From IMG/VR virus record IMGVR_UViG_3300040801_001309, positions 1-51,095 of that record: a DNA stretch of 51,095 nt; one strand, given 5' to 3'. How positions within the stretch are numbered: position 1 is the first letter of the stretch; the number at the start of each line of letters is the position of its first letter. The DNA comes from a virus. Positions 1-51,095 of this stretch are shown here, piece after piece. A program made the position numbers and the translations under genes. The notes beneath the pieces are model-generated. The model was not told where the DNA came from. It made no database searches and saw only the letters and a list, made by a program, of their open reading frames with translations.

Positions 1-117
1 ATTGACTATTTAGCTTGTAAATTATTATTAGTTTAAACTTATATTTAGAGTATATTGTATTTCTTGTTTTCAATATAGTTTAGCTAATAGTAAGGTATTT
101 CAAGATACGCAAAAAAA
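1..117. repeat. Left inverted terminal repeat (117 bp)
   Basis: Positions 1-117 are the exact reverse complement of 50979-51095. Identity stops inside an A8 (left) versus T7 (right) homopolymer run. Confidence 0.95.
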
Positions 118-145
118 ATCCCTATCTTGATGTATCTTATAGGGA
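111..145 (-). terminator. Rho-independent terminator (minus sense)
   Basis: Minus-sense hairpin TCCCTAT-13 nt-ATAGGGA followed by T8. It lies at the inner edge of the left ITR. Confidence 0.55.
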
Positions 146-354
146 ATGTTCTGTTTTGGTTCGGCGAGTGTCGTCTCGCACTTTACAGTCGATGTGTGTT
201 TATCATAGGAGACCAATCCTATGAGGTGCTATGACACCGTCACATCTGAGACAATTTAACCCAATTGTCAGGGATTAAAGTGTGTTGATAATCCTCTATT
301 GGATAATAGGATCATAGTCCTATCCAACACACTTAGTTATTAGACCATAAGGCA
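146..354 (-). other. GC-elevated, hairpin-dense non-coding segment next to the left ITR
   Basis: No credible ORF is present. Minus sense shows a 10-bp stem (AAGTGTGTTG/CAACACACTT) enclosing two hairpins. Further hairpins are GACAATT/AATTGTC, CATAGGA/TCCTATG and GCGAG/CTCGC. Confidence 0.4.
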
Positions 355-753
355 TCACCTCCTTTTTGATCTTCTTCCGTGATTATACCACGGAAGGTTA
401 AATTTTTTTGCCAATTTCTGACAAGTCTTGAGAGACCCGCCAGAAATACCATTCCATTCTCCGTCTGGAAGATTATATTTTTCAAACCCTCCTTCTGGAC
501 AATGGAAAGACACTTGTCCATATCCTGGGATGTCGAAATACACGACATCCATACCATTATCATCACTGATACTGACATGAACTTTCTCAGGATATTTTTT
601 CGCTTCGGATATTGCTTGTCTGATATAATCAGGTTTTAAGCAATATCCGCCATCAATGGCCTTTCGACCATTGATGGCCTTTGTTGACTCATATCCTTTG
701 CCAGCATCGCTGGCCGTTTGAGCCAACAAAATGTATTTAGCAAAAGATTTCAT
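355..753 (-). CDS. Hypothetical protein (132 aa), GC-elevated small gene
   Basis: The ORF has a strong RBS (AAAGGAGGACTC-ATG) and is preceded by the duplicated promoter cassette. No motif is recognised. Confidence 0.6.
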   Translation of the reverse strand: MKSFAKYILLAQTASDAGKGYESTKAINGRKAIDGGYCLKPDYIRQAISEAKKYPEKVHVSISDDNGMDVVYFDIPGYGQVSFHCPEGGFEKYNLPDGEWNGISGGSLKTCQKLAKKFNLPWYNHGRRSKRR

Positions 754-758
754 GAGTC

Positions 759-823
759 CTCCTTTCTATATAGAATTTCTATATGTAAACATGAATATTT
801 AAATATATTCCCGCCGCAATAAT
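759..823 (-). promoter_or_regulatory. Promoter/RBS cassette copy 1 (TTATTGCGGCGGG...GTTTACATATAGAAAT...AGGAGG)
   Basis: A 47-nt core is identical to 5456-5503. It contains the TTGCGGCGG box, the GAATAT/ATATTC inverted repeat, GTTTACATATAGAAAT and the SD. Confidence 0.6.
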
Positions 824-835
824 CCACAAACAAAG

Positions 836-865
836 ATATAGTCTAGTCTACAAAGTAATTTGTAG
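836..865 (+). promoter_or_regulatory. Plus-strand (late-type?) motif ATATAGTCTAGTCTAC plus hairpin
   Basis: The motif plus the CTACAAA-GTAA-TTTGTAG hairpin lies just upstream of the first plus-strand gene. A near-identical arrangement occurs at 5578-5607. Confidence 0.4.
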
Positions 866-880
866 TTAATACATCGTGAT

Positions 881-1129
881 ATGTACATGATTGAAGGTAG
901 AGCAGATGCATACTATAAACAATTCATTGATAATTTTATCATTTATCAATCACTTTTTGAAAATTCAGGTTCTATCAATGATATTTTGGAAACGCCATAT
1001 CCATTATATATTGATATTATATTAGCACAAGTAGAAGAAGAAAAGAGAAAGAGAAAACATTTAAAAGAATTAGAAGTTAAGAGAAATGCTGAAAGAAGAC
1101 AACAAAATAGCAAAAAGATCAGACCGTGA
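881..1129 (+). CDS. Hypothetical protein (82 aa)
   Basis: This is an ORF only. It has a K/E/R-rich C-terminus and ends at the bidirectional terminator. Confidence 0.45.
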   Translation: MYMIEGRADAYYKQFIDNFIIYQSLFENSGSINDILETPYPLYIDIILAQVEEEKRKRKHLKELEVKRNAERRQQNSKKIRP

Positions 1130-1146
1130 TTATTAGTCACGGTCTG
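1119..1146. terminator. Bidirectional terminator hairpin
   Basis: CAGACCGTGA-TTATTAG-TCACGGTCTG lies between convergent ORFs 881..1129 (+) and 1154..1384 (-). Confidence 0.6.
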
Positions 1147-1153
1147 TTATGAA

Positions 1154-1384
1154 TCAGCATCCCAAACCACGAGATATTGATCCGTCTTTGTTAAAGTATA
1201 TTAACAATGCGACTTTGGGGCCGCACTCTTCCAATATACTGCGGAGCACTTTTATGTCTCCGCCTGTCTGTGCAAGTATTTCTAATACAGATGTTTTTTT
1301 GTATTCCGCCACAAGTTCGACGATGTTGCGGAATACAACAACCTTGCCTTGCCATCTGATTTTTCTCTGTGGTAATAACTTCAT
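1154..1384 (-). CDS. Hypothetical protein (76 aa), GC-elevated
   Basis: The start is moved to the internal ATG preceded by AAAGGAGACAAATCT. The upstream part of the 94-aa ORF lacks an RBS. Confidence 0.5.
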   Translation of the reverse strand: MKLLPQRKIRWQGKVVVFRNIVELVAEYKKTSVLEILAQTGGDIKVLRSILEECGPKVALLIYFNKDGSISRGLGC

Positions 1385-1445
1385 AGATTTGTCTCCTTTA
1401 ATAATAGTAAAATTTAGACGTACACATCCCGTGTACAACTATAGA

Positions 1446-1469
1446 ATTTCTATATTTCCGCCGCAATAA
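1446..1469 (-). promoter_or_regulatory. TTATTGCGGCGGAAATATAGAAAT promoter-like element
   Basis: The TTGCGGCGG box is fused directly to the ATATAGAAAT box, upstream of 1154..1384. Confidence 0.5.
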
Positions 1470-1479
1470 TACAAACATA

Positions 1480-1989
1480 ATGAAAATAAATTTAAAAAAA
1501 CTACCTAAACATATATACAATCAGTTTCCATACAGTATCAGATCATATAAAGATGAATATGATTTACAAGAATTACCATTTGATCTTCGTGATTTAATAG
1601 AAGAATTCTTAAACAAAGATAAAACATTCTCTACAAGAGACACTATATATGATGCTTTTTCAAATGTAAGCCCGTATGGAGATTTATTACCAATTAAAAC
1701 TAAAACAGAATTATTCATTGAGTATTTAACTAATTATGTTAAGATTGGCCCAAGAGCATATCCGTTTGATGCAACATTCTATTGTGATATTAAAAGACAC
1801 CTTCAAACTAAAGATACTGCTCTTAGACAAAAATTAATTAGTAAAGAAGTGTCAAATATAATTAGAACTGTTTCTTCTGATTTAGATATTAGTGTTGATG
1901 TTATTGAAATAGTAGTACATCAAACTGATTTTAAGATTAGAGTTAAAATAGATGGTAAAGAAAAAGGCATCTCAGTTTCTGTAATGTGA
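1480..1989 (+). CDS. Hypothetical protein (169 aa), structural-module position
   Basis: This is a plus-strand ORF followed by a terminator hairpin. Confidence 0.55.
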   Translation: MKINLKKLPKHIYNQFPYSIRSYKDEYDLQELPFDLRDLIEEFLNKDKTFSTRDTIYDAFSNVSPYGDLLPIKTKTELFIEYLTNYVKIGPRAYPFDATFYCDIKRHLQTKDTALRQKLISKEVSNIIRTVSSDLDISVDVIEIVVHQTDFKIRVKIDGKEKGISVSVM

Positions 1990-2005
1990 AACGCTGTTAA
2001 AAAAG

Positions 2006-2031
2006 TCCCTAAACTCCTGAGAGTTTAGGGA
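2006..2031. terminator. Bidirectional terminator hairpin
   Basis: TCCCTAAACTC-CTGA-GAGTTTAGGGA lies between convergent ORFs. Confidence 0.55.
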
Positions 2032-2039
2032 TGATTATT

Positions 2040-2774
2040 TTATGTTATATAGTAGCTCTTGCCTAAATGTTGCATTGTTGTTTTACCATCTAAATGAATA
2101 AATTTAAAAAGGTTGATATATTTCAATTCAACATCTATTGGTGCATCAATACTTACTTTAATTAATCGACCATTTTGTTTACTTTGAATAAATGGCCACA
2201 TGCGTTTAATATTATTAACCATATGTTTATTACCTACGGAGACACAATTGCCAACAAATTTATCTTTGGCATTTAGTATTGTAACATATAATACTGACAT
2301 GTTACCGTTGGATATGGCTGTTATAAATCCTCTTTCCATAATTACACTAAATATTTTCAAATCAGTAGATTCAAAATTGAAATCAACATCAATAAGTTCT
2401 ATATCTTGAGGATCGTATCCAATAAATAATCTTGGATGAATGACATAAGTGTTTTCTTCATCTATAACATTATAGTGGAAAATACCTTCTCGTACTTTTG
2501 GATGTTGTTTAAAAGCATCTGTATTTTCGTCAACATTTTTAATACAGTCAATTGAAAAGCCACTTTCAGTTTCATTTGCTTCTGGAAATGGAATCATTTC
2601 TATTAATTCTTCAACTCTATGTTGACGACTTTTTAACACTTCAATTGGACCAATGTACTTGCTTAATTCTTTTTTGAATGTTGATACTATTCCAATACTT
2701 TTTTGGAATGTTCGACAAATAATAAAACTATCAAATGTGTCATTAACTAATGTTCTTGTTAGGATTTGTGACAT
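2040..2774 (-). CDS. Hypothetical protein (244 aa)
   Basis: Long ORF with RBS ACGGAGGTTACTCAAA-ATG. Confidence 0.6.
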   Translation of the reverse strand: MSQILTRTLVNDTFDSFIICRTFQKSIGIVSTFKKELSKYIGPIEVLKSRQHRVEELIEMIPFPEANETESGFSIDCIKNVDENTDAFKQHPKVREGIFHYNVIDEENTYVIHPRLFIGYDPQDIELIDVDFNFESTDLKIFSVIMERGFITAISNGNMSVLYVTILNAKDKFVGNCVSVGNKHMVNNIKRMWPFIQSKQNGRLIKVSIDAPIDVELKYINLFKFIHLDGKTTMQHLGKSYYIT

Positions 2775-2831
2775 TTTGAGTAACCTCCGTAGTAAAAAAT
2801 TAAAAGATACTACTATGATTTCTGTATTTTT

Positions 2832-3734
2832 ATGAAAACAATATTACACGAACCCCAACAAATAAGAGAATATTATAGTGAATATTTAAAACGAATGAAT
2901 TTTTATTTCAATACTGCTAAAACTGGAATAACTGTACGATATTTTAATATAGCAATGGATGTATCGACATATGAAGAAGATATCGAATCAACTTTTGATA
3001 TATATAATGTATCAAACATTCAATTTAACTGTTATGAAAATACTCCAGTACAACAAATAAATCCTGTTCAAAATACGACAGCAGATATAGGAGAAATGGA
3101 TGGGCATCGCTTTGATGGTGACACAACTATAGTTGTGTATGCTATTAAACGTCCTAGAATTCATGATGTTGTTAGTTTTTATGAACCGGCAAACATAACA
3201 GAATATTTTAGAGTAGTTGATATATCAACTCCACTTAATGCTGTTCATAGTTCTGATCAAGTTACTTGGTATAGTCTTATGCTTGAATATGCTCCTATAG
3301 AAGATATTAATAGACTTAAGATAAATAAGACATTTATATACGATCAAGCTAAAGAACAATTCATTGAAAAAGATGACTATGTTTCTAAGATTAATACTCT
3401 TAATAAACTTGGTGAATTTGTTCCGTGGATAATGGAGAGATATGATCATCGAAGAGAAGTGTACAAAGTAGCGGAATTAAATGACATTGTTATAAATATT
3501 AAAAGACGTTTTGGATATAACTATAATAGACTTTTTGAAAAACTATTATATCCTTGGGGATGGACACCAGAACAATATTATATAGATATGAATAAATTTG
3601 ATATAACAAAAGAACCTGTTGTTAAATTACTTACAGATATTTATTATAATACATCATATATTAACGATGATGAATTTGATAAATTAGTGGAGCTAATAGA
3701 TATTGAAAAAGAAACACATAAAGACATATTTTGA
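2832..3734 (+). CDS. Hypothetical virion-module protein (300 aa)
   Basis: Long plus-strand ORF with no recognisable motif. Confidence 0.55.
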   Translation: MKTILHEPQQIREYYSEYLKRMNFYFNTAKTGITVRYFNIAMDVSTYEEDIESTFDIYNVSNIQFNCYENTPVQQINPVQNTTADIGEMDGHRFDGDTTIVVYAIKRPRIHDVVSFYEPANITEYFRVVDISTPLNAVHSSDQVTWYSLMLEYAPIEDINRLKINKTFIYDQAKEQFIEKDDYVSKINTLNKLGEFVPWIMERYDHRREVYKVAELNDIVINIKRRFGYNYNRLFEKLLYPWGWTPEQYYIDMNKFDITKEPVVKLLTDIYYNTSYINDDEFDKLVELIDIEKETHKDIF

Positions 3735-4314
3735 AAAATACATTTCAAAATATAGACCGTATATGGATAGTAATTTATATCAAGTTATTGTTAAGTTTAT
3801 AAGCGAGCAATATCTAGAAAATATTTATGATCCATTGCCATATGAATTAAAATCAATGTTTGAAGATAAAGTTATTCCTCCTGAAGTATATGGTCGAATA
3901 CTTGAATCAATTGGATTGCAAAGAGATATAGTATCTAAATTAAATCTTAATGAAAAGATTAGATTTCTTGAAGCTCTTTCTGATTTTCAACGATATAAAG
4001 GATCAATTAGATTTTTCAAACGTATAGCTTCTGCGTTTGATAGATTTAACTTGTATGAACTTTATATTGATCAAGTCGATGATGGGCGTTGGTTATTTAA
4101 ACCAATACCAGTTATCGAACAGATTCCATCTTTAGTTTCAGATATATCATATCCAGAAGTGTACCAAGAAATACCAAGTTTATTAATATCTCTTGATAGG
4201 CTTGTTACTCTTAAAACTGAATCAGATGCGATATTTCCAATTAAGTCAAATATTGTGTTACTTGAGTACGACTTTAGTAGTAAGGCATCTATAAAAAAAT
4301 ATGTAGCCATATAG
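3703..4314 (+). CDS. Hypothetical protein (203 aa; TTG start, alternative ATG at 3763)
   Basis: The ORF overlaps the preceding gene by 32 nt. GTGGAG lies 10 nt upstream of the TTG. Confidence 0.45.
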   Translation: MKKKHIKTYFEKYISKYRPYMDSNLYQVIVKFISEQYLENIYDPLPYELKSMFEDKVIPPEVYGRILESIGLQRDIVSKLNLNEKIRFLEALSDFQRYKGSIRFFKRIASAFDRFNLYELYIDQVDDGRWLFKPIPVIEQIPSLVSDISYPEVYQEIPSLLISLDRLVTLKTESDAIFPIKSNIVLLEYDFSSKASIKKYVAI

Positions 4315-4380
4315 AGCAATCTATATGGGAATAATTTTGTTTGTTCAAGGAACGCCTCCGAAGGCAACCTTGAAGTTGGT

Positions 4381-4875
4381 TTAAAGTTTCTTCAGACGGT
4401 CTAGTACGTCTTCTGATGTGTGCCCGTCAAACTTCTCATTATATGGAATTTCCTGTATCCCGTCTAACAATGGAATAAATGTGCTTGAAACATGATATGA
4501 TATTTGGCCAAATATTGGATCGTTAATACCAACGATAATCCATCCAGGCCATTCTTCACCTTCTTTGTTTTTTCGAGTCCAAAATGCCTTTTCAGGCATT
4601 TGTTTCATCAATGATATGAACAACACGGATCGGTGTTCATACAATTCCTCAAATGTATGATATCCATCCGATACAGCTTTTGCTCTGATGGATTTTCCGC
4701 ACTTAGTGCATTCTATTAAGAAATTGCACCTCATGAACTCTGCATCAATCCCTTTAAGAGATTTAACAGTGAATGTGTGTTGGCACTCCCGTGTTTGCAA
4801 ATAGTTTTTGACTCGTTCTTCGAACACTATCAATAAGCCAAAAATTACAACCGATACGTACAGAAAAAATTCCAT
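4381..4875 (-). CDS. Membrane-anchored hypothetical protein (164 aa)
   Basis: It has an N-terminal hydrophobic helix (FFLYVSVVIFGLLIVF), an RBS AAAAGGAGATAAAAA-ATG, and an ATATAGAAAT box upstream. Confidence 0.6.
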   Translation of the reverse strand: MEFFLYVSVVIFGLLIVFEERVKNYLQTRECQHTFTVKSLKGIDAEFMRCNFLIECTKCGKSIRAKAVSDGYHTFEELYEHRSVLFISLMKQMPEKAFWTRKNKEGEEWPGWIIVGINDPIFGQISYHVSSTFIPLLDGIQEIPYNEKFDGHTSEDVLDRLKKL

Positions 4876-4917
4876 TTTTTATCTCCTTTTGATTAAGTGT
4901 TAGTAAACATCTTCAGA

Positions 4918-4927
4918 ATTTCTATAT
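4918..4927 (-). promoter_or_regulatory. ATATAGAAAT promoter-like box
   Basis: Minus-sense TATATAGAAATTCTG lies about 45 nt upstream of the 4875 start. Confidence 0.45.
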
Positions 4928-4929
4928 AA

Positions 4930-4952
4930 ATGAAAAGGGCTCTTCGCCCTTT
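4930..4952 (-). terminator. Rho-independent terminator (minus sense)
   Basis: GGGCGAAGAGCCC hairpin followed by TTTTCATTT. Confidence 0.5.
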
Positions 4953-5098
4953 CTAGGATATGTTAATTACTCCCTAAGATGTTCAGATATCAATGATTAG
5001 ATATCTGCCACATGGTATTCCCAAAAGTTGCCTAATCAACTTTTGGTTATTTCCATGCGATCCCATCAGGATCGTTGGGAATTGCTCTCACATGAGAG

Positions 5099-5473
5099 CT
5101 ATCGGAGTTTTGGTTTTAGTGTACATCCTTGGCCATATGCCAATGTGTACACTCTCCGATCAGGAGCCACTACATCCCAGAAATGTTTATACACTCCTGG
5201 GAATTCGCTCTCGAATCTGTAAGTCACCTTTACAAATCCGATTTGAGCGATTGGCAGCATATCTACTTGTTGGAGTACAGTTGTTTGCACTCCAGCAGAA
5301 TTATGCCACCCGGCTCCGACCATAATGTGATCTCTGAAGTCCGCAAACCTCAGAGAATACGTCTCATTTCGTTTCATCGGATATGCCATCCGACGAGGCG
5401 ACATGAGACGATTATAATCTTCTTTTATCTTAATCACCTCCTTTCTATATATAAAATTTCTATATGTAAACAT
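5099..5473 (-). CDS. Hypothetical protein, GC-elevated (start uncertain)
   Basis: The ORF lies downstream of cassette copy 2. The SD AAAGGAGGTGAT sits inside the annotated N-terminus, so the true start is probably internal or non-ATG. Confidence 0.45.
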   Translation of the reverse strand: MFTYRNFIYRKEVIKIKEDYNRLMSPRRMAYPMKRNETYSLRFADFRDHIMVGAGWHNSAGVQTTVLQQVDMLPIAQIGFVKVTYRFESEFPGVYKHFWDVVAPDRRVYTLAYGQGCTLKPKLR

Positions 5474-5504
5474 GAATATTTAAATATATTCCCGCCGCAA
5501 TAAA
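5437..5504 (-). promoter_or_regulatory. Promoter/RBS cassette copy 2
   Basis: It has the same 47-nt core as 775-822, plus a conserved CCTCCTTTCTATATA segment. Confidence 0.6.
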
Positions 5505-5577
5505 CCAACTGCAACGACTATAGGTATAACCCTAGTAGCTTTTTGCGAAACAACAAGAGATCTACAAGTAGATCATT

Positions 5578-5607
5578 ACATAGTCTAATCTACTGAGAAA
5601 TCAGTTA
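5578..5607 (+). promoter_or_regulatory. Plus-strand motif ACATAGTCTAATCTAC plus hairpin
   Basis: This is the second copy of ATAGTCTARTCTAC, followed by a hairpin (CTACTGA-GAAA-TCAGTTAG). It lies upstream of the sheath operon. Confidence 0.4.
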
Positions 5608-5622
5608 GTATAATATAATTGA

Positions 5623-6363
5623 ATGTTAAGCCTTACACTAAATAGTTTTTTAAATTATTATGGAAAAGAAAAAATAAAAATAACTTTTCCAAATGCAACA
5701 ATAGAATTATCGTTAAACGAAGCTCATTTCTTATGGTACTATATTTATACAAAAGAAAAAAATGTCACTTGGAATGTAACAGATAATTTAACAAATATCA
5801 TTAGAAAAACAAATGCTGTTAGTTTAGATAAGTTAGATATACTATTAGAAGAGTATAGTAAAATTGATAATATTGAAGATCTGTATCAGTTTTATATTAG
5901 TAATATTAAATCTATAGAAAGTTCATATATATCGAAAGATGAAAATGAGCGTACTATGAGATCTAATATTTCGCCTGATGTTTTAAATATAATTTCTGAA
6001 ATAGATCCTGTCACAGCATTATTCCATATTAAACAATCTTTTAGATCCAATTCAGTTATCACAACAACTCCACATTTTCAAACTTTTATAGATAGTCTTC
6101 CTGCTCTTAAAACTGTAACTGCTAGTGATACTACATCGTATATGTTATTATATAATTTGAAACCATTTCATACAGAATTTTTATTGAAATCTCACGAAGG
6201 TGTTATTGCAAACGATTTACAAACACCAAAAGATAATGCTACATTTGATATTGAAATAACTCAAGCAGATTTTATAGATGAAATATACGATTATCAAACA
6301 TACACGACTGAATATACACGCACAGATATGTTTAATTTTTTAGATGAGGTAATTATTGAGTAA
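5623..6363 (+). CDS. Hypothetical virion-module protein (246 aa)
   Basis: It is the first ORF of the operon that ends with the sheath and tube genes. Confidence 0.55.
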   Translation: MLSLTLNSFLNYYGKEKIKITFPNATIELSLNEAHFLWYYIYTKEKNVTWNVTDNLTNIIRKTNAVSLDKLDILLEEYSKIDNIEDLYQFYISNIKSIESSYISKDENERTMRSNISPDVLNIISEIDPVTALFHIKQSFRSNSVITTTPHFQTFIDSLPALKTVTASDTTSYMLLYNLKPFHTEFLLKSHEGVIANDLQTPKDNATFDIEITQADFIDEIYDYQTYTTEYTRTDMFNFLDEVIIE

Positions 6364-7048
6364 CAACATTACACATTATGATGACTTTATAGTTTGGGAT
6401 AAACTTAAATTCCATAATAAGAAATCTGGGCATTTTACTCATGGATGGGTTAGAGTTTTCATTGATGATGAACTCATTCATGATGGGCCAAATCTTATTG
6501 TTGGTAATGGTAGATCATATGCTAGTCAACTTCTTTTCCCAACAGCAGCAACATCAGATGGGTCTGTAATTAAAAACCTATCATCGTATAAAATTAGTCA
6601 TTTTGCTGTTGGTAGTGGTGGTGTTGATGTTTCTGGTGAATCTATTGTTTATCTTGGACCAGATATATCAGATAATTCATTAGGTGTTCCTATAGGATTG
6701 GGTAACGAAGCCTATTTGGATGAACCTTCTGGATATGTCAATATGAATGAATCCCCCTTAATACATACACATTCAAATGCTATTAAACCTATTAATGAGT
6801 ATGTTAGAGAACCAATGAGATATGGTGGATCAGAATCATATTATACTAAAGTTAAATGTACATGTATTATTCCTCCAGGAGAACCGTCTGCATTACAGCC
6901 TGGAACGTCTGTTAAAATTAATGAGGCGGGATTATATATGACAAATACAGATTTGACAGATATTGTATTATTTGCAAGAATTTGTTTTGATACTAAAAAT
7001 ATTGAGCTTGAAAGTTCGTTTAAAATTTATTGGTATAACCTTTGTTAA
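6356..7048 (+). CDS. Hypothetical tail-associated protein (230 aa, TTG start)
   Basis: The C-terminal pattern INEAGLY...IVLFARICF...IYWYN resembles fibre/baseplate N-domain families. This is a weak, by-eye match. Confidence 0.45.
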   Translation: MSNNITHYDDFIVWDKLKFHNKKSGHFTHGWVRVFIDDELIHDGPNLIVGNGRSYASQLLFPTAATSDGSVIKNLSSYKISHFAVGSGGVDVSGESIVYLGPDISDNSLGVPIGLGNEAYLDEPSGYVNMNESPLIHTHSNAIKPINEYVREPMRYGGSESYYTKVKCTCIIPPGEPSALQPGTSVKINEAGLYMTNTDLTDIVLFARICFDTKNIELESSFKIYWYNLC

Positions 7049-7061
7049 TTAAGGAGAAATT

Positions 7062-9251
7062 ATGGCAACAACAGATAGACGTACACCTTGGGTTTACATA
7101 GATGTTGAAGATAAATCATATGTTGCTGAATCTATTGAAGTTGGACGTGCTGTTTATATTGCTGGTATGTGTCAAAAAGGAAGACATAATCAAGTAGTGA
7201 CATTGACTTCTGCTGATGGTTACTTTGAAGAGTTTGGTACTCCACATTTTAACACTACAACACAGAGTTGTTACAATATGGCAAATGCATTAACACTTAC
7301 AAATAAAGCATATTTTGTAAGAGTTATGCCTTTTGACTCTAAAGTTTCTAACGTTGTTATTAAAAGACAGGAAACTATTGATCCTATTACTTGTAGTTTT
7401 ACATTTAGTGAAGCTCCAACCGATGTTGTTAGTAGACCATTCCCGGAAGATTATGCTGCTGGTGAATTAGATTCACAATATATTGCAGATAAAAATGCAT
7501 ACGACACATATATTTCAGCACTTGAAGATTCAAAAACAGCAACAACTTCTAATCAATCTGATTTAGATCTTGTATCAGTTGGTGATTGGATTTATGCTGG
7601 TGATGATGAAGTTGAAAATGCTGTTCAAGTTGTTTCTAAAAGTTGGAGTGACGTTGACAGTGTTGGTACAATTTATCTTAGTAATGGATATGTTGGAAGC
7701 ACAGTAGATTGGGTAACAAAAGATGTAAGCACTATTTATAAATACAGTTCACATACAGTTGAACCTGATCCTCTCAATTTCGGATGGGATGTTAATAATC
7801 TCAATGTTGATCTTGATCCTACTGCATTGTATGCATTTTATGCTGTTGGTGCAGGAGATTATTATGATAGATATTTTATTAGAGGTACTAGAAATACAGA
7901 ATATGAAGCATTAGAAGTTGATAAAAAAACTGGAGATCCTCTTTATAAGTATCTATTTATGGATATTGCTGTTTATGAAAAACAAGACGATGGATCAACT
8001 AAATTAGTTGAAGGTCCTTGGACTGTATCCCTAGCAAACAGATATAGTAATGGAACTGTTATTCGTGACAGAATGAAAGCTTGGGAACACATGTTTATTG
8101 AAGATAAAATAAACAATAACAGCAAACTTATTAGATGTAAATCTAATTCTGATGAAGTGGAAGAACTTATTAGACCTGATGGTGAACTTAACGAATCTTT
8201 AGCCGAAAGAAGACGTTTGGAAGCAATGCTTCTTTTTTCAGCAGGAAATCTTGTTGGTACTAATTATGTTCCATCATTACAGACTCCAATTACACTTGGT
8301 GCTGGTGATAATGGTCATGTCGATTATGATCAAGGGTCAGGAGTGGATCCATCAATCCCAATGTATATTCGTGGTAAACTGCAAACAGCGCCACAGATAG
8401 AAGCTCTTATTGCTCAGGCATTTGCTGGTATAATGGATAGTGTTGATGGTTCTATTTCTAAAATGAGAGATCATATTTATCCAACATTTCAGCCGGACTA
8501 TGTTGTAACTGGTGGTTTTCCTGCATTCGTACAGGAAGCTGGAAGAGATTTGTGTGCTAACAGAGGAGATTGTTTCCATATTGCTGATACAGGATATAGA
8601 ACCAGTTATGAATCTGATTTGAATGCCAGACGAAATTTCTATGATTGGAACGACTATACTTCTATGCTGTATATTCAATATAGAGAAATTCGTGATCCTT
8701 GGACTGGTGAAAAGATCAAGATGAATCCATGTTATCATGCTATTGAAAGACATTTGTATGTTGATGGTGCATATTTCTTAAGTGAACCAGTTGCAAATAT
8801 TGAGAAGGGTGCAATTCCTGATGCTATTGATCTTGTTTATGAACCCAATCATACAGAACGTGGTGATTTAAGAGAAGCCAATCTTAACTACACAATTTCA
8901 GAACCAGACGGTAAATATTTCCTTGAACAGTTTACTACTTGGAAACAATTGTCTATTCTGAAAAGAGCACATGCTGCTAAATTTGTATGTTATTGTAGAA
9001 AGATGATTCCTGGTCTTCTTAAATCTCTCTTACAGAGAAAAGGAACTCCATTCTGGGTTAATCAGGCACAACAACGTGTTGAATATTTTATTAGTAAGTT
9101 CACTGACGAGAGTATGGGTCGTTATCATTCTCTTAGTAAAGCAGAAGTGTCAGTTTCTTTTGATGAACGAAGCAGTGAATTGAACGTATTGTTAAAAATT
9201 ACCCCTCTCAGAGCAATCGAGAGAATTAATGTACATATTGTTGTTGAATAA
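7062..9251 (+). CDS. Contractile tail sheath protein
   Basis: 729 aa with RBS AAGGAGAAATT-ATG. The N-terminus VYIAGMCQKGRHNQVVTLTSADGYFEEFG and C-terminus NVLLKITPLRAIERINVHIVVE fit the sheath family pattern. A tube-like gene follows directly. Confidence 0.7.
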   Translation: MATTDRRTPWVYIDVEDKSYVAESIEVGRAVYIAGMCQKGRHNQVVTLTSADGYFEEFGTPHFNTTTQSCYNMANALTLTNKAYFVRVMPFDSKVSNVVIKRQETIDPITCSFTFSEAPTDVVSRPFPEDYAAGELDSQYIADKNAYDTYISALEDSKTATTSNQSDLDLVSVGDWIYAGDDEVENAVQVVSKSWSDVDSVGTIYLSNGYVGSTVDWVTKDVSTIYKYSSHTVEPDPLNFGWDVNNLNVDLDPTALYAFYAVGAGDYYDRYFIRGTRNTEYEALEVDKKTGDPLYKYLFMDIAVYEKQDDGSTKLVEGPWTVSLANRYSNGTVIRDRMKAWEHMFIEDKINNNSKLIRCKSNSDEVEELIRPDGELNESLAERRRLEAMLLFSAGNLVGTNYVPSLQTPITLGAGDNGHVDYDQGSGVDPSIPMYIRGKLQTAPQIEALIAQAFAGIMDSVDGSISKMRDHIYPTFQPDYVVTGGFPAFVQEAGRDLCANRGDCFHIADTGYRTSYESDLNARRNFYDWNDYTSMLYIQYREIRDPWTGEKIKMNPCYHAIERHLYVDGAYFLSEPVANIEKGAIPDAIDLVYEPNHTERGDLREANLNYTISEPDGKYFLEQFTTWKQLSILKRAHAAKFVCYCRKMIPGLLKSLLQRKGTPFWVNQAQQRVEYFISKFTDESMGRYHSLSKAEVSVSFDERSSELNVLLKITPLRAIERINVHIVVE

Positions 9252-9262
9252 GGAGATATTAT

Positions 9263-10087
9263 ATGTCTTGTGCGACAAGTATTATAGATAGATATACAGA
9301 TAGTTTTAATTCAAGAATTAGTGGAAGAGAGCATCCTGACATTTTAACCAGAGATATTGGTGGTCATTTTAGAAAAAATGAACCATACACTTCTGGTTAT
9401 TTTCATATGGTTGCTGGTCTTCCAATGAAATTATTTAAAGATGAAAAAGGTGCTGAAGAAGCTTCTATTTGGCTTCACAGTACCTGTGAAAATTTTACTC
9501 CACACAGTGTTACAAGAGGCAAGGCCGATACTCCTGGTCTTGGTGGTAGAGGAGCTAGTTTCCAAACCAATACTACTATCACTAGAGAATTTGGTTTAAC
9601 ATTCAGAGAATATCAAAATATGCCTATTCTAAATATTATTAGAAGATGGTCAGCTTTTGATCCGTTTACTGGTGTATCTCCTCTTGGTGGTAATGAATTT
9701 ATCCCTACTAATAAGAAAGGGTGGATTTGTATCCTTCAGACCAAACCTGTTCGTGCTCAAGATGCTCCTTTGAAAGAAGAAGATCTTGAAGAAGTATGGG
9801 CATATGGTGGAGTATGGCCTGTTGGTGAACCAGTTGATACTGCTGCTGCTTCTGATATTGCAACAAATGATCAGATTCAGTTGTCTGTTCAGTTTAGCTT
9901 TGATGGTGCACCATTAACTGGTGGAGAACCTGGAGTTGCTGCTGCTGCTGTTAAATTACTTAACCAATATAAATTTATGTGTGAACAAAGTACTTATGGT
10001 AAATGGCTTAATGCTATGGTTCGTGACATGAAACCTTGGGGTACTCACAGTGATAGTACTGTTGATAGTACACTCTACGGTAGATAA
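9263..10087 (+). CDS. Tail tube protein (T4 gp19-like pattern)
   Basis: 274 aa with RBS AAGGAGATATTAT-ATG. Tube-like segments are SGYFHMVAGLP and CENFTPHSV...EFGLTFREYQNMPILNIIRRW. Its position is immediately after the sheath gene. Confidence 0.55.
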   Translation: MSCATSIIDRYTDSFNSRISGREHPDILTRDIGGHFRKNEPYTSGYFHMVAGLPMKLFKDEKGAEEASIWLHSTCENFTPHSVTRGKADTPGLGGRGASFQTNTTITREFGLTFREYQNMPILNIIRRWSAFDPFTGVSPLGGNEFIPTNKKGWICILQTKPVRAQDAPLKEEDLEEVWAYGGVWPVGEPVDTAAASDIATNDQIQLSVQFSFDGAPLTGGEPGVAAAAVKLLNQYKFMCEQSTYGKWLNAMVRDMKPWGTHSDSTVDSTLYGR

Positions 10088-10095
10088 AAAATAAA

Positions 10096-10132
10096 GTCCT
10101 GAGACTCTCGAAAGAGGGTCTCAGGCTTTTTT
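10096..10132. terminator. Terminator after the tail operon
   Basis: CCTGAGACTCTC-GAAA-GAGGGTCTCAGG hairpin followed by TTTTTT. Confidence 0.7.
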
Positions 10133-10442
10133 AACAACAGGTAATTTTAAGAATTTCGTAGTCATCATACAATAATTCATTAATTTTAGTGACATGCTCT
10201 AATATATCATGTCTGTCACTATACCATTCGTATTCTTTTCCTGGAGGATACCATGTTTCGTTAAATTCATTCCATAACCAGTCAAAGTATATAGACATAC
10301 AACCTATTACTGTTATTCCAGTATGCTGTGTATATACTTTTCCATTTTCATCTGTGCCTATTATTCTATGGGTCACTTTCGTTGGTGTTTGTTTAAGTGA
10401 AATTTCTTTTTCACCGATAAATAAATGTAGATTCATACTCAT
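10131..10442 (-). CDS. Hypothetical protein (103 aa)
   Basis: ORF only. Confidence 0.5.
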   Translation of the reverse strand: MSMNLHLFIGEKEISLKQTPTKVTHRIIGTDENGKVYTQHTGITVIGCMSIYFDWLWNEFNETWYPPGKEYEWYSDRHDILEHVTKINELLYDDYEILKITCC

Positions 10443-10511
10443 AATAGTTAATCACCTTTGTATATTAAACAAAAAATATAAAATCCTCTCATGGTGAGAG
10501 GATATGTTTGT

Positions 10512-10736
10512 TTAAATGTCTTTACCTTTTATCGTTCCACAATTAGGACACATAAGTAATCTTATTTCAGAATCAGGATAATAACTATCATCTGATCCAA
10601 TTATAAAGTGTCCTTTGACTTCAGCGAATGTTTCTCGATGAAATAATGTGTTTATGATATTCTTTTCGCCTTCGATGTATCCACATGCGTGGCATTTTTC
10701 ATTACTTTCTATAGTTAGATTTTCCTGTAAGAACAT
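10512..10736 (-). CDS. Small zinc-ribbon protein (74 aa)
   Basis: Two CxxC pairs are present (CHACG ... CPNCG). Confidence 0.5.
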   Translation of the reverse strand: MFLQENLTIESNEKCHACGYIEGEKNIINTLFHRETFAEVKGHFIIGSDDSYYPDSEIRLLMCPNCGTIKGKDI

Positions 10737-11094
10737 GTATTGACTTTGACGCTATACCTTCTATTAGTTCATCCTTCAATTTTTCCAGTTCTTCTTTTGG
10801 AATTTCATTTCTATGTCGTTCAACATAGTGAACCAAAAGAGAATTTGTCACTCGTCCTTTTGGTGTAGTGTAGTTAATATTGTTAGACATTTCTCTACAA
10901 CCTGTGCATAAATGCACACCTTTTGTTGCAGAAGAATGATCAGGAATACACTTTTCAAAAAGTTCAATCGTGTTACGTGTTAGTTCATCCATTATAGGAT
11001 TATCTAAACCTTTAGGTTTAATAAACATTAGTACTGTGTCGTTTGTGAGTTTCATAGTTGATAAACCTTTCGGGTTATGTTGTAAATAAGTCAA
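10702..11094 (-). CDS. Hypothetical protein (130 aa)
   Basis: The ORF overlaps its neighbours, in a translationally coupled layout. Confidence 0.5.
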   Translation of the reverse strand: MTYLQHNPKGLSTMKLTNDTVLMFIKPKGLDNPIMDELTRNTIELFEKCIPDHSSATKGVHLCTGCREMSNNINYTTPKGRVTNSLLVHYVERHRNEIPKEELEKLKDELIEGIASKSIHVLTGKSNYRK

Positions 11095-11620
11095 GAAACT
11101 GTTTATTTGTTTCCTGATCTCTAATAAAATATATTCTGTCTATTGTACTAAAGTTTCCAGTTAACAAGTTTATTTGTGGAATGAGTCTCATTCTAAATAA
11201 TGACATTCCTTCACTAATATAACTTAGTCCTGTAATATCATTTAATCTAGAAACATCGATATGTAATAGTGTTTTGATTTTTGTACATATTACATTATCT
11301 TTACTATATATCGTATCATAGTCGAAATAATATTTACTTAAATAATTTAACCCTTCAGGAGCATCAAATATCAAGTGTGTTCCAAGAGGATATGAAATTT
11401 GAAACTGTGGTGAAAAATCAAGAACTAGTTCTTTATTTGATGTTTTCTTACAGTTGCTTAAGTTTATTTGTCTTGTTGTTGTATAAGACAACTCCCCGGA
11501 GGGAGTAATTCTAATATTTTTTTGTTTGAGATCACTGCATATAATGAGTGAGTTTTTTGGCTCTATTTCAGCAATCATTTCCGGTTCTATATTTTCTGTT
11601 GTTATGTATTTTATTTTCAT
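11075..11620 (-). CDS. Hypothetical protein (181 aa)
   Basis: ORF in an operon with overlapping stops and starts. Confidence 0.5.
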   Translation of the reverse strand: MKIKYITTENIEPEMIAEIEPKNSLIICSDLKQKNIRITPSGELSYTTTRQINLSNCKKTSNKELVLDFSPQFQISYPLGTHLIFDAPEGLNYLSKYYFDYDTIYSKDNVICTKIKTLLHIDVSRLNDITGLSYISEGMSLFRMRLIPQINLLTGNFSTIDRIYFIRDQETNKQFLDLFTT

Positions 11621-12327
11621 ACATGTACTCCTTTACGTATTTTATTCTGAAGTGTCAACTCAAATCCAGTGGTATATGTAAATCTAAGAGCAATTCTCAA
11701 CGCTTCCAGATCAAGATGTGTGAATGTGTAATGATATACAATCCCATCAACTCTTTGAATTGACAACGTTATGCTATCATCTGTTTGATCAACTTTAGCA
11801 GTAGTTAATTTTGTTTGTATATAATCTTCAGTACCATCAGCAATAAGTTGTTCCATCGGAAAATAATTAGATGCTCTGTTAATTATATCCAAACATGCTT
11901 TAGGATATAACGTTGCATGAGTTAGGAACTCTAAATTTTTAAATAGTATTTTTGTTCCCATAACTACTGTTTTATCAACAGGCATTGCATACAAATTTAT
12001 TCGAAGATTTCCAAAATCAGCATTAAATGCAATCGTTACAAATGCTGCTTCATTTTCATCAAGTTGTTTTTGTGCCATTAATTTAGGATTTGTTAACCAA
12101 AACAAATCCTGAAATGTTGATTTATGTTTATTTTCAAGTATTGGTGTTTCCACTACTAGCATATTGCCAACTTTTGCATCTTCATGTTCTTTAGCTTCTG
12201 TATATTGCTTTTGTATAGCAGGTTCTTCTTTAGGAAGTTCGCTAATTGTGGTATTGCCTACCTGAACGGTATTCGGTTCAGGCATCGGCATATTGAAAGG
12301 GTCAAAACCAAAAATTGGATCTGTCAT
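11617..12327 (-). CDS. Hypothetical protein (236 aa)
   Basis: ORF with an ATGA-type overlap with the next gene. Confidence 0.55.
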   Translation of the reverse strand: MTDPIFGFDPFNMPMPEPNTVQVGNTTISELPKEEPAIQKQYTEAKEHEDAKVGNMLVVETPILENKHKSTFQDLFWLTNPKLMAQKQLDENEAAFVTIAFNADFGNLRINLYAMPVDKTVVMGTKILFKNLEFLTHATLYPKACLDIINRASNYFPMEQLIADGTEDYIQTKLTTAKVDQTDDSITLSIQRVDGIVYHYTFTHLDLEALRIALRFTYTTGFELTLQNKIRKGVHV

Positions 12328-12337
12328 ATTATTTCTC

Positions 12338-12496
12338 CTAATTCATGTTAAGTGTTTCTTTGGTATCTTTATCAACTATCAAAACATCGTGCCATTCATC
12401 GGCAGACATTAAATAACATCTATATTCAGCTAATAATGCTTTTATTTTGTGTTTGCAAATTTCAATGTCTGTATTCTGTTCATCATTTTTTCTCAT
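12338..12496 (-). CDS. Small hypothetical protein (52 aa, below the ORF-track cutoff)
   Basis: ATGA overlap with the RNA ligase stop. The product begins MRKNDEQNTDIEICKHK... Confidence 0.4.
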   Translation of the reverse strand: MRKNDEQNTDIEICKHKIKALLAEYRCYLMSADEWHDVLIVDKDTKETLNMN

Positions 12497-13620
12497 TTGT
12501 CCACTCCTAATATTCGTGTGAATTTTTTAGCAACAGTTTTCATACTCTTTTTCTTTGCTTCCATTTTAATACATTCTTTGAATGATATATCATGTTCATA
12601 CATCATAAACATATATTTACTTTTTGATTCTTTTGTTGCTATTGCAAATTCCTTTCTATCTAAATGTTTATTCTTTTCAAACAATTCGGTTTCGTCATTG
12701 ACTAACGTGATATATTTATCTCTGGCATCAAATATAATGTCGTTATATTCAGGAAATTCGTCTGTAAACTCTTCAACATTACCCATCATAATTAGAGTCA
12801 TAACACTGTTCATTGATGCTCCAACACTGTCTTTAATTCTCATAAGAGCACGATGTCCAGGATTTATGACTTTTACTCTGTAGAAATCTCTACTGTTATG
12901 CCGTGTGTTTGAAACAAATACACTACCTTCGTCACGAGTGTCTAATTGACAAACAAACTCTTGAGCATCTTCAATTTTAGATAGGTTATATGTTTTTGGT
13001 AAATTGAATCCACATTGTTTAGCAATGTATGCCTTTTCATCTTGATCACATTCAATATAGTGATTGTCTTTTCGTCTAGCACACAATATACTTAATTTAT
13101 AATCAGTATATCTAGTTACGTGTCTATTTTCTGGAGTCGTCAGTTCAAATGTTAAATCATAATGAGTTTCTGGAAATTTGTAATTATTTTTGTTCCATGT
13201 TTCTTTAAGGAGATCATTAAATGTTTTTGCTGAAAAGGTTAATGATCCTTCACCATTAATAACTCCTCTTGTGCTTTTTATCCACTCATCATTATGATAT
13301 GCAAGACCTATTAAACTTCCATCTAATTTTTCAAGATACACACCATCATCAATGTCAAGTGCAACATTAAGTGCTTCACCATAATTAAAAAATCGAATCA
13401 TTGGGAAATGAACAATTTCCCAATCTTTTGACTTATCTAAAATTAATCCTCGACATTCCATAACAATTGAATCTGTTTTTGGACTATCCAATTGATGATA
13501 ATTAAATAAATGTAACCCTGAAAATTTAGGGTTTGTATTAACTATAATTCCCAATTCAGCAGTTAATTGTTCAGGAGTTCCTCCTTTCTGAAGAAACTCC
13601 TGTACTTTAAGAATAGTCAT
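12493..13620 (-). CDS. RNA ligase, T4 Rnl1 (gp63) family
   Basis: 375 aa. Matches to T4 Rnl1 include ECRGLILD (T4 ECRGIMFE), PMIRFFNYGE (PMEKFFNLNE), the lysine motif YLEKLDGSL (LTKEDGSL), FELTTPENRHV (FEFVAPTNRIV) and EGSVFV (EGYVAV). Confidence 0.8.
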   Translation of the reverse strand: MTILKVQEFLQKGGTPEQLTAELGIIVNTNPKFSGLHLFNYHQLDSPKTDSIVMECRGLILDKSKDWEIVHFPMIRFFNYGEALNVALDIDDGVYLEKLDGSLIGLAYHNDEWIKSTRGVINGEGSLTFSAKTFNDLLKETWNKNNYKFPETHYDLTFELTTPENRHVTRYTDYKLSILCARRKDNHYIECDQDEKAYIAKQCGFNLPKTYNLSKIEDAQEFVCQLDTRDEGSVFVSNTRHNSRDFYRVKVINPGHRALMRIKDSVGASMNSVMTLIMMGNVEEFTDEFPEYNDIIFDARDKYITLVNDETELFEKNKHLDRKEFAIATKESKSKYMFMMYEHDISFKECIKMEAKKKSMKTVAKKFTRILGVDK

Positions 13621-13931
13621 AAAATAATCCTTGTAGGTTGTTGTGGTTTTGTTATTTTTAATACCTTATCAGTGAAATCAAGAAACTCTGTTACAGACGT
13701 TTTATTGTCAGTTTCTGGTAATACTTGTAATAAACACATTGCTTTATCGTGTGTTGACTTATATTTTTCAAGCTCTGTTATTATAGTAACAGCTTGATAA
13801 TATCTGGCATCTGTTACAACAGTAACTATTTCTTGAGCAGGTTGTTGTATATTACTGATAGGTTTTGGTGATGGTTTGAAAATGAATCCAATGAATACAA
13901 AACAAAATAGATAAAATAACAGTTCAGCCAT
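13617..13931 (-). CDS. Small membrane protein (104 aa)
   Basis: It has an N-terminal TM helix (LLFYLFCFVFIGFIF). Confidence 0.5.
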   Translation of the reverse strand: MAELLFYLFCFVFIGFIFKPSPKPISNIQQPAQEIVTVVTDARYYQAVTIITELEKYKSTHDKAMCLLQVLPETDNKTSVTEFLDFTDKVLKITKPQQPTRIIL

Positions 13932-14083
13932 AATAAATATCCTTTAGGAATTTCTATGATAAAATGATTTCGGACTTAATCCTGAAGTCTATGTATTTCC
14001 AACTACCACTGTATCGTTTTTTTGGTATAGCAATAGGCATAAAATAAAATCTCCTTGTTAATAAATAGTTTTTTGATTATTCC

Positions 14084-14980
14084 CTATATTTCTATATGTA
14101 GCTTTCCAATGTTCAAATCTTCAAGAATAATTTCACCACACATCTGTGCAATTTTCAAACATAGTCTTCCAGAAATGGTTGTACTCATCGCCAACCATTT
14201 ATTACTGAATCTAAAGCCACTCATTCCAGTCAAACCATAACTTGAGTTGGCATTAATCTTCATAGCTAATTGTCTTCTATCATATAATTGGTAAATATCA
14301 CTCGATGTTCCATGTTCCAATTCCGCTTGATATCGTTTCTTTTTATACTCATCACGCATGTTAATTCTATTACTCAAGAAATCATTCATTATTCCGAATT
14401 TATGTTCATGAGTATAAAACATACAACCTGATAGATTTAAATTTACATTTTTTTGTTTAACATAGTTTCCAATATTATTACCATCTAATCGTAAAATGGA
14501 TAATGTTGGATTAACTATATTTTCAATACTATATATATGATCTGATGTTACTTCCCCATTTAATAAATAATCATGACAGAAACTATTATATTCATTTCCA
14601 GATGGATGAATATCTGTATATAGATCTATAAACGGTATTAAATATAATTTACTTGTTAGCCAATCTTCTCTTGTTTTTGGATTGAATAAATCTCGTAGGG
14701 GTCTGTTTATTCGTTTCAATTTATTTAATAGATACATAATTATAAAATACATATTTTGTTTATATTCTTTTTTATTTTGTGGATCTAATTTTTCCACAAA
14801 ATTATAAACATCTTCTAATATGGCTAATGGTATTGCTGAATGTAAATCTTGGCCTGTTCCAAGCACAGGCCCAATGAAATTTTCAAGCATATTATATGCA
14901 AGTGGGTCTATTATTCTTCCCCAATATGTATCAAATGATATGTTATTTTCTTGCATTTTAGAAGGGTACAGTGCTTTTGC
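14084..14980 (-). CDS. Family-B DNA polymerase, exon 2 (motif A second half to motif B)
   Basis: The segment begins AKALYPS, the SLYPS part of motif A, and contains motif B as KINANSSYGLTG. The ORF-track TTG start at 14983 is probably intron sequence. Confidence 0.8.
   Translation of the reverse strand, partial: AKALYPSKMQENNISFDTYWGRIIDPLAYNMLENFIGPVLGTGQDLHSAIPLAILEDVYNFVEKLDPQNKKEYKQNMYFIIMYLLNKLKRINRPLRDLFNPKTREDWLTSKLYLIPFIDLYTDIHPSGNEYNSFCHDYLLNGEVTSDHIYSIENIVNPTLSILRLDGNNIGNYVKQKNVNLNLSGCMFYTHEHKFGIMNDFLSNRINMRDEYKKKRYQAELEHGTSSDIYQLYDRRQLAMKINANSSYGLTGMSGFRFSNKWLAMSTTISGRLCLKIAQMCGEIILEDLNIGKLHIEI
14088..14097 (-). promoter_or_regulatory. ATATAGAAAT promoter-like box
   Basis: Minus-sense CTACATATAGAAATATAG overlaps the last codons of PolB exon 2, upstream of 13617..13931. 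Confidence 0.4.
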
Positions 14981-15087
14981 CAAAATGTTAGCTACTAATT
15001 ACTTAGTAGTTCAGACTATATCATCTTGACAATTGTGCCAAGAATGTCGTGTAGTCGTTTGCTAGTAGTTATATATTTTAAGTATTG

Positions 15088-15097
15088 ATATAGAAAT
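15088..15097 (+). promoter_or_regulatory. ATATAGAAAT box in plus orientation
   Basis: This is the only plus-sense copy. It lies about 50 nt upstream of the plus-strand ORF 15148..15636. Confidence 0.45.
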
Positions 15098-15147
15098 ATA
15101 CATTATTAGTATGTATTAATAACTTTTATTTAACAAGGAGAATTATC

Positions 15148-15636
15148 ATGAGGAAAAAATTGACTATGTTGTCGGCGCTCATTTGTTTGATGTCTGTCTC
15201 AATTTGTTTTGGGGAGACAAGGTGTTGCCTCCCAGGAGTCACACCATCATTTGGGGTTTTCTTTAATAACGTTCAATTGGTTGACAACTTTTACATTGTT
15301 GTCAACGAAACTGATTTTACAGGAAAAGTAACACAATCTATCTTGACACCAATGGATTTGATTGATGGTCGAGTTGTATACCCATCAACACTTATTGCTG
15401 ACGCAGGATATACGCTAACTGTATCATCCGTAATGTTCTATCAAGATGATATTGGATTTGAAGGTACTTTTTGGTATGGTGGTTCTGTAATAAAAACTAT
15501 TCCAGTCACATCTGATTTGTCAGATGTGACAGAGATCTTCATTTATGTTAAGAAACAAATTTTCGATGTGAATGGTGATGGTAAAACTGGATTAGAGGAA
15601 GTGATATATATACTAAGAAGTCTATCAGGAATGTAA
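15148..15636 (+). CDS. Secreted protein with C-terminal dockerin/EF-hand-like Ca-binding motif
   Basis: RBS AAGGAGAATTATC-ATG. Signal peptide MRKKLTMLSALICLMSVSICFG. C-terminal motif DVNGDGKTGLEEVIYILRSLSG. It has its own terminator, is GC-elevated, and lies antisense inside the PolB intron. Confidence 0.7.
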   Translation: MRKKLTMLSALICLMSVSICFGETRCCLPGVTPSFGVFFNNVQLVDNFYIVVNETDFTGKVTQSILTPMDLIDGRVVYPSTLIADAGYTLTVSSVMFYQDDIGFEGTFWYGGSVIKTIPVTSDLSDVTEIFIYVKKQIFDVNGDGKTGLEEVIYILRSLSGM

Positions 15637-15642
15637 CTACTA

Positions 15643-15690
15643 CTGCGGGTGCTCCATAATAGGAGTTTCCCGCAGGAAGACATTTTTTTA
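15643..15690 (+). terminator. Terminator of the plus-strand secreted-protein gene
   Basis: CTGCGGG...CCCGCAG hairpin followed by a T-run (CATTTTTTTA). Confidence 0.6.
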
Positions 15691-15726
15691 CGTTTTCTAT
15701 TGCTAGAAAACGGGACACAAAAGTTT

Positions 15727-16974
15727 ATCCAAATCAGATATAACACCGTTGACTTGATCAACGATTTTACCATACCCTTCTTTAACATATGCTCCTACAT
15801 ATCTACTTAATATTTTTTTGTATATTTTTTGTTCAACGCCATTATTAATTGTCCATTTGATTCTATTATCTTTTGGCTTTGGTAGAGTATCAATTTCTTG
15901 TTGTGAAATACCAAAAAAGTTTTCTTTTGCAATGCCGTGTTTTACTCTTATTTTTTTTTGATCTAAAACATATGAAAAATAAGTATCAAATAATGCTGCT
16001 GGACCTCTCATACTAAGTCCAAGAGGAGTTTTCATATCCCTACGCAACATATTATGTAGTTCAATATGTCTGAGTTTAAGATCAAGTAATCTACAGAGGA
16101 CAACATCTATAACATTATATTTAATATATGTTTCAGGATGTTCTTCGTATAATCTGTCTAAATTTGTACCATCATCCTTGTAGTCTAATTTTTTTAATCC
16201 AAGTTCCGCATTTGATATCCAATCAAGAGTATACGATGGTTGTAATTTACCATAGTTTAATCCTGGATTCATTATTTCGCCACGAGGAGTATATAGATAT
16301 TTGATATCCATACTTGGTAAATCAGGAATAATAATAAATGTTCCTTTTTTACCCATTTTTCTTTCTTTTACTATTCCTACATGACTCATAATATCTGCTA
16401 CTTTTTGTCTATCTCCAAGAAGATTTAAAAGTCGACCATAGATATATGGAATATCATATTTATCGCTATTGAATCCTGATATTATGTGTGTATTTATACC
16501 ATGAATTTTATTAAACATGTCCGTAAGCATTTTAACTTCATCTGTATAAAGTAAAATCTTACAACTTTCATCATCATTAATATATCTGGTTTTATTTCCC
16601 TTTTTATCTTCAAATAATTCTTGTTTAATTTCTTGTTCTAATGCTGATATGTCTATATTTGCAATTTTTGTTTTAATTATATCCAGTACAAGAAAATAAC
16701 AAGTATAGCATTTCTCAATAGAGCTATAAATTGTTACTGCGCTTATTGGACTTACACATCCTTCTTCAACTTTAAATTTACCAGTGTTGTGAGTGTAAAC
16801 CTCAATGTCATGATATACTGTGTGTAAATTTTGTACAAGATCAATATTGTCATTTGGATATTTTAGATAATGTTGAATTGCGTAATATTGTTGTGGTTCT
16901 ACTTCGGCATTATAAATATTATCGTAATTTAATTTGCCTGTTTCTAGATTGTCTATTAGTTGATTAAAGTTCAA
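15727..16974 (-). CDS. Family-B DNA polymerase, exon 1 (3'-5' exonuclease domain to motif A Asp)
   Basis: Exo I is YHDIEVYT, Exo II is SGFNSDKYDIPYIY and Exo III is KYNVIDVVL. It ends in GAYVKE...GVISDLD, the first half of motif A. In the unspliced frame a stop follows 7 codons later. The start codon is TTG. Confidence 0.8.
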
Positions 16975-16977
16975 ATA

Positions 16978-17255
16978 TTATACATCCTCCTTTATTGTGT
17001 TTTTCCATAGCTTCCATTCTTCTTTTGTTATTTTATATTTATTATAAATATCTTTTGGAATACATGATTCGTCAATATATTCTGGATCAAACTCATAATC
17101 TTTTCCAAGAGTTTCTTTAGCCATAATATATCTATTTCCAATTTGAACACATCCAATACATGCACATTGACCATATTCTCCACCACACACCATCTGGTTC
17201 GCCAACTTTCCGGAATTGTTTCTATTATTGCATTAATTTCTTCTATAGTTTTCAT
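16978..17255 (-). CDS. Small Cys-rich hypothetical gene; two overlapping frames
   Basis: The frame starting at 17255 has the RBS (GGAGAGCACT-ATG) and a plausible N-terminus. The frame ending at 16978 has the plausible C-terminus (CGGEYGQCACIGC...KEEWKLWKNTIKEDV). Confidence 0.4.
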
Positions 17256-17267
17256 AGTGCTCTCCGT

Positions 17268-17310
17268 ATTTCTATATTGTGTTGTTAATTGTTAAATTCC
17301 GCCGCAATAA
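17268..17310 (-). promoter_or_regulatory. TTATTGCGGCGGAA-N21-ATATAGAAAT promoter-like element
   Basis: Both boxes are intergenic and lie upstream of the 17255 start. Confidence 0.5.
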
Positions 17311-17353
17311 ACCGTTAAAAAAAGTCCACGGATTCCCTCCGTGGAAATATGTA

Positions 17354-18955
17354 TTAAATTTCATTATAAATTCGTTCTTTTAAAGCATCATAATTATATA
17401 GTATATCAGACGCATATCTCAACATTTTACCGTTGGTATCATTCAATCTGAATAATTCATCATCACCTTCGAATAAACTACTTCCAGATAACGGTGGATT
17501 TGTATTAATTAAAATAGTTCTTCCATCAACTCCTAATTTCTTAATTGATAGTTTATAATCATTTATATCCGGTCCAGAATTATGATGTTCATCTGTAATA
17601 AATATTACAGCATTTGTATCAAATCCTTTCTCTCTACTATCTTCAATAGCAAATTCAAGACCACCAATACAATCTGTTGCGCTAACTCCATATTTATCTT
17701 TAATATATGGATGTAGTTCACTAATAAATTTATTTACAAATTCATTAGGAGCTAACTCAATATATTGTGAAAACCATTCAGTTTCATCTCCTTTTACATG
17801 AGTATCACCAAAAATGTAAAATTTAGAATTATAAAATATATTTTTCATTAATGCTAAATATTTAACAGATTTCAAAAGATTATCACTAAACATTGATCCA
17901 CTAACATCAAATACAATTACAGGATTAACCCAAGATTCAAAGTTGAATAAACAGTGATCTTTGAGAATATTGTCAATTGCATCTAATATAGCTGGATGGA
18001 TATATGGATAACCCATTGCACCACTGTAATAGTTATAGTGAGCAGGAACCATAATAAGTTCCATTGGATCTATCATTCTGTCATTGCCACTTGTAAATAC
18101 ACTTCTTAATCTATTTTCAAGTTTTGTTGCATCTTCACCATTGAGTTTTGTAAGATTTGCCAGTAACTCTTTAATAGCAATTTTGTCAATATTTATACTT
18201 ATAAACTCTTTAGCAGCAGATGTTGATACATTTGTATCTGACAAGACTGCTCTTAGGCTTTCGCCTTTAGTAACCTTACCAGTTTCTTCATCAACTTCAA
18301 CTTTGAGTGCTGCACCACTATTATTCTTAATAATAGACAAGTACAGATCAGACATTTTATCGTCTACTGGTTTAGGTTGAAATCCATGAATCAAGTTTAC
18401 AAGTTTGATCCATTTTTTCTTCATCTTTCTATTTTTCAAAGTATGTTCTTTGAAAGACATAAGACTATCCCGCATAGCATTGTATGCCCACTGTGGAAGC
18501 ATTCTTTTTGCCCAACCAGTTTTCCATCTTTCATTGTGTAGATCAAATTCCGGATGAAGATTATGATAATAACAAATAGCATTTGTTATGAAGTCCGGTC
18601 TTGTAAAAATGTTTCTAATCAATTTAGATAGGACTTTTTGATCACCATTATCAATGGCTCTTGTAATAGCAACAGTTGGCCCAAGACGCATACCGATTGT
18701 CATTGCAACAAAATTGATCATACCATAAAAATATTTTGGATCATTTCTATGAACCAAGTCAATAAGACGCTCAATATTCTGTAACTTATCAGTGTCGCTG
18801 TAATAAAAGTTTCTCTCTGTATCCAGTAATTTTGCCTGGTTTAGATTGCTTTTTCTTGGTCTGAAACTCAAAAGACTAACTATTAACTGTTTGTCTTCAG
18901 GCATTTTAATATCAGTTGTTGCTGTTGTTACACGATTTGCTTTAGGATTAAACAT
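17354..18955 (-). CDS. rsr: Ro60-like protein (TROVE domain plus vWA domain)
   Basis: 533 aa. TROVE-like segments are IFTRPDFITNAICYY and KKWIKLVNLIHGFQPKP (compare Ro ..HPKP). The C-terminal vWA domain has the MIDAS motif VIVFDVSGSM at about residue 350, matching Ro60 architecture. Confidence 0.75.
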   Translation of the reverse strand: MFNPKANRVTTATTDIKMPEDKQLIVSLLSFRPRKSNLNQAKLLDTERNFYYSDTDKLQNIERLIDLVHRNDPKYFYGMINFVAMTIGMRLGPTVAITRAIDNGDQKVLSKLIRNIFTRPDFITNAICYYHNLHPEFDLHNERWKTGWAKRMLPQWAYNAMRDSLMSFKEHTLKNRKMKKKWIKLVNLIHGFQPKPVDDKMSDLYLSIIKNNSGAALKVEVDEETGKVTKGESLRAVLSDTNVSTSAAKEFISINIDKIAIKELLANLTKLNGEDATKLENRLRSVFTSGNDRMIDPMELIMVPAHYNYYSGAMGYPYIHPAILDAIDNILKDHCLFNFESWVNPVIVFDVSGSMFSDNLLKSVKYLALMKNIFYNSKFYIFGDTHVKGDETEWFSQYIELAPNEFVNKFISELHPYIKDKYGVSATDCIGGLEFAIEDSREKGFDTNAVIFITDEHHNSGPDINDYKLSIKKLGVDGRTILINTNPPLSGSSLFEGDDELFRLNDTNGKMLRYASDILYNYDALKERIYNEI

Positions 18956-20018
18956 TGGTATTCTCCTTTGATTTTATCACAACCTGTTTATATAATCTTC
19001 GTTTTTGATGGAATGATAGACTATCCCACTTACTAACAACAAAATTAGAGTAATTACTATTTTCACAAAGATGGTTTCTTTCTTCTTTTGATAAATCGTC
19101 CCATTTGTCAATAATATCATCATTATATTTGTTATATTCACAAAAGTATATTTTTTGTCGAAATGTTAATTCATCCCACTTACTTACGATAAAGTCTGTA
19201 TAATTGATATTAGAGCAAAGAGATTCCTTTTGCCCCTTTGATAATATATTCCATTGTTCAGCAATAAACTCACTATATTTAACATTGGCACATGCTTTAT
19301 TTTTTTGGAATGTGTCCAGTTTATCCCACATTCCAATAATAAAATCACTATATGCATTATTATAGCACAGATTTGTTTTTTGTGTTACTGATAATGCATC
19401 CCATTTATCGACAATTGATTGAATATAATCACTAACGTAACATAAAATTTCTTTTTGTCTATCTGTTAGTTCATCCCACTTAGTTGCAAGAAATTCACAA
19501 TACTCTTTATTACAACTTAAGTTGTTTCGTTGCATATTTGATAGGTTGTCCCAATCATTAACAATGATATCGTTATATGAACTATCGTAACATAAAATTT
19601 CTTTTTGTCTATTTGATAGTTCATTCCATTTTTCAACAATAATTTCATGACATATATCATGCGTATTTTTGATTTCATCCCAACGGTCAAGTATTAATCT
19701 ACTATCAATTTGTTCGTCTGTAAGATAAAATCGTTTACATCTGAATTTTGATTCGCCAGGTATAATTGTTATATAATTATTTTCTATTGGAACATAGCAT
19801 TTGTACACAGGTCCATTCATGAATAACAATGCTGAAAGTGGATTGTCAAATAAATTTAAACCATATGAACATAATTTATTTATATTGGTATCAACAACAA
19901 GTGATTCATACCAATGATTAGTATCATATGTAAAATTATCTTTAACGTTTCGCATATCTTTTCTAAAGACTTTATATGCAATGTAGCACTGTGTATTTTG
20001 AAATAATATCGTTTCCAT
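18948..20018 (-). CDS. Tandem 25-aa repeat protein
   Basis: The start is moved to the ATG preceded by GAAAGGAATAAACTT. The C-terminal two thirds consist of WDxLSxxQKxxLCxNxxYxxFIVxK repeats. Confidence 0.6.
   Translation of the reverse strand: METILFQNTQCYIAYKVFRKDMRNVKDNFTYDTNHWYESLVVDTNINKLCSYGLNLFDNPLSALLFMNGPVYKCYVPIENNYITIIPGESKFRCKRFYLTDEQIDSRLILDRWDEIKNTHDICHEIIVEKWNELSNRQKEILCYDSSYNDIIVNDWDNLSNMQRNNLSCNKEYCEFLATKWDELTDRQKEILCYVSDYIQSIVDKWDALSVTQKTNLCYNNAYSDFIIGMWDKLDTFQKNKACANVKYSEFIAEQWNILSKGQKESLCSNINYTDFIVSKWDELTFRQKIYFCEYNKYNDDIIDKWDDLSKEERNHLCENSNYSNFVVSKWDSLSFHQKRRLYKQVVIKSKENTNV
18990..19682 (-). repeat. About nine in-frame 75-bp tandem coding repeats
   Basis: Trp residues recur every 25 aa, at ORF residues 157, 182, 207, 232, 257, 282, 307, 332 and 357. 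Confidence 0.8.
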
Positions 20019-20312
20019 AAGTTTATTCCTTTCACATGTGGGATAGCAGTGAACTGATATCCCATTGAAAATATTATTTGAATGTTTCGAATTCACTGTC
20101 CCAATACGTTACTGCATATTCGCACATGGCTATTAGATATACAGGGAATACAACGTAGAATCCTGCTGTGTTGATTACTTTGAGAAATAAGTCAACACCT
20201 TTTGTATTGGACATGTCTTTTATTTCAATGATCCATTTCTTCGCAAACATATATCCAATAAGGACATATCAGAATGTTGCAAATACGCCCAAAATCATCA
20301 GTATTAGTTGTA

Positions 20313-20645
20313 TCATTCCGATTTTCCTTTCTTCTGTGTTTTGCCCTTTTTGAACTTGGGCTTTGATTTGTTTTCAACATGGTTGTCATCTTTAACAGGG
20401 ACATCTTCTTTCTTTTTTGCAACAATATCCCATCTCTGAGCATCGGCCAAAATTGCTTTGTCAGATGATCGGACATATCTTTTTAGCCCATTGGGATGAT
20501 TCTTCCCATTTGTCACTGTGTATGGGCCGTCACCAGTGTGATGATGCTCAAACCATTTTTTCGCAACTTTCGCAGACTCCCGTGATGGGAATCCGTCTGT
20601 GACAATCTTTCCTGTTCCGTCCGCTACAGCGTATGCTCCTGCCAT
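20313..20645 (-). CDS. Hypothetical protein with Lys-rich tail (110 aa), GC-elevated
   Basis: RBS GAAAGGAGAGAAACT-ATG, with an ATATAGAAAT box upstream. Confidence 0.6.
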   Translation of the reverse strand: MAGAYAVADGTGKIVTDGFPSRESAKVAKKWFEHHHTGDGPYTVTNGKNHPNGLKRYVRSSDKAILADAQRWDIVAKKKEDVPVKDDNHVENKSKPKFKKGKTQKKGKSE

Positions 20646-20701
20646 AGTTTCTCTCCTTTCATGGTTGTTTAAATAAAAAGTTATACTACACTGATTTGTT
20701 C

Positions 20702-20711
20702 ATTTCTATAT
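20702..20711 (-). promoter_or_regulatory. ATATAGAAAT promoter-like box
   Basis: Minus-sense GGCATATATAGAAATGAAC lies upstream of 20645. Confidence 0.45.
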
Positions 20712-20740
20712 ATGCCTATTGAAAACTAAAAATTTGTGTC

Positions 20741-20775
20741 AATAAAAAAATTGTAGTTATGATATTCATAACTAC
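20741..20775 (-). terminator. Terminator at the downstream end of the tRNA cluster
   Basis: GTAGTTATGA-ATA-TCATAACTAC hairpin followed by AATTTTTTTATT. Confidence 0.65.
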
Positions 20776-20836
20776 ATGTGTATCGTTGGAAGCCTTTAAT
20801 ATATAAGGCTTTCTATTTTGTCGATATTGTTTAAAG

Positions 20837-20908
20837 CTGGGACGGAGGGCCATGATCCCCCATGACAAGATTCAAAATCTTGCATCCTACCAATTGGATG
20901 ACATCCCA
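20837..20908 (-). tRNA. tRNA-Gln(TTG): tRNA-Gln (anticodon TTG)
   Basis: Manual cloverleaf. Acceptor is TGGGATG/CGTCCCA and the anticodon arm is CAAGA-TTTTGAA-TCTTG. The T-loop ATCATGG is non-canonical. Confidence 0.7.
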
Positions 20909-20912
20909 ATGA

Positions 20913-20984
20913 TTGGACGTGTGAGGATCAAACTCACGTAATCACGATTAAAAGTCGTGTGCCTAGTCACTCGGCCAACGTCCA
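20913..20984 (-). tRNA. tRNA-Lys(TTT): tRNA-Lys (anticodon TTT)
   Basis: Acceptor TGGACGT/ACGTCCA. Anticodon arm CACGA-CTTTTAA-TCGTG. T-arm GTGAG-TTTGATC-CTCAC. Confidence 0.7.
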
Positions 20985-21116
20985 AGAATAACCCACTTGA
21001 TTTGTGCTTCTGATAGAGAGGCATAGCAGGTATTGTTCAGCAACTATTACTAGATGCTATTTAAAGCCTCGATGGTTTAATTTATTGTTAAACCCTTGTC
21101 GATATACAATAATGTT

Positions 21117-21782
21117 TTATATTGAAATATGTTTCCACTTTTCACCGCTTTTAATACTTTTAATAATATATTTTGAAACATTAAGAGTTTTTTCTATGTA
21201 CCAACTTTTAACTCCTTGGGAAATCATTTTTTTAATTTGTTTTGCGACATCTTCTGTTATAATGGCGTTGCCATGTTTTTCACCAAAACAATGTAAATTA
21301 GTTTTAACAGCATGATCAATATTTGCTCTATGTGTTACAAGTTCTAAATTGTCAGGTTTATTATTTTGTTTATTTCCATCAATGTGATTGATCTCTAAAT
21401 TTTGATCTAATTGCCCTTTAAATTTTCGATATATTATTCTATGAACTTTCAAAAGTTTATTTTTATATCGTTGAACATGATATCGATTATCGTTTAATCT
21501 ATCACTTCTTCGCCAAGGATATGTTTTTCCATTAGCTGGAAATCCACTAAGGGGAACATTTGTCAAGATAGTTCCATCTTCCCGAATATCATATTGTGGG
21601 TCTGTAATGAGTTGTTCAATTAAATAATCATGCGAACCAGTATTTTTATTATTGCACCAATAATGTGCTGTACTTTTTGTTACTCTAAATTTATTAGCAA
21701 TCTGCTGATATGACCATCCCTGATTTCTTAATTCTCTTGCTTCTTCTTTTATTTCTTCTGAATATCTGTTACCTGTTGACAT
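21117..21782 (-). CDS. HNH homing endonuclease (paralogue 1)
   Basis: N-terminal HTH is WSYQQIANKFRVTKSTAHYW. The HNH core is EINHIDGNKQNNKPDNLELVTHRANIDHA. Confidence 0.8.
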   Translation of the reverse strand: MSTGNRYSEEIKEEARELRNQGWSYQQIANKFRVTKSTAHYWCNNKNTGSHDYLIEQLITDPQYDIREDGTILTNVPLSGFPANGKTYPWRRSDRLNDNRYHVQRYKNKLLKVHRIIYRKFKGQLDQNLEINHIDGNKQNNKPDNLELVTHRANIDHAVKTNLHCFGEKHGNAIITEDVAKQIKKMISQGVKSWYIEKTLNVSKYIIKSIKSGEKWKHISI

Positions 21783-21789
21783 TTATTTC

Positions 21790-22389
21790 ATAGTTTCTCC
21801 TTTATAATGATTTTGAAGTCTAGAACTTTCACTTCTATCCACTGCTTAATCCATTAAGCTACATCGAGAAAAATTGTTGTCACTGTCCAGATACAGATTT
21901 AAGAGCAAACGCTCACCACAATCTTTATACATTAAGTGTATCAATAACTTAACAAAGTGGCCGCACTCTCCCCTATCTGGTGGGATTTGATTGTCTTTCG
22001 CTTCCACAGTGACTAGTAATCTAATCTTTGTGATATCCCAAAGAACCTATTGACATAACGTCGTAATGTAAACTCCACTAATAGGTCAGTGGCATGGTAC
22101 TTTCGCCGGATTACTATTTTCGACGACATACAGGACATATCATAAATGATATCGGCATATGGCATCTAAAGGGTGACTTACGGGTAACGAGCCCGTGCAT
22201 ACAAGAGCCACAATCTTGCGTGTTTCCACTTCACCAAAGTCACCATAAAATAGTCCAGAGCATTTTACGCGCGCTTCATGCTCTGTTGTCACACTAATTA
22301 ATACCATATGGTAGCTACTTCCACTGGGTTATTAATTCCCATAAACGCTTGTACGGTCCATATAGGTTATCGTAAGTGTTAGACTAAAG
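21790..22389 (-). ncRNA. Group I-like ribozyme region A, upstream of HNH paralogue 1
   Basis: About 600 nt, non-coding, GC-elevated and rich in GNRA hairpins. R-like CTCTGGACTATTT is at 22243-22261. The P8 hairpin CTTTG..CAAAG is at 22026-22043. S-like GATTACTAGTCAC is at 22007-22021. Together they give a P7 with a bulge. Confidence 0.5.
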
Positions 22390-22462
22390 TACCGAGAACT
22401 AGGATTGAACTAGTGACTTCACGATTATCAGTCGTGCCTTCTACCAACTGAAGTATCCCGGT
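22390..22462 (-). tRNA. tRNA-Ile(GAT): tRNA-Ile (anticodon GAT)
   Basis: Canonical 73-nt cloverleaf: ACCGGGA/TCTCGGT, CACGA-CTGATAA-TCGTG, ACTAG-TTCAATC-CTAGT. Confidence 0.85.
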
Positions 22463-22790
22463 AAGATATTTTAGCTCCTAATTTATCAAAGCTGTCAACA
22501 ATAGATTCTGTTTCTTCTTTTGTAAATGCACCTAATGATATAGGAATGTTATTAACTATATTTCTTGCATCCCTTAAATTTAATCCTGTAATCTTACCAA
22601 CTTTTTGAATTGTTTGCAGTTTATTATCACCAATAGATGATAATATTAACTCAAATTCAATTCGTTCTTCTGCGTAATCACCATGCCCTGGAATAACAGT
22701 AATAGGTATATTTAACGTAGTTGATAAGTCTTCCAATAGTTTCCCTTCGGATAATGTTTTAATATAATTAATTACGTCGTCATTAGTCAT
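22428..22790 (-). CDS. rplL: Ribosomal protein bL12 (L7/L12) homologue
   Basis: The C-terminal domain EERIEFELILSSIGDNKLQTIQKVGKITGLNLRDARNIVNNIPISLGAFTKEETESIVDSFDKLGAKI aligns by eye with bacterial L7/L12 (TEFDVIL..G.NKV.VIK.VR..TGLGLKEAKDLVE..P..LKEGVSK.DAE.LKK.LEEAGA). The NTD pattern is also similar. The last 12 codons overlap tRNA-Ile. Confidence 0.75.
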   Translation of the reverse strand: MTNDDVINYIKTLSEGKLLEDLSTTLNIPITVIPGHGDYAEERIEFELILSSIGDNKLQTIQKVGKITGLNLRDARNIVNNIPISLGAFTKEETESIVDSFDKLGAKISYRDTSVGRRHD

Positions 22791-22814
22791 TTCAATTTCT
22801 TTTGTAATATGATA

Positions 22815-22905
22815 TGGAGGAGAGTTCCGGGTATGATCCGGAAAGTGCTATTAACACTACTGGTTTTCAAGACCAGCGCAATTATTCCATTTCTGCCAAC
22901 TCTCC
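22815..22905 (-). tRNA. tRNA-Ser(TGA): tRNA-Ser (anticodon TGA), CCA encoded
   Basis: Type II tRNA. Acceptor is GGAGAGT/ACTCTCC and the anticodon arm is CTGGT-CTTGAAA-ACCAG. It has a long variable arm. The 3' end reads TCCA. Confidence 0.8.
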
Positions 22906-22913
22906 ATTTAAAT

Positions 22914-23567
22914 TTATACTTTAACGTGTTTCCAAGAACGTCCTAAGCAAACATTGCTAACAATATCTCTATTAATTCCAAGGATTCTTGATATATCGCT
23001 TTTAGTTTTATTATCGTCAATAAACATTTTTATGATAGTAACAACGTCAGTTTCATTAATAACAGTTTTGAGCAATCCTAATTTTTTAGCGTGCTCTATA
23101 TTTTCTTGTTGTGTTACAAGTTCTAAATTTTCAGGAGTATTATTCTGTTTATCACAATCAATATGATTGATCTCTAAATTAGAATTAAGTTGTCCTTTAA
23201 ATTTTCGATATATAATTCTGTGAACTCTTATGTCTTTTCCACTATATTTGACTGCTTTATAACCATAATCAATATTTTTATCACATCGTCGCCAAGTGTC
23301 TGTAACAAGTTTACCAGTCTTATCTTTCAGAGTCCAAATAGTTCCGTCTTCACGAATATCATATAGTGGATCAATAATAATTTGTTCAATAAGATGGTCT
23401 AATTGTGCTTTATTATCTGATGTATAATTAATATTGTTACACCAGTAATGTGCTGTACTTTTTGTAATTCCATATTTATCAGCAATTTGCTTATATGACT
23501 AACCCTGATTTCTTAATTCTCTTGCTTCTTCTTTTATTTCTTCTGAGTATCTATTACCTGTTGACAT
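22914..23567 (-). pseudogene. HNH homing endonuclease paralogue 2 with one in-frame TAG
   Basis: Full-length reading frame (MSTGNRYSEEIKEEARELRNQG*SYKQIADKYG...EINHIDCDKQNNTPENLELV...). Codon 23 is TAG where both paralogues have TGG (Trp). Confidence 0.75.
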
Positions 23568-23579
23568 TTATACATAGTT

Positions 23580-24107
23580 TCTCCTTATAATTTTTGATAA
23601 AGTGCCAGCTCCGAGATACGAGCTCGGACGGCTCTAAGCCACATGCTTCTAGGGCATGCATGTCTACATTCCATCAAGCTGGCATGGTGACACTGGTGGG
23701 ACACGACCCCACAATCCCTTTCGGGCGCAAGATTTTCTTACCACTACAGTTTTCACTGCCACATAAATGTGTTTGTGGTCTGGACTATATCATCATCTCA
23801 GAATCTGAGATGTTCGGCGCTGTTAATGCTATTATTGGTAACTCTCCTCAAGCAATAGTCTCTGCACCTTCTACGATACTTATTGAGTATTCTCGTAGCT
23901 TGGCTCATGATTACCAGTTAAGGCTTCCATGAATTCACCGAATTCTATCATAGTATCACTACTATGTAGCTCAATAATCAAGTCTTGAGCGTATACATTC
24001 CGCCACAGTGTCATAATAATCTTTTTTTCTATTTAGGGAGTACCAACACGGCTTTCGCCGATGCTTTTGAGACATCTGTGTAACACCATACTCCCTTAAT
24101 GTTGAAT
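23580..24107 (-). ncRNA. Group I-like ribozyme region B, upstream of HNH paralogue 2
   Basis: R element GGTGCAGAGACTATTGC is at 23852-23868. The P8 hairpin CATCTCAG-ATT-CTGAGATG is at 23794-23812. S element GATGATATAGTCC is at 23782-23794, close to the classical AAGAUAUAGUCC. GNRA hairpins include CGGC-GAAA-GCCG and CAGT-GAAA-ACTG. Confidence 0.65.
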
Positions 24108-24179
24108 CGGAGTCGACGGGCCTTGAACCCGCAACATCTGGATCGACAGTCCAGCACCTCTTCCTTGGGTCACGACTCC
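24108..24179 (-). tRNA. tRNA-Asp(GTC): tRNA-Asp (anticodon GTC)
   Basis: Acceptor GGAGTCG/CGACTCC. Anticodon arm CTGGA-CTGTCGA-TCCAG. T-arm GCGGG-TTCAAGG-CCCGT. Confidence 0.8.
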
Positions 24180-24305
24180 AAAATAATATCATATTAGTTT
24201 TTATTCCAGCGTCATAGCATGACTAGACTACCCACTCGTGGGACAGGATTTTAAACACCTGTGTTTCTGGATTGGGATATTTTTTTTGCATATGTAAACT
24301 AATAT
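24180..24305 (-). promoter_or_regulatory. Stem-loop unit U1 (ATATTAG-TTTACATATG-91 nt-CTAATAT-GATATTATTTTG)
   Basis: Perfect 7-bp arms, the conserved box after the 5' arm, and a GATATT..TTTTG flank abutting tRNA-Asp. The loop folds into a three-hairpin junction. Confidence 0.55.
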
Positions 24306-24385
24306 TTTTTTAACTATATGCTGGAAAAATCAACTGTCGTGGATGTCACACAGTCTCGTACTTCAATTGATACATATAGTTGAAG

Positions 24386-24459
24386 TTATCGTGGGTAGGA
24401 TTGAACTACCGACAACGGCCTTATAAGGACCGCGCTCTAACCAACTGAGCTACACGATA
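24386..24459 (-). tRNA. tRNA-Ile(TAT): tRNA-Ile (anticodon TAT)
   Basis: Acceptor TATCGTG/CACGATA. D-arm GCTC-AGTTGGTTA-GAGC. Anticodon arm CGGTC-CTTATAA-GGCCG. T-arm GGTAG-TTCAATC-CTACC. Confidence 0.8.
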
Positions 24460-24466
24460 TTATATA

Positions 24467-24552
24467 AGGTAGGTATGAGACTTGAACTCATAGATGCTAT
24501 TAACACCGACTCCTTAGCAGGGAGCTGCACTACCAAATTATGCGAACCTACC
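24467..24552 (-). tRNA. tRNA-Ser(GCT): tRNA-Ser (anticodon GCT)
   Basis: Type II tRNA. Acceptor GGTAGGT/ACCTACC, anticodon arm GCTCC-CTGCTAA-GGAGT, a long variable arm, and T-loop TTCAAGT. Confidence 0.8.
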
Positions 24553-24745
24553 AATTATGGATCAGGAATTTGTTTGTCCTCTGAATGTTACATCATGACC
24601 ATCTTTATCTACAGCTAATACAATGACCGCAACCAGTTATAGTTGCTTCTTTTTGTTTATTATATCTATTTCTAACAACATCACCAACGTTTAATTGTTG
24701 TTGATTATCTGACCATACCATAAGTATTTCCTTTCATATTTAAAG

Positions 24746-24819
24746 AGCCCTTGGAGGAAACTGAGTCCCCGACCTACGGTTTACAAGACCGTCGCTACTG
24801 CCAACTGAGCTACAAGGGC
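24746..24819 (-). tRNA. tRNA-Thr(TGT): tRNA-Thr (anticodon TGT)
   Basis: Acceptor GCCCTTG/CAAGGGC and anticodon arm ACGGT-CTTGTAA-ACCGT. The T-loop CTCAGTT is non-canonical. Confidence 0.75.
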
Positions 24820-24864
24820 ATAATATAGATAACTACAGTTATCTATTGTATCATGAAAAATGTT

Positions 24865-25539
24865 TTAAAAATCTGTTACATGTTTCCATGAATTAAATTC
24901 ACAAATATCATGAACAGTAGTCTTTTTCAGGTTTAACTTTTTTTGTATTTCGCTTTTGGATAAATTGTGATGATAAAATAATTGTCTTATAGTTTTTACA
25001 ATATCTTCTGTTAATACTGACGTTCCGACTTTTTCACCAAAACAATGCAATTTATTATCAACAGAGTGTTGAATGTTTTCTTGTGATGTAAGTAGTTCTA
25101 AATTTTCAGGAGTATTGTTGTGCTTATTTCCATCAATATGGTTAATCTCTAAATTTGGATCAAGTTTACCTTTAAACTTTCTATAAACTATTCTGTGAAC
25201 TCGAAGGTTTTTTCCACTATATTTAACAGCTTTATAATTCTGATCTCTTTTTTTGTCACACTGTCGCCAAGTATTTGTAACAAGTTTACCAGTTTTATCT
25301 TTGAGAGTCCAGATAGTTCCATCTTCACGAATATCATACAGTGGATCGACTATAATGTTCTCAATAAGATGATCTAATTGTGCTTTACTATTAGAACTGT
25401 AATTAATATTGTTACACCAATAGTGTGTCATACTTTTTGATGTTCCAAATTTATCAGCAATTTGTTTGTATGACCAACCCTGATTTCTTAATTCTCTTGC
25501 TTCTTCTTTTATTTCTTCTGAATATCTATTACCAGCCAT
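24865..25539 (-). CDS. HNH homing endonuclease (paralogue 3)
   Basis: It has the same N-terminus (AGNRYSEEIKEEARELRNQGWSYKQIADKF) and HNH core (EINHIDGNKHNNTPENLELLTSQENIQHS). It is flanked directly by tRNA-Pro and tRNA-Thr. Confidence 0.8.
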   Translation of the reverse strand: MAGNRYSEEIKEEARELRNQGWSYKQIADKFGTSKSMTHYWCNNINYSSNSKAQLDHLIENIIVDPLYDIREDGTIWTLKDKTGKLVTNTWRQCDKKRDQNYKAVKYSGKNLRVHRIVYRKFKGKLDPNLEINHIDGNKHNNTPENLELLTSQENIQHSVDNKLHCFGEKVGTSVLTEDIVKTIRQLFYHHNLSKSEIQKKLNLKKTTVHDICEFNSWKHVTDF

Positions 25540-25575
25540 TTATACATACGTTCTCCTTTATAATAATTTTGAATA

Positions 25576-25647
25576 TCGAGAATGGATGATTTGCACATCA
25601 GATTGAGACTCCCAAGGTCCCCGTGTTACTATTACACTACATTCTCG
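25576..25647 (-). tRNA. tRNA-Pro(TGG): tRNA-Pro (anticodon TGG)
   Basis: Acceptor CGAGAAT/ATTCTCG and anticodon arm GGGAC-CTTGGGA-GTCTC. The D and T stems are weak. Confidence 0.6.
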
Positions 25648-25658
25648 TTAATGTACTG

Positions 25659-25724
25659 ATCCAGTAGTACTTTTGAGCACCGAGTTTACAGCCCAGTGGG
25701 ATACCAATTGACCATACTACTGGA
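25659..25724 (-). tRNA. Atypical 66-nt tRNA-like gene, anticodon GTA (Tyr)
   Basis: Acceptor is TCCAGTA/TACTGGA and the D-loop is TCAATTGGTA. The anticodon arm is CTGGG-CTGTAAA-CTCGG. Only 13 nt occupy the place of the variable region plus T-arm. Confidence 0.35.
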
Positions 25725-25798
25725 TTAAATGTAAAATATCGAATATGAATATTTGTATGTCCCTGGTTGTGGAACATTTTGCATATGTAATCATATTC
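25725..25798 (-). promoter_or_regulatory. Stem-loop unit U2 (GAATATG-ATTACATATG-34 nt-CATATTC-GATATTTTAC)
   Basis: Perfect 7-bp arms and the conserved box, upstream of the Tyr-like tRNA. Confidence 0.55.
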
Positions 25799-25874
25799 TA
25801 ACCAAACTCCGGTTGGCTATGTTTACCTATATACTATTTGCAGTGATCGATTTACCAAATGTATATAGCTAAAG

Positions 25875-25948
25875 ATGCTGTGGGTAGTTTCGAGCTACCG
25901 ATCTTCGGGTTTGCAATCCGACGCTTGTACCATCTCAGCTACACAGCC
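25875..25948 (-). tRNA. tRNA-Cys(GCA): tRNA-Cys (anticodon GCA)
   Basis: Acceptor GGCTGTG/CACAGCA has a 1-72 mismatch. The anticodon loop is TTGCAAA. The T-arm is GGTAG-CTCGAAA-CTACC. Confidence 0.65.
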
Positions 25949-25960
25949 AATGATTGAATG

Positions 25961-26335
25961 TTATTCAAAATATATGTTCATTATAAAATTTTCTGAAGAT
26001 ATGTTTTCAGTAATAGGATCGCTACAAAGAGCTTCTATCAACATTACTGGCATATCATCAATAATTTCATTTTCAATAACATCTATTTTAAACATATTTC
26101 GTGCTTTAATAATATGTTCTGAACATTCTTGTGTTAATTCTTCAAAATAACTATCTAAATTATCATGATGTATCCCATTAGCTTCATCAGTACATAAGTC
26201 ATTAAACCGTCCATCTATTTTATTACGAAGATCTTTAGATTCTTCAATAAAATTAGCAATAGTCTTATCTTCATTTGACGTGTTAACTATTACAATTGCT
26301 GCAACATTTGAGTCTTCGATATTCAGTAATGTCAT
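25961..26335 (-). CDS. Acidic hypothetical protein (124 aa)
   Basis: D/E-rich ORF embedded in the tRNA cluster. Confidence 0.55.
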   Translation of the reverse strand: MTLLNIEDSNVAAIVIVNTSNEDKTIANFIEESKDLRNKIDGRFNDLCTDEANGIHHDNLDSYFEELTQECSEHIIKARNMFKIDVIENEIIDDMPVMLIEALCSDPITENISSENFIMNIYFE

Positions 26336-26373
26336 GTGTTAGTTCTCCATTTTTATTGTAAATGTATAAAGCA

Positions 26374-26445
26374 TAGTCTCTATCAGGATCGAACTGATGT
26401 TGCCGGATCGAAAATCCGATGTCCTAACCACTAGACGAAGAGACC
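26374..26445 (-). tRNA. tRNA-Glu(TTC): tRNA-Glu (anticodon TTC)
   Basis: Acceptor GGTCTCT/AGAGACT. D-arm GTCT-AGTGGTTA-GGAC. Anticodon arm TCGGA-TTTTCGA-TCCGG. T-loop TTCGATC. Confidence 0.8.
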
Positions 26446-26510
26446 ATGTAGAAAAAATATCGCACAAGTTATAAACAGTATTTCTGATATATGCATATGT
26501 AAACTTGTGC
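26446..26510 (-). promoter_or_regulatory. Stem-loop unit U3 (GCACAAG-TTTACATATG-25 nt-CTTGTGC-GATATTTTTTC)
   Basis: Perfect 7-bp arms and the conserved box, abutting tRNA-Glu. Confidence 0.55.
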
Positions 26511-26564
26511 TTAATGGTTATACCGAAGCCTAGCGCACAAGGCTGCCGACTACCCACATATAAC

Positions 26565-26879
26565 CTATGCAGAAACAGCGTTAAACTGATTCCACATCCA
26601 GTTTGGCATTCCTTTAGGATTACCAAACATATCAAGAAAGCCTTTGAAAATCAATCTTGGAAAACATTTGTGACAACCAGGGTTTCCACAATTGTAATTC
26701 CCATGTCCTGTTTTCAGGGGTTTCTTTTTGCTTCTTTTAAATCTTGTTGAAGATTTTGTTCTACCTTCTTCTCCATATTGTGCATAAAGATCTCTTTTAC
26801 GAGCTTTAGCAGCCATCTTCAAATCTTTTCTTCTTAATTTTGCTCTTGCTCTTGAACCTTTTCCACCACGTAGTGCCAT
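26565..26879 (-). CDS. Highly basic small protein with Cys/His knuckle (104 aa)
   Basis: K/R-rich N-terminal half and the motif HGNYNCGNPGCHKC. RBS GAAAGGAC. The leader contains the tRNA-like element. Confidence 0.6.
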   Translation of the reverse strand: MALRGGKGSRARAKLRRKDLKMAAKARKRDLYAQYGEEGRTKSSTRFKRSKKKPLKTGHGNYNCGNPGCHKCFPRLIFKGFLDMFGNPKGMPNWMWNQFNAVSA

Positions 26880-26927
26880 CTGTTATCAAAGTCCTTTCAT
26901 GTTATATATTGAAAAAGTAAAATATCG

Positions 26928-27040
26928 GATATGTTTTAGGACCATTGTTCTACCGGACTGAACTACATCCTTCCATTTGGAAAGACGATTGGAATTGAAC
27001 CAATGACATACGGTTTTGTTTTACATATGTAAACATATCC
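26928..27040 (-). ncRNA. YrlA-type (permuted) tRNA-like RNA; stem-loop unit U4
   Basis: The 5'-3' order is as follows. Closing stem GGATATG/CATATCC, then TTTACATATG. A 5-bp anticodon-stem analogue ACCGT/ATGGT, then a 4-5 nt variable loop. A T-arm with loop TTCAATT(C). A 9-bp acceptor-like hairpin CGTCTTTCC-AAAT-GGAAGGATG. Then TA and a canonical D-arm GTTC-AGTCCGGTA-GAAC. Confidence 0.6.
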
Positions 27041-27047
27041 TTTGAAC

Positions 27048-27120
27048 CTGTACAGGCTGGGATCGAACCAGCGACTACGTGGTTAACAGCCACGTCCCAT
27101 GCCAACTTGGGTACTGTACA
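27048..27120 (-). tRNA. tRNA-Asn(GTT): tRNA-Asn (anticodon GTT)
   Basis: Acceptor TGTACAG/CTGTACA. Anticodon arm CGTGG-CTGTTAA-CCACG. T-arm GCTGG-TTCGATC-CCAGC. Confidence 0.85.
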
Positions 27121-27213
27121 ATTGGTGCCACTTTTGTGAATATATTTGTTGGGAGGTTTAAATATATCTTTGTTAATGTTTTAAAGGAGTCCACAAAAGT
27201 AGCATAAAAAGGA

Positions 27214-27271
27214 GGGGATCTTAAAAATAGGACTTGTATTTTATTGTTCTGGAGCCTATTCACCAATCCCC
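27214..27271 (-). ncRNA. 58-nt stem-closed RNA element following unit U5
   Basis: A GGGGATT/GATCCCC stem encloses 44 nt and is followed by TCCTTTTTAT. It occupies the slot that tRNAs occupy after the other units and may simply be a terminator. Confidence 0.3.
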
Positions 27272-27272
27272 A

Positions 27273-27331
27273 CAAAATAGATCGAATACGTACTTAGCAA
27301 TGGTAAGAAATTATCATATGTAGACGTATTC
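27273..27331 (-). promoter_or_regulatory. Stem-loop unit U5 (GAATACGT-CTACATATG-23 nt-ACGTATTC-GATCTATTTTG)
   Basis: Perfect 8-bp arms and the conserved box. Confidence 0.55.
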
Positions 27332-27344
27332 TATAAACTAAAGG

Positions 27345-27418
27345 GAGCGGTGGATGGTACTGCCCCATCTATCTCTTGGGTATGAACCAAGCGGGATAAA
27401 CTTTTTCCCCACACCGCA
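27345..27418 (-). tRNA. tRNA-Met(CAT): tRNA-Met (anticodon CAT; could be initiator or Ile2 type)
   Basis: Acceptor TGCGGTG/CACCGCT has a 1-72 T.T mismatch. The D-stem is GGGG/TCCC. The anticodon arm is CTTGG-TTCATAC-CCAAG. The T-arm GATGG-GGCAGTA-CCATC has a non-canonical loop. Confidence 0.7.
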
Positions 27419-27475
27419 TCAAAATAGATCGATCACGTTATCATTTCAAGTGTATTATCATATGTAAACGTGATC
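27419..27475 (-). promoter_or_regulatory. Stem-loop unit U6 (GATCACGT-TTACATATG-20 nt-ACGTGATC-GATCTATTTTG)
   Basis: Perfect 8-bp arms and the conserved box, abutting tRNA-Met. Confidence 0.55.
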
Positions 27476-27483
27476 TAAAATAA

Positions 27484-27576
27484 TGTGAAGGAAAGTATCG
27501 AAACTTTCGGTGGCCGTCGCCTAGCATCCATGCCTTCCTCTCGATTCGGACGAGTCATCCCCATCCTGGCTTCACA
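27484..27576 (-). ncRNA. 93-nt GC-rich structured RNA of unknown class
   Basis: It has a 7-bp closing stem TGTGAAG/CTTCACA, a T-arm-like hairpin GAAAGT-TTCGAT-ACTTTC, and an anticodon-like hairpin CTCG-TCCGAAT-CGAG. There is no D-arm. It sits where a tRNA would follow unit U7. Confidence 0.4.
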
Positions 27577-27682
27577 AATAGAAGAGATCGAACATGCTTA
27601 AGGGTGTGTATGTTTTTAAAATACACGGGAGTTTCACATCATTTTCATTTTAAATAAAATTTAAGCATATGTATGCATGTTC
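27577..27682 (-). promoter_or_regulatory. Stem-loop unit U7 (GAACATGC-ATACATATG-68 nt-GCATGTTC-GATCTCTTCTATT)
   Basis: Perfect 8-bp arms and a variant box. Confidence 0.5.
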
Positions 27683-27772
27683 TTTACAAACTAAAAGAAC
27701 TAAGCCAAGGCTCAATTCTTTTAGTACCATTTGAGTTCAAACAAGAGCTTGAACTCATTTAGTACTAATATA

Positions 27773-27782
27773 ATTTCTATAT
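27773..27782 (-). promoter_or_regulatory. ATATAGAAAT box at the head of the tRNA/ncRNA cluster
   Basis: Minus-sense TTTATATATAGAAATTATA, followed by two long hairpins. Confidence 0.45.
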
Positions 27783-27804
27783 ATAAAATTTGAAATTATA
27801 ATTT

Positions 27805-28113
27805 TTAATAGCTACAAAAATCACATCCAATAGAACCTCCATAGTCACAACCAATAATTAATATACCATTTTTCTCTTTTATTTCTTTTATCTCACCAAC
27901 CATTATTTCGTTGCCACAGGTGTTACAAATAACACTAAACTCTTTTGCTGTTATGGTAACATCTGTATATTCATCAATATATTCAATTTCACCATCAACG
28001 AATGTTTGAAGTTCACCACCAATATCAATTGTATAAATATGTCTATTATTAATGACGTGTGTTTCGTGAATAGTTCCAGTTTCACCAGTACTTTTAATTA
28101 TAACCTGTTTCAT
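27805..28113 (-). CDS. Hypothetical protein (102 aa) with CxxC pairs
   Basis: ORF containing CNTCG and CDFC motifs. Confidence 0.5.
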   Translation of the reverse strand: MKQVIIKSTGETGTIHETHVINNRHIYTIDIGGELQTFVDGEIEYIDEYTDVTITAKEFSVICNTCGNEIMVGEIKEIKEKNGILIIGCDYGGSIGCDFCSY

Positions 28114-28127
28114 TACTATATCCTTTC

Positions 28128-28163
28128 ATAAAAAATACAGCATCTCCCAATAGTTGGGAAATG
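28128..28163 (-). terminator. Rho-independent terminator
   Basis: GCATTTCCCAA-CTAT-TGGGAGATGC hairpin followed by TGTATTTTTTA. Confidence 0.6.
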
Positions 28164-28173
28164 CTTTTAAAAT

Positions 28174-28353
28174 TTACTTTTTGCCGTAATGCTTGTCTAC
28201 TCTTTCACAAAGATCCTCAAACGCTTGTTCGCCTTTCTTCTTAAGTTCCTCTTTTGTGTCTTTCATTATCTCAGGGTTCGCCCAAGACATCAGTTTAAAT
28301 GTCATTGCTGAACCAATGCTTGTCCAGATAAAAGGTCCAAGTAATGGTAACAT
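28174..28353 (-). CDS. Small membrane-associated protein (59 aa, below ORF-track cutoff), GC-elevated
   Basis: RBS AAAGGAGGACACCAAC-ATG. The product is MLPLLGPFIWTSIGSAMTFKLMSW...KHYGKK. A terminator follows. Confidence 0.55.
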   Translation of the reverse strand: MLPLLGPFIWTSIGSAMTFKLMSWANPEIMKDTKEELKKKGEQAFEDLCERVDKHYGKK

Positions 28354-28367
28354 GTTGGTGTCCTCCT

Positions 28368-28634
28368 TTATAGAATTTCAAGTTCTCCACTCTCATGATG
28401 CTGAATTGCAATATTGTCACGTATCAGGATATCAATATCCGCTTCAGTTTCGACATCATCCTCATCAAAGATCCACCAATCAGTATCAGTGAACTTTACT
28501 TTGAACATATCTCCGCCGCAATCTTCAAAAACCAATGTACCATGCATACTTATATGATCTTTTAGATCATATAATTCACCACGATATAACTTCTCATTAA
28601 CAGCATCAACTGCGTTTTTAACTTTTGCTTTCAT
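28368..28634 (-). CDS. Hypothetical protein (88 aa)
   Basis: ORF that contains one TTGCGGCGG site. Confidence 0.5.
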   Translation of the reverse strand: MKAKVKNAVDAVNEKLYRGELYDLKDHISMHGTLVFEDCGGDMFKVKFTDTDWWIFDEDDVETEADIDILIRDNIAIQHHESGELEIL

Positions 28635-28824
28635 TAGTGCCCTCCCATGCTAAATTAATAATTCGTGTTACAAGATATATTGATGATGATATAAGAATAC
28701 CAGTAACATAATTATTTTGATATCCTACTCTTACCAAGCATTCAGCAAATACAAGTCCACATACACATAGAAACCCAAATGTTGTTGCTAAACTTGAAAT
28801 GATTTCCAGAATCGTTTTACCCAT
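28618..28824 (-). CDS. Small two-TM membrane protein (68 aa)
   Basis: It has two hydrophobic segments. A holin-like role is speculation. Confidence 0.45.
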   Translation of the reverse strand: MGKTILEIISSLATTFGFLCVCGLVFAECLVRVGYQNNYVTGILISSSIYLVTRIINLAWEGTNESKS

Positions 28825-29353
28825 TTTTCTTTTCTCCTTTAATGTTAGATAAAACGGTTTTTATAGCATCATCTTCAATCTTTTCAATACGTTTATAAAA
28901 CATATTGTATACAGATCTTCCTAAACCTAAACAGAAATCATCTGCAAAAGTCCACAACATACTCGGAATCCAATATTGAATCCAGAAAATGATTCTATAT
29001 TTGTTTCCTCGTCTTATAGTATTCTCAATATGCCATTCAGCATATGTTGATTCATCATGTTCTTTTATTAATTCTTTAACTTTTTCTCTGATATGCATCT
29101 TAAATTTAAAGAATGCCCATATAATACCAATGACAACATATGTAATTATGCCTACTATGAAATCAATAGGGTTATTATAAATCCAAGTATATATACCAGG
29201 ATGTGTCCAATACATTACTATAGCAACTATTATCATAAATATATTTGCTATGGTATTGCGTTCTTCATTTGAACACCAACACAAAATAGCAAGAGTTACA
29301 AATATCATGGACAAAATGTCCCATGCAAAAAATCCAAGTACAAAATTAACCAT
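28817..29353 (-). CDS. Multi-pass membrane protein (178 aa)
   Basis: It has at least four hydrophobic helices. Confidence 0.5.
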   Translation of the reverse strand: MVNFVLGFFAWDILSMIFVTLAILCWCSNEERNTIANIFMIIVAIVMYWTHPGIYTWIYNNPIDFIVGIITYVVIGIIWAFFKFKMHIREKVKELIKEHDESTYAEWHIENTIRRGNKYRIIFWIQYWIPSMLWTFADDFCLGLGRSVYNMFYKRIEKIEDDAIKTVLSNIKGEKKNG

Positions 29354-29361
29354 GTGTTTTA

Positions 29362-29802
29362 TTATCCTAATAGTCTAAGTTTTTGTGTTACTTTGTCAAT
29401 ATTATGTTTATAATCTGGCCCTATCCCTAAACAAGTCAATGTAACAACATTATTGAAATGTGTTAATCCTTTGTCGTATATTAAACAACATTTAATATTA
29501 TTGTTAATACAATCTTCATGGATCTTTAAAAGATCTTCTTCGGTTTTACATTTCAATACTATTTTTACAAAGTCATGTTTGAACCAATATATCATTGGAT
29601 GATTTGTAATGATATACCATATAAGAATTAATGGGTTGATGATTATTGCGGCGGAAAATCTCAAAATTCCTTTGTTATACGGGATAAAATGAGCTAATAC
29701 AGCACCCCAAGAAGCATGTGCAACTTGGGGTGCTATTTTTCCACGACCCATATTTAGGTCGTCCCTCACAATTATAGTTTGTCTGATTTGTTTCGTTGTC
29801 AC
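29362..29802 (-). CDS. pth2: Peptidyl-tRNA hydrolase, PTH2 (archaeal/eukaryotic type) with hydrophobic insertion
   Basis: Matching segments are IIVRDDLNMGRGKIAPQVAHAS, VKIVLKCKTEEDLLKI, IYDKGLTHF, TLTCLGIGP and KVTQKLRLL. An insert of about 30 aa (FSAAIIINPLILIWYIITNHPMIYWF) is present. Confidence 0.7.
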   Translation of the reverse strand: MTTKQIRQTIIVRDDLNMGRGKIAPQVAHASWGAVLAHFIPYNKGILRFSAAIIINPLILIWYIITNHPMIYWFKHDFVKIVLKCKTEEDLLKIHEDCINNNIKCCLIYDKGLTHFNNVVTLTCLGIGPDYKHNIDKVTQKLRLLG

Positions 29803-30542
29803 TTCAAATCCTTGTTTATCCGAAAGTTTATAAGTTCACCACAAACTGTAATTTCATATCCTGTCCATTCATCACAATATACGTCAACTTCATACAATTT
29901 ACCATCAATGACTTTTACATGCAATCCACTATAATCGCTTGAATAGATATCTTCATGTTTAAGATGAGGAAGTTTTTCATATCGCGTCCACTGTAATGTT
30001 CCATCATCGTTTAATCCAGAAACAATGTCAATCCATTCATCAGTTTTAATCCAATCACCATAACAATACCCATTTTGTTTAAGATTATTCACGATATTTG
30101 TAATTGTATATTGGTATGTGTTTAATGTTTCTTTAGAAAACAGAAATTCATGCACCATCATTTGTTTCCCATCAATATAGATACCAATATACATGTTTTG
30201 ATACTGTGTGGCTGTTGTTTCATTTTCAGGAATATAGTCAGTTATTGAAATTGATTTTATTTGATAATAAATGTCGTCAAGAAATGGAATGACTTTAACA
30301 CCATCATAATTAAATGTTTCACAAAAACGTTCGACATCTTTCCATGTATCTACTGATGTTATATTGACATAGTTTATAATGTCTGTTATAATAACATCGT
30401 GTTGTTGATTACCAATAATAAATGGAAATACACATCCCTTATAAATTGAATTAAACAAAATTTCAGTTATACTTATTGGTTCTACTGTCAATAGAAAACT
30501 GCTACTTGAACTGTTTGCTACAAATGCTTGACGAATTTTCAT
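29799..30542 (-). CDS. Hypothetical protein (247 aa)
   Basis: ORF only. Confidence 0.5.
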   Translation of the reverse strand: MKIRQAFVANSSSSSFLLTVEPISITEILFNSIYKGCVFPFIIGNQQHDVIITDIINYVNITSVDTWKDVERFCETFNYDGVKVIPFLDDIYYQIKSISITDYIPENETTATQYQNMYIGIYIDGKQMMVHEFLFSKETLNTYQYTITNIVNNLKQNGYCYGDWIKTDEWIDIVSGLNDDGTLQWTRYEKLPHLKHEDIYSSDYSGLHVKVIDGKLYEVDVYCDEWTGYEITVCGELINFRINKDLK

Positions 30543-30543
30543 T

Positions 30544-30963
30544 TTAATAATCCTTTCTAATGGCTAAGTTGTTAGTTACTAATAATTCTGATAAATTCCA
30601 TTCAAGACCATCAATTATAACATATACATCAGCAACAAATCTGAAATACTTACCTTTACTTATATTTCGCAGATATATCTTCGATGCATAGTCACATTGA
30701 TCTGCGGTAAATAGTTTTGCCCTTAATGCTTTTTCATACACTTTTCCTGATGTTCCTCGTAATTCTGGACAGTCTATACCTCTTAATCTTATAGACATGT
30801 TTTGTGATACAATTGGGACACAGCTATATTCAGGTATATTACATGTTATTGTGTCTCCATCGTAATTTCGAATATACTTACATGTTACGTCATCACCTAT
30901 AGCATATGTGCTATATACCATGATAATTATAAGAATATTAATAAATATTTTCATTTTATACAA
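30544..30963 (-). CDS. Secreted thermonuclease (SNase)-like nuclease
   Basis: Signal/TM segment is IFINILIIIMVYSTYA. SNase-like motifs are IRNYDGDTITC and IRLRGIDCPE. Confidence 0.65.
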   Translation of the reverse strand: MYKMKIFINILIIIMVYSTYAIGDDVTCKYIRNYDGDTITCNIPEYSCVPIVSQNMSIRLRGIDCPELRGTSGKVYEKALRAKLFTADQCDYASKIYLRNISKGKYFRFVADVYVIIDGLEWNLSELLVTNNLAIRKDY

Positions 30964-31802
30964 CTCTCCATATATTTCGCTAATAATCCATCATTTGATT
31001 GAAAAACATAGTCTTCTGGAACTGTTGATTTTCCCAGAATATGTTTAATGACTTGACATACATATGTCGATGGTACACATTTCAATTCGATTGAACCATC
31101 GAGATACTTTTTGTAATACATTGATGTTTTTCCAATACGATGAACCCTGAAAGTTTCTACTTTGGCTCTGTAAGAATTTATGTGTAAATACTCAAATCGA
31201 CCATGTAGGATTATTTCATCAGCAGATATTCCAAAAACATCTGCCGGAAGCATCGCCATACGTTCGATAAGCTCTGTTACGATTTGTTCCATTGCCCATC
31301 GCTGTAGTGTTTGCAATCTTCCTGGAAGAGCTTTTGATACAGTTCCAAATAAAATCTGTCGTAATTTCTTAGCTCTTTTGAAATAGTCATATTCCGTTAT
31401 TGATGCTATGAAATCTTTCCAGGTATCATATTCAACAGCATTAAATTTCCTAACCATTTGAAAGTTTGCTTCACATAGATCAATACTGGTAAACATTTTC
31501 ATATGATTTTCTGGATGATATAACTTTTGGATATTTCTTGAATATGTGCTATTTCTAATACCATATTCATTCATATCCATAGTTAACATGTTTTTGAAGT
31601 TTTCATTTTCACCGATAATATACGATGCTTCATCTATAACTGTTTGCCGCAACACACTATCAATTGGTTCGGCTAATTCCAGTGCCTCTTTGACAGGATA
31701 ATACTCGTTTAGAACATCACATTGATGTCTAAAAATAGTATCATCTTTAAAGACGGTCACTGGAATACCGAAGTCTTTCATGACTCTTCGGTAATCCAGC
31801 AT
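30951..31802 (-). CDS. PolB palm-like small protein (paralogue of 45169..46050)
   Basis: 283 aa. Motifs are SIDLCEANF (motif A-like), DFIASIT, KKLRQILFG, ISADEIIL (motif C-like) and FRVHRIGKTSMYYKKYL (KxY-like). Confidence 0.4.
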   Translation of the reverse strand: MLDYRRVMKDFGIPVTVFKDDTIFRHQCDVLNEYYPVKEALELAEPIDSVLRQTVIDEASYIIGENENFKNMLTMDMNEYGIRNSTYSRNIQKLYHPENHMKMFTSIDLCEANFQMVRKFNAVEYDTWKDFIASITEYDYFKRAKKLRQILFGTVSKALPGRLQTLQRWAMEQIVTELIERMAMLPADVFGISADEIILHGRFEYLHINSYRAKVETFRVHRIGKTSMYYKKYLDGSIELKCVPSTYVCQVIKHILGKSTVPEDYVFQSNDGLLAKYMESCIK

Positions 31803-31844
31803 GGTTTTTCCTTTCTTGTTAAAAGTTTATATATCAGTCTCTTT

Positions 31845-31854
31845 ATTTCTATAT
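31845..31854 (-). promoter_or_regulatory. ATATAGAAAT promoter-like box
   Basis: Minus-sense GATTAATATAGAAATAAAGAG lies upstream of 31802. Confidence 0.45.
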
Positions 31855-32039
31855 TAATCACGTAATTCTTGTAGATGTTCTTCATATTCAAGAGCATCTG
31901 CTAATTCAAACATTAATTTATCATACGTTTCAAGTTGTTCTAGCATATCTTGTTGGCTAAGAATTTCAACAATTGTTAAATCTCCAGGTGCAAGTTTTCT
32001 TATTAACTCATAAAGTTTCATTAAAGTATGTACTCCCAA
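31854..32039 (-). CDS. Small acidic protein (61 aa)
   Basis: ORF that overlaps the upstream gene. Confidence 0.45.
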   Translation of the reverse strand: MGVHTLMKLYELIRKLAPGDLTIVEILSQQDMLEQLETYDKLMFELADALEYEEHLQELRD

Positions 32040-32908
32040 TTTAAGTTATTGACATAGCTATATCCCCAATTTTCAAATTTAGTAATATGATCTTTAAATT
32101 TTGAAAATGCCTTTGTTAATGGTAATAGGATTTTTGTTTCTTTAGACAATTTTTCACCACTGTTAAATAAACATAATGTTTTATCATGTCTATTTTTAAC
32201 TTGTTCAACAATACCATTATTTAGTTTTTCTTCATCAAAATAGTTAAGTGATTTATGTTTAAATCCTTTAACTCCCATATCCAGTATTATTGATTTCATT
32301 TGTTTAAGCTCATCATTATTTCCTGTAAATGGCATACACATTACTCTTGTAAAAATATCAGCATTTACAAGTCTTGTTAGTGTATGTAATCTTTTTGAAA
32401 CTTTTGGTGCAGTTCCTTCTAACATTCGTGCTTTTTCTTCGTCCAATGTTGTTATAGTTATTTCAATTTGCACTTGGTGTTTCATTTCTGTTAATAAGTC
32501 TATATGATCGATAATTTTATTACTCTTAGTTAAAATATGCAACATCCAATCCGGATGTTTTTTAAATATAAGAAGTATCTCTTTCATTATATCATGTTTA
32601 TTCATAATGGCCGGATGATAACTATCACATGATTCATTAATTTGTACTCTTTTGAAATATTGTGGTAAATTTTTATATTTTTTGCTATTTAGTTCTGTTT
32701 CTAATACATTTGGCAACCAATCTTTAATAGACACTTGATTTGGAACTATGTTATAACTATACGGCGGTACCTGTAAATAACAATATTTACATCCATAAAA
32801 ACATCCAACAGTTGGATTCAGTGTAAAAGGAAATGTGCTAACATTGAACCCAACGTGGGGTTCAAGTGCTCTTGGTTTTTTTGGCATTTTATGATATACT
32901 GTATTCAT
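32021..32908 (-). CDS. Radical SAM protein, spore-photoproduct-lyase/DNA-photolyase-like (COG1533-like)
   Basis: CxxxCxxC cluster motif GCFYGCKYCY near the N-terminus. Length is 295 aa. Confidence 0.55.
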   Translation of the reverse strand: MNTVYHKMPKKPRALEPHVGFNVSTFPFTLNPTVGCFYGCKYCYLQVPPYSYNIVPNQVSIKDWLPNVLETELNSKKYKNLPQYFKRVQINESCDSYHPAIMNKHDIMKEILLIFKKHPDWMLHILTKSNKIIDHIDLLTEMKHQVQIEITITTLDEEKARMLEGTAPKVSKRLHTLTRLVNADIFTRVMCMPFTGNNDELKQMKSIILDMGVKGFKHKSLNYFDEEKLNNGIVEQVKNRHDKTLCLFNSGEKLSKETKILLPLTKAFSKFKDHITKFENWGYSYVNNLNWEYIL

Positions 32909-33078
32909 TTATCTCCTTTATGTTTATCGTAAAAGTTTAATGCTTCTGTTATAATTTCTGCGGTTTCTTTATTAAAAATTGTTACAAATCTTTCGTCATC
33001 TTTCAATATTAACCAATCATTACAGTTACACGTTTCTGGATGGCATCGACACCAATTTTCAACTAATTTGTATTTCAT
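32905..33078 (-). CDS. Small Cys-rich protein (57 aa, below ORF-track cutoff)
   Basis: It has ATGA overlaps at both ends. The product is MKYKLVENWCRCHPETCNCNDW... Confidence 0.45.
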   Translation of the reverse strand: MKYKLVENWCRCHPETCNCNDWLILKDDERFVTIFNKETAEIITEALNFYDKHKGDK

Positions 33079-33383
33079 GTATTATATCCTTTTATCAAAT
33101 GTGATTCGTCCAATGTGCTACCTTCTTGTACTCGTAGGACTATTTCAGCAGCCGACATAAACTCTTCCCGACCACCAAGTGCCAAATGAAACCTGAATTT
33201 TTCAAAGCATACCTGACATTCAAATACACCAAAAAATCCTGCTACTGATTCTGTATATCCTACAAGTTTTTCTGGTTTATCGTCAGAAAATATTTCATAA
33301 CAATTGTTTGGGCATACCTGAAATTCTACAGCAGGTATTGCATTACTGTCCATTTGTTTTAAATAAAAATCACCTATTTTCAT
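33075..33383 (-). CDS. Hypothetical zinc-binding protein (102 aa)
   Basis: Contains CPNNC and CQVC pairs. RBS GAGGAGGATAA-ATG. Confidence 0.55.
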   Translation of the reverse strand: MKIGDFYLKQMDSNAIPAVEFQVCPNNCYEIFSDDKPEKLVGYTESVAGFFGVFECQVCFEKFRFHLALGGREEFMSAAEIVLRVQEGSTLDESHLIKGYNT

Positions 33384-33437
33384 TTATCCTCCTCATATGT
33401 TAATGTATCCTTAAGAACCCATTCGTTTTTTGACAGT

Positions 33438-33447
33438 ATTTCTATAT
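33438..33447 (-). promoter_or_regulatory. ATATAGAAAT promoter-like box
   Basis: Minus-sense ATAGTCATATAGAAATACTG lies upstream of 33383. Confidence 0.45.
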
Positions 33448-33472
33448 GACTATTATGAAAATAAAAAACATT

Positions 33473-33490
33473 GCCCTCATATGTGAGGGC
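33473..33490. terminator. Bidirectional terminator hairpin
   Basis: GCCCTCA-TATG-TGAGGGC is flanked by an A-run and a T-run. Confidence 0.6.
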
Positions 33491-33515
33491 TTTTTTGGCG
33501 CAATATATTAGCAGA

Positions 33516-33677
33516 TTAGTACGTCAGAGATCCGTTACGGATTCCTTCGCCGAGCTGTTTCAAAGACTCCGGATCTGCTTTACGCAAAGACAACAGTTCG
33601 GAATTTTCAATCGGCGCAAAGAATTCTTTAATCAACTGAATGTTTGTTTTTTCGGGTGCAGTTGCTGCATCAGACAT
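33516..33677 (-). CDS. Small GC-elevated protein (53 aa), paralogue of 33808..34050
   Basis: The start is moved to the ATG after AAAGGAGAAATACT. The shared motif is F..(L)RK.DP...K.L..GI.NG..TY. Confidence 0.55.
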   Translation of the reverse strand: MSDAATAPEKTNIQLIKEFFAPIENSELLSLRKADPESLKQLGEGIRNGSLTY

Positions 33678-33745
33678 AGTATTTCTCCTTTGTGTGTAGT
33701 AAATAAAAATCGGCACACATCATGTATGCCTTCGATACGTTTTTA

Positions 33746-33755
33746 ATTTCTATAT
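33746..33755 (-). promoter_or_regulatory. ATATAGAAAT promoter-like box
   Basis: Minus-sense AAACTATATATAGAAATTAAA lies upstream of 33677. Confidence 0.45.
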
Positions 33756-33770
33756 ATAGTTTTTAATTGT

Positions 33771-33799
33771 TAAAAAAATCTCTCCCTAAAGAGGGAGAG
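33771..33799 (-). terminator. Rho-independent terminator
   Basis: CTCTCCCTC-TT-TAGGGAGAG hairpin followed by ATTTTTTTAAC. Confidence 0.65.
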
Positions 33800-33807
33800 T
33801 GTATTGG

Positions 33808-34050
33808 TTAACCAACAACAAGTTTCGGAGTGCCGTTGGGATATGTTTCTGTGCCATTGTTTATCCCATCAAGAAGGTCTTTATACCCAAGAGGGTCTTC
33901 TTTTCTCATATCAAGCAGCCCTTCTTTTTTAGCATCTGATGCAGACATCCCAAAATACTTTGTGACATCTGTCAGTTTTCCAGCGTTTTTAGATTCTTCC
34001 AAGGCAGCGTCAAATTCTGCCTGAGTTACTTTTTTAACAGGTCTTGTCAT
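33808..34050 (-). CDS. Small GC-elevated protein (80 aa)
   Basis: RBS AAAAAGGAGAACACTATT-ATG. The C-terminal motif is MRKEDPLGYKDLLDGINNGTETY. Confidence 0.6.
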   Translation of the reverse strand: MTRPVKKVTQAEFDAALEESKNAGKLTDVTKYFGMSASDAKKEGLLDMRKEDPLGYKDLLDGINNGTETYPNGTPKLVVG

Positions 34051-34074
34051 AATAGTGTTCTCCTTTTTTTAGTT

Positions 34075-34565
34075 AATATTTAGACATGCGATATGCATAT
34101 CTGAAGTGGAGATGGCGGCTTCGAAGCCGCGTCCGCCCTATTACAAATATACGAATTTACACGCATAGTTCATGTTTAAGTTTCGATTATTAAGGATCAT
34201 GAACAACCCAATTATAATCTAGTTCACAAAATTAGCCTGGATAATACGTGAACTTACTATCCATTGTTCCACAGAAGTCTATCGGATATTTGGTTCAGAT
34301 CTGTGGGGTTCATTCCCAATCCGAGTAGCATTACGCTGCTACAGCAAAGTTATAATCGTCAGCGATTATTTTAAGGTTTGGATTTAACGCTTCGCAGCGA
34401 CGTGAATCATATAAATGTGTTAGTACGTCAAAGTCCAATTCATCCCCATATACTCCAACACTTCTGGAGAGTTATTATTCAATTTTATCTAACAATATAC
34501 ACTTCTGTGTATGATTTTTTCATGATCTTGTAGTACCAAAATAAGATCGTCTTTTTGAAATATGA
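34075..34565 (-). other. About 490-nt ORF-free, GC-elevated, highly structured region (candidate large ncRNA)
   Basis: Many hairpins occur in minus sense. They include CGCT-GCGA-AGCG, GTAGCA-GCGTAA-TGCTAC, AATCG-CTGA-CGATT, GCGGCT-TCGA-AGCCGC, AGTTCAC/GTGAACT, GTTCATG/CATGAAC, and the competing TCGGAT/ATCCGA and CCACAGA/TCTGTGG pairs. Confidence 0.4.
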
Positions 34566-34568
34566 CAT

Positions 34569-35207
34569 TTAATAATCATTTGTATATCCCTTCGGTTTTT
34601 CTGGAAGATGCATCCAGTGATAAATATCATCACACAGAAAACCACGGTCATTTGAAAAACAATCTAATGTTAATACCTCGTCATCATGACCTATTTTCTC
34701 AATACTGTATTCAGCAATTTCGATTTTATCAAAAACATCAAAGTATGTTAATACTTTTTGTCCTTCTTTTGGTTTTTCTTCAAATATATCAACCCATCCA
34801 TTATTTTTATATGATATTTTATCTACAGTAAACCCGTTTATGGTGTTTATTGTTTCTGGCGTTATAAAATCCAGAATAATTGGATCCAATTCAAGATGGT
34901 ATAACACTATTGACTTTATGAATTGTGATTTAATAAACAATTCATAATATTCTAATCGTGTTTCTTCATCGAATGTAAAGAAATTCCATGTATGATATGC
35001 ATCAGATGAATCTTCCCAAGTTCTAACCGATTGTTTTTTAATATATTCTAATTCGTCTTTTTGAACAAATTCAAATTGATTATAAATATTCTTAATGTCT
35101 TTTAAACTTTCTTTAAGCCAGCATTTTTCATTTTTCGCTTTGTCCCATGTATTAACACAATATAAGGGCCGCTTCCAATGAAGTCCACGCATTGATATTA
35201 CGTACAT
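34569..35207 (-). CDS. Hypothetical protein with DUF551-like C-terminus
   Basis: C-terminal pattern KPKEGQKVLTYFD...IYHWMHLPEKPKG. The N-terminal domain is paralogous to 35198..35626. Confidence 0.5.
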   Translation of the reverse strand: MYVISMRGLHWKRPLYCVNTWDKAKNEKCWLKESLKDIKNIYNQFEFVQKDELEYIKKQSVRTWEDSSDAYHTWNFFTFDEETRLEYYELFIKSQFIKSIVLYHLELDPIILDFITPETINTINGFTVDKISYKNNGWVDIFEEKPKEGQKVLTYFDVFDKIEIAEYSIEKIGHDDEVLTLDCFSNDRGFLCDDIYHWMHLPEKPKGYTNDY

Positions 35208-35626
35208 TTAATATATGTCTCCTGATATCCAAATTGTAATGAATCTGATACAATATCAATAGTATCAATATATTTCCACATATCACACGTTAAATGATAT
35301 TTGAATATTGATTTAAGAAACTTTTCTTGTAATGTCTTTTCATACTCTTCAAGATATTCCAATTCATCCCAAAGGATTTCATGCCAAATTTTTAGACCTT
35401 CATCCCAAACCGACGGTGTAGATAAAGGAAAAAGATATTCGTAATCAAGTTCGGCATTTATCTCATCAAATTCAAAAGTTTCGATAAATTCAAATTGTTC
35501 ATAGATATTTCTAGCTTTCTTAAGAGTATCTGTTAGATTAGCAATTTCAATTATAGCTTGTTGTTCAGTTTCAACTAAGTATAATAGTTGTGAACTATCA
35601 TACTCGTATTTAAATATTGCAAACAT
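35198..35626 (-). CDS. Hypothetical protein (142 aa), paralogous N-domain
   Basis: It shares NIYEQFEF...FLKSIFKYHL with the neighbouring gene. Confidence 0.5.
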   Translation of the reverse strand: MFAIFKYEYDSSQLLYLVETEQQAIIEIANLTDTLKKARNIYEQFEFIETFEFDEINAELDYEYLFPLSTPSVWDEGLKIWHEILWDELEYLEEYEKTLQEKFLKSIFKYHLTCDMWKYIDTIDIVSDSLQFGYQETYIKCT

Positions 35627-36230
35627 ATGGACATATATCCTTTAATTCACACATATTACATTTCGGGTTTTTTGCTGTGCATATTGATCTTCCATGATAA
35701 ATTAATATGTGTGGAAATTGAACTCTCCAATTTTCAGGGACTATTTTTAAAAGTGTTTGTTCTATTTTCGTTGGATCTATGTTAAACGACAATTCCAAAC
35801 GATTACATAATCGTTTGACATGTGTATCAACAACAATTCCTTCTGATTTTCCTGTAAGTTCACCAACAACAACGTTTATTGTTTTTCGTCCAACACCAGG
35901 AAGGGATGCTAAATCATCGATATTAAATTCATCTTTGTCTTTAAGGATGTTGCATATCCCAATAAGATATTTTGTTTTTCTCTCCCATAGACCAATTTTT
36001 TGCAGAATTTGTTCGATGTCTGTCCTGTTGGCTTCTACAACATGTCCTGGTGTTGGATATTTATTAAATAATTCTTCTGTTACTTTATTTACTGTTTCAT
36101 CTTTTGCTTGTGTTGATAACATTACTGCTACCAGTAATTCAAAAGAGTTTTTATAATTTAATGCTATTCGATTAGGGTATTTCGTTCCTAATCGAATTAT
36201 GATTTCCTTAACTTTTTTTATTCGTGTCAT
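35610..36230 (-). CDS. nth: Endonuclease III (Nth) DNA glycosylase/AP lyase
   Basis: Motifs are LVAVMLSTQAKDETVNKVT, the HhH LASLPGVGRKTINVV, and VDTHVKRLCNRL. The C-terminal 4Fe-4S cluster is CTAKNPKCNMCELKDIC. Confidence 0.85.
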   Translation of the reverse strand: MTRIKKVKEIIIRLGTKYPNRIALNYKNSFELLVAVMLSTQAKDETVNKVTEELFNKYPTPGHVVEANRTDIEQILQKIGLWERKTKYLIGICNILKDKDEFNIDDLASLPGVGRKTINVVVGELTGKSEGIVVDTHVKRLCNRLELSFNIDPTKIEQTLLKIVPENWRVQFPHILIYHGRSICTAKNPKCNMCELKDICPYVCNI

Positions 36231-36234
36231 TCTT

Positions 36235-36717
36235 CTAAATATTCATCAAAATAGTTTTCAGTTTATTACCATCACACATAGGAAATTGTGCTTTAAGTTC
36301 TTTCATAGCCATCATTCGGTTCTTGTATGAATCAAGATCAAGATTATCACTAAGCCATTGTTTAATTTCATCATCAGATGGTTCTTTCGGAATATAATTC
36401 ATAATCGTCTGAATATACTTAGATGAGGATACAAGGTCACTATCAAGTCTATTGATTTCACTTTGAATATATTCATCAACTTTTTTACCAAGTGATGCAA
36501 GTTTTGATTGAGGAATCTTTGCCATGACGATACATCTTTTTTCACTTGCAATTAGTTTTCGGCAAATCTTAATAACTATTTCATCAGTGATATCTGCTTC
36601 TTTATCTTTGTACTCAGTGTAGCATGATTTAATTTGACGAAGTGCTTTTTTAGATTCTTTGTCGTCGTTGATAATGGCATTTTTCAAGTCGATATTGATC
36701 TGTTCTGTTAGTTTCAT
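36235..36717 (-). CDS. yqeY: YqeY/GatB C-terminal-domain-like protein
   Basis: The start is moved to MKLTEQINIDLKNAI (RBS GAAAGGAAAACAA). Other YqeY-like segments are LRQIKS, YIPKEPSDDEIKQWL and AMKELKAQFPMCDGNKLKTILMN. Confidence 0.6.
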   Translation of the reverse strand: MKLTEQINIDLKNAIINDDKESKKALRQIKSCYTEYKDKEADITDEIVIKICRKLIASEKRCIVMAKIPQSKLASLGKKVDEYIQSEINRLDSDLVSSSKYIQTIMNYIPKEPSDDEIKQWLSDNLDLDSYKNRMMAMKELKAQFPMCDGNKLKTILMNI

Positions 36718-36730
36718 TTGTTTTCCTTTC

Positions 36731-36916
36731 TTACCAATCCCGTAATCCTTCGTTATATCCAATACGATATCCTTGCTCAAATATATCATTATCTTTACAT
36801 GTGCATCTATCAAGATCAAGAACCATTTCACCACTTTCCAATGATACAAGTTGTTCTTTTCCACAATCTTTGCATTTGATTATTAAATCACAAACGTATA
36901 CTTGTGTAGAAGACAT
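36731..36916 (-). CDS. Small zinc-ribbon protein (61 aa)
   Basis: The start is at MSSTQVYVCDL after AAAGGACACTATA. It contains the CKDCG and CTC motifs. Confidence 0.5.
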   Translation of the reverse strand: MSSTQVYVCDLIIKCKDCGKEQLVSLESGEMVLDLDRCTCKDNDIFEQGYRIGYNEGLRDW

Positions 36917-36944
36917 TATAGTGTCCTTTCTTAAATAAATATAC

Positions 36945-37017
36945 AAGGGCTATAGGAATTGAACCTATCCAGTGAAGTTTGGAGCCTCACTCGCCAGCCT
37001 TGGAACATTAGCCCCCC
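36945..37017 (-). tRNA. tRNA-Trp(CCA): tRNA-Trp (anticodon CCA), isolated, weak D-arm
   Basis: Acceptor is GGGGGCT/AGCCCTT and the anticodon arm is TGAGG-CTCCAAA-CTTCA. The T-arm is ATAGG-TTCAATT-CCTAT. The D-stem pairs poorly. Confidence 0.55.
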
Positions 37018-37047
37018 AAAGTAATAAAAATAGTTTATGCTTGAATG

Positions 37048-37057
37048 ATTTCTATAT
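37048..37057 (-). promoter_or_regulatory. ATATAGAAAT promoter-like box upstream of tRNA-Trp
   Basis: Minus-sense AAATATATAGAAATCATTC. Confidence 0.45.
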
Positions 37058-37072
37058 ATTTCTTGGAAATAT

Positions 37073-38404
37073 TTAAATTTTCAAAACATCTAATACTCTT
37101 TCACACGTAGTTGAAAATATTTTATTCCAATGCATTTCAACATCAATAGACAATCCGAATTTTTCCATTTTCCGCCGCAATAAATCAACATCATATGTAT
37201 ACGGGAAACATATTCCATTCATGTCTTTATGAAGAACTCCACTATCATTAAAAATATCTTTATTTTTAAATAAACAATAAATAAACTTTCCAGCAGAACC
37301 GAATGAAAATACTTCTTTTTCATTCATGTAATTATATATTTTCATACCATTATACATTAACGCTTTTTTACCCCATTTACCAGGAATACCAATATCTCCA
37401 TAATCAAACTTTTTAATTAATTCTATATATCGCATTCTGTATTCTTTAACAATTTCCATACATGCTTCATGTTTATTCATAATATCCATATTAAGTGAAA
37501 TTTTAACTATTAAATCATCAAGAAGTTTTCTAGTTAATTCTGTCATATCTGATTTAATACCAAGATTACTTGTCTTTTTAACTTTTGGTTTTTCGTAAAT
37601 TTCACCTTCTTTTACATCATATAGATATGCATAATTCTTTTTAACATGTAAGAATATAATCGCTAAAATAACAAGTTCTGGTTTGAAATCTGTTTTATTA
37701 TGTTCAATTGAAATGTTACTTCTTGGTAACAACCAGTCATTATAATATTTAGCAATACTATTATTAATTAATGATGCTCCAAATTCTGTTATTTTCCATC
37801 GCTCTTTAGGAGATTTATTTTCTGCCCCTTTATATGGTATTTTAATGAAAATACTATCAGTGTTATGAACACATATTCCATTTGCAAAAAAGTTCTGTGT
37901 TTCGGGAACACAAATATCGTACACATATCCTTCAAAATCAAATTGTTTCTTTTCAATTATCTTTGATGTATAATATATTTCTTCTCCATGATCTGTTTTT
38001 TCTATACAAATATTTGTATCTTTTGGTAATATTGCGGCGGGTTTATCATCAACAATATTAATTAAACTATGCTGATCTGTAACTTTTACAGATCGTCCAG
38101 TTGATGTTTTAATTTCCCACATTTTGCCTTTATACCAATGGCGCATTATGTATGAACAATTAGAAGTATAAACTTCATGGTTTCTTATAGATACTGTTGG
38201 TGCATTAATCCCATATAAATATTCTTTATTAATTTTTATATTTGGTTCTCTGCATGTTGCGAATAGGTGCCACCAGCATTCGATTGTTCTAGTATTATTT
38301 CTAATAGATATATTACTATCACCATGAACACTATCACCGTAAAGTATGTGTTTTAAAAATCCTGGTTCTTCGACTTTTTTATAAAAGTCTTTAGGCAATA
38401 TCAT
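37073..38404 (-). CDS. Family-B DNA polymerase C-terminal fragment (motif C, KxY, thumb) interrupted by an intein
   Basis: The N-terminus ends in ...FLKHILYGD. The intein follows, and then TDSIFIKIP, which restores YGDTDS. The KxY motif is LHVKKNYAYL. Its start overlaps the upstream stop (TAATG). Confidence 0.8.
   Translation of the reverse strand: MILPKDFYKKVEEPGFLKHILYGDSVHGDSNISIRNNTRTIECWWHLFATCREPNIKINKEYLYGINAPTVSIRNHEVYTSNCSYIMRHWYKGKMWEIKTSTGRSVKVTDQHSLINIVDDKPAAILPKDTNICIEKTDHGEEIYYTSKIIEKKQFDFEGYVYDICVPETQNFFANGICVHNTDSIFIKIPYKGAENKSPKERWKITEFGASLINNSIAKYYNDWLLPRSNISIEHNKTDFKPELVILAIIFLHVKKNYAYLYDVKEGEIYEKPKVKKTSNLGIKSDMTELTRKLLDDLIVKISLNMDIMNKHEACMEIVKEYRMRYIELIKKFDYGDIGIPGKWGKKALMYNGMKIYNYMNEKEVFSFGSAGKFIYCLFKNKDIFNDSGVLHKDMNGICFPYTYDVDLLRRKMEKFGLSIDVEMHWNKIFSTTCERVLDVLKI
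37862..38332 (-). mobile_element. Mini-intein (157 aa) inserted in the PolB YGD/TDS motif
   Basis: Block A is SVHGDSNISI, block B is GRSVKVTDQHSL, and blocks F/G are YVYDICVPETQNFFANGICVHN followed by Thr+1. There is no endonuclease domain. Confidence 0.75.
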
Positions 38405-38676
38405 TATATAAAAGTTCCACTACAAACACACATTGATATGTTTCCTTCAATGGGACAATTAGAATCTATTCTATATTTGTCCCATTGTCCGCTTCTTATT
38501 AATTCTATAATTCTTTTTAATTTACTATTTATTGCAATATCTTCCTCATCACTATAAAATTTATTATGAATCTTTTTAAACCATTCATATTCAGTACTAG
38601 AAACATTATCAAATTTAAAATTATAAATATCATATCCATAAGATTCCCAAATAAGAACAACTGTTTTCATTACCAT
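38404..38676 (-). CDS. Small protein, member of a three-gene paralogue family
   Basis: The VLIWESYGYDIYNFKF... pattern is shared with 39249..39515 and 39512..39844. Confidence 0.5.
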   Translation of the reverse strand: MVMKTVVLIWESYGYDIYNFKFDNVSSTEYEWFKKIHNKFYSDEEDIAINSKLKRIIELIRSGQWDKYRIDSNCPIEGNISMCVCSGTFI

Positions 38677-38903
38677 CCTCCACCAGAAGCATCATCTAAT
38701 ATTGTGTGACATAATATTGCATCAGTATTAGCACAACCATTACTTGAATGTGACTCTCAACTTAAAATATAAAAATTACTAGTATCCTCAAGATAATAAT
38801 TGGCTTCAGGAATATATTCTTGTATATCCATTATTAGATTATTTAGATCTGTTACCAATTTATTAAACTTATTAACATGTTTTTTCTTAAGTTTATATGT
38901 CAT
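38676..38903 (-). pseudogene. Small ORF with in-frame TGA (48 aa + TGA + 26 aa)
   Basis: The frame stays open past the TGA at 38757-38759. It ends in a TAATG overlap with the next gene. Confidence 0.35.
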
Positions 38904-39267
38904 ATTTAACTTCCAGCTCTATAGGATTGCTTGGATTTATCTTTTCTTTCCATAAATTACAATCCATTGTTGGAGGCCATTTAACTCCTGTTATTCGTGT
39001 GTTTTGCATATCTTTTGGAAAATGCATTCTGAATTGGAATCCGAATTCGTCTTCTATATCGCAATAATCAAATTCTGGTATATCAAAACTATATGTGTTA
39101 TTTTCTTTATCCCATATAACATTTGAAAATCCTAAACCAGATATTGTTTCAGTATAATCAGGAATTTCCAAATTATTAATCCAGTCATTTGTCCATTTAT
39201 TTAATATGTCCAGTATTGGTGCATATTTATCTTCTTCGATTGTTATATTCATCGTATATCTCCACAA
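38893..39267 (-). CDS. Hypothetical protein (124 aa)
   Basis: ORF only. Confidence 0.5.
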   Translation of the reverse strand: MWRYTMNITIEEDKYAPILDILNKWTNDWINNLEIPDYTETISGLGFSNVIWDKENNTYSFDIPEFDYCDIEDEFGFQFRMHFPKDMQNTRITGVKWPPTMDCNLWKEKINPSNPIELEVKYDI

Positions 39268-39515
39268 ACAAAAACCATATCAACTTTCTTATCAATTGGT
39301 TTGTTTTTATCTATAATACAATCTTCCCATTCACCATAATGTACTTTAAAAAATATAGTATCTAATGCATTTTCTATATCTATATCATTATATTCTATAG
39401 ATGTGTTTTTGTTATGAACTTTATACAATAGATCTAAATCTTCTACTGATGGATCTTCAATGATATACCATTTCCAATCATATGGTAATTCTATCCATAT
39501 TAATAAAATGATCAT
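39249..39515 (-). CDS. Small protein, paralogue family member
   Basis: Contains ILLIWIELPYDWKWYII and VFVCGD. Confidence 0.5.
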   Translation of the reverse strand: MIILLIWIELPYDWKWYIIEDPSVEDLDLLYKVHNKNTSIEYNDIDIENALDTIFFKVHYGEWEDCIIDKNKPIDKKVDMVFVCGDIR

Positions 39516-39844
39516 GATGATATCACTCCTGTATGTATAACAATATCAATTGGTTTTTCAAATCCATTGGCTTCTTCAATATTGTTAAACCCAATTTTAT
39601 TATGTTGCCATGAATCTTTTTTGTAATGTTGCATTCTGTCATTGATAATCCATTGAAATGTATCATGTACTGATGTGTCATCTGAATCATCATATTCATG
39701 TGGATTCTTTTCATCAAAAAATCGTAAATGAAGCTGCTTTAATTCATATACTTTATATAATTCCATGTTTTCAAAATAGAATAATTGTGTTTCGTCGTCG
39801 GTTTCCCATATCAATAAAACATTTTTATGATTCGTTGTATTCAT
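39512..39844 (-). CDS. Small protein, paralogue family member
   Basis: Contains VLLIWETDDETQLFYF and IVIHTG. Confidence 0.5.
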   Translation of the reverse strand: MNTTNHKNVLLIWETDDETQLFYFENMELYKVYELKQLHLRFFDEKNPHEYDDSDDTSVHDTFQWIINDRMQHYKKDSWQHNKIGFNNIEEANGFEKPIDIVIHTGVISS

Positions 39845-41216
39845 GTACCTTTATTCCTTTAAATTCAGTTTTTACTATGTTTCTAACGATTTGTACATCT
39901 TTAATAAACATTGATGGAAAATCCATATCTACAAGATATAAGATAATTGGATCATTTTTACCATCACATGTTCTAAGTGCTCGCCCACATAATTGTATTA
40001 TTGACTTTTTTCCCGAAAGGGGCATTGTTATTATAATACAGTCAAATCGTGGAAAATCAAATCCTTCACCACAGTATTTCAATGGTGCTGCAACAACTCT
40101 GTCGTTTTCTTTATCTATGTCTGGATTTTTACTGTAAAACCTGCGAACTTTAATATTATTATGATCAAGTTCTATTTGATCAGCAATAGTATTTAATTGA
40201 TTTATGTGCATTGTGGCAATAAGAGTTGTATATCCTTTTTTATGTAAATTACCAATATACTTAGATATGATCTTTAAATATTTTTCACTATGTACAATAC
40301 TTTTGTTATATATTGCACGTTTCATATTAAGATCTTGAATCATATTTACATATGTTCCAACTGTTAAAAAAGTTCCTTTCTTTGTTTTCTTTTCAGATAG
40401 ATTGTTTGATATTCCACTGAAATAATATATAAAGTATAATTGTGGTATTAGTTGATAATCTTCTGAACTGAATATAATATCACCAATAGTATTTTGCATT
40501 AATATTTTATGTAAGCCTGTATGAAATGGTGTTGCCGACAGTCCAATAAAATTATTAGTTTTGAACAAGATTGATACTTTGGAAAACTTCTCACTACTTG
40601 ATGAACTGTGAACTTCATCATATACAACAAGACCAATACCAGCCTTTTGTAAATCGTCCATTGTTTTTTTAGGAGCTGTTTTTATTTTACTTAGCAATGT
40701 TTGTAACATTGCAACAACAATTGGTTTATCTACAGAAAATATACTTCCTTGAATAAGCCCTATATCATTTTCACTTATATTTGTTGTGAAATTTATATAT
40801 GCTTTTATCCATTGTGACATCAAATTCTTATTATTTATTATAATACATGTTTTAAGCCCAATTTTTGATGACAGATATACTGTTGTTACAGTTTTACCTG
40901 TCCCTGGCGGCATTTTTATTGTTCCTGTTATTTCTCTTTTATTGTTATTAAATATATCAAGAACTGTTTTTGAAGCCCGTTTTTGAACGTCTCGCAATTC
41001 ACCTTTGAAATTTACTTTTATCTCTTTAGCATCAAGATGTTCTTTGTATGAATCACGAACATGTATTAATTCAGAAGGGTAATTTTTATAGAATAGTCTT
41101 GGTAATATTATTGAATCAGCAGTTTCATATAGACTAATTTCATTTTTATGTTCTTTTAGAAATGGATATTCTTCTATATATTTTTTAAAGTCCTCTTTAT
41201 TGATGTATGACCACAT
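39825..41216 (-). CDS. SF2 (DEAD/DEAH-type, UvsW/Res-like) helicase
   Basis: Walker A is MPPGTGKTVTT, the DEVH box is VVYDEVHSS, the SAT-like motif is GLSATP, and the late motif is LCGRALR. Confidence 0.65.
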   Translation of the reverse strand: MWSYINKEDFKKYIEEYPFLKEHKNEISLYETADSIILPRLFYKNYPSELIHVRDSYKEHLDAKEIKVNFKGELRDVQKRASKTVLDIFNNNKREITGTIKMPPGTGKTVTTVYLSSKIGLKTCIIINNKNLMSQWIKAYINFTTNISENDIGLIQGSIFSVDKPIVVAMLQTLLSKIKTAPKKTMDDLQKAGIGLVVYDEVHSSSSSEKFSKVSILFKTNNFIGLSATPFHTGLHKILMQNTIGDIIFSSEDYQLIPQLYFIYYFSGISNNLSEKKTKKGTFLTVGTYVNMIQDLNMKRAIYNKSIVHSEKYLKIISKYIGNLHKKGYTTLIATMHINQLNTIADQIELDHNNIKVRRFYSKNPDIDKENDRVVAAPLKYCGEGFDFPRFDCIIITMPLSGKKSIIQLCGRALRTCDGKNDPIILYLVDMDFPSMFIKDVQIVRNIVKTEFKGIKVHEYNES

Positions 41217-42663
41217 TTTCTAATTTCTTTTTGCTAAAGTTCATTGAATCATTTAATGTATTGAGTAATTTTCTTCTTTCATACTCATTAAGATTAATAA
41301 TTGTTTTTGGTTCATCTAACATTTGACATTCTCTCCATGACTCTTCTTTAACATATATTGGAACTTCTATATTTTTAACAACATAATGTTTACTTCCGTC
41401 TTTAGTATCTATTAATACCATAAGTATTTTATTATTTCCTATCGTCTCTATATTTAATAAACTCATTGTATCAGAACACACCTCCTCTTCGGAGGTTGTG
41501 TTTTTAATAGTAGTTTTTGTTTTCCGTTCTTTTTTCTTTGATTGTTGTTTCGGTTTATCTGATTGTTCTTTTATTTTTTTCAGTTCATTGTGTATGGTTT
41601 TCCATCCCATATCATACGCTATTTTGAAATTACCACCACGTCTTGCTCCAGATGGATGAACAATAGGTAATACTTTAATTCCTTGACTCTCAAAAACTTC
41701 TCCTGAATTGTTGGTTATAGATCCAGATATACCAAACACTTCCATTACTGGTCCGCCAATCGGAACATATATCTTTGCTGGAAAAGCTGTTAAAATTTGT
41801 TGTAAGTGTTCTTTACAGTGTTCTGCAACGGACAATACTTCTTTAACAGTTTTCCCTATATCACTTTGACCAGAAGTGCTACACAACATTATATTAGTTA
41901 TAACCCATGTTGTACCAATAGGCATTCGATACATATTTTCTCTAAACATTGTTCCTGATAATCCAACTAGCGGTTTATCGAAAATTGGTTCGTCTGTTCC
42001 AGGATTTAGTGCAACAAATGCAATGTCAACTGGCCCAGGCGTATCAATATTCGTATCAAGAACAACAGATTTTCTTCCAAATAATTTACATGATTGACAT
42101 AATTCTCTTTGCTGTATATTTGCTTTAATACCATTACAAAATTCAACAATATCGTCAGGTAATACTCTTCTTCTCATATAATCAATATGTTCAATGATTG
42201 CTTCTTGATCTGTATTTACTTCTTCTGATGTGTCATTTGTTAATGGTTTGTATAATAGAGAATAGAAAAAATCAAATTCTCCAGAAGGAACATTCATATC
42301 AGTGATTTGTTTTATTATTGACGTTCTATTTGTATCTTTATAATCTGACGATTTAATATATGTAAGATTATTGCTTTTATCAATTTGATAATATTTCATC
42401 AATTGTGCTATATTATACATAGTGTCAACAATATCATATCCAGCATATAAATTATTCATGTATTCATTAAAATACCATAATAATCTAGGAGTTTTATATA
42501 AATAAAAAATAGCTCTGTGTATTACTGTATTTTCATTAATTTTATACTTTTTGATAATATGTCGTAAATGATCTTTGTCATTTTCTCTATAACAAAGCCA
42601 ATTTCGCAATTCTTTTAAAAAGTCGATGTATGTATTATTTGGTTTTTCGAAGTTTTTTTCCAT
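41197..42663 (-). CDS. Protein with central uracil-DNA glycosylase family-4-like domain
   Basis: The motifs are FVALNPGTDEP..PLVGLSGTMF and LPIVHPSGARRG. It also has a K-rich linker and extra N- and C-terminal domains. The start is set at the ATG after the terminator hairpin; the ORF-track TTG at 42702 reads through that hairpin. Confidence 0.5.
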   Translation of the reverse strand: MEKNFEKPNNTYIDFLKELRNWLCYRENDKDHLRHIIKKYKINENTVIHRAIFYLYKTPRLLWYFNEYMNNLYAGYDIVDTMYNIAQLMKYYQIDKSNNLTYIKSSDYKDTNRTSIIKQITDMNVPSGEFDFFYSLLYKPLTNDTSEEVNTDQEAIIEHIDYMRRRVLPDDIVEFCNGIKANIQQRELCQSCKLFGRKSVVLDTNIDTPGPVDIAFVALNPGTDEPIFDKPLVGLSGTMFRENMYRMPIGTTWVITNIMLCSTSGQSDIGKTVKEVLSVAEHCKEHLQQILTAFPAKIYVPIGGPVMEVFGISGSITNNSGEVFESQGIKVLPIVHPSGARRGGNFKIAYDMGWKTIHNELKKIKEQSDKPKQQSKKKERKTKTTIKNTTSEEEVCSDTMSLLNIETIGNNKILMVLIDTKDGSKHYVVKNIEVPIYVKEESWRECQMLDEPKTIINLNEYERRKLLNTLNDSMNFSKKKLENVVIHQ

Positions 42664-42695
42664 AAAAAAATCGAAGAGGGAACTAGTCCCTCTTC
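42664..42695 (-). terminator. Rho-independent terminator
   Basis: GAAGAGGGA-CTAGT-TCCCTCTTC hairpin followed by GATTTTTTTA. Confidence 0.6.
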
Positions 42696-42704
42696 CTTTC
42701 AAAT

Positions 42705-43244
42705 TTATTTACCAAGACCTTCAATAAGGCTTGAGATTCTTTTATTGATCATACCAGCGGTGGCACTTTTCTTTCCACCAACTTTAGCATCTTCCGGACG
42801 ACACCATAGACGTGTAAGCTCAGCTTCAATCTGTTTTGCAGCATCTGTCTGAGGACTATCGTAATCATACATTTTAATTTCTTTTCCATTACGAGTCTGC
42901 ATGAATGTGGGATATGCATTAGCGTCCAATTCTAACACATATTCGCGAGCACCTTTCTTAATGGCTCCAATATAGGTTGTGATCTGACTTACAGTAAGAC
43001 CACGTTCTTCAGCCATTTCAGCATAAGATTTGGTCTTAATATTATCCAAAAAGTACTGCTCGTCTTCAGCATTTACTGTACGGGTTGCTTTTACAACTCT
43101 TTTAGCTCTTTCAGGTTTGGAAAAAGCCTGTTCTACAACATTTGCGGCCTGTGCAGGAGCTCCAGGAGCAACGTTAGTAGGTGCAGCATTAGTATTTTTA
43201 TTGTCAACAAAGCTAGGCATTTTAAAATTAGCAGGTGCAGTCAT
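42705..43244 (-). CDS. GC-elevated protein with helix-turn-helix (possible transcription factor or DNA-binding protein)
   Basis: The HTH-like segment is KSYAEMAEERGLTVSQITTYIGAIKKG. The N-terminus is A/P/N-rich and the codon GC is higher than in neighbouring genes. Confidence 0.45.
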   Translation of the reverse strand: MTAPANFKMPSFVDNKNTNAAPTNVAPGAPAQAANVVEQAFSKPERAKRVVKATRTVNAEDEQYFLDNIKTKSYAEMAEERGLTVSQITTYIGAIKKGAREYVLELDANAYPTFMQTRNGKEIKMYDYDSPQTDAAKQIEAELTRLWCRPEDAKVGGKKSATAGMINKRISSLIEGLGK

Positions 43245-43246
43245 AT

Positions 43247-45133
43247 TTATTTTCCTCCGATGTGGTTCAAAAGTGTTTTGAACCCAAAGCGATCATCATT
43301 CATTATCGCTTTTTTATATGATTTATTATTTATTATATTTAGAAGAGTATCTAATTCTTCTTCGGTATCAGGCCATTGTAACCTGTACCATTTATCCCGT
43401 GAAATTACTTGTTTCAATTGGTCGGCATTCATTTCACCAAGACCTTTAAATCGATTTATTTCGTATCCCTTTTTTTCATACGAATCACGATCTTCTGTAC
43501 TATATATTGGGATAAATTTATTTTTTTTAGTTGCTCCAAACAAAGGTGGAAATACAACATAAGCATTGCCTTCTTTGATATAATATGGACTTATTCTACA
43601 TAACATTTGTGCTAACAATGTTACAATATGCCATCCATCTATATCAGCATCTGCTAATATTACATTTTCTTTATATCTTCGTTTATGATTTGTCCCTACA
43701 GCCTCTTTATAAAACTGTATGTCTTTGTTTGTTTCAACTTTAATGATGCTATTTTTTTCAACATTAATAATTTTTCCACCAACACACAATATTCCTTCGT
43801 CTGATTCTCTTATTTGATCGAGAGTTCCTTTTGCTGATTCTCCCTCTATAAGATATAATGTTTTACCAGGTTTATCAAAGGAATCTACTAACGGATTTTC
43901 ATTGGAAACCCTATTTGCTGTGCTTGTTGATTTAATTTTTTTAAGAACTCGTGTTGAAATGTTTTTTTCGATAATATTCATTATATTTGGCTGATCCAAA
44001 AACCATTCAATTTGTTGCTCTAGTGGATTTATTAACGCCTTTTGTACTCTTAGCGTCATTCGTGTTTTGGTCTGGCTATCAAATCTTGGTTCAGGAACAG
44101 TCAATGATATATATAGTTTAAGACCTAATAGATATAAACTTTGACTTATATCTTTATATTTTTTTTTATTAAGTCTTTTTGCTATACAATTTTTAAGCAA
44201 CGTTTGAAAAGATGTAATATACGTACCATCACATACTCGTAAATTTACATCACCTTTAACTTCGGTAACTAAATCTGAACTATATGATAAGTAACATCGT
44301 ATTTTAGAATCTTTCCAGTTGTAATCTTTTATAGTTTCAATACTCGTGTCAAAGAAATCTGAAGGTATATCAAAAGATAATTGAAATAACTCAAAGTTAT
44401 CAGGAACTCCAAGAAATCTTCTAATTAATATTCCATAATCAATATTAGTTATCTGCTTATTTTGATAAATTATTTTAGTTGTTGGATGTTTTGCAATCGA
44501 CAATAATAGTCGTTCGATAAATGGTTCTCTATTAAATTGATCGGTATCAAAATATTTGGTTGTTGGTTTAAATCCAACAATAGTTGACCACATCGGATCA
44601 GGAGGAATTTGTTTTTTATATTGTAATATGCCTTCTGAAAAAGCATATTCGTAATATTCATTTGGGTTTTTTCTGTTTCTTGATTTAATTACTAACCAGT
44701 CACTTAGCGCATTTACTGCTACTAAGCCAACACCGTGCATCCCTATTAGATGCTTGTATTCATTATTATTAAATTTTGAACCACTATGCTTGATAGTACA
44801 TAATGCTTCAACAGAATCCATTTCTTTTCCGATCTTATCAACATACATATCGTATATTGAAAATCCTCGCCCATTATCAGTTACCCATACTGAATTGTTT
44901 GATTCATCGAAAAATAAAGATCCCATTGTAGCATGGCCATTTGCTATCTCATCAAGCATATTATCTAATACTTCTGTTGCTAGATGGTTTGGTGTTGATA
45001 CATCTCCTATACTTTCACCAGGTCGCAACCTAGTGAATGTTATGTCATCTGGTGCAGAGTAGATATCCGTTCTGTTTTCTGTCAACGTTTTTTCTCCCGA
45101 AACAAAAATTATCTGAGTTCTGTTACTCATCAA
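43247..45133 (-). CDS. Type II DNA topoisomerase, ATPase/Toprim subunit (GyrB/ParE/T4 gp39-like)
   Basis: Motifs are VLDNMLDEIANGHA (N box), DNGRGF, GMHGVGLVAVNALS, EGESAKG (Toprim), DADIDGWHI and FKGLGEMNADQL. Confidence 0.85.
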   Translation of the reverse strand: MMSNRTQIIFVSGEKTLTENRTDIYSAPDDITFTRLRPGESIGDVSTPNHLATEVLDNMLDEIANGHATMGSLFFDESNNSVWVTDNGRGFSIYDMYVDKIGKEMDSVEALCTIKHSGSKFNNNEYKHLIGMHGVGLVAVNALSDWLVIKSRNRKNPNEYYEYAFSEGILQYKKQIPPDPMWSTIVGFKPTTKYFDTDQFNREPFIERLLLSIAKHPTTKIIYQNKQITNIDYGILIRRFLGVPDNFELFQLSFDIPSDFFDTSIETIKDYNWKDSKIRCYLSYSSDLVTEVKGDVNLRVCDGTYITSFQTLLKNCIAKRLNKKKYKDISQSLYLLGLKLYISLTVPEPRFDSQTKTRMTLRVQKALINPLEQQIEWFLDQPNIMNIIEKNISTRVLKKIKSTSTANRVSNENPLVDSFDKPGKTLYLIEGESAKGTLDQIRESDEGILCVGGKIINVEKNSIIKVETNKDIQFYKEAVGTNHKRRYKENVILADADIDGWHIVTLLAQMLCRISPYYIKEGNAYVVFPPLFGATKKNKFIPIYSTEDRDSYEKKGYEINRFKGLGEMNADQLKQVISRDKWYRLQWPDTEEELDTLLNIINNKSYKKAIMNDDRFGFKTLLNHIGGK

Positions 45134-45143
45134 GTACCAAGAT

Positions 45144-45153
45144 AATTTCTATA
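45144..45153 (-). promoter_or_regulatory. ATATAGAAAT promoter-like box
   Basis: Minus-sense AAAATAATATAGAAATTATC lies upstream of 45133. Confidence 0.45.
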
Positions 45154-45168
45154 TTATTTTTTTGAATA

Positions 45169-46050
45169 TTAAATTTTTTGTGCAATTATGAACGGGAACA
45201 CATATGTTTTTAAATATATCTGTGGATCTATACTTAATATATTTTTAGGTGTGTAATCTATGTATGAACCATTTGAGTTTAAGCATTTCCCGCCGCAATT
45301 AAACAAATAATCAATTAATTTTTTTATACTATTTGTTTTAAGAATTTTCAACCAAATATCACTATATTCTTTTTCTAATTTTTTAATACTAGTAAAATCG
45401 TTTTTAAAAAATTTTTTAATTTCTTCTTTTAATCTTTCAGGCACATATTTATATGTACCTTTTATAGTAAGTGTATTTTCTTCATCTAAAAAGTAACTTG
45501 TTTTTTTATATCTCAAATAATGCGTATAGTTCTTAACATGAAATGATATTCCACAATCATCAATGAATTTACCAAAATCTCCATAATATGATAATATATC
45601 TTCATTTGTACTTATTACACAACTATCTTTTTTAATTTCAAAGATAGATATGTCATATTTAATACTTTCAAATATTTTCCCAAATATTATTGTTTTAGAT
45701 AAGTATCCTAAATTTCTTAGTTGTTGTCCATCTAATTTATTTGAAATGTATATTAGTTTACTAGTCTTATCAGATATTGATGCTATTGTATTATTAAATT
45801 CATCATCTTTTATATATACTTTACATATTGATGGAAATGCTGAAGAGATATCAATTTCTAATACATTATGGAAACAATGAACTATTGAATTTCCAGTTTC
45901 TAATATTTTTTTATTAACAACTGAATCATTCAATTCACCATCATCTGCTAAAAACCACAATATGTTAGAATCTATCTTGGCAATTGATTTATATTGCTCT
46001 GGAATTGATATTTTACCATATCGTGTAATAACTTCACTTAAGAAGTTCAT
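45169..46050 (-). CDS. PolB palm-like small protein (paralogue of 30951..31802)
   Basis: 293 aa. Motifs are EIDISSAFPSI (compare DxxSLYPS), NTIASIS, KTIIFG, KKDSCVI and FHVKNYTHYLRYKK (compare PolB LHVKKNYAYL). It lies in the gp62-like position after the clamp loader. Confidence 0.4.
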   Translation of the reverse strand: MNFLSEVITRYGKISIPEQYKSIAKIDSNILWFLADDGELNDSVVNKKILETGNSIVHCFHNVLEIDISSAFPSICKVYIKDDEFNNTIASISDKTSKLIYISNKLDGQQLRNLGYLSKTIIFGKIFESIKYDISIFEIKKDSCVISTNEDILSYYGDFGKFIDDCGISFHVKNYTHYLRYKKTSYFLDEENTLTIKGTYKYVPERLKEEIKKFFKNDFTSIKKLEKEYSDIWLKILKTNSIKKLIDYLFNCGGKCLNSNGSYIDYTPKNILSIDPQIYLKTYVFPFIIAQKI

Positions 46051-47066
46051 GGCTTACGTTTAATTAGAGAATCACACATATCGTATATAAATGCAATTAA
46101 ATTTGCCTGTTTAACAATTCTATATGAATTCATATCCATATATTTTGCGGCAAATAACTTAATTGGAATAAACCATGTGTTATCTGATACGGTTTTAAAT
46201 ATGTATTCATAATCTATATCATAGTTATTTGTTATGGTTGTATATAATTCAACATATTCATTTCCAATTATACTATTTGTTGGAAAATCTCTACATGTTA
46301 TAAGCTGTTGCGGTTCAGCTTTCCACATAATCTTAAACATGTTAATTATACATTCGACAAGCTTATCTTCATATTTAAGTTCTTTTGTAATATTATTAAA
46401 ATCAATACTACCATCATTAGATATAAATGATCTATGCAAATTGTTAATAAGTGTCCTGACACTTACATTTTTATTGTTTTTTACATAGTCTTCTATAACA
46501 ATTCCATCATAATCGCCAGTTTCAATTCCTTCTTCAGAAAGGATATAATCAATTCTTTTCACAATGGCATCTTCATTAGTACCATTGAAATTCATTACAT
46601 GAAATCTAGATTCAAAAGCACCATCATCATTTGCTTTTCTAAGCAATGCGTCAAGTCTGTTTGTTGTTGCTATACAACAACAAGTTTTTTGATATCTTTC
46701 AAGATATTTATTTTTAAGAGTTCCAATAGCGGCAGTTGATAAATGATCTGCTTCTTCTATAAGAAATACCTTTTGTTTACTAAACGCTGCTGATTTTTTA
46801 ACAAAGTCTCCTAAATTATCATCAATATTTTTAACATGTCGTGCATCAATCTCTAAATAGTCTGCTGCATTTTTAATGATACTATTGATAATAATTCTAG
46901 CAACAGTAGTTTTACCAACACCACCAGGGCCATAAAACAATAAGTTTCCAGGAAGAACTTCTTCCTGGATTATTTTATTAATAAATTGTTTATCTTCAGG
47001 AGAATCAAATGCAACATCATCAAGAGTTGTTGGTCTATATTTTTCTGCCCAACTTATATCAATCAT
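46047..47066 (-). CDS. Clamp loader large subunit (RFC/T4 gp44-like AAA+)
   Basis: Motifs are WAEKYRPTTLDDV, the Walker A LLFYGPGGVGKTT, the DEAD-like LIEEADHL, and the SRC-like FESRF. Confidence 0.75.
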   Translation of the reverse strand: MIDISWAEKYRPTTLDDVAFDSPEDKQFINKIIQEEVLPGNLLFYGPGGVGKTTVARIIINSIIKNAADYLEIDARHVKNIDDNLGDFVKKSAAFSKQKVFLIEEADHLSTAAIGTLKNKYLERYQKTCCCIATTNRLDALLRKANDDGAFESRFHVMNFNGTNEDAIVKRIDYILSEEGIETGDYDGIVIEDYVKNNKNVSVRTLINNLHRSFISNDGSIDFNNITKELKYEDKLVECIINMFKIMWKAEPQQLITCRDFPTNSIIGNEYVELYTTITNNYDIDYEYIFKTVSDNTWFIPIKLFAAKYMDMNSYRIVKQANLIAFIYDMCDSLIKRKP

Positions 47067-47078
47067 ATTATTTACCTT

Positions 47079-48518
47079 TTATTTATTTTTTAAATTAGAA
47101 AGAATATTATAACAATCATGTTGTGTATTATTAAGAACTAATTTTTTATCATTAATGGTATCATTAATTTTTTGAAGATCGACTGATCGTTCAACTAAAC
47201 TTCTGATAGTTTTCTTTCTCATAACATCAATCAAATCTGATTCTTCTATATTTCTTGTATATGATTCCCATTTAAGACTTTCAAAATTGAATGTTTCCAT
47301 TGATATAGATTGATTACCATGTTGCTGTACATATTTATTAAACACATTAATAACTTCGGATTCGCTATTATATTTTCCTACTTCTAATGTTCTTAATAGT
47401 AATATAACATGACTTTTGAAAAACTCTTCAAAAGAATCCAAACAACTAAGATAATTTTTTCCATAACATGTTCTAACCCAATAATTATAGCCTTGTTGTA
47501 AAATTGTATCAATACCAACAGTTGCAGTATCAGTAACTTTAAAGTTTTCATCATGTTGTGTTGTTATTACTGAAATGTTGTGTGATTTAATTAAATATTT
47601 ATTCCATATATGTTTTGCTAATTCTTCCATGTTGAATACTTCATTTGGCATAATTGCTAACAATTCATTATTATTTTTTTTGACACCTTCTTGAATTGTA
47701 CAATTCAAATTTACTTCTTTTGTCTTTTTATCTTTCTGTGTAGAATCCCATAATCTCTGGAAACTATCATTTGGCGCACGTCCTTGTACCGAAATGTATT
47801 GTTGTGTGGGCGACTGAACCTTTGTACAAGGCAATATTGATCCATTTGGAATAAATGTTAATCTACCATATCCCTTTGTTAATATTTTATTTATTGCTCC
47901 AGTTTCACCTTCAACAACTGTACAGTCATCTATATTTGGTATTATTTGTGGACCTATATTATCAGTTTTATCTAAAAGCCATTTTGTTCTATCTCTGAGA
48001 CTTTCTACAGAATACTTTGGTATTAGTGACCTATCAACTCCACCAATACCTGTTTTCAATCCAACACCAATTAATCCTAATGGAATTGGACTAGGTAATA
48101 CCAATGGTTCTTCTGCGAAATAAAAATTATCCCAGGGTATAAATTTCTTATCATTATATGGGAATACAATTTCTCTAACCCAATCATGCAACCGACATTC
48201 AGTATATCTCATTGCTGATGCCGGTGAATCTTTTTTACCACCTTTTCTTCCCCAGTTTCCTTGTGTTTGAAGAAATCCATTTCTTGCCATTTGAACTAAC
48301 GAATCATAAATTGACTTATCGCCATGTGGATGTATTTTTCTCATGATATCACCAACAATGGCGGCACTTTTTATTAGTTGTTTTCCTTTATAACTTCCAA
48401 GGATAATTAACATTCGACGCTCAAATCGATTAAGACAATCTGTTACAAGTGGAATTGCTCGTTCAGTTGTTATAAATCTGATATATTCACTATACAAATT
48501 CGGAATTACAAGTTTCAT
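47079..48518 (-). CDS. Type II DNA topoisomerase, breakage-reunion subunit (GyrA/ParC/T4 gp52-like)
   Basis: Motifs are HPHGDKSIYDSLVQMAR and the active-site MRYTECRL. The start is set at the ATG in the TAATG overlap, preceded by GGGAGAAG. Confidence 0.8.
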   Translation of the reverse strand: MKLVIPNLYSEYIRFITTERAIPLVTDCLNRFERRMLIILGSYKGKQLIKSAAIVGDIMRKIHPHGDKSIYDSLVQMARNGFLQTQGNWGRKGGKKDSPASAMRYTECRLHDWVREIVFPYNDKKFIPWDNFYFAEEPLVLPSPIPLGLIGVGLKTGIGGVDRSLIPKYSVESLRDRTKWLLDKTDNIGPQIIPNIDDCTVVEGETGAINKILTKGYGRLTFIPNGSILPCTKVQSPTQQYISVQGRAPNDSFQRLWDSTQKDKKTKEVNLNCTIQEGVKKNNNELLAIMPNEVFNMEELAKHIWNKYLIKSHNISVITTQHDENFKVTDTATVGIDTILQQGYNYWVRTCYGKNYLSCLDSFEEFFKSHVILLLRTLEVGKYNSESEVINVFNKYVQQHGNQSISMETFNFESLKWESYTRNIEESDLIDVMRKKTIRSLVERSVDLQKINDTINDKKLVLNNTQHDCYNILSNLKNK

Positions 48519-49228
48519 TATCGTGTCTTCTCCCACATATGATATATAATCTTTAAATCTGATTTTTGTTCATAAAATTCCAACAACGGAACTTCTAATA
48601 TGTCATTATACCAACATTTTACACATTTTACTGATTGATATGTATCTATATTAAATTTTGCTCTTTTCAATGTTTTATAATTTTTAGTGATATCTTCAAA
48701 AGCTTCCATACATGATAATTGGTTTATTTGTGCATGATTTAACCATGATATCGTGAATATTTCTGAATCATCACTAATATAAAATTGACGTGTTAATACA
48801 ATAAATGCTAATTTATCAATAAGATCATCATTTAATGTAATATTATTTACAGTTTTTTCACAAACATCTATTATGCGTGTCCACGGGTCATTAGTTTTTT
48901 TTGATCCTTTAATTAAAATATCTATTGATTTTGGTACATCATAATATTTATTTATTTTATTAAATAATAAACGAACACTTTCCGAAATATGTATTGTATA
49001 TATAAATGATACTGTTTGAAGAGAATATGTGCCAATATAACTAAAGTCTATATTCATATTATTGATAACACATTCTAATGATTTCATTCCATTGACACCA
49101 TTAGAAAACTCTAATTCAATTGTGTTATTATTTTTAATAGTCTTCTTTTTAATTTGTTTTGTTAATATATTTTTTTGAAGTTCATTTAATGTATTAATAT
49201 CAAATATGTTATTATGTGATAGTATCAT
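48518..49228 (-). CDS. Hypothetical replication-module protein (236 aa)
   Basis: ORF only. By position it could be a sliding clamp or accessory factor. Confidence 0.45.
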   Translation of the reverse strand: MILSHNNIFDINTLNELQKNILTKQIKKKTIKNNNTIELEFSNGVNGMKSLECVINNMNIDFSYIGTYSLQTVSFIYTIHISESVRLLFNKINKYYDVPKSIDILIKGSKKTNDPWTRIIDVCEKTVNNITLNDDLIDKLAFIVLTRQFYISDDSEIFTISWLNHAQINQLSCMEAFEDITKNYKTLKRAKFNIDTYQSVKCVKCWYNDILEVPLLEFYEQKSDLKIIYHMWEKTR

Positions 49229-50034
49229 ATTAATGCCGATATAAGTCGTTCATCTATTTTTGCTATAAATTCATCAAATTTATTTCGACATATTAAATAT
49301 CCACACATGAAATTAAGTCCAGGATGATATTGGTATTTAAACCTCTCAATTTGCGATTCACAAAATATGGTAACACCACCCATTACTATTAAAATATATT
49401 CATTTGAAGTTGATGTATTCCATCTAATATATATATTAAATGGGTGAATTGCTGTTTGATTAAATATATTTGTATTTCGTTTCATTAATTTTAATTTATC
49501 AACTATCAAGTATAACTGTTGTTTTGAAGGTCTTTCAAATGCATTAACATTCATAGCACATGATGTTTTAAGTTTGTTTATATCAGTTGCTCGTAATATT
49601 CCGCCTAATAATGTACTTGTAAATCTACTAACAGATAATAATACTGAAAATAAGTCACTATTTATGACTTGTTGAATATTATCCAGTTTAACCATTATAC
49701 CATCAATATTTGCTAATGTTTCATCTTCAAGATGTGTATTTGTGCTATAATTTGATTTTTCAATGTAATCAATATGTCTAGTATATGGTAATTCATTACT
49801 TATGTATTTTCCAGTAATTGAAATAATACATGATACTTTATGTTCTGTCAGAAATATACTAGAATCATCTCTAATATGTATTCGATGATTTACGCAGAAT
49901 TCATCAAAATGTAAACTTATTTTTGAATTGTTGTGTATAACATCTGTAATAAATTTATTTTCAGTTTTTAAAGTATATAGACATAATAACATTATATCTA
50001 TATCAGTTGTATTTTCATCAATATCTAATATCAT
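49225..50034 (-). CDS. Hypothetical replication-module protein (269 aa)
   Basis: ORF only. Confidence 0.45.
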   Translation of the reverse strand: MILDIDENTTDIDIMLLCLYTLKTENKFITDVIHNNSKISLHFDEFCVNHRIHIRDDSSIFLTEHKVSCIISITGKYISNELPYTRHIDYIEKSNYSTNTHLEDETLANIDGIMVKLDNIQQVINSDLFSVLLSVSRFTSTLLGGILRATDINKLKTSCAMNVNAFERPSKQQLYLIVDKLKLMKRNTNIFNQTAIHPFNIYIRWNTSTSNEYILIVMGGVTIFCESQIERFKYQYHPGLNFMCGYLICRNKFDEFIAKIDERLISALI

Positions 50035-50887
50035 CTATTATTGGAATTTCTCCTACATCCTTTGATAACGTTGGAACATATCCGTTAATCATAATTTCAT
50101 CATTTAATGTTATTGCTATATTTCTTAATTTTTGTAATATAAATTTCTTGTTTTTCACATCAGAATCAAAAATTACATGTATATTATGTTTGCCAATCAT
50201 ACATTCGCATAATATTAAATTTTGAACAACTTCAACATATTTTTTACCACACATTGCAATAAAAAAGCCTTTTAATGAACCGTACAAATACATATTTATA
50301 ATATCAAATGGTCCTTCACATATAATTATATTATCGAACTTTGGTTTTTGAAAGAAATATTGACCTCCGTGATGTTTATATCTTATTTTACTATTATTAA
50401 TAAAACGTGTAGTTATTCGCATATTTAGATAATTATAAAAGGAACATATTAGTTTATTGTCAATAAAAGATGGTAGTATATTAAATGTTAATATATTAAC
50501 ATTACCAATCCGCATTGCAATATAATTTTTAAATATATCATACTCTTTAGGATATGAATATCTAAAAGCACATAATGTATTAACATAATCCAATTGTATT
50601 TGTGATGTATTTGTGTATACATTTTTAACACGAGTACCAATGCTTTTAAATGAGGCTATGCTATTTAATAATTTAATATCTTTAAAATCAGTATATTCTA
50701 ATAACTTTCGTAAATTGCCACTAACATCACATCTAAAACAAATAAAAACAGGGGATGTTTTTGCAATATAACAATGTCCATGCGTTGGGTTTGCTCGCCT
50801 TGTGGCATCGTCACAGAAAGGACAAAATATGATTATTTCATTTCCGGTATCATTATAAATTGAAGATATTCCTTTCAAATGATACAC
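50018..50887 (-). CDS. DnaG/T7-type DNA primase (zinc ribbon plus Toprim)
   Basis: The zinc ribbon is CPFCDD...HGHCYI...CFRC. The Toprim motifs are ICEGPFDIINMY and VIFDSDVKN. The start is uncertain: GTG without an SD, with an in-frame ATT 9 nt after GGAGG upstream. Confidence 0.65.
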   Translation of the reverse strand: MYHLKGISSIYNDTGNEIIIFCPFCDDATRRANPTHGHCYIAKTSPVFICFRCDVSGNLRKLLEYTDFKDIKLLNSIASFKSIGTRVKNVYTNTSQIQLDYVNTLCAFRYSYPKEYDIFKNYIAMRIGNVNILTFNILPSFIDNKLICSFYNYLNMRITTRFINNSKIRYKHHGGQYFFQKPKFDNIIICEGPFDIINMYLYGSLKGFFIAMCGKKYVEVVQNLILCECMIGKHNIHVIFDSDVKNKKFILQKLRNIAITLNDEIMINGYVPTLSKDVGEIPIIDDIRY

Positions 50888-50944
50888 TATATCAGTATAA
50901 TTGTCTATATTATATAAAATAAAATATCACCTCCATGACATCAG

Positions 50945-50954
50945 TATTTCTATA
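50945..50954 (-). promoter_or_regulatory. ATATAGAAAT promoter-like box
   Basis: Minus-sense AACTAATATAGAAATACTG lies just inside the right ITR boundary, upstream of the primase gene. Confidence 0.45.
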
Positions 50955-50978
50955 TTAGTTTTGTAAAATTAAAAATTA

Positions 50979-51095
50979 TTTTTTTGCGTATCTTGAAATA
51001 CCTTACTATTAGCTAAACTATATTGAAAACAAGAAATACAATATACTCTAAATATAAGTTTAAACTAATAATAATTTACAAGCTAAATAGTCAAT
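50979..51095. repeat. Right inverted terminal repeat (117 bp)
   Basis: Exact reverse complement of 1-117. Confidence 0.95.

Follow-up and report, generated by a model that had tools for sequence, protein, structure and literature searches.

We analyzed a 51,095-nt window, the whole stretch of DNA considered here, from an uncultured large phage. It carries a family B DNA polymerase (PolB) whose coding pieces all lie on the minus strand and form two genes, referred to here as polC and polN. The features of the locus are as follows.

38333..38404, minus strand: polC N-extein, 24 aa (MILPKDFYKKVEEPGFLKHILYGD), with the first half of motif C
37862..38332, minus strand: predicted mini-intein (157 aa), splitting YGD from TDS, endonuclease domain absent
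37073..37861, minus strand: polC C-extein, with TDS (second half of motif C), KKNYAY (the KxY motif), the rest of the palm, and the thumb
16975..37072, unstranded: spacer with a tRNA array (14 called tRNAs and an intron-containing tRNA-Leu)
15727..16974, minus strand: polN exon 1, with the N-terminal domain, the 3'-5' exonuclease, and the first half of motif A, ending ...VISDLD
15726..14981 (746 nt), minus strand: putative group I intron, interrupting polN inside motif A
15148..15636, plus strand: ORF162, 162 aa, on the opposite strand within the P6 loop of the intron
14084..14980, minus strand: polN exon 2, starting with the second half of motif A (AKALYPS), then the fingers, KINANSSYG (motif B), and the first helix of the palm beyond the fingers

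On the minus strand, polC (38404..37073) lies upstream of polN (16974..14084), such that the C-terminal part of the enzyme is encoded before the N-terminal part. From the stop of polC at 37073 to the start of polN at 16974 is a distance of 20.1 kb, and the whole feature (polC, spacer, and polN) covers 24.3 kb. Besides the tRNA array, the spacer holds a tmRNA and ∼24 protein ORFs in all, including two free-standing HNH endonuclease genes, genes for a radical-SAM protein, an EndoIII-like protein, and a YqeY-like protein, and ORFs of no known kind. polC stands at the end of a replication module that comprises topoisomerase II subunits, a clamp loader, and a helicase. A preliminary description of this DNA had placed three coding pieces at two loci on the same strand. 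Their coordinates proved exact to the base, and the family motif A, IDLDA[TS]ALYPS, is restored by precisely the exon limits given (15727 and 14980); the layout needed correction in that the gene order is reversed. The translationally coupled start reported for polC was also recovered (TAATG, in which the ATG overlaps the stop of the preceding gene by 1 nt), and the attribution of the first break to a group I intron and of the interruption in the third piece to an intein agrees with the intron architecture, the Pfam and TIGR matches, and the restored motifs A and C detailed below. In contrast, the polN stop codon (TAG, 14084..14086) had been placed in a promoter box, yet it lies outside every promoter-like site on its own strand, and promoter-like matches in the region were not above those in shuffled sequence (22 seen versus 26.1 expected). 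A contiguous PolB gene elsewhere in the genome had been named as evidence that would count against a split enzyme; we found no second polymerase gene within the window, the part of the genome that the data cover.

polN begins with a TTG codon 3 nt past the preceding stop. Exon 1 matched Pfam DNA_pol_B_exo1 (PF03104; E = 4.6e-10), and a polN profile aligned it with RB69 gp43 residues 105-380 (E = 4e-42); 23 homologues align with it both at the N-terminus and at the invariant residues. All three exonuclease motifs are present (Exo I [DIE], HDIEVY; Exo II, GFNSDKYDIPY; Exo III, YNVIDV), and D56, I57, E58, D174, Y177, Y286, and D290 are invariant across the polN family. Exon 2 matched Pfam DNA_pol_B (E = 8e-16) and ends in ...GEIILEDLNIGKLHIEI followed by TAG, at about residue 607 of RB69 gp43. 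The spliced product would be 714 aa long. About 40 homologues (34-48% identity; 685-718 aa) correspond to no more than the N-terminal 70% of the reconstructed enzyme, and those of ∼700 aa all stop at one shared alignment position, with a tail of 5-13 residues past the conserved GEIxL that is not conserved among them. Among deposited phage records, the best polN match was gp43A of Acinetobacter phage 133 (29% identity).

The break inside motif A has the features of a group I intron that would be spliced in vivo. Its 5' splice site follows U15727, and its 3'-terminal G is at 14981 (end ...UUUUG). By hand assignment of the helices, P1 pairs GGAU|A with UGUCC (guide 15717-15713) and places a U-G pair at the 5' splice site, while P10 pairs CUUUUG (guide 15723-15718) with CAAAAG at positions 2-7 of exon 2. 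The remaining helices assigned were P2 (15712-15691, GCAA loop), P3 (15684-15679 with 15048-15043), P4 (15675-15669 with 15649-15643), P5 (15665-15652), P6 (15641-15635 with 15070-15064, enclosing a loop of ∼565 nt), P7 (15056-15052 with 15018-15014), P8 (15042-15025), and P9 (15009-14992, GUAA loop), giving GNRA loops on both P2 and P9 and a P3-P9 core that includes the P3/P7 pseudoknot. An unconstrained free-energy fold of the loop-deleted 186-nt RNA recovered P2, P4, P5, P6, P7, P8, and P9 (z = -7.4). The Rfam group I model had zero matches over 13900..17100 (3.2 kb), probably as a result of the ∼565-nt insertion in P6, which would block a full-length match. The 3' part alone scored 22.6 bits with Intron_gpI (RF00028; E = 4.4e-4; below the gathering score of 50), with the J8/7-P7 consensus GAUGAUAUAGUC and P9 aligned at high posterior probability. 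In silico ligation of the exons yields DLDAKALYPS, the invariant motif A at the right length.

ORF162, inside the P6 loop, is preceded by an AAGGAG ribosome-binding site and encodes a product whose N-terminus resembles a signal peptide and whose C-terminal part has a DVNGDGKTGLEEVIYIL motif. The ORF has a GC content of 35-38%, versus 25-31% in the flanking DNA. It had zero matches in Pfam, PHROG, or NCBIfam, is unlike any known homing endonuclease, and had no homologue other than itself in 5.8 billion proteins. The window holds one other intron, which scored 86 bits with the Rfam group I model.

The polC reading frame runs from MILPKD to ILYGD, through 157 codons of a putative intein, and on through TDSIFI and KKNYAY to the thumb. 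The interruption contains Ser1 (SVHGDS), a block B with TDQH, block F (YVYDICVPETQNFFANG), an ICVHN end, and Thr+1, the arrangement of a class 1 intein. It matched Pfam Intein_splicing (PF14890; E = 6.8e-13) as well as TIGR01443 (33.3 bits; cut-off, 15.6) and TIGR01445 (24.5 bits; cut-off, 24.5), and inteins occur at the same site in relatives. Dropping the 157 codons restores the invariant YGDTDS without gaps relative to 19 intein-free homologues. These data point to a mini-intein that would be removed by protein splicing, leaving a mature product of 286 aa. The 19 stand-alone homologues are 277-304 aa long, start with MLPKDFY..VE.PG.LKHILYGDTDS, align at their N-termini with the polC N-extein, and have YGDTDS and KKxY invariant. 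The C-extein aligns with RB69 gp43 residues 616-773 (polC profile, E = 2.6e-7).

Motifs A and B are thus encoded by polN and motif C and KxY by polC, and no single polypeptide holds the motif set of a gp43-type PolB. The alignment with RB69 gp43, which the preliminary description had proposed as a check, places the break at about residues 607-616. Unsplit outgroup polymerases hold all motifs in one chain, and on them the polN and polC ends abut with nothing missing; in one outgroup (P0045), residue 759 is the counterpart of both polN residue 712 and polC residue 3. Neither the polN C-terminus nor the polC N-terminus had an intein match in Pfam or NCBIfam, and no split intein was recognized there. 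Since no splicing element is present at the break, the enzyme would consist of two polypeptides, as had been proposed; the homologue alignments and the unsplit outgroups support this claim. Searched with a profile, 1.84 billion representatives yielded 103 relatives of polC (E <= 1e-30), none longer than 698 aa, of which ∼45 are stand-alone and ∼40 intein-bearing (counted from the table), and the polC start point is common to at least 100 clusters of separate polC proteins (50% identity). Judged from these sequence comparisons, what separates motif B from motif C is a gene fission conserved in a large clade of uncultured phages rather than a lesion or a product of decay.

In 11 distinct related contigs, polC precedes polN on the same strand, with a 14-nt overlap in one, a 9-nt spacer in another, and gaps of 0.54, 0.9, 1.6, 2.06, 2.07, 2.2, 2.6, 9.6, and 13.7 kb in the others. 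One further contig has N then C, 17.8 kb apart, and the closest relatives have no partner gene within 10 kb. Because the two genes adjoin or overlap in distant relatives, the 20.1 kb of the window is the far end of a continuum of gaps. The long-distance split is real but not peculiar to one genome; the two-gene layout is conserved across the clade. The overlap and the 9-nt spacing suggest translational coupling in those distant relatives.

Structure models were consistent with this division. When polC was modeled alone, its palm half had low confidence (pLDDT < 50); in a fused polN-polC model, the motif C hairpin reached a pLDDT of ∼74. The fused model matched RB69 and T4 gp43 (E = 2e-22; probability 1.0; TM 0.45-0.55), as an artificial single chain with a shallow alignment over polC and a poorly modeled thumb, such that the model does not prove a heterodimer interface. 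A model of a polC homologue (P0052) was likewise closest to RB69 gp43 (probability 1.0). Fold and sequence both assign the enzyme to the T4/RB69 gp43 type, and after splicing it would carry motifs A, B, C, and KxY (DLDAKALYPS, KINANSSYG, YGD/TDS, and KKNYAY).

A gene in four DNA pieces might be taken for the decaying remnants of a contiguous polB, with replication left to another polymerase; the window holds no other polymerase. Decay is very unlikely: the same fission point recurs in more than 100 protein clusters, the neighborhood agrees with that of relatives, and the exons and exteins contain zero frameshifts and zero internal stops. Moreover, the loss of catalytic residues that had been named as a possible refutation is not seen. 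The catalytic set (Exo I-III and motifs A, B, C, and KxY) is intact and invariant in 19-24 homologues at 34-50% identity, and because all of these residues are kept and the pieces belong to conserved families, the pieces are not decay products. We also consider it highly improbable that the halves are joined covalently at the B-C break by a split intein or a trans-splicing intron. Split inteins do exist in PolB genes (Nanoarchaeum equitans and PolB16), but here neither end resembles an intein, the polN tail is a short unconserved stretch, and the polC N-terminus is homologous to the unsplit outgroup polymerase; the 14-nt overlap or 9-nt spacing in relatives, together with the reversed order, leaves no room for intron halves.

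Another reading has no RNA splicing, with the polN exons translated separately to give a three-subunit enzyme also split in motif A. Exon 1 meets an in-frame stop 9 codons past DLD, an in-frame TTG precedes exon 2 by 3 nt, an opposite-strand gene fills the gap, and the Rfam threshold was missed. Against these points stand the complete group I architecture, including the U-G pair, P10, GAUGAUAUAGUC, terminal G, and GNRA loops, the absence of a ribosome-binding site before the TTG, and the fact that no homologue shows a split at motif A unless an intein or intron is present; we regard unspliced exons as quite unlikely. Least probable is that the 20-kb separation and reversed order reflect misassembly of the contig. 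The window does come from a metagenome, and no independent contig spanning both genes of this phage was recovered (the longest other is 18.9 kb); however, three further samples contain polC in an identical local context, polC followed by polN at multi-kb distance is seen again in independent relatives (at 9.6 and 13.7 kb), and the closest relatives also have no partner gene within 10 kb.

Several of these elements are already known singly, namely, split PolBs, polymerase introns, and motif C inteins. In Aeromonas phage 25, the split 43A and 43B subunits co-purify and are active, and one cistron contains a group I intron (PMC2988022). Like that phage, Aeromonas phage 44RR, and Acinetobacter phage 133, the window encodes a T4-type PolB as two cistrons, and the two products would have to associate. 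In phage 133, however, the split falls within the fingers, past motif A but short of motif B (gp43A has 506 aa, and gp43B begins ahead of KILLNSLYG), and the order is N then C at a distance of 2.9 kb, whereas here the break is between B and C and the order is C then N across 20.1 kb; neither break point nor order is that of 43A/43B. polC had no match in the 50,697 deposited phage records, and we found no report of this break site or of the reversed order in the literature searched or in those records. For the split PolB3 of Methanobacteriales, an origin at an intein site has been proposed, with no intein halves left (PMC4104785). As in PolB3, the family B catalytic domains here lie in two nonadjacent genes and both polypeptides are required, but PolB3 is archaeal, cellular, and not T4-like. 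Common descent of the two fissions is unlikely, since the closest solved relatives are phage gp43 proteins and not archaeal PolBs. The Methanobacteriales split, described by Kelman, Pietrokovski, and Hurwitz in 1999, reportedly has its break near motif C, and we know of no reversed adjacent arrangement in Methanobacteriales PolB3.

Split-intein PolBs provide another comparison, as in Nanoarchaeum equitans (PMC4104785) and in PolB16 OarG, a sheep-gut metagenome PolB with a split intein after GDTD in motif C (PMC10189870). The PolB16 position is two residues from the intein site here. In those enzymes, intein fragments lie on the two halves and are trans-spliced, whereas polC contains a contiguous intein and the break, 24 residues upstream, has no fragment. 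The site in YGDTDS resembles what we take to be the pol-c site of archaeal PolBs and giant-virus PolB inteins in InBase-type catalogues. There, as here, the intein lies in the catalytic YGDTDS motif and has a Ser or Thr nucleophile, but its host here is a stand-alone 286-aa subunit. The intron likewise resembles phage group I introns (T4 td, nrdB, and nrdD; phage 25 43B; Bacillus phage G polymerase; Jug and crAss-like phages) in being apparently self-splicing and in occupying a conserved catalytic motif of an essential replication gene; it differs in having no sense-strand endonuclease ORF, its P6 loop instead holding an orphan ORF of secreted type that runs along the other strand. Introns and inteins build up in large phages (PMC7824862; PMC12880540).

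Taken together, the coding sequences very probably specify a T4 gp43-like replicative PolB assembled from two genes, an intron, and an intein, with its subunits held together non-covalently. Removal of the intron from the polN transcript would join ...SDLD to AKALYPS..., and self-excision of the intein from the polC precursor would join ...ILYGD to TDSIFI.... We infer that the 714-aa and 286-aa products associate non-covalently as a heterodimer with a composite active site, in which the motif A strand of polN and the motif C hairpin of polC would come together in a single palm sheet and a single two-metal active site. One subunit would thus need RNA splicing and the other protein splicing. The fission is probably old, with the spacer growing by insertions (up to 20 kb in the phage of the window); the two most conserved motifs would have been colonized secondarily by mobile elements. 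More tentatively, the uncultured big-phage clade (contigs of 250-315 kb) may as a whole have an obligate heterodimeric PolB with circularly permuted gene order, derived from a tightly coupled polC-polN ancestor whose spacer later swelled to 20 kb with tRNA, tmRNA, and homing-endonuclease genes as cargo. Such a pair could have arisen when a gene was duplicated in tandem and the two outer halves were then lost. If this is true, these phages would have a polymerase architecture undescribed in the literature searched and in the 50,697 phage genomes, one in which two subunits together supply the palm and the active site.

The window (31% GC) looks like DNA from a large phage, and its gene content includes a tmRNA, 14 tRNAs, a group I intron recognized by Rfam, and a long co-directional cluster of minus-strand genes with topoisomerase II subunits, a clamp-loader ATPase, and a helicase. 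Among the ten ORFs of the first 12 kb, Pfam recognized only a WDGH domain. Family-B DNA polymerase sequence was found in three coding pieces, at exactly the positions and on the strand assigned to them in the preliminary description:

15727..16974, minus strand, exonuclease-domain piece, C-terminal end ...VISDLD
14084..14980, minus strand, motif A-B piece, from AKALYPS through KINANSSYG to HIEI-stop
37073..38404, minus strand, polC piece, MILPKD...ILYGD, a 157-aa insert, then TDSIFI...KKNYAY...thumb

The first two pieces are exons of one gene, polN. The earlier interpretation of an intron in motif A, an intein in polC, and no splicing element where motifs B and C are parted was supported. The long-distance split that it reported is real; however, it is not specific to this genome but conserved, clade-wide, and reversed in gene order, and the window is its most stretched example.

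Relatives of polN were sought with the reconstructed 998-aa enzyme as the query. This search returned ~40 proteins of 685-718 aa (34-48% identity), all of which stop, after the first 70% of the query, at the position in the alignment where polN ends. Intein-free polC as the query returned stand-alone proteins (277-304 aa) that begin at the same residue as polC and share the N-terminal pattern MLPKDFY..VE.PG.LKHILYGDTDS. When a profile of these proteins was run against 1.84 billion representatives, 103 relatives were recovered at E <= 1e-30 (longest, <= 698 aa), each of them stand-alone (~270-347 aa), intein-bearing, or a fragment. Chains with motifs B and C unsplit appeared only from about E = 2e-30 onwards. 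In the unsplit outgroups (24-30% identity), motifs A, B, C, and KxY all lie in one chain. Given that more than 100 clusters (50% identity) keep a stand-alone C-terminal subunit, these data indicate that selection has maintained the cut.

Residue 712 of polN and residue 3 of polC both map to residue 759 of the unsplit outgroup P0045, indicating that nothing is missing at the break. Against solved structures, polN aligned to about residue 607 of RB69 gp43 and the LYGDTDS of polC fell at residue 616, which places the cut in the loop between the post-fingers helix and the motif C strand. By the RB69 domain boundaries, this puts motif A and motif C, with their metal-binding aspartates, on different polypeptides here.

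Covalent joining of the halves was considered and rejected. The polN tails past GEIxL are 5-13 residues long and unconserved, the N terminus of polC is polymerase sequence, and intein motifs were found neither at the polN C terminus nor at the polC N terminus. In addition, the gene order is reversed, and the two genes of the relatives overlap or nearly abut, leaving no room for trans-splicing elements. Recoded stop codons were likewise rejected as the cause of the breaks: all three stop codons are in use (TAA, 22; TGA, 9; TAG, 2), no suppressor tRNA is present in the window, and read-through of the polN TAG gave nothing polymerase-like.

When the polC homologue P0052 was modelled alone, the thumb was confident, the palm half including motif C had a pLDDT of < 50, and RB69 gp43 was the best structural match. 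In a model of an artificial polN+polC fusion, the polN part was confident, the motif C hairpin reached a pLDDT of about 74, and the whole matched RB69 and T4 gp43 (E = 2e-22). When the fused sequence was aligned jointly with homologues of polN and polC (A4), the polC rows landed inside polN, and this alignment was discarded. The fused model was built on an alignment without stand-alone polC rows (A5), and its thumb is therefore poorly supported. These models agree with, and are not proof of, a polC palm half that would fold only against polN.

In 11 distinct relatives (contigs carrying both genes), polC precedes polN on the same strand. The most distant two (27-34% identity) show either a 14-nt overlap or a 9-nt gap between polC and polN; the remaining gaps are 0.54, 0.9, 1.6, 2.06, 2.07, 2.2, 2.6, 9.6, and 13.7 kb, and that of the window is 20.1 kb. 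The opposite order, N then C, was found in one 285-kb genome (17.8 kb apart), and among the closest relatives (41-48% identity) the partner gene was absent within 10 kb. The spacer in the window contains a tRNA array, the tmRNA, HNH endonuclease genes, and repair genes. The simplest reading is that the ancestor carried a translationally coupled polC-polN pair and that the spacer between them would have been inflated later. A 294-kb relative shares the polC context of the window: topoisomerase A subunit, clamp loader, GyrB-like protein, helicase, polC, and YqeY. Features in and around the spacer were as follows:

21117..21782, minus strand, free-standing HNH_3 endonuclease gene with an N-terminal helix-turn-helix
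23652..24012, minus strand, tRNA-Leu(UAA) gene with an intron at 23737..23979
24865..25539, minus strand, paralogue of the first HNH_3 gene, also free-standing with an N-terminal helix-turn-helix
34104..34447, minus strand, phage-encoded tmRNA (Rfam, 98 bits)
36944..37016, tRNA-Trp just downstream of polC
41197..42702, minus strand, 501-aa protein with a uracil-DNA glycosylase domain, in the replication module

Both HNH_3 genes are embedded in the tRNA array of the spacer. Just upstream of polC (38404..39844, minus strand), several small tandem ORFs of 88-124 aa have an N-terminal ...LIWE... motif in common and resemble a family of paralogues. Two unsplit outgroup polymerases, P0044 and P0046, combine a UDG domain (PF03167) and polymerase domains in one chain.

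Motif A of insertion-free relatives reads IDLDA[TS]ALYPS. Joining the D codon (ending 15727) to the A codon (starting 14980) restores DLDAKALYPS at the correct length, and the predicted junction of the in-silico ligated exons is ...GAUUUGGAU joined to GCAAAAGCA. The intervening 746 nt (15726..14981) are preceded by U and end in G, and a complete group I architecture could be assigned by hand (a slash marks the splice site):

P1, GGAU/A with UGUCC, its U-G pair marking the splice site
P10, CUUUUG, immediately upstream of the P1 guide, with CAAAAG where exon 2 begins
P2, GCAA loop
P3, AAUGUC with GACAUU
P4, CUGCGGG with CCCGCAG, P5 next
P6, AGUAGUU with AACUACU, enclosing ~565 nt
P7, GACUA with UAGUC
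P8, 7 base pairs
P9, GUAA loop

An unconstrained minimum-energy fold, with the P6 loop replaced by GAAA, recovered P2, P4, P5, P6, P7, P8, and P9 (z-score of the loop-replaced fold, -7.4 versus shuffles). An Rfam scan of the whole polN region gave no intron match; with the 3' part of the intron alone, GAUGAUAUAGUCU and P9 were aligned at high posterior probability in a match under the gathering score (E = 4.4e-4; 22.6 bits). Because Rfam gave only this subthreshold match, the intron was established by hand assignment and folding. We conclude that the polN insert is a genuine group I intron, predicted to splice, whose long P6 insertion defeated the Rfam model. Inside the P6 loop, antisense to the intron, lies one ORF:

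15148..15636, plus strand, ORF162, 162 aa

ORF162 has a strong AAGGAG ribosome-binding site, a signal-peptide-like N terminus, a dockerin/EF-hand-like C terminus (DVNGDGKTGLEEVIYIL), and a GC content above that of its flanks. Neither a family nor a homologue was found for this orphan, and it could not be recognized as a homing endonuclease; the intron may carry it as cargo.

The insert in polC begins with Ser1, contains block B (TDQH) and block F, ends in His-Asn followed by Thr, and matches Pfam Intein_splicing and both TIGRFAM intein-end models. Its removal restores the invariant YGDTDS, gapless against 19 intein-free homologues. The intein is without an endonuclease domain. Inteins of 150-400 aa occupy its YGD/S site in relatives and, by our count, are present in ~40 of the 103 nearest representatives of polC clusters. 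In other relatives, polN inteins (L041, 10597..12331; L042, 3019..3473; proteins P0016, P0021, P0027, P0031, and P0040) sit at DLDA/[ST], one codon (3 nt) from the intron point DLD/A of the window, so that the intron and the inteins target a near-identical site in motif A. At the locus of a distant relative (L034, 7961..12894), polC carries a ~380-aa, endonuclease-sized intein at the same YGD/S site, and polN, directly after polC, has an insertion of its own at motif B (KVIMNTT/), within which lies a 234-aa ORF showing an HNH-like CX2C...H pattern; this one phage thus has a polymerase invaded at several motifs. Motifs A and C are mobile-element hotspots in this polymerase family, for intron and inteins and for inteins, respectively.

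The tRNA-Leu(UAA) gene was missed by ARAGORN and by the Rfam tRNA model. Its 243-nt group I intron (RF00028, 86 bits) lies between anticodon positions 34 and 35, and the 85-nt product spliced in silico was called as tRNA-Leu(taa) with the CCA end encoded. The classical tRNA-Leu intron of cyanobacteria and plastids occupies this position, which is unusual in a phage.

Split family-B polymerases have precedents. Acinetobacter phage 133 encodes a split T4-type polymerase: its gp43A (506 aa) comes first, gp43B (392 aa) follows at a distance of 2.9 kb, and the cut is in the fingers before motif B, whereas the cut in the window lies between motifs B and C and the order is C then N. In Aeromonas phage 25, 43A co-purifies with 43B, the two products are active, and the gene is also intron-bearing (PMC2988022). 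Another source describes a PolB3 made from two genes in Methanobacteriales and a PolB joined by a split intein in Nanoarchaeum equitans (PMC4104785). A metagenomic PolB with a split intein in motif C has been characterized (PMC10189870), and introns and inteins accumulate in essential genes of large gut phages (PMC12880540). Against 50,697 deposited phage records, polC had no match and the top match of polN was 29% identical. In the limited collection of literature searched, we found no description of a PolB with the present break site or reversed order, or of a clade carrying the polN/polC split. Each ingredient is already known; the particular fission and the reversed gene order appear to be new.

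Some family members are deposited under cellular names (e.g., P0061, Candidatus Woesearchaeota archaeon), and loci L057-L063 were binned with Lentimicrobiaceae, Neomarinimicrobiota, Bacillales, and Nitrospiraceae. Misbinned phage contigs are the probable explanation; since the bins belong to unrelated phyla, genome-collection matches give no reliable host. Unless they recognize the ~290-aa polC family, one member of which is now named as an archaeal protein, annotation pipelines would label such phages polymerase-fragmented or polymerase-less.

The series from overlapping genes to a 20-kb separation clearly illustrates how the two halves of a fissioned gene can move apart and still co-operate. 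A replicative family-B polymerase tolerates fission of the loop that immediately precedes the motif C strand, and this natural, evolution-tested split site is useful for ideas on polymerase assembly and for split-polymerase engineering.

Follow-up and report, generated by a model that had tools for sequence, protein, structure and literature searches.

An antisense gene lies between two parts of a phage DNA polymerase

The PolB gene of an uncultured, AT-rich phage is broken inside motif A by 746 nucleotides that bear an open reading frame on the opposite strand, which raises the question of whether the polymerase gene holds an intron or has been split in two, and of what the antisense reading frame encodes. 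We analyzed the whole 51,095-nt stretch of viral DNA that contains this locus (hereafter, the window), in which a weak tail-sheath-like match was also seen, as was a tmRNA that was found by Rfam and not called by ARAGORN. The initial annotation had read the insert as a group I intron housing an independent cargo gene in antisense orientation, and both halves of that reading are supported, with splicing and expression inferred. In our view the insert is very probably a group I intron in PolB motif A that carries, in the loop of P6 (L6), an antisense cargo cassette with signals of its own and no endonuclease, an arrangement for which we demonstrate sequence, structure, conservation and expression signals.

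Excising positions 14981–15726 from the minus strand joined the flanking frames as ...GVISDLD|AKALYPSKMQENNISFD..., with exon 1 ending in ...GAT at 15727 and exon 2 starting with GCA at 14980 (minus strand). The joined PolB aligned without gaps across the junction with ~35 uninterrupted relatives of ~700 amino acids, which at this point read ...D[ML]DATALYPS...NISFD..GRIIDP, and the boundaries initially proposed as restoring motif A proved exact and in frame. Exon 1 (15727–16974, minus strand) encodes the exonuclease domain and continues to the catalytic Asp of motif A, ending ...GVISDLD (Pfam DNA_pol_B_exo1; PHROG 262 positions 87–390); it has an AGGAGG ribosome-binding site upstream, and reading through from it into the intron meets a stop after 7 codons. 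Exon 2 (14084–14980, minus strand) runs from AKALYPS through motif B, KINANSSYG (Pfam DNA_pol_B; PHROG 262 positions 406–555), and its protein ends shortly past that motif. No protein record matched the spliced polymerase at high identity, and there is therefore no transcript-derived evidence for the junction; splicing is inferred, and we have RNA evidence neither for it nor for a cargo transcript.

One rival explanation dispenses with splicing and holds that the polymerase is made as two separately translated polypeptides, an unrelated gene having been inserted between their coding regions. This polymerase family is indeed already naturally cut after motif B, with no motif C in the window, and T4-like phages provide documented examples of split essential genes, including 43A/43B and nrdA split by mobE (PMC2988022). 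The cut at motif A, however, would separate the catalytic Asp from the rest of its motif, and exon 2 has no plausible start, and none of its possible starts has a ribosome-binding site, whereas 27 of the 41 ORFs in the window do have one.

The insert has the architecture of a group I intron

Read along the minus strand, the 746-nt insert (14981–15726) threads the canonical group I order of P1, P2, P3, P4–P5, P6, P7, P8, P9 and a terminal G. Its assignment as a group I intron rests on in-frame excision, on its minimum-energy fold, on a helix map matching those of two diverged introns described below (L090 and L122), and on an Rfam alignment of its 3′ core (22.6 bits). Folding all 746 nt to minimum energy recovered P2, P4–P5, a long-range P6, P7, P8 and P9.

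At the 5′ end, the internal guide sequence (15713–15723, minus strand) includes GUCC (15716–15713), which pairs with the exon GGAU to give P1 with a U·G at the splice site, just as the initial annotation had it; the same GGAU/GUCC pairing occurs in the window, L090, L122 and two further loci (L089 and L004). A possible P10 of 7 bp between CUUUUGU (15723–15717) and GCAAAAG of the 3′ exon is not conserved, with only 2–3 bp in the relatives. The P2 hairpin in the fold, CGUUUUCUA-GCAA-UAGAAAACG (15691–15712, minus strand), has counterparts in L090 and L122 that take up the same position but have wholly different stem sequences. The 5′ strand of P3, AAUGUC (15679–15684, minus strand), pairs with GACAUU at 15048–15043 in a pseudoknot with P7, and the fold also contains P4–J4/5(AAA)–P5–J5/4(CA)–P4′ (15643–15675, minus strand), whose AAA and CA junctions are kept in all three introns.

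P6 is formed by UAGUAGUUA (15634–15642, minus strand), which is paired in the full-length minimum-energy structure with UAACUACUA (15063–15071, minus strand; fold and helix map), yielding a 9-bp stem that closes the 562-nt L6 insert (15072–15633; helix map). At the required position, the stem length observed in each intron was reached in 86 of 20,000 shuffles for the window, 273 of 20,000 for L090 and none of 20,000 for L122. This position-specific test replaced a looser test for any unconstrained long-range stem, which was not significant for the window or L090 (the observed length was reached in 42 and 49 of 300 shuffles, respectively).

The 3′ half of the catalytic core (15014–15056, minus strand), placed by Rfam alignment to the R and S elements, consists of the P7 5′ strand GACUA (15056–15052), P3′ GACAUU, P8 CUUGGC/GUCAAG, J8/7 AUGAUA and the P7 3′ strand UAGUC (15018–15014). 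It is followed by P9, CUACUAA-GUAA-UUAGUAG, with the tail CUAACAUUUUG and the terminal G at 14981 (together 14981–15009, minus strand; Rfam alignment, fold and helix map). That terminal G had been noted from the sequence alone, as had a P8 hairpin directly before the S element (15042–15025) and GNRA-capped hairpins at both ends (loops GCAA on P2 and GUAA on P9), and each is present; P7, which had been described as bulged, is likewise there as GACUA/UAGUC, and the bulge is not required.

The covariance search that had been named beforehand as a test of the intron did not reach its threshold. RF00028 scored 22.6 bits against a gathering score of 50 bits and aligned to the 3′ half only, covering the R and S core and P9 and matching ACGACUA and GAUAUAGUCU, with E-values from 0.0026 (in a 1-kb search) to 0.00028. 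At the gathering threshold Rfam had no match at the locus, an E-value search of the intron 5′ half alone returned nothing, and a search of L090, L122 and L089 at E ≤ 0.1 did not find the polymerase introns. The RF00028 model cannot bridge a 562-nt loop insert. Introns with large loop inserts escape covariance-model scans, and more cases may therefore hide among split polymerase genes, possibly where 'polymerase fragments' are separated by a hypothetical gene on the opposite strand.

Diverged introns at the same site share the fold and have a loop insert

Complete introns of 773 nt (L090) and 954 nt (L122) occur at the same codon boundary in two lineages whose PolB exon 2 is 75% and 44% identical, respectively, to that of the window, and every lineage is present in assemblies from more than one sample. 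Helix order is the same in all three introns, the L6 inserts measure 562 nt (window), 553 nt (L090) and 562 nt (L122), and the junctions J4/5 AAA, J5/4 CA, J6/7 ..CAAC, J8/7 GAUA and J7/9 UGA are conserved. P3 is UUGUGUU/AACACAA in L090, where it also appears in the minimum-energy fold, and AAAAUUCU/GGAAUUUU in L122.

In a hand alignment of the three introns, 40 of 45 aligned pairs carried double (compensatory) changes. The full pair table was taken from this alignment because MAFFT left most helices out of register, and because the helices were picked by hand in each sequence, the observation that all pairs form is partly built in. Automatic recovery was limited to P7 and P9, for which RNAalifold on the automatic alignment found 6 compensatory pairs (two in P7 and four in P9) and no broken ones.

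These comparisons bear directly on the possibility that the polymerase is translated in two pieces. The sub-threshold Rfam score would suit it, but an insert in which three lineages keep the entire helix order of a group I intron, its junctions conserved and its helices covarying, would not, nor would a boundary that falls at the identical codon phase in lineages only 44–75% identical. We consider two separately translated polypeptides scarcely credible, and retain the group I intron.

Other searches for the locus were negative. Neither blastn of positions 14000–17000 nor tblastn of the junction region matched any of 50,697 deposited phage genomes, the intron 3′ pattern had no match in viral contigs, a polymerase-profile scan of viral contigs yielded distant polymerases only, and none of the 29 loci that an exon-2 profile detected in JGI metagenomes had an intron at this site.

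L6 carries an antisense gene with its own expression signals

L6 lacks a long ORF on its sense strand. On the plus strand, the internal gene that had been annotated antisense to the intron is present as a 162-aa ORF (15148–15636), with a signal-peptide-like N-terminus, an ETRCCLP..TPSF motif, a beta-rich body and the C-terminal DVNGDGKTGLEEVIYILRSLSGM; its stop codon, TAA, lies in the complement of the P6 5′ strand. The promoter-like box ATATAGAAAT (15088–15097, plus strand) stands 52 nt upstream of the cargo ATG, and a strong Shine-Dalgarno sequence, AAGGAG (15135–15140, plus strand), 7 nt before it. Both had been claimed for the cargo, and the box is strongly enriched: ATATAGAAA occurs 18 times in the window versus 2.8 expected, a count that none of 100 shuffles reached. 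Of the copies in the window, only that at 15088 is on the plus strand; another (17269–17277, minus strand) lies upstream of the small ORFs ahead of PolB. L090 has the box ATATAGAAAC 64 nt upstream of its own cargo gene.

A terminator belonging to the cargo, which the initial annotation had also listed, is uncertain: the candidate is the reverse complement of P4–P5 (15643–15675) and is non-canonical. A run of seven T (15683–15689) begins 7 nt past the antisense P4–P5 stem, and a terminator scan flagged nothing. Expression of the cargo remains an inference from these signals.

The intron might be real and the plus-strand ORF non-functional, either a chance reading frame or a decaying remnant. 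Among 1.84 billion representatives a single cluster proved homologous, a word-indexed protein search returned the cargo alone, and Pfam, PHROG, NCBIfam and PADLOC gave no match; the lack of an assigned family would suit a meaningless ORF, as would an AlphaFold2 model of low confidence (pLDDT 45.7 from a two-sequence alignment), which was too poor for a fold search to be made. The homologue (P0064) nevertheless lies antisense in L6 of L090 and of two further loci (L091 and L092), and matches the window cargo over its full length (E 1e-13) with 34% identity, compared with 75% for polymerase exon 2 of L090. At this divergence the frame stays open in both window and L090, with N- and C-terminal motifs common to the two proteins, and each locus has kept the ribosome-binding site and the promoter box. 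Nucleotide identity between the two genes at codon positions 1, 2 and 3 is 48, 60 and 39%, highest at the second and lowest at the third, and none of 20,000 shuffles of the cargo sequence kept a 162-codon frame open. In L122 and L089 this place is taken by a different antisense ORF, with a hydrophobic segment at its N-terminus, and the L122 protein has no detectable homology to the window or L090 cargo. A non-functional ORF is accordingly very unlikely in our estimation, and we treat the cargo as a gene.

The product is predicted to be exported and does not resemble an endonuclease

All three cargo proteins begin with K/R followed by a hydrophobic stretch, and have no other membrane-like segment. 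In the window cargo three of the first five residues are K/R, and the 15-aa stretch that comes next has a mean hydropathy of 2.37; P0064 has an AFA|EE-like site. The signal peptide that had been proposed is borne out to the extent that the hydrophobic N-terminus is present; a signal anchor is not excluded, and export is inferred.

The claimed DVNGDGKTGLEEVIYILRSLSG motif is also present. The cargo contains the EF-hand loop pattern DVNGDGKTGLEE (of the 12-residue DxNxDGxxxxxE type), for which matches to PDB EF-hand profiles were sub-threshold (E 0.7–1), and the same C-terminal motif is repeated in P0066, a protein with a weak Cohesin-domain match. Matches to this motif (the last ~25–30 aa) came from Desulfobacterota genomes only (six of six), which offers a clue to the host of this uncultured phage group. 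Aligned with the L124 protein, the last 32 aa of the cargo gave E 2e-8, the rest of the domain not being similar. A weak 58-aa similarity to P0065, a 1681-aa protein with ADGRF3-like repeats, was summed over 13 repeats and was rejected as uninformative.

Could the antisense ORF instead be a highly diverged homing endonuclease or maturase, comparable to I-DirII of Didymium S956-2? Antisense endonuclease genes are known in nuclear group I introns (PMC3073962, PMC3679873), and P6 is a listed site of intron endonuclease genes (PMC3679873). The absence of a homing endonuclease, as initially annotated, agrees with our searches, however: the cargo matched no nuclease or DNA-binding family in the four databases named above. 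Its signal-peptide-like N-terminus, predicted beta-rich body, and calcium-loop C-terminal motif common to bacterial-genome proteins also speak against such an enzyme, and related polymerase introns at neighbouring sites carry their ORFs on the sense strand, one of them HNH-like. We judge an endonuclease or maturase to be extremely unlikely, and prefer a non-endonuclease cargo.

A model for the intron and its cargo

In the mechanism that we propose, a self-splicing intron would separate the codon for the catalytic Asp of motif A from the AKALYPS codons that follow. The guide GUCC would pair with exon GGAU to form P1, the P3–P9 core would fold, and the terminal G at 14981 would set the 3′ splice site; ligation is predicted to create the junction GAT|GCA, TCTGATTTGGAT|GCAAAAGCACTG, and to restore DLDAKALYPS. 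The cassette would be read in the order box ATATAGAAAT, 5′ leader, AAGGAG and 162-codon ORF with its stop in the P6 stem. By inference its product would leave the cytoplasm through an N-terminal Sec-type signal, and would comprise a small beta-rich domain with a vicinal Cys pair and, at its C-terminus, a single EF-hand or dockerin-like loop. This predicted export, the domain make-up and the Desulfobacterota-type end together place the product probably in the host envelope or on the host surface. The biological role is inferred, and our best guess is a moron-type host-interaction or superinfection-exclusion factor. L6 would be a tolerated site for such cassettes, with the same-site intron elsewhere carrying either a fast-diverged homologue or an ORF without detectable similarity.

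A bolder extension, which we think rather unlikely, is that cassettes in the P6 loop are interchangeable, each one an antisense gene for an exported protein with a promoter of its own, and that selection maintains the intron for its cassette and not for a homing endonuclease. Homologous or unrelated cassettes would then be swapped among phage lineages, and the benefit might lie, for example, in keeping competing phages out at the cell surface. Since the polymerase operon and the cargo gene have the same promoter box, this extension further envisages simultaneous convergent transcription. The cargo mRNA would then pair without a mismatch to 562 nt of the polymerase transcript before splicing, and could adjust splicing or the polymerase dose. 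The idea that cargo transcription is coupled to splicing is purely speculative.

Comparison with known introns and accessory genes

The accepted view of phage group I introns is that they transport homing endonucleases or are remnants without an ORF. Neither 'antisense' nor 'opposite' appears in a 2014 review of bacterial group I introns, and our other literature searches likewise found no phage case. If splicing and expression are real, a ribozyme loop in an essential replication gene could stably house envelope-directed accessory genes, and the cargo would have been long kept yet have evolved much faster than its host gene (34% vs 75% identity). The locus would also offer a natural system for the effect of antisense transcription through an intron on splicing.

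SPO1, SP82, Bastille (I-BasI) and Pf-WMP3 (I-PfoP3I) likewise have group I introns in phage DNA polymerase genes, with sense-strand ORFs for HNH or GIY-YIG endonucleases that drive homing. The window cargo, unlike these, lies on the opposite strand behind a promoter box of its own, looks exported and belongs to no nuclease family.

An IStron is a group I intron fused to an IS605/IS607-type transposon. It resembles our case as a bacterial-type group I intron with a non-endonuclease protein cargo (PMC4227781, PMC10690162). That cargo, however, is the element's own mobility machinery, whereas ours has no mobility-related family match and no IS605/IS607-type TnpA or TnpB domains. The fungal mitochondrial rnl mL2449 group I intron encodes the ribosomal protein Rps3. 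It too houses a non-endonuclease gene, but one that is organellar, on the sense strand and a housekeeping gene of the host.

A phage moron is an additional gene that has been inserted between phage genes and has a promoter and a terminator of its own. The cargo is moron-like as a small autonomous gene with a promoter-like box, an unusual base composition (GC3 0.30 vs 0.16–0.21) and a likely host-interaction product; it differs in lying inside a ribozyme loop within an essential gene rather than between genes, and in having an uncertain terminator.

The Didymium iridis intron S956-2 offers a likeness in orientation, with an antisense protein gene, I-DirII, that has its own promoter within a group I intron (PMC3073962, PMC3679873). 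It is, however, an intron of eukaryotic nucleolar rDNA, and its cargo remains a homing endonuclease; I-DirII expression involves Pol II, a spliceosomal intron and a poly(A) tail. Antisense transcription beside an intron-bearing psbA and a homing endonuclease gene is known from CfrI of the lytic cyanophage S-PM2 (PMC2984593); CfrI is a non-coding RNA of ~225 nt, whereas the antisense unit in the window encodes a protein.

The polymerase gene is interrupted within motif A

The minus-strand ORF at 15703..16974 matches the exonuclease domain of family B polymerases, and that at 14084..14983 (minus strand) matches the family B polymerase domain through motif B. Because they align to positions 87–390 and 406–555, respectively, of the PHROG 262 profile, the two are adjacent parts of one protein. 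Exon 1 ends ...GGT GTT ATA TCT GAT TTG GAT at 15727 and exon 2 starts GCA AAA GCA CTG TAC CCT TCT at 14980, such that deleting 14981–15726 creates a 714-amino-acid protein containing ...GVISDLD|AKALYPSKMQENNISFDTYWGRIIDP.... A protein search returned ~35 uninterrupted relatives of the joined polymerase (685–718 amino acids, 96–99% coverage of the joined sequence), and the alignment across the junction was gapless against their ...D[ML]DATALYPS.MxQxNISFD..GRIIDP; the boundaries proposed in the initial annotation, 14981–15726, are therefore exact. Reading through from exon 1 into the intron encounters a stop after seven codons, and no ribosome-binding site, an element present at 27 of the 41 ORFs in the window, was found before either possible exon 2 start. 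The polymerase (14084–14983) ends ~40 residues past motif B, as do the ~35 relatives of ~700 amino acids, and motif C (DTD) is encoded nowhere in the 51-kb window; this family resembles a PolB that is split by nature, its C-terminal half being located elsewhere.

The insert folds as a group I intron

Every RNA feature previously listed for 14981–15726 was present. The suggested search with the Rfam group I model (RF00028) was only partly successful: nothing at the polymerase intron locus matched at the gathering threshold, but a local search with an E-value cut-off aligned the 3′ part (15114–14992) at 22.6 bits (E 0.0026), covering ACGACUA, GAUAUAGUCU and P9. The 3′ part alone scored 22.5 bits (E 0.00028), and the 5′ part alone did not match the model. 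Because RF00028 is unable to bridge a 562-nt loop, we mapped the fold directly. It comprises P1 (exon GGAU with GUCC), P2 (CGUUUUCUA-GCAA-UAGAAAACG), P3 (AAUGUC with GACAUU), P4–P5 (CUGCGGG-AAA-CUCC..GGAG-CA-CCCGCAG), P6 (UAGUAGUUA with UAACUACUA, closing 562 nt), J6/7 (GCAAAC), P7 (GACUA with UAGUC), P8 (CUUGGC with GUCAAG), J8/7 (AUGAUA), P9 (CUACUAA-GUAA-UUAGUAG) and a ...UUUUG tail whose last base is the terminal G. An unconstrained minimum-energy fold of all 746 nt recovered P2, P4–P5, the long-range P6, P7, P8 and P9. A 7-bp P10 is possible (3′-exon GCAAAAG with CUUUUGU adjoining the P1 guide), to which we give little weight because the pairing is only 2–3 bp in relatives.

A word-indexed search for relatives of the cargo, the plus-strand ORF at 15148–15636 within L6, returned only the cargo itself. 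A full HMMER scan identified one full-length homologue, P0064 (160 amino acids, E 1e-13), encoded on three contigs from three samples with the gene order of the window: exon 2 (minus), cargo (plus), exon 1 (minus), with an RNA ligase downstream. P0047, a polymerase exon-1 fragment ending ...ADAD|N*, led to contig L089, in which the same insertion site is followed by a 167-amino-acid ORF on the opposite strand; L122, a near-identical copy of this locus, supplied a complete intron, and L004 a further partial copy. The three complete introns that we compared (746 nt in the window, 773 nt in the related contig L090 and 954 nt in L122) all lie at the codon boundary D|A, in genes whose exon 2 is 75% (L090) and 44% (L122) identical to that of the window.

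Threading yielded the same helix order in all three, with L6 inserts of 562, 553 and 562 nt, respectively, and extra hairpins between P7 and P3′ in L090 and L122, which we take to be P7.1/P7.2 of subgroup IA. The single-stranded junctions are kept (J4/5 AAA, J5/4 CA, J6/7 ..CAAC, J8/7 GAUA and J7/9 UGA) and the helix sequences differ: P7 changes from GACUA/UAGUC to GAUCA/UGAUC, and of the 45 pair columns in a hand alignment, 40 showed changes to both partners in one or more introns, a count that is partly built in because the helices were picked by the analyst. To avoid this bias, we also aligned the loop-trimmed cores automatically with MAFFT; from that alignment RNAalifold recovered P7 and P9, with six compensatory pairs and none broken. 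For the window and L090, no significance was obtained when any long-range stem was allowed, 42/300 (window) and 49/300 (L090) shuffles attaining the observed length; when a stem of that length was required specifically between the 22 nt after P4′ and the 28 nt before P7, it was reached in 86, 273 and 0 of 20,000 shuffles for the window, L090 and L122, respectively. The in-frame junction, the fold and the same-site introns together support the original reading of the insert as a group I intron, which we hold with high confidence, its catalysis being inferred.

Other selfish elements in the family and the phage

Most relatives are uninterrupted, so the polymerase intron is optional in the family. 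Elsewhere in motif A, some relatives carry inteins at DMDA|S...HN|TALYPS, others an insertion after PGA with a sense-strand 204-amino-acid ORF (contig L005, 7261–8030), and others insertions after ALYP, among them those in contigs L006 (7252–8309, with a sense-strand HNH-like ORF) and L008 (7237–7382, scoring 54 bits on Rfam before the contig end). The region is a hot spot for selfish elements, with antisense ORFs in D|A-site introns only and sense-strand intron ORFs at other sites. Motif A insertions are also tied to proteins P0017, P0046, P0056 and P0057, and some polymerase genes of the family carry both an intein and an intron.

The window, an AT-rich metagenomic contig of 51,095 bp whose sequence is also present in sibling JGI samples, looks like part of a phage genome. 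It contains a weak tail-sheath-like match, a T4-type RNA ligase, 13 tRNA genes and an Rfam tmRNA match (34104–34447, minus strand, 98 bits; no call by ARAGORN), and from ~10 kb onward almost all of its genes are on the minus strand. A second, clear Rfam group I match, reported at the gathering threshold (23761–23989, minus strand, 86 bits), marks a 243-nt intron at 23737–23979 (minus strand) that separates U34 from A35 in a tRNA-Leu(UAA) encoded by the phage; ARAGORN accepted this tRNA as tRNA-Leu(taa) once the intron was taken out. In L090, a corresponding Rfam group I match (9204–9435, 88 bits) lies among the tRNA genes. According to a 2014 review, all phage introns known by then were located in protein-coding genes (PMC3984707). 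The tRNA region also harbours a free-standing gene (21117–21782, minus strand), conserved in L090 (9787–10464), for an HNH endonuclease with an N-terminal HTH; it is possible that this nuclease serves either the ORF-less tRNA intron or the polymerase intron in trans.

The intron carries a probable antisense gene

The plus-strand ORF, AAGGAG, ATATAGAAAT box, hydrophobic N terminus and DVNGDGKTGLEE motif described in the initial annotation were all found in the window. The cargo proteins of the window and L090 (3813–4295) show 34% identity along their entire length. Both have the putative signal region, the motif E[TE]RCCLP..TPSF and a C-terminal FD[VI].GDGKTGLEE.IY.L..[LV][SA]G. Their nucleotide identities at codon positions 1, 2 and 3 (48, 60 and 39%) follow the pattern that would be expected of coding sequence, and when the cargo sequence was shuffled, an open frame of 162 codons survived in 0 of 20,000 trials.

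AAGGAG lies 7 nt upstream of the cargo ATG. The ATATAGAAA box occurs 18 times in the window (2.8 expected); 17 of these have minus-strand orientation and mostly precede minus-strand genes with ribosome-binding sites, and the sole plus-strand copy lies 52 nt upstream of the cargo ATG. In L090, ATATAGAAAC lies 64 nt upstream of the cargo. ATATAGAAA(T), which is probably a promoter element of this phage, usually stands 20–70 nt upstream of genes with a ribosome-binding site; sites among the 18 include 771, 784, 4927, 14097, 17277, 20711, 31854, 33447, 45154 and 50955, and L090 has five copies in 12.3 kb. Because the same box (17269–17277) precedes the small ORFs upstream of the polymerase, we infer that polymerase and cargo may be transcribed together, convergently. 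The terminator originally assigned to the cargo, which can be regarded as putative only, is the complement of P4–P5, with a T7 run from 7 nt after the stem, and a terminator scan made no call. Within L6 of L122 there is a separate hairpin with a T7 run after it. We consider it likely that the cargo is functional and expressed as a gene of its own; its biological role and any link between its transcription and splicing remain hypotheses.

The window cargo shares a C-terminal motif with bacterial proteins

Searches of Pfam, PHROG, NCBIfam and PADLOC gave no family match for any of the three cargo proteins, in keeping with the earlier statement that the intron has no homing endonuclease. Each protein has K/R residues followed by a single strongly hydrophobic stretch at the N terminus, and lacks any further stretch of this kind. 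An AlphaFold2 model of the cargo, although poor (pLDDT 45.7), suggests a putative beta-rich body with a C-terminal helix. The dockerin/EF-hand-like assignment is tentative: the C-terminal loop DVNGDGKTGLEE fits DxNxDGxxxxxE, but EF-hand matches in a PDB profile search were all sub-threshold.

In a scan of one genome per GTDB species, all six matches to the C-terminal motif were in Desulfobacterota assemblies, at the extreme C terminus of larger proteins (one ending ...DINGDGKTGLEEVIYILQKVAGIR), with similarity confined to approximately the last 30 residues. The 25–30-amino-acid motif, D[VI]NGDGKTGLEE[VA]IY.L....G (window 15565–15633; contigs L123, 1501–1569, and L124, 1501–1884), ends Desulfobacterota proteins that are otherwise unrelated, is covered by no Pfam or NCBIfam model and may be an undescribed docking or sorting motif. 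Repeats of the motif occur in a protein that weakly matches a Cohesin domain. Our inference is that the host belongs to Desulfobacterota and that the phage protein uses a C-terminal docking motif of host type.

In the three lineages, the cargo has a GC3 of 0.30, 0.29 and 0.33, compared with 0.10–0.21 for surrounding phage genes, which fits foreign origin or cassette turnover. The 34% cargo identity between two phages with 75% identical polymerase exon 2, together with cargo GC3 of ~0.3 versus 0.1–0.2, suggests very fast evolution or repeated replacement. No homology of the L122 cargo to those of the window and L090 was detectable, and all known members of both cargo families reside inside this polymerase intron only.

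Comparison with known systems

In our literature search, no phage group I intron emerged that carries a protein gene both antisense and unrelated to endonucleases; the initial annotation was likewise aware of none. A fungal mitochondrial rnl intron encodes Rps3 and thus resembles that of the window in having non-endonuclease cargo. The same likeness holds for IStrons, in which a group I intron carries non-endonuclease cargo (PMC4227781, PMC10690162). Group I introns have long been known from the DNA polymerase genes of phages, but the ORFs that they carry are homing endonucleases on the sense strand (PMC3428280, PMC12908238, PMC3984707), whereas that of the window is antisense and matches no nuclease family. 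An antisense intron ORF is known from Didymium nuclear rDNA; unlike the window cargo, it is still an endonuclease (PMC3073962, PMC3679873). In cyanophage S-PM2, an antisense RNA lies opposite the intron-bearing psbA and a neighbouring endonuclease gene (PMC2984593), but that RNA is non-coding, whereas the antisense unit of the window is a protein gene.

What the first reader, a model, noticed from the sequence alone, without database searches (positions are those of the whole stretch)
17354..18955. Phage-encoded Ro60 (TROVE plus vWA) RNA-quality-control protein
The 533-aa product has the Ro60 architecture. The N-terminal TROVE-like region contains RPDFITNAICYY and LIHGFQPKP. The C-terminal vWA domain has a DVSGSM MIDAS motif at the expected position. 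Bacterial Ro orthologues (Rsr) act with Y RNAs and exonucleases on misfolded or damaged RNAs and are often linked to RNA repair genes. Here the gene sits in a genome that also carries an Rnl1-type RNA ligase, Pth2, bL12, a YqeY-like protein, a large tRNA set and a candidate Y RNA (26928-27040).
Basis: partly seen in the sequence, partly recalled or inferred. Interest (0 to 1): 0.65.

Follow-up and report, generated by a model that had tools for sequence, protein, structure and literature searches.

The report
Divergent phage Ro60 with candidate Y-RNAs
This phage gene encodes a very divergent but genuine Ro60-type ring-shaped RNA-binding protein, a kind already known in phages; unexpectedly, it travels with a previously undescribed family of small stem-closed RNAs, one carrying a tRNA-like module, that are probably its partner "Y RNAs".

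Summary
The ORF 17354-18955(-), 533 aa, and all three quoted motifs are real. The sequence alone hits no TROVE or vWA model in Pfam, NCBIfam, PHROGs or PDB. An exhaustive HMMER search found 62 full-length relatives. A profile of the 20 closest, none a Pfam TROVE hit alone, matches the crystal structure of phiRo60 (Thermus phage phiLo) end to end (E=3.6e-35) and Xenopus/human Ro60 (about 1e-12). A confident AlphaFold model (pLDDT 88) has only Ro60 rings as full-length structural neighbours. The MIDAS ligands are invariant. So it is a Ro60 homologue: a new, Pfam-invisible clade of a kind already known in phages.

It has a closing stem around a permuted tRNA-like module, as in YrlA, but lacks the GNCGAA/CGAA motif. 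It is one of seven stem-closed units in the window's tRNA region that share UACAUAYG just above a covarying 8-10 bp stem. In ten related loci such units lie upstream of the Ro gene on its strand, 0.1-1.1 kb away in nine and 2.5-3.8 kb in L001. I infer they are this clade's Y RNAs; binding is untested.

The parts
17354..18955 (-). Gene for a 533-aa Ro60-like protein (TROVE/HEAT-repeat ring plus vWA). Its start codon overlaps the stop of the upstream 382-aa repeat-protein ORF (18948-20096).
   Evidence: ORF. 62 relatives. Profile matches to phiRo60, Ro60 and Rsr. AF2 pLDDT 87.8. Foldseek top 12 hits are all Ro60 rings.
17936..18808 (-). Alpha-helical TROVE/HEAT-repeat region (about aa 50-340) that forms most of the ring.
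   Evidence: All-helical with pLDDT above 90. Aligned to phiRo60 residues about 20-310.
18368..18436 (-). Basic segment KNRKMKKKWIK (aa 174-184) plus LIHGFQPKP (aa 188-196). It is equivalent to the phiRo60 alpha9-alpha10 Y-RNA-contact region (R163, R169, R173, R178). From my recollection of the Ro60 sequence, it also corresponds to the vertebrate KYKQR...LLRLSHLKP segment.
   Evidence: Alignment A8 and contact residues from PMC12135203: R163 maps to K180, R178 to K195, K193 to K210 and R173 to H190.
17441..17923 (-). vWA domain (about aa 345-505) with alternating beta/alpha structure.
   Evidence: Secondary structure. vWA_Ro60 (PF25045) is hit by 7 of the 20 close relatives. Isolated vWA structures are the next Foldseek tier.
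17891..17908 (-). MIDAS motif DVSGSM (D350, S352, S354). The remaining ligands are T427 and D455.
   Evidence: These columns are invariant in A2, A3 and A8. They correspond to the Ca2+ ligands D322, S324, T391 and D416 of the phiRo60 crystal structure.
26927..27040 (-). Y-RNA-like small RNA. It has a 10-bp closing stem (GGAUAUGUUU/AAACAUAUCC), the UACAUAUG motif and a permuted tRNA-like module: a 5-bp anticodon-stem-like helix (ACCGU/AUGGU), a V loop, a T arm, a closed acceptor hairpin and a D arm. It starts 6 nt after tRNA-Asn.
   Evidence: Rfam YrlA local hit of 26.6 bits to model positions 23-85. MFE -32.6 kcal/mol, z=-4.2. Strict descriptor: 6 hits against 0.3 in shuffles. Homologue in L007 with compensatory pairs.
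27590..27682 (-). Stem-closed sRNA unit with the UACAUAUG motif (stem GAACAUGC/GCAUGUUC).
   Evidence: z=-3.1.
27431..27475 (-). Stem-closed sRNA unit with the UACAUAUG motif (stem GAUCACGUU/AACGUGAUC).
   Evidence: z=-3.0.
27284..27331 (-). Stem-closed sRNA unit with the UACAUAUG motif (stem GAAUACGU/ACGUAUUC).
   Evidence: z=-2.7.
26462..26510 (-). Stem-closed sRNA unit with the UACAUAUG motif (stem GCACAAGUU/AACUUGUGC), just 5' of tRNA-Glu.
   Evidence: z=-2.4.
25741..25798 (-). Stem-closed sRNA unit with the UACAUAUG motif (stem GAAUAUGA/UCAUAUUC), between tRNA-Cys and tRNA-Pro.
   Evidence: z=-4.8.
24191..24305 (-). Stem-closed sRNA unit with the UACAUAUG motif (stem AUAUUAGUU/AACUAAUAU) and a 90-nt structured insert, between tRNA-Ile and tRNA-Asp.
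   Evidence: z=-2.5.
27768..27782 (-). Copy of the lineage's general promoter-like word (ttcaaattttat-ATATAGAAATTATAT), about 85 nt upstream of the first sRNA unit. It is the probable start of the sRNA/tRNA transcription unit.
   Evidence: The same word lies upstream of genes, tRNAs, sRNA clusters and Ro in the related loci.
28139..28165 (-). Intrinsic-terminator-like hairpin (12 bp plus a T run) that closes the preceding transcription unit.
12493..13620 (-). Context only: Rnl1-type RNA ligase, 3.7 kb downstream. It is syntenic only in the closest relative, L001.

Best explanation
The gene encodes a true Ro60/Rsr-type protein: a closed ring of HEAT-like helices (TROVE) with a vWA domain carrying a complete metal-binding MIDAS site. 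It belongs to a divergent clade that is inherited stably in an uncultivated myovirus lineage, where it sits directly upstream of the family-B DNA polymerase.

By analogy with characterised Ro60 proteins, the ring binds the stem region of small non-coding Y RNAs on its basic outer surface. It can also take single-stranded 3' ends of misfolded or damaged RNAs into the central hole.

Its likely partner RNAs are phage-encoded. They form a family of small RNAs closed by an 8-10 bp stem whose sequence varies but whose pairing is kept. A conserved UACAUAYG element sits just above the 5' strand of that stem, in the position where canonical bacterial and phage Y RNAs carry GNCGAA/CGAA. One member per genome, in the window and in L007, additionally carries a YrlA-like permuted tRNA module.

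In the window these RNAs are embedded in the tRNA array. They are probably transcribed with it from the promoter-like word at about 27782 and released by tRNA-processing enzymes.

The most likely role during infection is to form Ro/Y-RNA particles that engage a host 3'-5' exoribonuclease such as PNPase, as shown in vitro for phiRo60. That would control the fate of structured RNAs (tRNAs, tmRNA, damaged RNA fragments) in a phage that invests heavily in translation and RNA repair.

Shown here: homology, fold, MIDAS conservation, RNA structure conservation and genomic association. Inferred: RNA-protein binding, exonuclease recruitment and biological role.
For: Protein:
- 62 relatives, 44 of them below 1e-10, mostly 480-530 aa and matching over the full length.
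- A profile of the 20 closest relatives matches phiRo60 (9l5y/9kop) at E=3.6e-35 over 14-493 against 20-482, Xenopus Ro60 at 5e-13, human Ro60 at 4e-12 and Rsr at 9e-7. The wider profile gives 5e-55 and about 1e-20, full length.
- 7 of the 20 close relatives hit the Ro60-specific vWA model, and 4 of the 58 hit TROVE down to 8e-29.
- The AF2 model has pLDDT 87.8 and pTM 0.88. The Foldseek top 12 PDB hits are all Ro60 rings with TM 0.5-0.63, followed only by vWA domains. Phage TROVE/Ro-like proteins top the viral library.
- The intermediate P0004 links by tblastn to phiLo, Myrna gp227 'Ro-like RNA binding protein' and a crAss-like 'Ro sixty-related protein'.
- MIDAS residues D350, S352, S354, T427 and D455 are invariant and correspond to the phiRo60 Ca2+ ligands.

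RNA:
- YrlA local hit.
- The permuted-module descriptor gives 6 hits against 0.3 in shuffles.
- Window and L007 score 101 and 99 bits with model R1 and show compensatory pairs.
- Closing stems of at least 8 bp occur at 31 of 64 TACATAYG sites against 3.5 expected. Stems of at least 9 bp occur at 25 against 1.4.
- 8 of 9 stem pairs change on both sides.
- All units are on the Ro strand and upstream of Ro. 22 of 23 units in nine lineage loci (L003, L004, L006-L010, L014, L015) lie 100-1100 nt upstream of Ro; in L001 they lie 2.5-3.8 kb upstream.
- 120 unrelated contigs carrying the 14-mer show 0 Ro genes and 3 stems.
- A different word is the general promoter.

Mechanistic precedent comes from PMC12135203 and PMC4201824.
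Against: - The sequence alone gives no TROVE or vWA hit.
- Only 3 of 8 experimentally validated phiRo60 RNA-contact residues are kept as Lys/Arg, plus one His.
- The Y-like RNA lacks the GNCGAA/CGAA Ro-binding motif and reaches only 26.6 of the 69 bits needed for Rfam YrlA.
- In the window the units are 5.2-8.6 kb from the gene, outside the 4-kb rule of Chen et al.
- The closest relative's contig, L001, has motif units but no tRNA-like module between Pth2 and Ro.
- There is no expression or binding data, and no PNPase gene was seen in the window.
- The covariation alignment was selected for having stems, so its per-cent-paired figure is circular.
Confidence: 0.7

Rival explanations
1. The protein is a Ro60 homologue, but the UACAUAYG stem-closed units are not its ligands. 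They would instead be processing or insulator elements of the sRNA/tRNA precursor, or ligands of another phage protein, and they sit upstream of Ro only because that intergenic region is where the lineage keeps its small-RNA genes. The real Ro partner would be only the tRNA-like RNA, host RNAs or nothing.
For: The association is purely positional. The units lack the CGAA motif. In the window they lie in the tRNA array 5-9 kb from Ro. An AG...CG frame around each stem could be a nuclease processing signature.
Against: 22 of 23 units in nine lineage loci lie within 1.1 kb upstream of Ro on its strand and essentially nowhere else in 21-kb loci. tRNAs in those loci are elsewhere. Two family members carry a YrlA-type module, which is the hallmark of bacterial Y RNAs. 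The motif occupies the same position relative to the closing stem as CGAA does in phiLo Yrl2.
Confidence: 0.25
2. TTACATATG is a phage promoter, or the end of a mobile mini-element, and the flanking complementarity is incidental.
For: The word is over-represented, with 9 copies against 1.6 expected, and precedes tRNA genes.
Against: The stems are different in every copy and covary. That is not expected for promoters or for transposon inverted repeats, which keep their sequence. A separate word, TTC-N7-ATATAGAAATAATAT, occurs 6-8 times per 21-kb locus in front of genes, tRNAs, the sRNA clusters and Ro, and is the better promoter candidate. The sigma-70 scan shows no enrichment. The 5' stem strand lies upstream of the motif, so it must be transcribed for the stem to form.
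Confidence: 0.04
3. The protein is a generic helical-domain-plus-vWA protein (for example DUF2828/DUF7788-like or CoxE-like) that resembles Ro60 only superficially.
For: There is no single-sequence TROVE hit. Some relatives hit VWA_CoxE. DUF2828/DUF7788 proteins appear lower in the viral fold list.
Against: There is a full-length profile match to three independent Ro60-family crystal or cryo-EM sequences. The only full-length structural neighbours are Ro60 rings. Hits to the Ro60-specific vWA model outnumber generic ones among close relatives.
Confidence: 0.02

Closest known systems
phiRo60 of Thermus phage phiLo with Yrl1/Yrl2 (PDB 9KOP/9L5Y; Hu et al., NAR 2025, PMC12135203)
   Same: It is phage-encoded and about 500 aa, with a HEAT-repeat ring, an inserted vWA domain and a complete MIDAS site. 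It is the best sequence-profile match (E=3.6e-35) and the best structural match. Its small RNAs are encoded upstream of the gene on the same strand, each with a closing stem and a conserved motif about 10 nt into the 5' strand.
   Different: Pairwise identity is only about 17%. Four of the eight validated RNA-contact residues are not basic here. The window clade has an insertion (HNERWKTGWAKR, aa 140-151) at the alpha8 contact region. The phiLo Yrl RNAs carry CGAA and no tRNA-like module (no YrlA hit), whereas the window RNAs carry UACAUAYG and one has the tRNA-like module. The window RNAs number seven and are embedded in a tRNA array.
Bacterial Rsr with YrlA/YrlB Y RNAs (Salmonella, Mycobacterium, Deinococcus; Chen et al. 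2014, PMC4201824; Rfam RF02553)
   Same: The protein architecture is the same. At least one partner RNA has a tRNA-like domain in which the T arm, a closed acceptor stem and the D arm are enclosed by a stem formed from the RNA ends. There are several Y RNAs per locus, on the same strand as the Ro gene. Both are linked to RNA-repair genes: rtcBA in Salmonella, and Rnl1 in the window.
   Different: The GNCGAA(N)G motif is absent. The Rfam score is 26.6 against a gathering score of 69. The distance from the gene is 8 kb in the window. The ligase is Rnl1 rather than RtcB, and the linkage is not conserved across the phage lineage.
Ro-like proteins of mycobacteriophages (e.g. Myrna gp227), crAss-like phages and jumbo phages (Iyer et al. 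2021, PMC7824862)
   Same: These are phage TROVE proteins, sometimes alongside RNA ligases and tRNA genes. They are structural neighbours in BFVD and reachable by tblastn from the intermediate P0004.
   Different: Those proteins are annotated and detectable as TROVE. The window clade has no GenBank phage representative at E<=1e-5 and is labelled 'hypothetical protein'.
Vertebrate Ro60 with Y RNAs (PDB 1YVP, 9NEN)
   Same: The ring plus vWA fold (TM about 0.58), the MIDAS site and the conserved basic helix preceding an (L/P)KP turn are shared.
   Different: Identity is about 12-14%. Vertebrate Y RNAs carry GGUCCGA and have no tRNA-like module.

Membership tests
Ro60/Rsr (TROVE + vWA ring proteins) | Sequence homology of the N-terminal about 300 residues to the TROVE/HEAT-repeat domain | tested here: met
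   The single sequence gives no Pfam TROVE hit. The profile of the 20 closest relatives matches phiRo60 over residues 14-310 as part of a full-length alignment at E=3.6e-35. The wider profile matches Ro60 from residue 38 at E about 1e-20. 4 of the 58 relatives hit PF05731 down to 8e-29. phiRo60 itself scores only 28 bits.
Ro60/Rsr (TROVE + vWA ring proteins) | Closed ring (doughnut) of alpha-helical repeats | tested here: met
   The AF2 model has pLDDT 87.8 and pTM 0.88. All 12 best PDB neighbours are Ro60 rings aligned over the full length with TM 0.49-0.63. This rests on a prediction, not an experimental structure.
Ro60/Rsr (TROVE + vWA ring proteins) | C-terminal vWA domain with a MIDAS motif (DxSxS...T...D) | tested here: met
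   D350, S352, S354, T427 and D455 are invariant and correspond to phiRo60 D322, S324, T391 and D416. vWA_Ro60 (PF25045) is hit by 7 of 20 relatives.
Ro60/Rsr (TROVE + vWA ring proteins) | Basic outer-surface patch that contacts the Y RNA stem (phiRo60 R137, K141, K142, R163, R169, R173, R178, K193) | tested here: inconclusive
   K180, K195 and K210 are retained as basic residues and H190 is a histidine. P154, Y158, N159 and V186 are not retained. The segment 174-184 is still 7/11 Lys/Arg, and a clade-specific insertion adds K145, K150 and R151.
Ro60/Rsr (TROVE + vWA ring proteins) | Y RNA genes encoded near the gene on the same strand | tested here: met
   A YrlA-like RNA lies at 26927-27040(-) and six further stem-closed units lie on the same strand. 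In related loci the units lie upstream of Ro on its strand: 0.1-1.1 kb away in nine loci and 2.5-3.8 kb in L001. Their identity as Y RNAs is inferred.
Ro60/Rsr (TROVE + vWA ring proteins) | Binds Y RNA and the 3' ends of misfolded RNAs; assembles with PNPase | not testable with these tools
   This needs EMSA, RIP-seq or a structure.
YrlA (Rfam RF02553) | tRNA-like module (T arm, closed acceptor stem, D arm) enclosed by a stem formed by the RNA ends | tested here: met
   Local match to model positions 23-85. The strict descriptor gives 6 hits against 0.3 in shuffles. A 10-bp closing stem appears in the MFE structure, z=-4.2.
YrlA (Rfam RF02553) | Score at or above the Rfam gathering threshold (69 bits) | tested here: not met
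   26.6 bits, with E=7.7e-4 in a 281-nt search and 0.14 window-wide.
YrlA (Rfam RF02553) | GNCGAA(N0-1)G Ro-binding motif near the 5' end | tested here: not met
   There is no such motif in 26927-27040. UACAUAUG occupies that position instead.
YrlA (Rfam RF02553) | Within about 4 kb of the Ro gene on the same strand (Chen et al. 2014) | tested here: not met
   The strand is the same but the element is 8.0 kb upstream in the window. The rule is met in L007 (0.3 kb) and L023 (1.7 kb).

The most novel reading that the evidence does not exclude
The stem-closed UACAUAYG units are a new class of Y RNAs. Their Ro-recognition element has been replaced (UACAUAYG instead of GGUCCGA/GNCGAA/CGAA) in step with a remodelled RNA-contact surface of a divergent phage Ro60 clade. 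They are modular: the same scaffold occurs with or without a tRNA-like domain (compare L007 with L010). They are produced in multiple copies from within tRNA arrays. This would give the phage a set of Ro RNPs that use the host tRNA-processing machinery for maturation and redirect host exoribonucleases during infection.
Probability: 0.5. Interest if true: 0.65.

Novelty: new member of a known kind. Interest (0 to 1): 0.5.

Why it matters
Ro60/Y-RNA particles are conserved from bacteria to humans, yet their function in bacteria and phages is still poorly understood, and only one phage Ro60 has been studied biochemically.

This clade shows that Ro60 genes in phages are more widespread than domain databases reveal. 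The protein is annotated 'hypothetical' and invisible to Pfam, yet it is a stable, syntenic gene of a whole uncultivated myovirus lineage.

If the associated RNA family is confirmed as its ligand, it offers a natural experiment in the co-evolution of a Ro60 surface with its RNA recognition motif. It would also be a clean system of seven small RNAs with a simple 8-nt motif, with or without a tRNA-like module, for asking what the tRNA-like domain of Y RNAs is for. It also adds to the picture of phages carrying integrated kits for translation and RNA maintenance: tRNAs, tmRNA, Pth2, bL12, Rnl1 and Ro.

Tried and rejected
- Single-sequence searches of Pfam, NCBIfam, PHROGs and PDB, a two-sequence profile against PDB and tblastn against GenBank phages found nothing useful.
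- AF2 with the two-sequence alignment gave pLDDT 47 and was unusable.
- The word-indexed homologue search found only one relative. The exhaustive search was needed.
- I looked for canonical GNCGAA(N)G Y-RNA motifs. The intergenic hit 3' of tRNA-His (22100) lies in a region that is not unusually structured (z=-0.4 and -0.9), so I dropped it. The hit at 24052 is just a GAAA-tetraloop hairpin.
- A relaxed permuted-tRNA descriptor gave 48 hits against 26-40 in shuffles and was uninformative.
- Covariance model R1, built from window plus L007, cross-hits junctions of adjacent ordinary tRNAs at 21-24 bits, so low scores cannot be used. Apparent hits 3' of Ro in L005, L007 and L010 are only a tRNA-Met.
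- MAFFT could not register the L023 element with the other two.
- A scan of IMG/VR with the 14-mer GAGGATTACATATG returned only chance matches, with 0 Ro genes and 3 of 120 stems. It served as a negative control.
- IMG/VR holds only two loci of this Ro clade.
- The idea that TTACATATG is the promoter was rejected after I found the separate general promoter word.
- The idea that Rnl1 and Pth2 are conserved partners of Ro was rejected, because they co-occur only in L001.
Full report
**1. Observation**

The minus-strand ORF 17354..18955 exists, starts with ATG and encodes 533 aa. The three quoted motifs are present at residues 119-130, 188-196 and 350-355. The N-terminus MFNPK... aligns with the MFNK/MFNN starts of relatives, so the start codon is right. 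The start overlaps the stop of an upstream 382-aa repeat-protein ORF by 8 nt, which suggests co-transcription.

**2. Is it Ro60?**

On its own the sequence hits nothing relevant in Pfam, NCBIfam, PHROGs or the PDB sequence set. It has no tblastn match in 50,697 GenBank phage records. The word-indexed protein search found only itself (a JGI 'hypothetical protein') and one 61%-identical relative.

An exhaustive HMMER search of 1.84 billion representatives with the two-sequence profile then returned 62 proteins. Of these, 44 are below 1e-10 and 20 below 1e-30, almost all are 480-530 aa, and they match end to end.

Scanning 58 of them individually showed PF05731 (TROVE) in four, best 8e-29, and the Ro60-specific vWA model PF25045 in six. 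To avoid circularity I built a profile from only the 20 closest relatives. None of these hits TROVE individually, and seven hit vWA_Ro60. That profile gives:
- 9L5Y/9KOP: E=3.6e-35, over positions 14-493 against residues 20-482
- Xenopus Ro60: 5e-13
- human Ro60: 4e-12
- D. radiodurans Rsr: 9e-7

The wider profile gives 5e-55 and about 1e-20, full length. 9KOP/9L5Y is phiRo60 of Thermus phage phiLo (PMC12135203).

An AF2 model built with the 58-sequence alignment is confident: pLDDT 87.8 and pTM 0.88. It is helical to about residue 340, followed by a beta/alpha vWA domain and two C-terminal helices. Its 12 best PDB neighbours are all Ro60-family rings over the full length, with TM 0.49-0.63. 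For comparison, known Ro60 orthologues differ from each other by 6 A RMSD according to PMC12135203. Below those 12, only isolated vWA domains appear. In the viral structure library the best hits are phage TROVE/Ro-like proteins.

An intermediate member, P0004, connects by plain tblastn to phiLo, to mycobacteriophage Myrna gp227 'Ro-like RNA binding protein' and to a crAss-like 'Ro sixty-related protein'. The crystallographically proven phiRo60 itself scores only 28 bits on Pfam TROVE.

The MIDAS ligands D350, S352/S354, T427 and D455 are invariant in the family. They correspond to the Ca2+ ligands of phiRo60.

Of the eight phiRo60 residues shown by mutagenesis to contribute to Y-RNA binding:
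- Three are retained as Lys (K180, K195, K210).
- One is His (H190).
- Four are not retained.

The segment 174-184 remains highly basic, and the clade has an insertion with extra basic residues at the alpha8 position.

Conclusion: this is a genuine Ro60 homologue with a probably remodelled RNA-contact surface.

**3. Genomic setting**

The window is part of a large tailed phage with no close GenBank relative. Its best topoisomerase match is 34% identical over 45% of the protein. It carries:
- a tail sheath, a split PolB and an Rnl1-type ligase
- Pth2, a Staphylococcal-nuclease-like (SNase) protein, a radical-SAM protein and an EndoIII-like protein
- topoisomerase II subunits, a clamp loader, a helicase and an intein-containing ORF
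- bL12
- 14 tRNAs, a tmRNA and a group I intron

Twenty-four further loci encoding relatives were fetched. In L001, L003/12, L007, L008, L010/11, L015/18 and L016, the Ro gene lies directly upstream of a PolB about 40% identical to the window's. Ro is therefore a vertically inherited gene of a phage lineage. Rnl1 and Pth2 accompany it only in the closest relative, L001.

**4. The candidate Y RNA**

The minus-strand segment starting 6 nt after tRNA-Asn contains, in order:
- a 10-bp closing stem formed by its ends
- a 5-bp helix (ACCGU/AUGGU)
- a 5-nt V loop
- a T arm with a UUCAAUU loop
- a 9-bp closed 'acceptor' hairpin
- UA, then a D arm with an AGUCCGGUA loop

This is a tRNA whose ends are joined and which is opened at the anticodon stem. 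That is exactly the topology of bacterial YrlA.

Rfam's YrlA model matches the module locally at 26.6 bits (positions 23-85 of 114). E is 7.7e-4 in a 281-nt search and 0.14 window-wide, and this is the only YrlA hit in the window. The score is far below the gathering score of 69. The fold is stable, at -32.6 kcal/mol with z=-4.2.

A strict descriptor for the permuted module gives 6 hits in 0.8 Mb against 0.3 in shuffles. None of the window's 14 tRNAs triggers it. The hits are the window element, one in L007 0.3 kb upstream of Ro, one in L022/L023 1.7 kb upstream of a 24%-identical Ro and inside a tRNA array, and one probable chance hit.

Window and L007 share the anticodon-stem-like helix and V loop, and they show compensatory changes in the T, D and acceptor stems. 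All three examples have a closing stem of different sequence. The GNCGAA/CGAA motif of canonical bacterial and phage Y RNAs is absent. phiLo's own Yrl region has no tRNA-like module.

**5. A wider RNA family**

The word TTACATATG near the 5' end of the window and L007 RNAs occurs 9 times in the window against 1.6 expected, with 0 of 100 shuffles reaching 9.

Reading the regions upstream of Ro in the other loci showed the same word. Each copy is preceded by a short segment whose reverse complement reappears 20-130 nt downstream. I tested this systematically:
- Of 64 TACATAYG sites in the window plus non-redundant loci, 31 have an abutting closing stem of at least 8 bp against 3.5 expected from random positions.
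- 25 have a stem of at least 9 bp against 1.4 expected.
- The stems differ from copy to copy. On 26 distinct copies, 8 of 9 pairs show changes on both sides (76 cells), and pairing collapses when the register is slid. The per-cent-paired figure is circular because the copies were chosen for having a stem. The enrichment and the diversity of stem sequences are not circular.

All 31 units are on the Ro strand and upstream of Ro. In nine lineage loci (L003, L004, L006-L010, L014, L015), 22 of 23 lie 100-1100 nt upstream of Ro and essentially none lie elsewhere in the 21-kb loci. In L001 they are 2.5-3.8 kb upstream, and in the window 5.2-8.6 kb upstream within the tRNA array.

The seven window units all fold with the closing stem, with z from -2.4 to -4.8. 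L007 and L010 carry the same scaffold (stem UAAUGCGGAU/AUCCGUAUUA, same 5' hairpin) with and without the tRNA-like module, so the module is a cassette.

As a negative control, 120 unrelated viral contigs that merely contain GAGGATTACATATG encode no Ro-clade protein and show 3 stems.

The promoter alternative is unlikely. A different, longer word, TTC-N7-ATATAGAAATAATAT, occurs 6-8 times per 21-kb locus in front of genes, tRNAs, the sRNA clusters and Ro itself. One copy lies at 27782(-), just upstream of the first window unit and downstream of a strong terminator at 28165-28139.

**6. Interpretation**

The protein is a Ro60 (confidence about 0.95).

Y RNAs are defined operationally as small RNAs that are closed by a stem, carry a conserved element in that stem region and are encoded next to Ro on the same strand. 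In bacteria one member carries a tRNA-like domain (PMC4201824). Given that definition, the units are most simply read as this clade's Y RNAs, with a replaced recognition element (about 0.5-0.55).

The functional model is taken from Rsr/RYPER and phiRo60 (PMC12135203). In it, the Ro/Y RNP engages a host 3'-5' exonuclease and controls the fate of structured or damaged RNAs. This model is inferred, not tested.

**7. Novelty**

Phage Ro60 proteins and phage YrlA-like RNAs are known: 22 phages in Chen et al. 2014, jumbo phages in Iyer et al. 2021, and a structure with biochemistry in Hu et al. 2025. The protein is therefore a new, unusually divergent member of a known kind. The associated RNA family with its UACAUAYG element, multiplicity, modularity and placement in tRNA arrays is not in Rfam. 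It is the part worth following up.

Noticed in passing
window 24191-27682 (-); L001, L003, L004, L006-L010, L014, L015 upstream of their Ro genes: A family of stem-closed small-RNA-like units. Each has an 8-10 bp covarying stem, a conserved UACAUAYG just above the 5' strand, a variable 12-115 nt insert and an AG...CG frame. The family is not in Rfam. There are seven copies in the window.
   Followed up: yes
window 27768-27782 (-), also about 45154, 33447, 5465, 1455 and 784 (-); 6-8 copies per 21-kb related locus: Lineage-wide promoter-like word TTC-N7-ATATAGAAATAATAT, often followed by TTTG, in front of genes, tRNAs, sRNA clusters and Ro. From my own knowledge, the TAnnTTTG-like ending resembles Bacteroidota -7 promoter elements, which would hint at the host phylum.
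   Followed up: partly
window 14084-16974 (-): The family-B DNA polymerase is split into an exonuclease ORF (15703-16974) and a polymerase ORF (14084-14983), with an opposite-strand 162-aa ORF (15148-15636) between them. L001 shows the same split. In more distant lineage members the two parts are contiguous. This suggests an inserted mobile element.
   Followed up: no
window 34104-34447 (-): A phage-encoded tmRNA (Rfam 98 bits, full length).
   Followed up: no
window 23761-23989 (-); 21117-21782 (-); 24865-25539 (-): A group I intron (86 bits) lies inside the tRNA region, and there are two HNH homing-endonuclease-like ORFs. The same intron is present in L001. The interrupted host gene was not identified.
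   Followed up: no
window 22428-22790 (-): A phage-encoded ribosomal protein bL12 homologue (C-terminal domain, E=5e-12). Its 3' end overlaps the 5' part of tRNA-Ile (22389-22462) by about 35 nt.
   Followed up: partly
window 18948-20096 (-): A 382-aa protein directly upstream of Ro and overlapping its start. It has a DUF7666-like N-terminus and about nine tandem repeats of about 24 aa, of the form W(D/N)xLSxxQKxxLCxNxxY. No homologue was found in the related loci by tblastn.
   Followed up: no
window 37073-38404 (-): An ORF with an intein splicing domain (E=7e-13). The host protein was not identified.
   Followed up: no
L001 2914-2970 (+): By eye, a tRNA-like sequence with an acceptor stem, a D arm and an anticodon arm (8-nt loop CUUUGGAA) but no V loop or T arm. 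It lies just upstream of a similar tRNA-Pro(UGG). It may be a degenerate or armless tRNA copy.
   Followed up: no
L007 9508-9537 and 9680-9710 (+); L010 9580-9610 and 9682-9712: A repeated hairpin GGCCAGCUUACGGGUUGGUC follows successive sRNA units. It may be a processing or termination element that separates the units.
   Followed up: no
window 29362-29802, 30544-30963, 32021-32908, 35610-36230, 36235-36864 (-): A cluster of accessory genes: Pth2 (E=3e-28), a Staphylococcal-nuclease-like protein, a radical-SAM protein, an endonuclease III-like glycosylase and a weak YqeY-like hit (24.6 bits, below the cutoff).
   Followed up: partly

What the first reader, a model, noticed from the sequence alone, without database searches (positions are those of the whole stretch)
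24180..27682. Seven stem-loop units with covarying arms embedding a conserved TTTACATATG box, mostly abutting tRNA 5' ends
The architecture in minus sense is arm - (T)TTACATATG - variable loop (20-91 nt) - complementary arm - GAT(A/C)T(A)TTTT.. - then a tRNA or other RNA. The arm pairs all differ and are all perfectly complementary: ATATTAG/CTAATAT, GAATATG/CATATTC, GCACAAG/CTTGTGC, GGATATG/CATATCC, GAATACGT/ACGTATTC, GATCACGT/ACGTGATC and GAACATGC/GCATGTTC. This is strong covariation for a selected hairpin in RNA or in extruded DNA. The units precede tRNA-Asp, the Tyr-like tRNA, tRNA-Glu, tRNA-Met, two unknown structured RNAs, and one protein gene, where the loop is the tRNA-like element. The same GTTTACATAT sequence is part of the duplicated protein-gene cassette, where it merges into ATATAGAAAT. 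The box may therefore be a promoter held inside a stem-loop, analogous to PeSL cassettes of T4-type phages. Alternatively the hairpin plus GATATTTT flank may be a processing or recombination signal that modularises tRNA cassettes.
Basis: seen in the sequence. Interest (0 to 1): 0.7.

Follow-up and report, generated by a model that had tools for sequence, protein, structure and literature searches.

The report
Divergent phage Y RNAs near Ro60
The seven covarying hairpins are real and are most likely a new, divergent family of Y-RNA-like small RNAs that partner with a Ro60 protein encoded a few kilobases downstream in this uncultivated phage; they are not promoters or tRNA-cassette signals.

Summary
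Seven minus-strand units (24191-27682) share one frame: A | 9-nt arm | TACATATG | 19-89 nt | complementary arm | GAT-N-T. Chance gives about 0.12 such units per window.

I found 17 more units in six related metagenomic phage contigs. Across 22 aligned units all 9 stem pairs covary, 97% of cells are paired, and three G-U wobbles are valid only on the sense strand. The hairpin therefore forms in RNA.

The association is with a gene, not with tRNAs. In all seven genomes the units lie upstream and on the same strand as a 5xx-aa protein (window 17354-18955), 25 nt to 8.7 kb away. That protein is a divergent Ro60/Rsr (TROVE + vWA); its family profile matches the Thermus phage phiLo Ro60 structure at E=9e-53. 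One relative has 16 tRNAs without units. Another has units and no tRNA within 5 kb.

Three units (U4, M1, M2) carry tRNA-like modules in their loops, the hallmark of bacterial YrlA Y RNAs.

Best reading: these are Y-RNA-like partners of a phage Ro60 with a new handle (covarying 9-bp stem, UACAUAWG, 3' GAU) in place of the canonical GNCGAA motif. The PeSL/promoter reading fails its tests. Binding and expression are untested. This is a new variant of a known kind.

The parts
27590..27682 (-). Unit U7. Arms GAACATGC/GCATGTTC, box TACATATG at 27666-27673, 67-nt loop, flank GATCTCTTCTATTT. It is followed by the structured RNA7.
27431..27475 (-). Unit U6. Arms GATCACGTT/AACGTGATC, box at 27459-27466, 19-nt loop, flank GATCTATTTTGAT. 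It is followed by a Met-like (CAT anticodon) non-canonical cloverleaf.
   Evidence: arm pairing probability 0.98 in an 891-nt context
27284..27331 (-). Unit U5. Arms GAATACGT/ACGTATTC, box at 27315-27322, flank GATCTATTTTGT. It is followed by RNA5, which ends in the anti-SD-like GATCCCCTCCTTT.
26927..27040 (-). Unit U4. Arms GGATATGTTT/AAACATATCC, box at 27024-27031. The loop holds a YrlA-type permuted tRNA mimic at 26943-27012 (T arm, closed acceptor-like stem, D arm). It is followed by a 104-aa ORF.
   Evidence: RF02553, 26.6 bits, E=5.5e-4 in a local search; below the gathering score of 69
26462..26510 (-). Unit U3. Arms GCACAAGTT/AACTTGTGC, box at 26494-26501, flank GATATTTTTTCTACAT. It is followed by tRNA-Glu.
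25741..25798 (-). Unit U2. Arms GAATATGA/TCATATTC, box at 25782-25789, flank GATATTTTACATTTAA. It is followed by a Tyr-like RNA without a T arm and then tRNA-Pro.
24191..24305 (-). Unit U1. Arms ATATTAGTTT/AAACTAATAT, box at 24289-24296, 89-nt structured loop, flank GATATTATTTT. It abuts tRNA-Asp (24107-24180).
17354..18955 (-). Gene for a 533-aa divergent Ro60/Rsr homologue (TROVE ring plus vWA domain with a MIDAS motif). It is the proposed protein partner of the units.
   Evidence: The family profile matches phiLo Ro60 9L5Y at E=8.6e-53, human RO60 at 1e-17, Xenopus Ro60 at 1.3e-17 and D. radiodurans Rsr at 9e-10. Pfam TROVE and vWA_Ro60 hit family members.
27773..27781 (-). TATAGAAAT promoter-like motif, about 90 nt upstream of U7. 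It is the likely start of the transcript that carries the unit/tRNA array.

Best explanation
Each unit is the gene, or module, for a small Y-RNA-like non-coding RNA. In the transcript the two arms pair into an 8-10 bp closing stem. The invariant nucleotides around that stem are A before the stem, the G1:C pair (20 of 22 aligned units) and the G7:C pair (19 of 22), UACAUAWG on the 5' side of the loop, and G(A/C)U-N-U after the stem. Together these form a shared handle. The loop is a variable apical module of 12-102 nt, and in three units it is a tRNA mimic. The handle is proposed to bind the phage's own Ro60/Rsr protein (window 17354-18955). The variable modules would then tether or gate other factors, as known Y RNAs do with PNPase and tRNA enzymes. 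In this window the units are co-transcribed with tRNAs from the TATAGAAAT promoter. They would be released by the tRNA-processing enzymes that cut 11-16 nt downstream and a few nt upstream. Shown here: the RNA-level hairpin, the conserved handle, the Ro60 identity of the protein, the co-occurrence and co-orientation in seven genomes, and the tRNA-like modules. Inferred: Ro60 binding, the processing route and the downstream function.
For: (1) RNA hairpin. In 22 aligned units from 6 genomes, 97% of cells pair, 9 of 9 pairs show double-sided change, there are 75 compensatory cells, and 0 of 500 shuffles reach this. Orthologous arrays J1-3 and K1-3 differ by compensatory changes plus three sense-strand-only wobbles, and an inner loop hairpin covaries too. 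Eleven of 14 stems are in the minimum-energy fold of 0.4-1 kb precursors, with pairing probability 0.8-0.99. (2) Protein. The 4-member profile hits phage phiLo Ro60 at E=6e-10. The 47-member profile hits it at E=8.6e-53 over the full length, and also hits human and Xenopus Ro60 and D. radiodurans Rsr. Pfam TROVE (5.6e-26) and vWA_Ro60 (5.9e-13) hit family members. The MIDAS residues are invariant. (3) Linkage. In all seven genomes where I could read DNA, a Ro60-clade gene has units upstream on the same strand: window 5.2-8.7 kb; L084 2.5-3.8 kb; L085/L209 and L210, a three-unit array inside the roughly 430-nt leader; L216, 38 nt; L217, about 0.6 kb; L218, 25 nt. In L218 the Ro60 identity is only 30%, the neighbouring genes differ and there are no tRNAs. 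Two polymerase-relative loci without a Ro60 gene in the fetched stretch have no units. (4) tRNA-mimic modules, the hallmark of YrlA. U4 matches the Rfam YrlA core. The M1 loop scores 42.2 bits as a tRNA that lacks its anticodon arm. M2 folds into a T arm plus a closed stem plus a D-like region. (5) Precedent. Y RNAs lie within 4 kb of Ro60 and on the same strand in 254 bacteria and 22 phages (PMC4201824). phiLo Yrl1 and Yrl2 lie directly upstream of its Ro60 gene and bind it (PMC12135203).
Against: The canonical Ro-binding motif GNCGAAN0-1G is absent from 23 of 24 units. The median unit length is 66 nt (range 38-128), shorter than the 80-130 nt of characterised Y RNAs. In this window the units are 5-9 kb from the Ro60 gene, beyond the usual 4 kb. 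Only 3 of 24 units have a tRNA-like module, and the YrlA score of U4 (26.6 bits) is far below the gathering score of 69. All seven genomes belong to one phage lineage, so part of the co-occurrence could be inherited synteny. In four genomes the units lie in the Ro60 mRNA leader and could instead be cis-regulatory. There are no expression, end-mapping or binding data. The single-sequence AlphaFold model of the protein was unusable (pLDDT 32).
Confidence: 0.68

Rival explanations
1. The units are punctuation or processing hairpins of a polycistronic tRNA/sRNA precursor. A host or phage endoribonuclease reads the conserved loop box and cuts at the stem base (A|G and C|GAU), using the 9-bp helix as a ruler. 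Ro60 plays no part.
For: The stem length is fixed and there are invariant nucleotides at both ends of the helix. The units fill the spacers between RNA genes, lying 5-14 nt after the upstream RNA and 11-16 nt before the next one. None of the phage tRNAs encodes CCA, so extensive processing is needed.
Against: Sixteen tRNAs in the 294-kb relative have no units. The arrays J1-3 and K1-3 are separated only by 28-40 nt spacers, so there is nothing to separate. L218 has units and no RNA genes nearby. Loop structures are themselves conserved by covariation. This reading explains neither the linkage to Ro60 nor the tRNA-mimic loops.
Confidence: 0.12
2. The units are cis-acting leader or attenuator elements. 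The stem followed by a T-rich tract acts as a weak intrinsic terminator or as an operator that controls expression of the Ro60 gene and its neighbours, possibly through autoregulation by Ro60.
For: In L085, L210, L216 and L218 the units lie in the Ro60 leader. In L217 the flank is GCTTTTTT(T). In L085 and L210 the array ends in a box-less GC-rich hairpin with the same GA..TC GAT frame followed by T6.
Against: In the window and in L084 the units are kilobases away from the Ro60 gene and interleaved with tRNAs. The phage's ordinary terminators have short loops and an uninterrupted T6-8 right after the stem, mostly without GAT. Downstream genes in the cluster have no promoter motif of their own, so RNA polymerase must read through the units.
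Confidence: 0.1
3. The units are PeSL-like composite cassettes. The box would be a promoter held in the loop of a terminator hairpin. This would insulate each RNA gene and mediate modular shuffling.
For: TTTACA resembles a -35 hexamer. The tRNA region is strongly reshuffled between the window and L084 even though their polymerase is 81% identical. The replication module is T4-like.
Against: There is no -10 element at 16-18 nt in most units (sequences). The ATG of the box is replaceable by AAG or ACG. The box is never used alone upstream of genes. Wobble pairs show that the 5' arm is transcribed. Three units in tandem with nothing between them make no sense as insulators. PeSL stem-loops are compact and lie inside a sigma70 promoter.
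Confidence: 0.05
4. The units are DNA-level recombination sites, folded as single strands like integron attC sites, that move tRNA or sRNA cassettes.
For: The arms are variable but complementary, the cores are conserved, and the region is plastic.
Against: No integrase or recombinase was found in the window ORFs that I scanned. The stems are perfect, without the extrahelical bases that define attC. The wobbles fit the transcribed strand. Only about 20 conserved nucleotides are available. This reading gives no explanation for the Ro60 linkage.
Confidence: 0.03

Closest known systems
Bacterial and phage YrlA-type Y RNAs (Rfam RF02553; Chen et al. 2014, PMC4201824)
   Same: They are encoded near a Ro60/Rsr gene and on the same strand. 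The 5' and 3' ends pair into a stem that closes a large variable region. A short conserved motif sits next to the stem. Several paralogues occur per genome. At least one carries a T arm, a closed acceptor-like stem and a D arm as a tRNA mimic (U4 and M2 here).
   Different: The GNCGAAN0-1G motif is absent and is replaced by UACAUAWG plus a 3' G(A/C)U. Most units are shorter (median 66 nt). There are up to seven copies. They are interleaved with tRNA genes. The stem sequence is free to covary apart from two G:C pairs that are conserved in about 90% of units. The Rfam model sees only the tRNA-like core of U4, and only below threshold.
Yrl1 and Yrl2 of Thermus phage phiLo with phiRo60 (PMC12135203; PDB 9KOP, 9L5Y)
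   Same: It is a phage-encoded Ro60 with tandem Y-RNA-like genes directly upstream. phiRo60 is the closest solved relative of the window protein's family (E=8.6e-53).
   Different: The phiLo Yrls were recognised through a CGAA motif in an internal bulge, whereas here the invariant 3' element is CGAU or CGCU, outside the stem. The host and lineage differ. Binding has been demonstrated for phiLo and not here.
PeSL promoter-early stem-loops of T4-type phages (PMC2839356, PMC4122927)
   Same: They are repeated intergenic motifs that combine a conserved box with a stem-loop, in a plastic region of a phage with a T4-like replication module.
   Different: A PeSL is a sigma70 -35/N17/-10 promoter with a compact, often G-run/C-run stem-loop between or over the hexamers, placed upstream of ORFans. 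Here there is no -10, the box lies inside a 20-110 nt loop, the stems are AT-rich, and the hairpin acts in RNA.
Intrinsic terminators of the same phage
   Same: A stem is followed by a T-rich tract. One box-less hairpin in L085 and L210 shares the GA..TC GAT frame.
   Different: The ordinary terminators have 3-8 nt loops and an immediate T6-8 run. The units have large loops, an invariant G-N-U before a weaker T-run, and a conserved loop box.

Membership tests
Y RNA / YrlA (RF02553) | Encoded close to a Ro60/Rsr (TROVE) gene and on the same strand (usually within 4 kb) | tested here: met
   All seven genomes have the units on the same strand. The distance is 25 nt to 3.8 kb in six genomes. In the window it is 5.2-8.7 kb, beyond the usual 4 kb.
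Y RNA / YrlA (RF02553) | The 5' and 3' ends pair into a stem that closes a large internal loop or module; length 80-130 nt | tested here: inconclusive
   The closing stem is strongly supported. Lengths are 38-128 nt with a median of 66. The true RNA ends are unknown.
Y RNA / YrlA (RF02553) | Ro-binding motif GNCGAAN0-1G (GGUCCGA in vertebrates) near the 5' end | tested here: not met
   It is absent from 23 of 24 units. A different invariant set takes its place: UACAUAWG and 3' G(A/C)U.
Y RNA / YrlA (RF02553) | At least one member per genome has a tRNA-like domain (T arm, closed acceptor-like stem, D arm) | tested here: inconclusive
   Present in U4 (26.6 bits, below the gathering score of 69), M1 (tRNA model 42.2 bits, no anticodon arm) and M2 (fold). 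None was found in the partial sequences of L084, L209, L210, L217 or L218 (by eye).
Y RNA / YrlA (RF02553) | Physically bound by Ro60/Rsr | not testable with these tools
   This needs EMSA or co-immunoprecipitation.
Ro60/Rsr protein (TROVE + vWA), for window 17354-18955 | Full-length sequence homology to Ro60 with a TROVE HEAT-repeat ring and a vWA domain with MIDAS | tested here: met
   (phiLo Ro60 E=8.6e-53; human RO60 1e-17; Xenopus Ro60 1.3e-17; Rsr 9e-10). (Pfam TROVE and vWA_Ro60 in family members). (D350, S352, S354, T427 and D455 invariant). The window protein alone is below Pfam thresholds.
PeSL (T4-type promoter-early stem-loop) | Sigma70-like -35, a 17-nt spacer and a -10 | tested here: not met
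   No consistent -10 lies 16-18 nt after TTTACA (sequences; scan).
PeSL (T4-type promoter-early stem-loop) | Compact stem-loop between or over the promoter hexamers, acting as a terminator for upstream transcription | tested here: not met
   Here the box is inside the loop, the loops are 20-110 nt and the stems are AT-rich.
Integron attC | Conserved R''/R' cores (RYYYAAC / GTTRRRY), extrahelical bases, and an adjacent tyrosine integrase | tested here: not met
   There are no such cores and the stems are perfect. No integrase was found among the scanned ORFs.
Intrinsic terminator | Short-loop GC-rich hairpin immediately followed by a U-tract | tested here: not met
   The units have large loops and G-N-U before a broken T-run. 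The phage's real terminators differ.

The most novel reading that the evidence does not exclude
A lineage of uncultivated large phages has evolved its own Ro60-Y RNA recognition code. The code is a 9-bp 'ruler' stem with two conserved G:C pairs, a UACAUAWG loop box and a 3' GAU tail, in place of GNCGAA. The phages deploy a repertoire of up to seven Y RNAs whose swappable apical modules (tRNA mimics and others) retarget host RNA-decay or tRNA-handling enzymes during infection. The RNAs are matured by riding inside the phage tRNA operon.
Probability: 0.35. Interest if true: 0.75.

Novelty: new variant of a known kind. Interest (0 to 1): 0.6.

Why it matters
Y RNAs and Ro60 are conserved from bacteria to humans, where Ro60 is a lupus and Sjogren autoantigen. 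How Ro60 recognises its RNAs, and what phage-encoded Ro60 RNPs do, are still poorly understood.

This family would give a second, sequence-distinct Ro60-binding handle to compare with the GNCGAA/GGUCCGA helix. It would also be a natural series of 24 RNAs with the same handle and different effector modules, and an example of Y RNAs embedded in a tRNA operon.

It also shows that the current YrlA covariance model misses a whole clade of Ro60-linked RNAs. Y RNAs are therefore probably under-counted in viral metagenomes.

Tried and rejected
**Searches that found no relatives**
- Megablast of the region against GenBank phages gave no match. tblastn of the Ro60-like protein against the same collection gave none either.
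- The IMG/VR pattern scan TTTACATATG-N20-50-CGATMTWTT gave 76 single hits, none with complementary arms, so all are chance.
- An IMG/VR scan with a group I intron 27-mer gave nothing.
- The search for related loci with three neighbouring proteins gave nothing.
- A homologue search with the 247-aa neighbour returned only itself.
All 120 hits lacked arms, so the scan was wasted.
- Contigs that carry the 104-aa protein are 99.9-100% identical to the window and add no diversity.

**Readings considered and rejected**
- A sigma70 or extended -10 promoter: inspection found no consistent hexamer.
- A promoter for a jumbo-phage RNA polymerase, of the phiKZ TATG or AR9 AACA-N6-TA/G type. No RNA polymerase gene is in the window, the box is absent from other genes, and G-U wobbles show that the 5' arm is transcribed.
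- A start codon or mini-ORF: the ATG is replaced by AAG or ACG in several units, and U4 reads ATG TAA.
- An antisense guide function of the loops: no complementarity beyond chance.
- A third copy of the arms, as in a target duplication: none found.
- Known ribozymes or other Rfam families: none at E<=5.
- A boxA-like antiterminator in the flank: 7 of 10 matches in two units only, and not consistent.

**Structure prediction**
- The single-sequence AlphaFold2 model of the Ro60-like protein had pLDDT 32 and is unusable.

Full report
**Observation**

On the minus strand between 24191 and 27682 there are seven units with one architecture. Each reads: an A; a 9-nt arm, which begins with G in six of the seven; TACATATG; 19-89 nt of unrelated sequence; the exact reverse complement of the arm; and then GAT(A/C)T followed by a T-rich stretch. 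The stems are 8-10 bp because they extend into the T's before ACATATG. A scan for box, complementary arm and GAT flank finds 7 units, against 0.12 expected (maximum 2) in shuffled windows. A relaxed scan that allows wobbles finds no more in the 51 kb. The next structured RNA starts 11-16 nt after the stem. These are tRNA-Asp, tRNA-Glu, a Met-like and a Tyr-like non-canonical tRNA, and two unknown RNAs. One unit precedes a 104-aa ORF.

**The genome**

The window is a whole 51-kb metagenomic contig with about 31% G+C. It carries a T4-like replication module, a tail sheath only 21-23% identical to that of any GenBank phage, 14 tRNAs, a tmRNA, a group I intron and three HNH genes. No DNA-level relative is in GenBank phages or IMG/VR.

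I found relatives through the DNA polymerase exonuclease ORF:
- L084, with polymerase 81% identical and syntenic, has four units.
- L085/L209, a 294-kb contig with polymerase 52% identical, has three tandem units.
- L210, a relative of that phage, has the orthologous three units.

**RNA or DNA**

In the first 14 units every pair was Watson-Crick. The orthologous arrays J1-3 and K1-3 settle the question. K2 differs from J2 by a compensatory C:G to U:A change. K1 and K3 carry three U-G or G-U wobbles, which would be C-A mismatches on the other strand. An inner hairpin of the J3/K3 loop also covaries. On 22 units, 97% of cells pair, all 9 pairs show double-sided changes, there are 75 compensatory cells, and no shuffle or register shift comes close. 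In 0.4-1 kb precursor contexts, 11 of 14 stems are in the minimum-energy fold with pairing probability 0.8-0.99. The hairpin therefore forms in a sense transcript that starts upstream of the 5' arm. Where an array begins a non-coding stretch, a TATAGAAAT motif lies 65-140 nt upstream. That motif occurs 15 times against 2.8 expected. It sits 30-60 nt before start codons and, in L209, directly before tRNAs, and it is conserved across the relatives.

**Not a promoter, not a PeSL, not a terminator**

- No -10 element sits at a fixed distance from TTTACA.
- The ATG of the box changes to AAG or ACG in relatives.
- The box is never found alone before a protein gene.
- PeSLs are sigma70 promoters with a compact stem-loop between or over the hexamers.
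- The phage's real terminators have 3-8 nt loops and an immediate T6-8 run, mostly without GAT.

**Not a tRNA signal**

L209 has 16 tRNAs in 12 kb and none is preceded by a unit. Its only units are the three in the roughly 430-nt leader of one gene.

**The turning point**

That gene, a 518-aa protein, gave weak Pfam hits to the Ro60 vWA domain. Its homologues are window 17354-18955, L084 6339-7919 and L210 7041-8594. Aligned as a profile, they hit the crystal and cryo-EM structures of the Ro60 homologue of Thermus phage phiLo at E=6e-10. A search of 1.8 billion representatives gave 56 relatives. A 47-member profile hits phiLo Ro60 at E=8.6e-53 over its full length, human RO60 at 1e-17, Xenopus Ro60 at 1.3e-17 and D. 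radiodurans Rsr at 9e-10. Pfam TROVE and vWA_Ro60 hit family members, and the MIDAS residues are invariant. The protein is therefore a divergent Ro60/Rsr.

**What is known about Ro60 partners**

Y RNAs are encoded within about 4 kb of Ro60, on the same strand, in 254 bacteria and 22 phages. Their ends pair into a stem around a large loop. They carry a GNCGAAN0-1G motif. At least one per genome (YrlA) contains a tRNA-like domain made of a T arm, a closed acceptor-like stem and a D arm (PMC4201824). Phage phiLo has two Y-RNA-like genes directly upstream of its Ro60, and they bind it (PMC12135203).

**Testing the link**

The U4 loop matches exactly the tRNA-like core of the Rfam YrlA model: T arm, 9-bp closed stem, D arm. 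The score is 26.6 bits, below the gathering threshold. I then fetched more distant members of the Ro60 clade:
- L216 (34% identity) has two units. M1 has a loop that is a tRNA lacking its anticodon arm (42.2 bits). M2 has a loop that folds as a T arm, a closed stem and a D-like region, and it ends 38 nt before the Ro60 start codon.
- L217 (34%) has three units with 8-bp arms and a GCUUUUUU flank.
- L218 (30%, a 276-kb contig) has different neighbours and no tRNA within 5 kb. It has two units, the second ending 25 nt before the Ro60 start.

In total there are 24 units in 7 genomes, all upstream of the Ro60-like gene and co-oriented with it. Two polymerase-relative loci without a Ro60 gene in the fetched stretch have none. 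None of 196 random loci that contain the box-plus-flank pattern has complementary arms.

**Interpretation**

The units are best read as a divergent Y-RNA-like family. They share a handle and carry a variable apical module that in some members is a tRNA mimic. The handle consists of:
- the covarying 9-bp stem with near-invariant G1:C and G7:C pairs;
- the A before the stem;
- UACAUAWG on the 5' side of the loop;
- G(A/C)U-N-U after the stem.

That the handle binds the phage Ro60 is inferred by analogy with YrlA. In YrlA the stem that flanks the tRNA-like domain holds the Rsr site, and U4 and M2 have the unit handle in that position. The abutment to tRNA 5' ends in this window is then a matter of co-transcription and release by RNase P and RNase Z. 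It is not the function.

**Caveats**

- The canonical GNCGAA motif is missing.
- Most units are shorter than known Y RNAs.
- In the window the distance to Ro60 is 5-9 kb.
- All seven genomes are one lineage.
- In four genomes the units could also act in cis on the Ro60 mRNA.
- Nothing is known about expression or binding.

I therefore file them as working like Y RNAs and probably homologous to them. They are not members of RF02553 as currently defined.

**Verdict**

The units are a new variant of a known kind of system, the Ro60-Y RNA RNP in a phage. They are of moderate to good interest because they offer a second recognition code and a natural series of modular Y RNAs.

Noticed in passing
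window, 15 sites, e.g. 27773-27781, 20702-20710, 17268-17276, 45145-45153 (minus strand); also L084, L209, L210, L216, L217: TATAGAAAT occurs 15 times against 2.8 expected, nearly always 30-60 nt upstream of start codons or just before tRNAs. An AATTTAAnA element lies about 16 nt upstream of it. It is probably the main phage promoter class.
   Followed up: partly
window 811-819, 1458-1466, 5492-5500, 17299-17307, 28513-28521, 37172-37180, 45290-45298 (minus); 29646-29654, 38032-38040 (plus): The GC-rich 9-mer TTGCGGCGG occurs 9 times against 0.02 expected in a genome of 31% G+C. It often appears as TTATTGCGGCGG(G)AA just upstream of TATAGAAAT promoters, but it also lies inside genes. It is conserved in L084 (10865-10894). 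Its function is unknown.
   Followed up: partly
window 27208-27220 (minus); L209 ~13555-13575; L210 ~6765-6785; L217 ~4030-4045: A sense-strand mimic of the 16S rRNA 3' end (anti-Shine-Dalgarno) sits next to units in four genomes, as GATC(A/C)CCTCCTTT or ACACCTCCTTT. TTAAGATCACCTCCTTTT is 100% conserved between L209 and L210.
   Followed up: partly
window 27485-27576 (minus), RNA7; L084 ~2593-2650: A structured RNA of about 90 nt follows U7. It has a 7-bp closing stem and contains GUCCGAA (at 27551), which resembles the vertebrate Ro-binding GGUCCGA, plus a second CGAA. It could be a more canonical Y RNA. U4 also has UGGUCCUA at 26943.
   Followed up: partly
window 27343-27417 and 25660-25724 (minus); L084 2898-2960: Three non-canonical tRNA-like RNAs are missed by ARAGORN: a CAT-anticodon cloverleaf with the T loop GGCAGUA, a GUA-anticodon RNA without a T arm, and a Pro-like pseudo-tRNA in L084.
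   Followed up: partly
window 23761-23989 (minus); L084 4141-4372: A group I intron (86 bits) appears to interrupt the anticodon loop of a class II (Leu-like) tRNA gene. It is about 90% identical between the two phages, while the surrounding non-coding DNA has diverged beyond what blastn can detect.
   Followed up: partly
window 21117-21782, ~22915-23570 (pseudogene with stops), 24865-25539 (minus): Three paralogous HNH_3 homing-endonuclease genes with an N-terminal HTH lie inside the tRNA region. Each is preceded by the same TATAAGGAGA leader. L084 has one at the same place, after tRNA-Pro.
   Followed up: partly
window 34104-34447 (minus): A phage-encoded tmRNA (98 bits) has the tag ADDYNFAVAA. 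Together with a PTH2 peptidyl-tRNA hydrolase (29362-29802), an Rnl1-type RNA ligase (12493-13620) and CCA-less tRNAs, it points to a large translation and RNA-repair toolkit. From my own recollection of tag sequences, the host may be Firmicutes-like.
   Followed up: no
window 15703-16974, 14084-14983, 37073-38404 (minus): The family B DNA polymerase is split into separate ORFs. The exonuclease part and a polymerase part are adjacent, and a further polymerase-like ORF lies 20 kb away. The same split into exonuclease and polymerase ORFs is seen in L084, L085 and L087.
   Followed up: no
L209 13818-13840; L210 6982-7006: A box-less GC-rich hairpin, GACCCGGAT-loop-ATCCGGGTC followed by GATTTTTT, closes the unit array just before the Ro60 ribosome-binding site. 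Its arms are a compensated variant of unit J2, as if a unit had lost its loop and become a terminator.
   Followed up: partly
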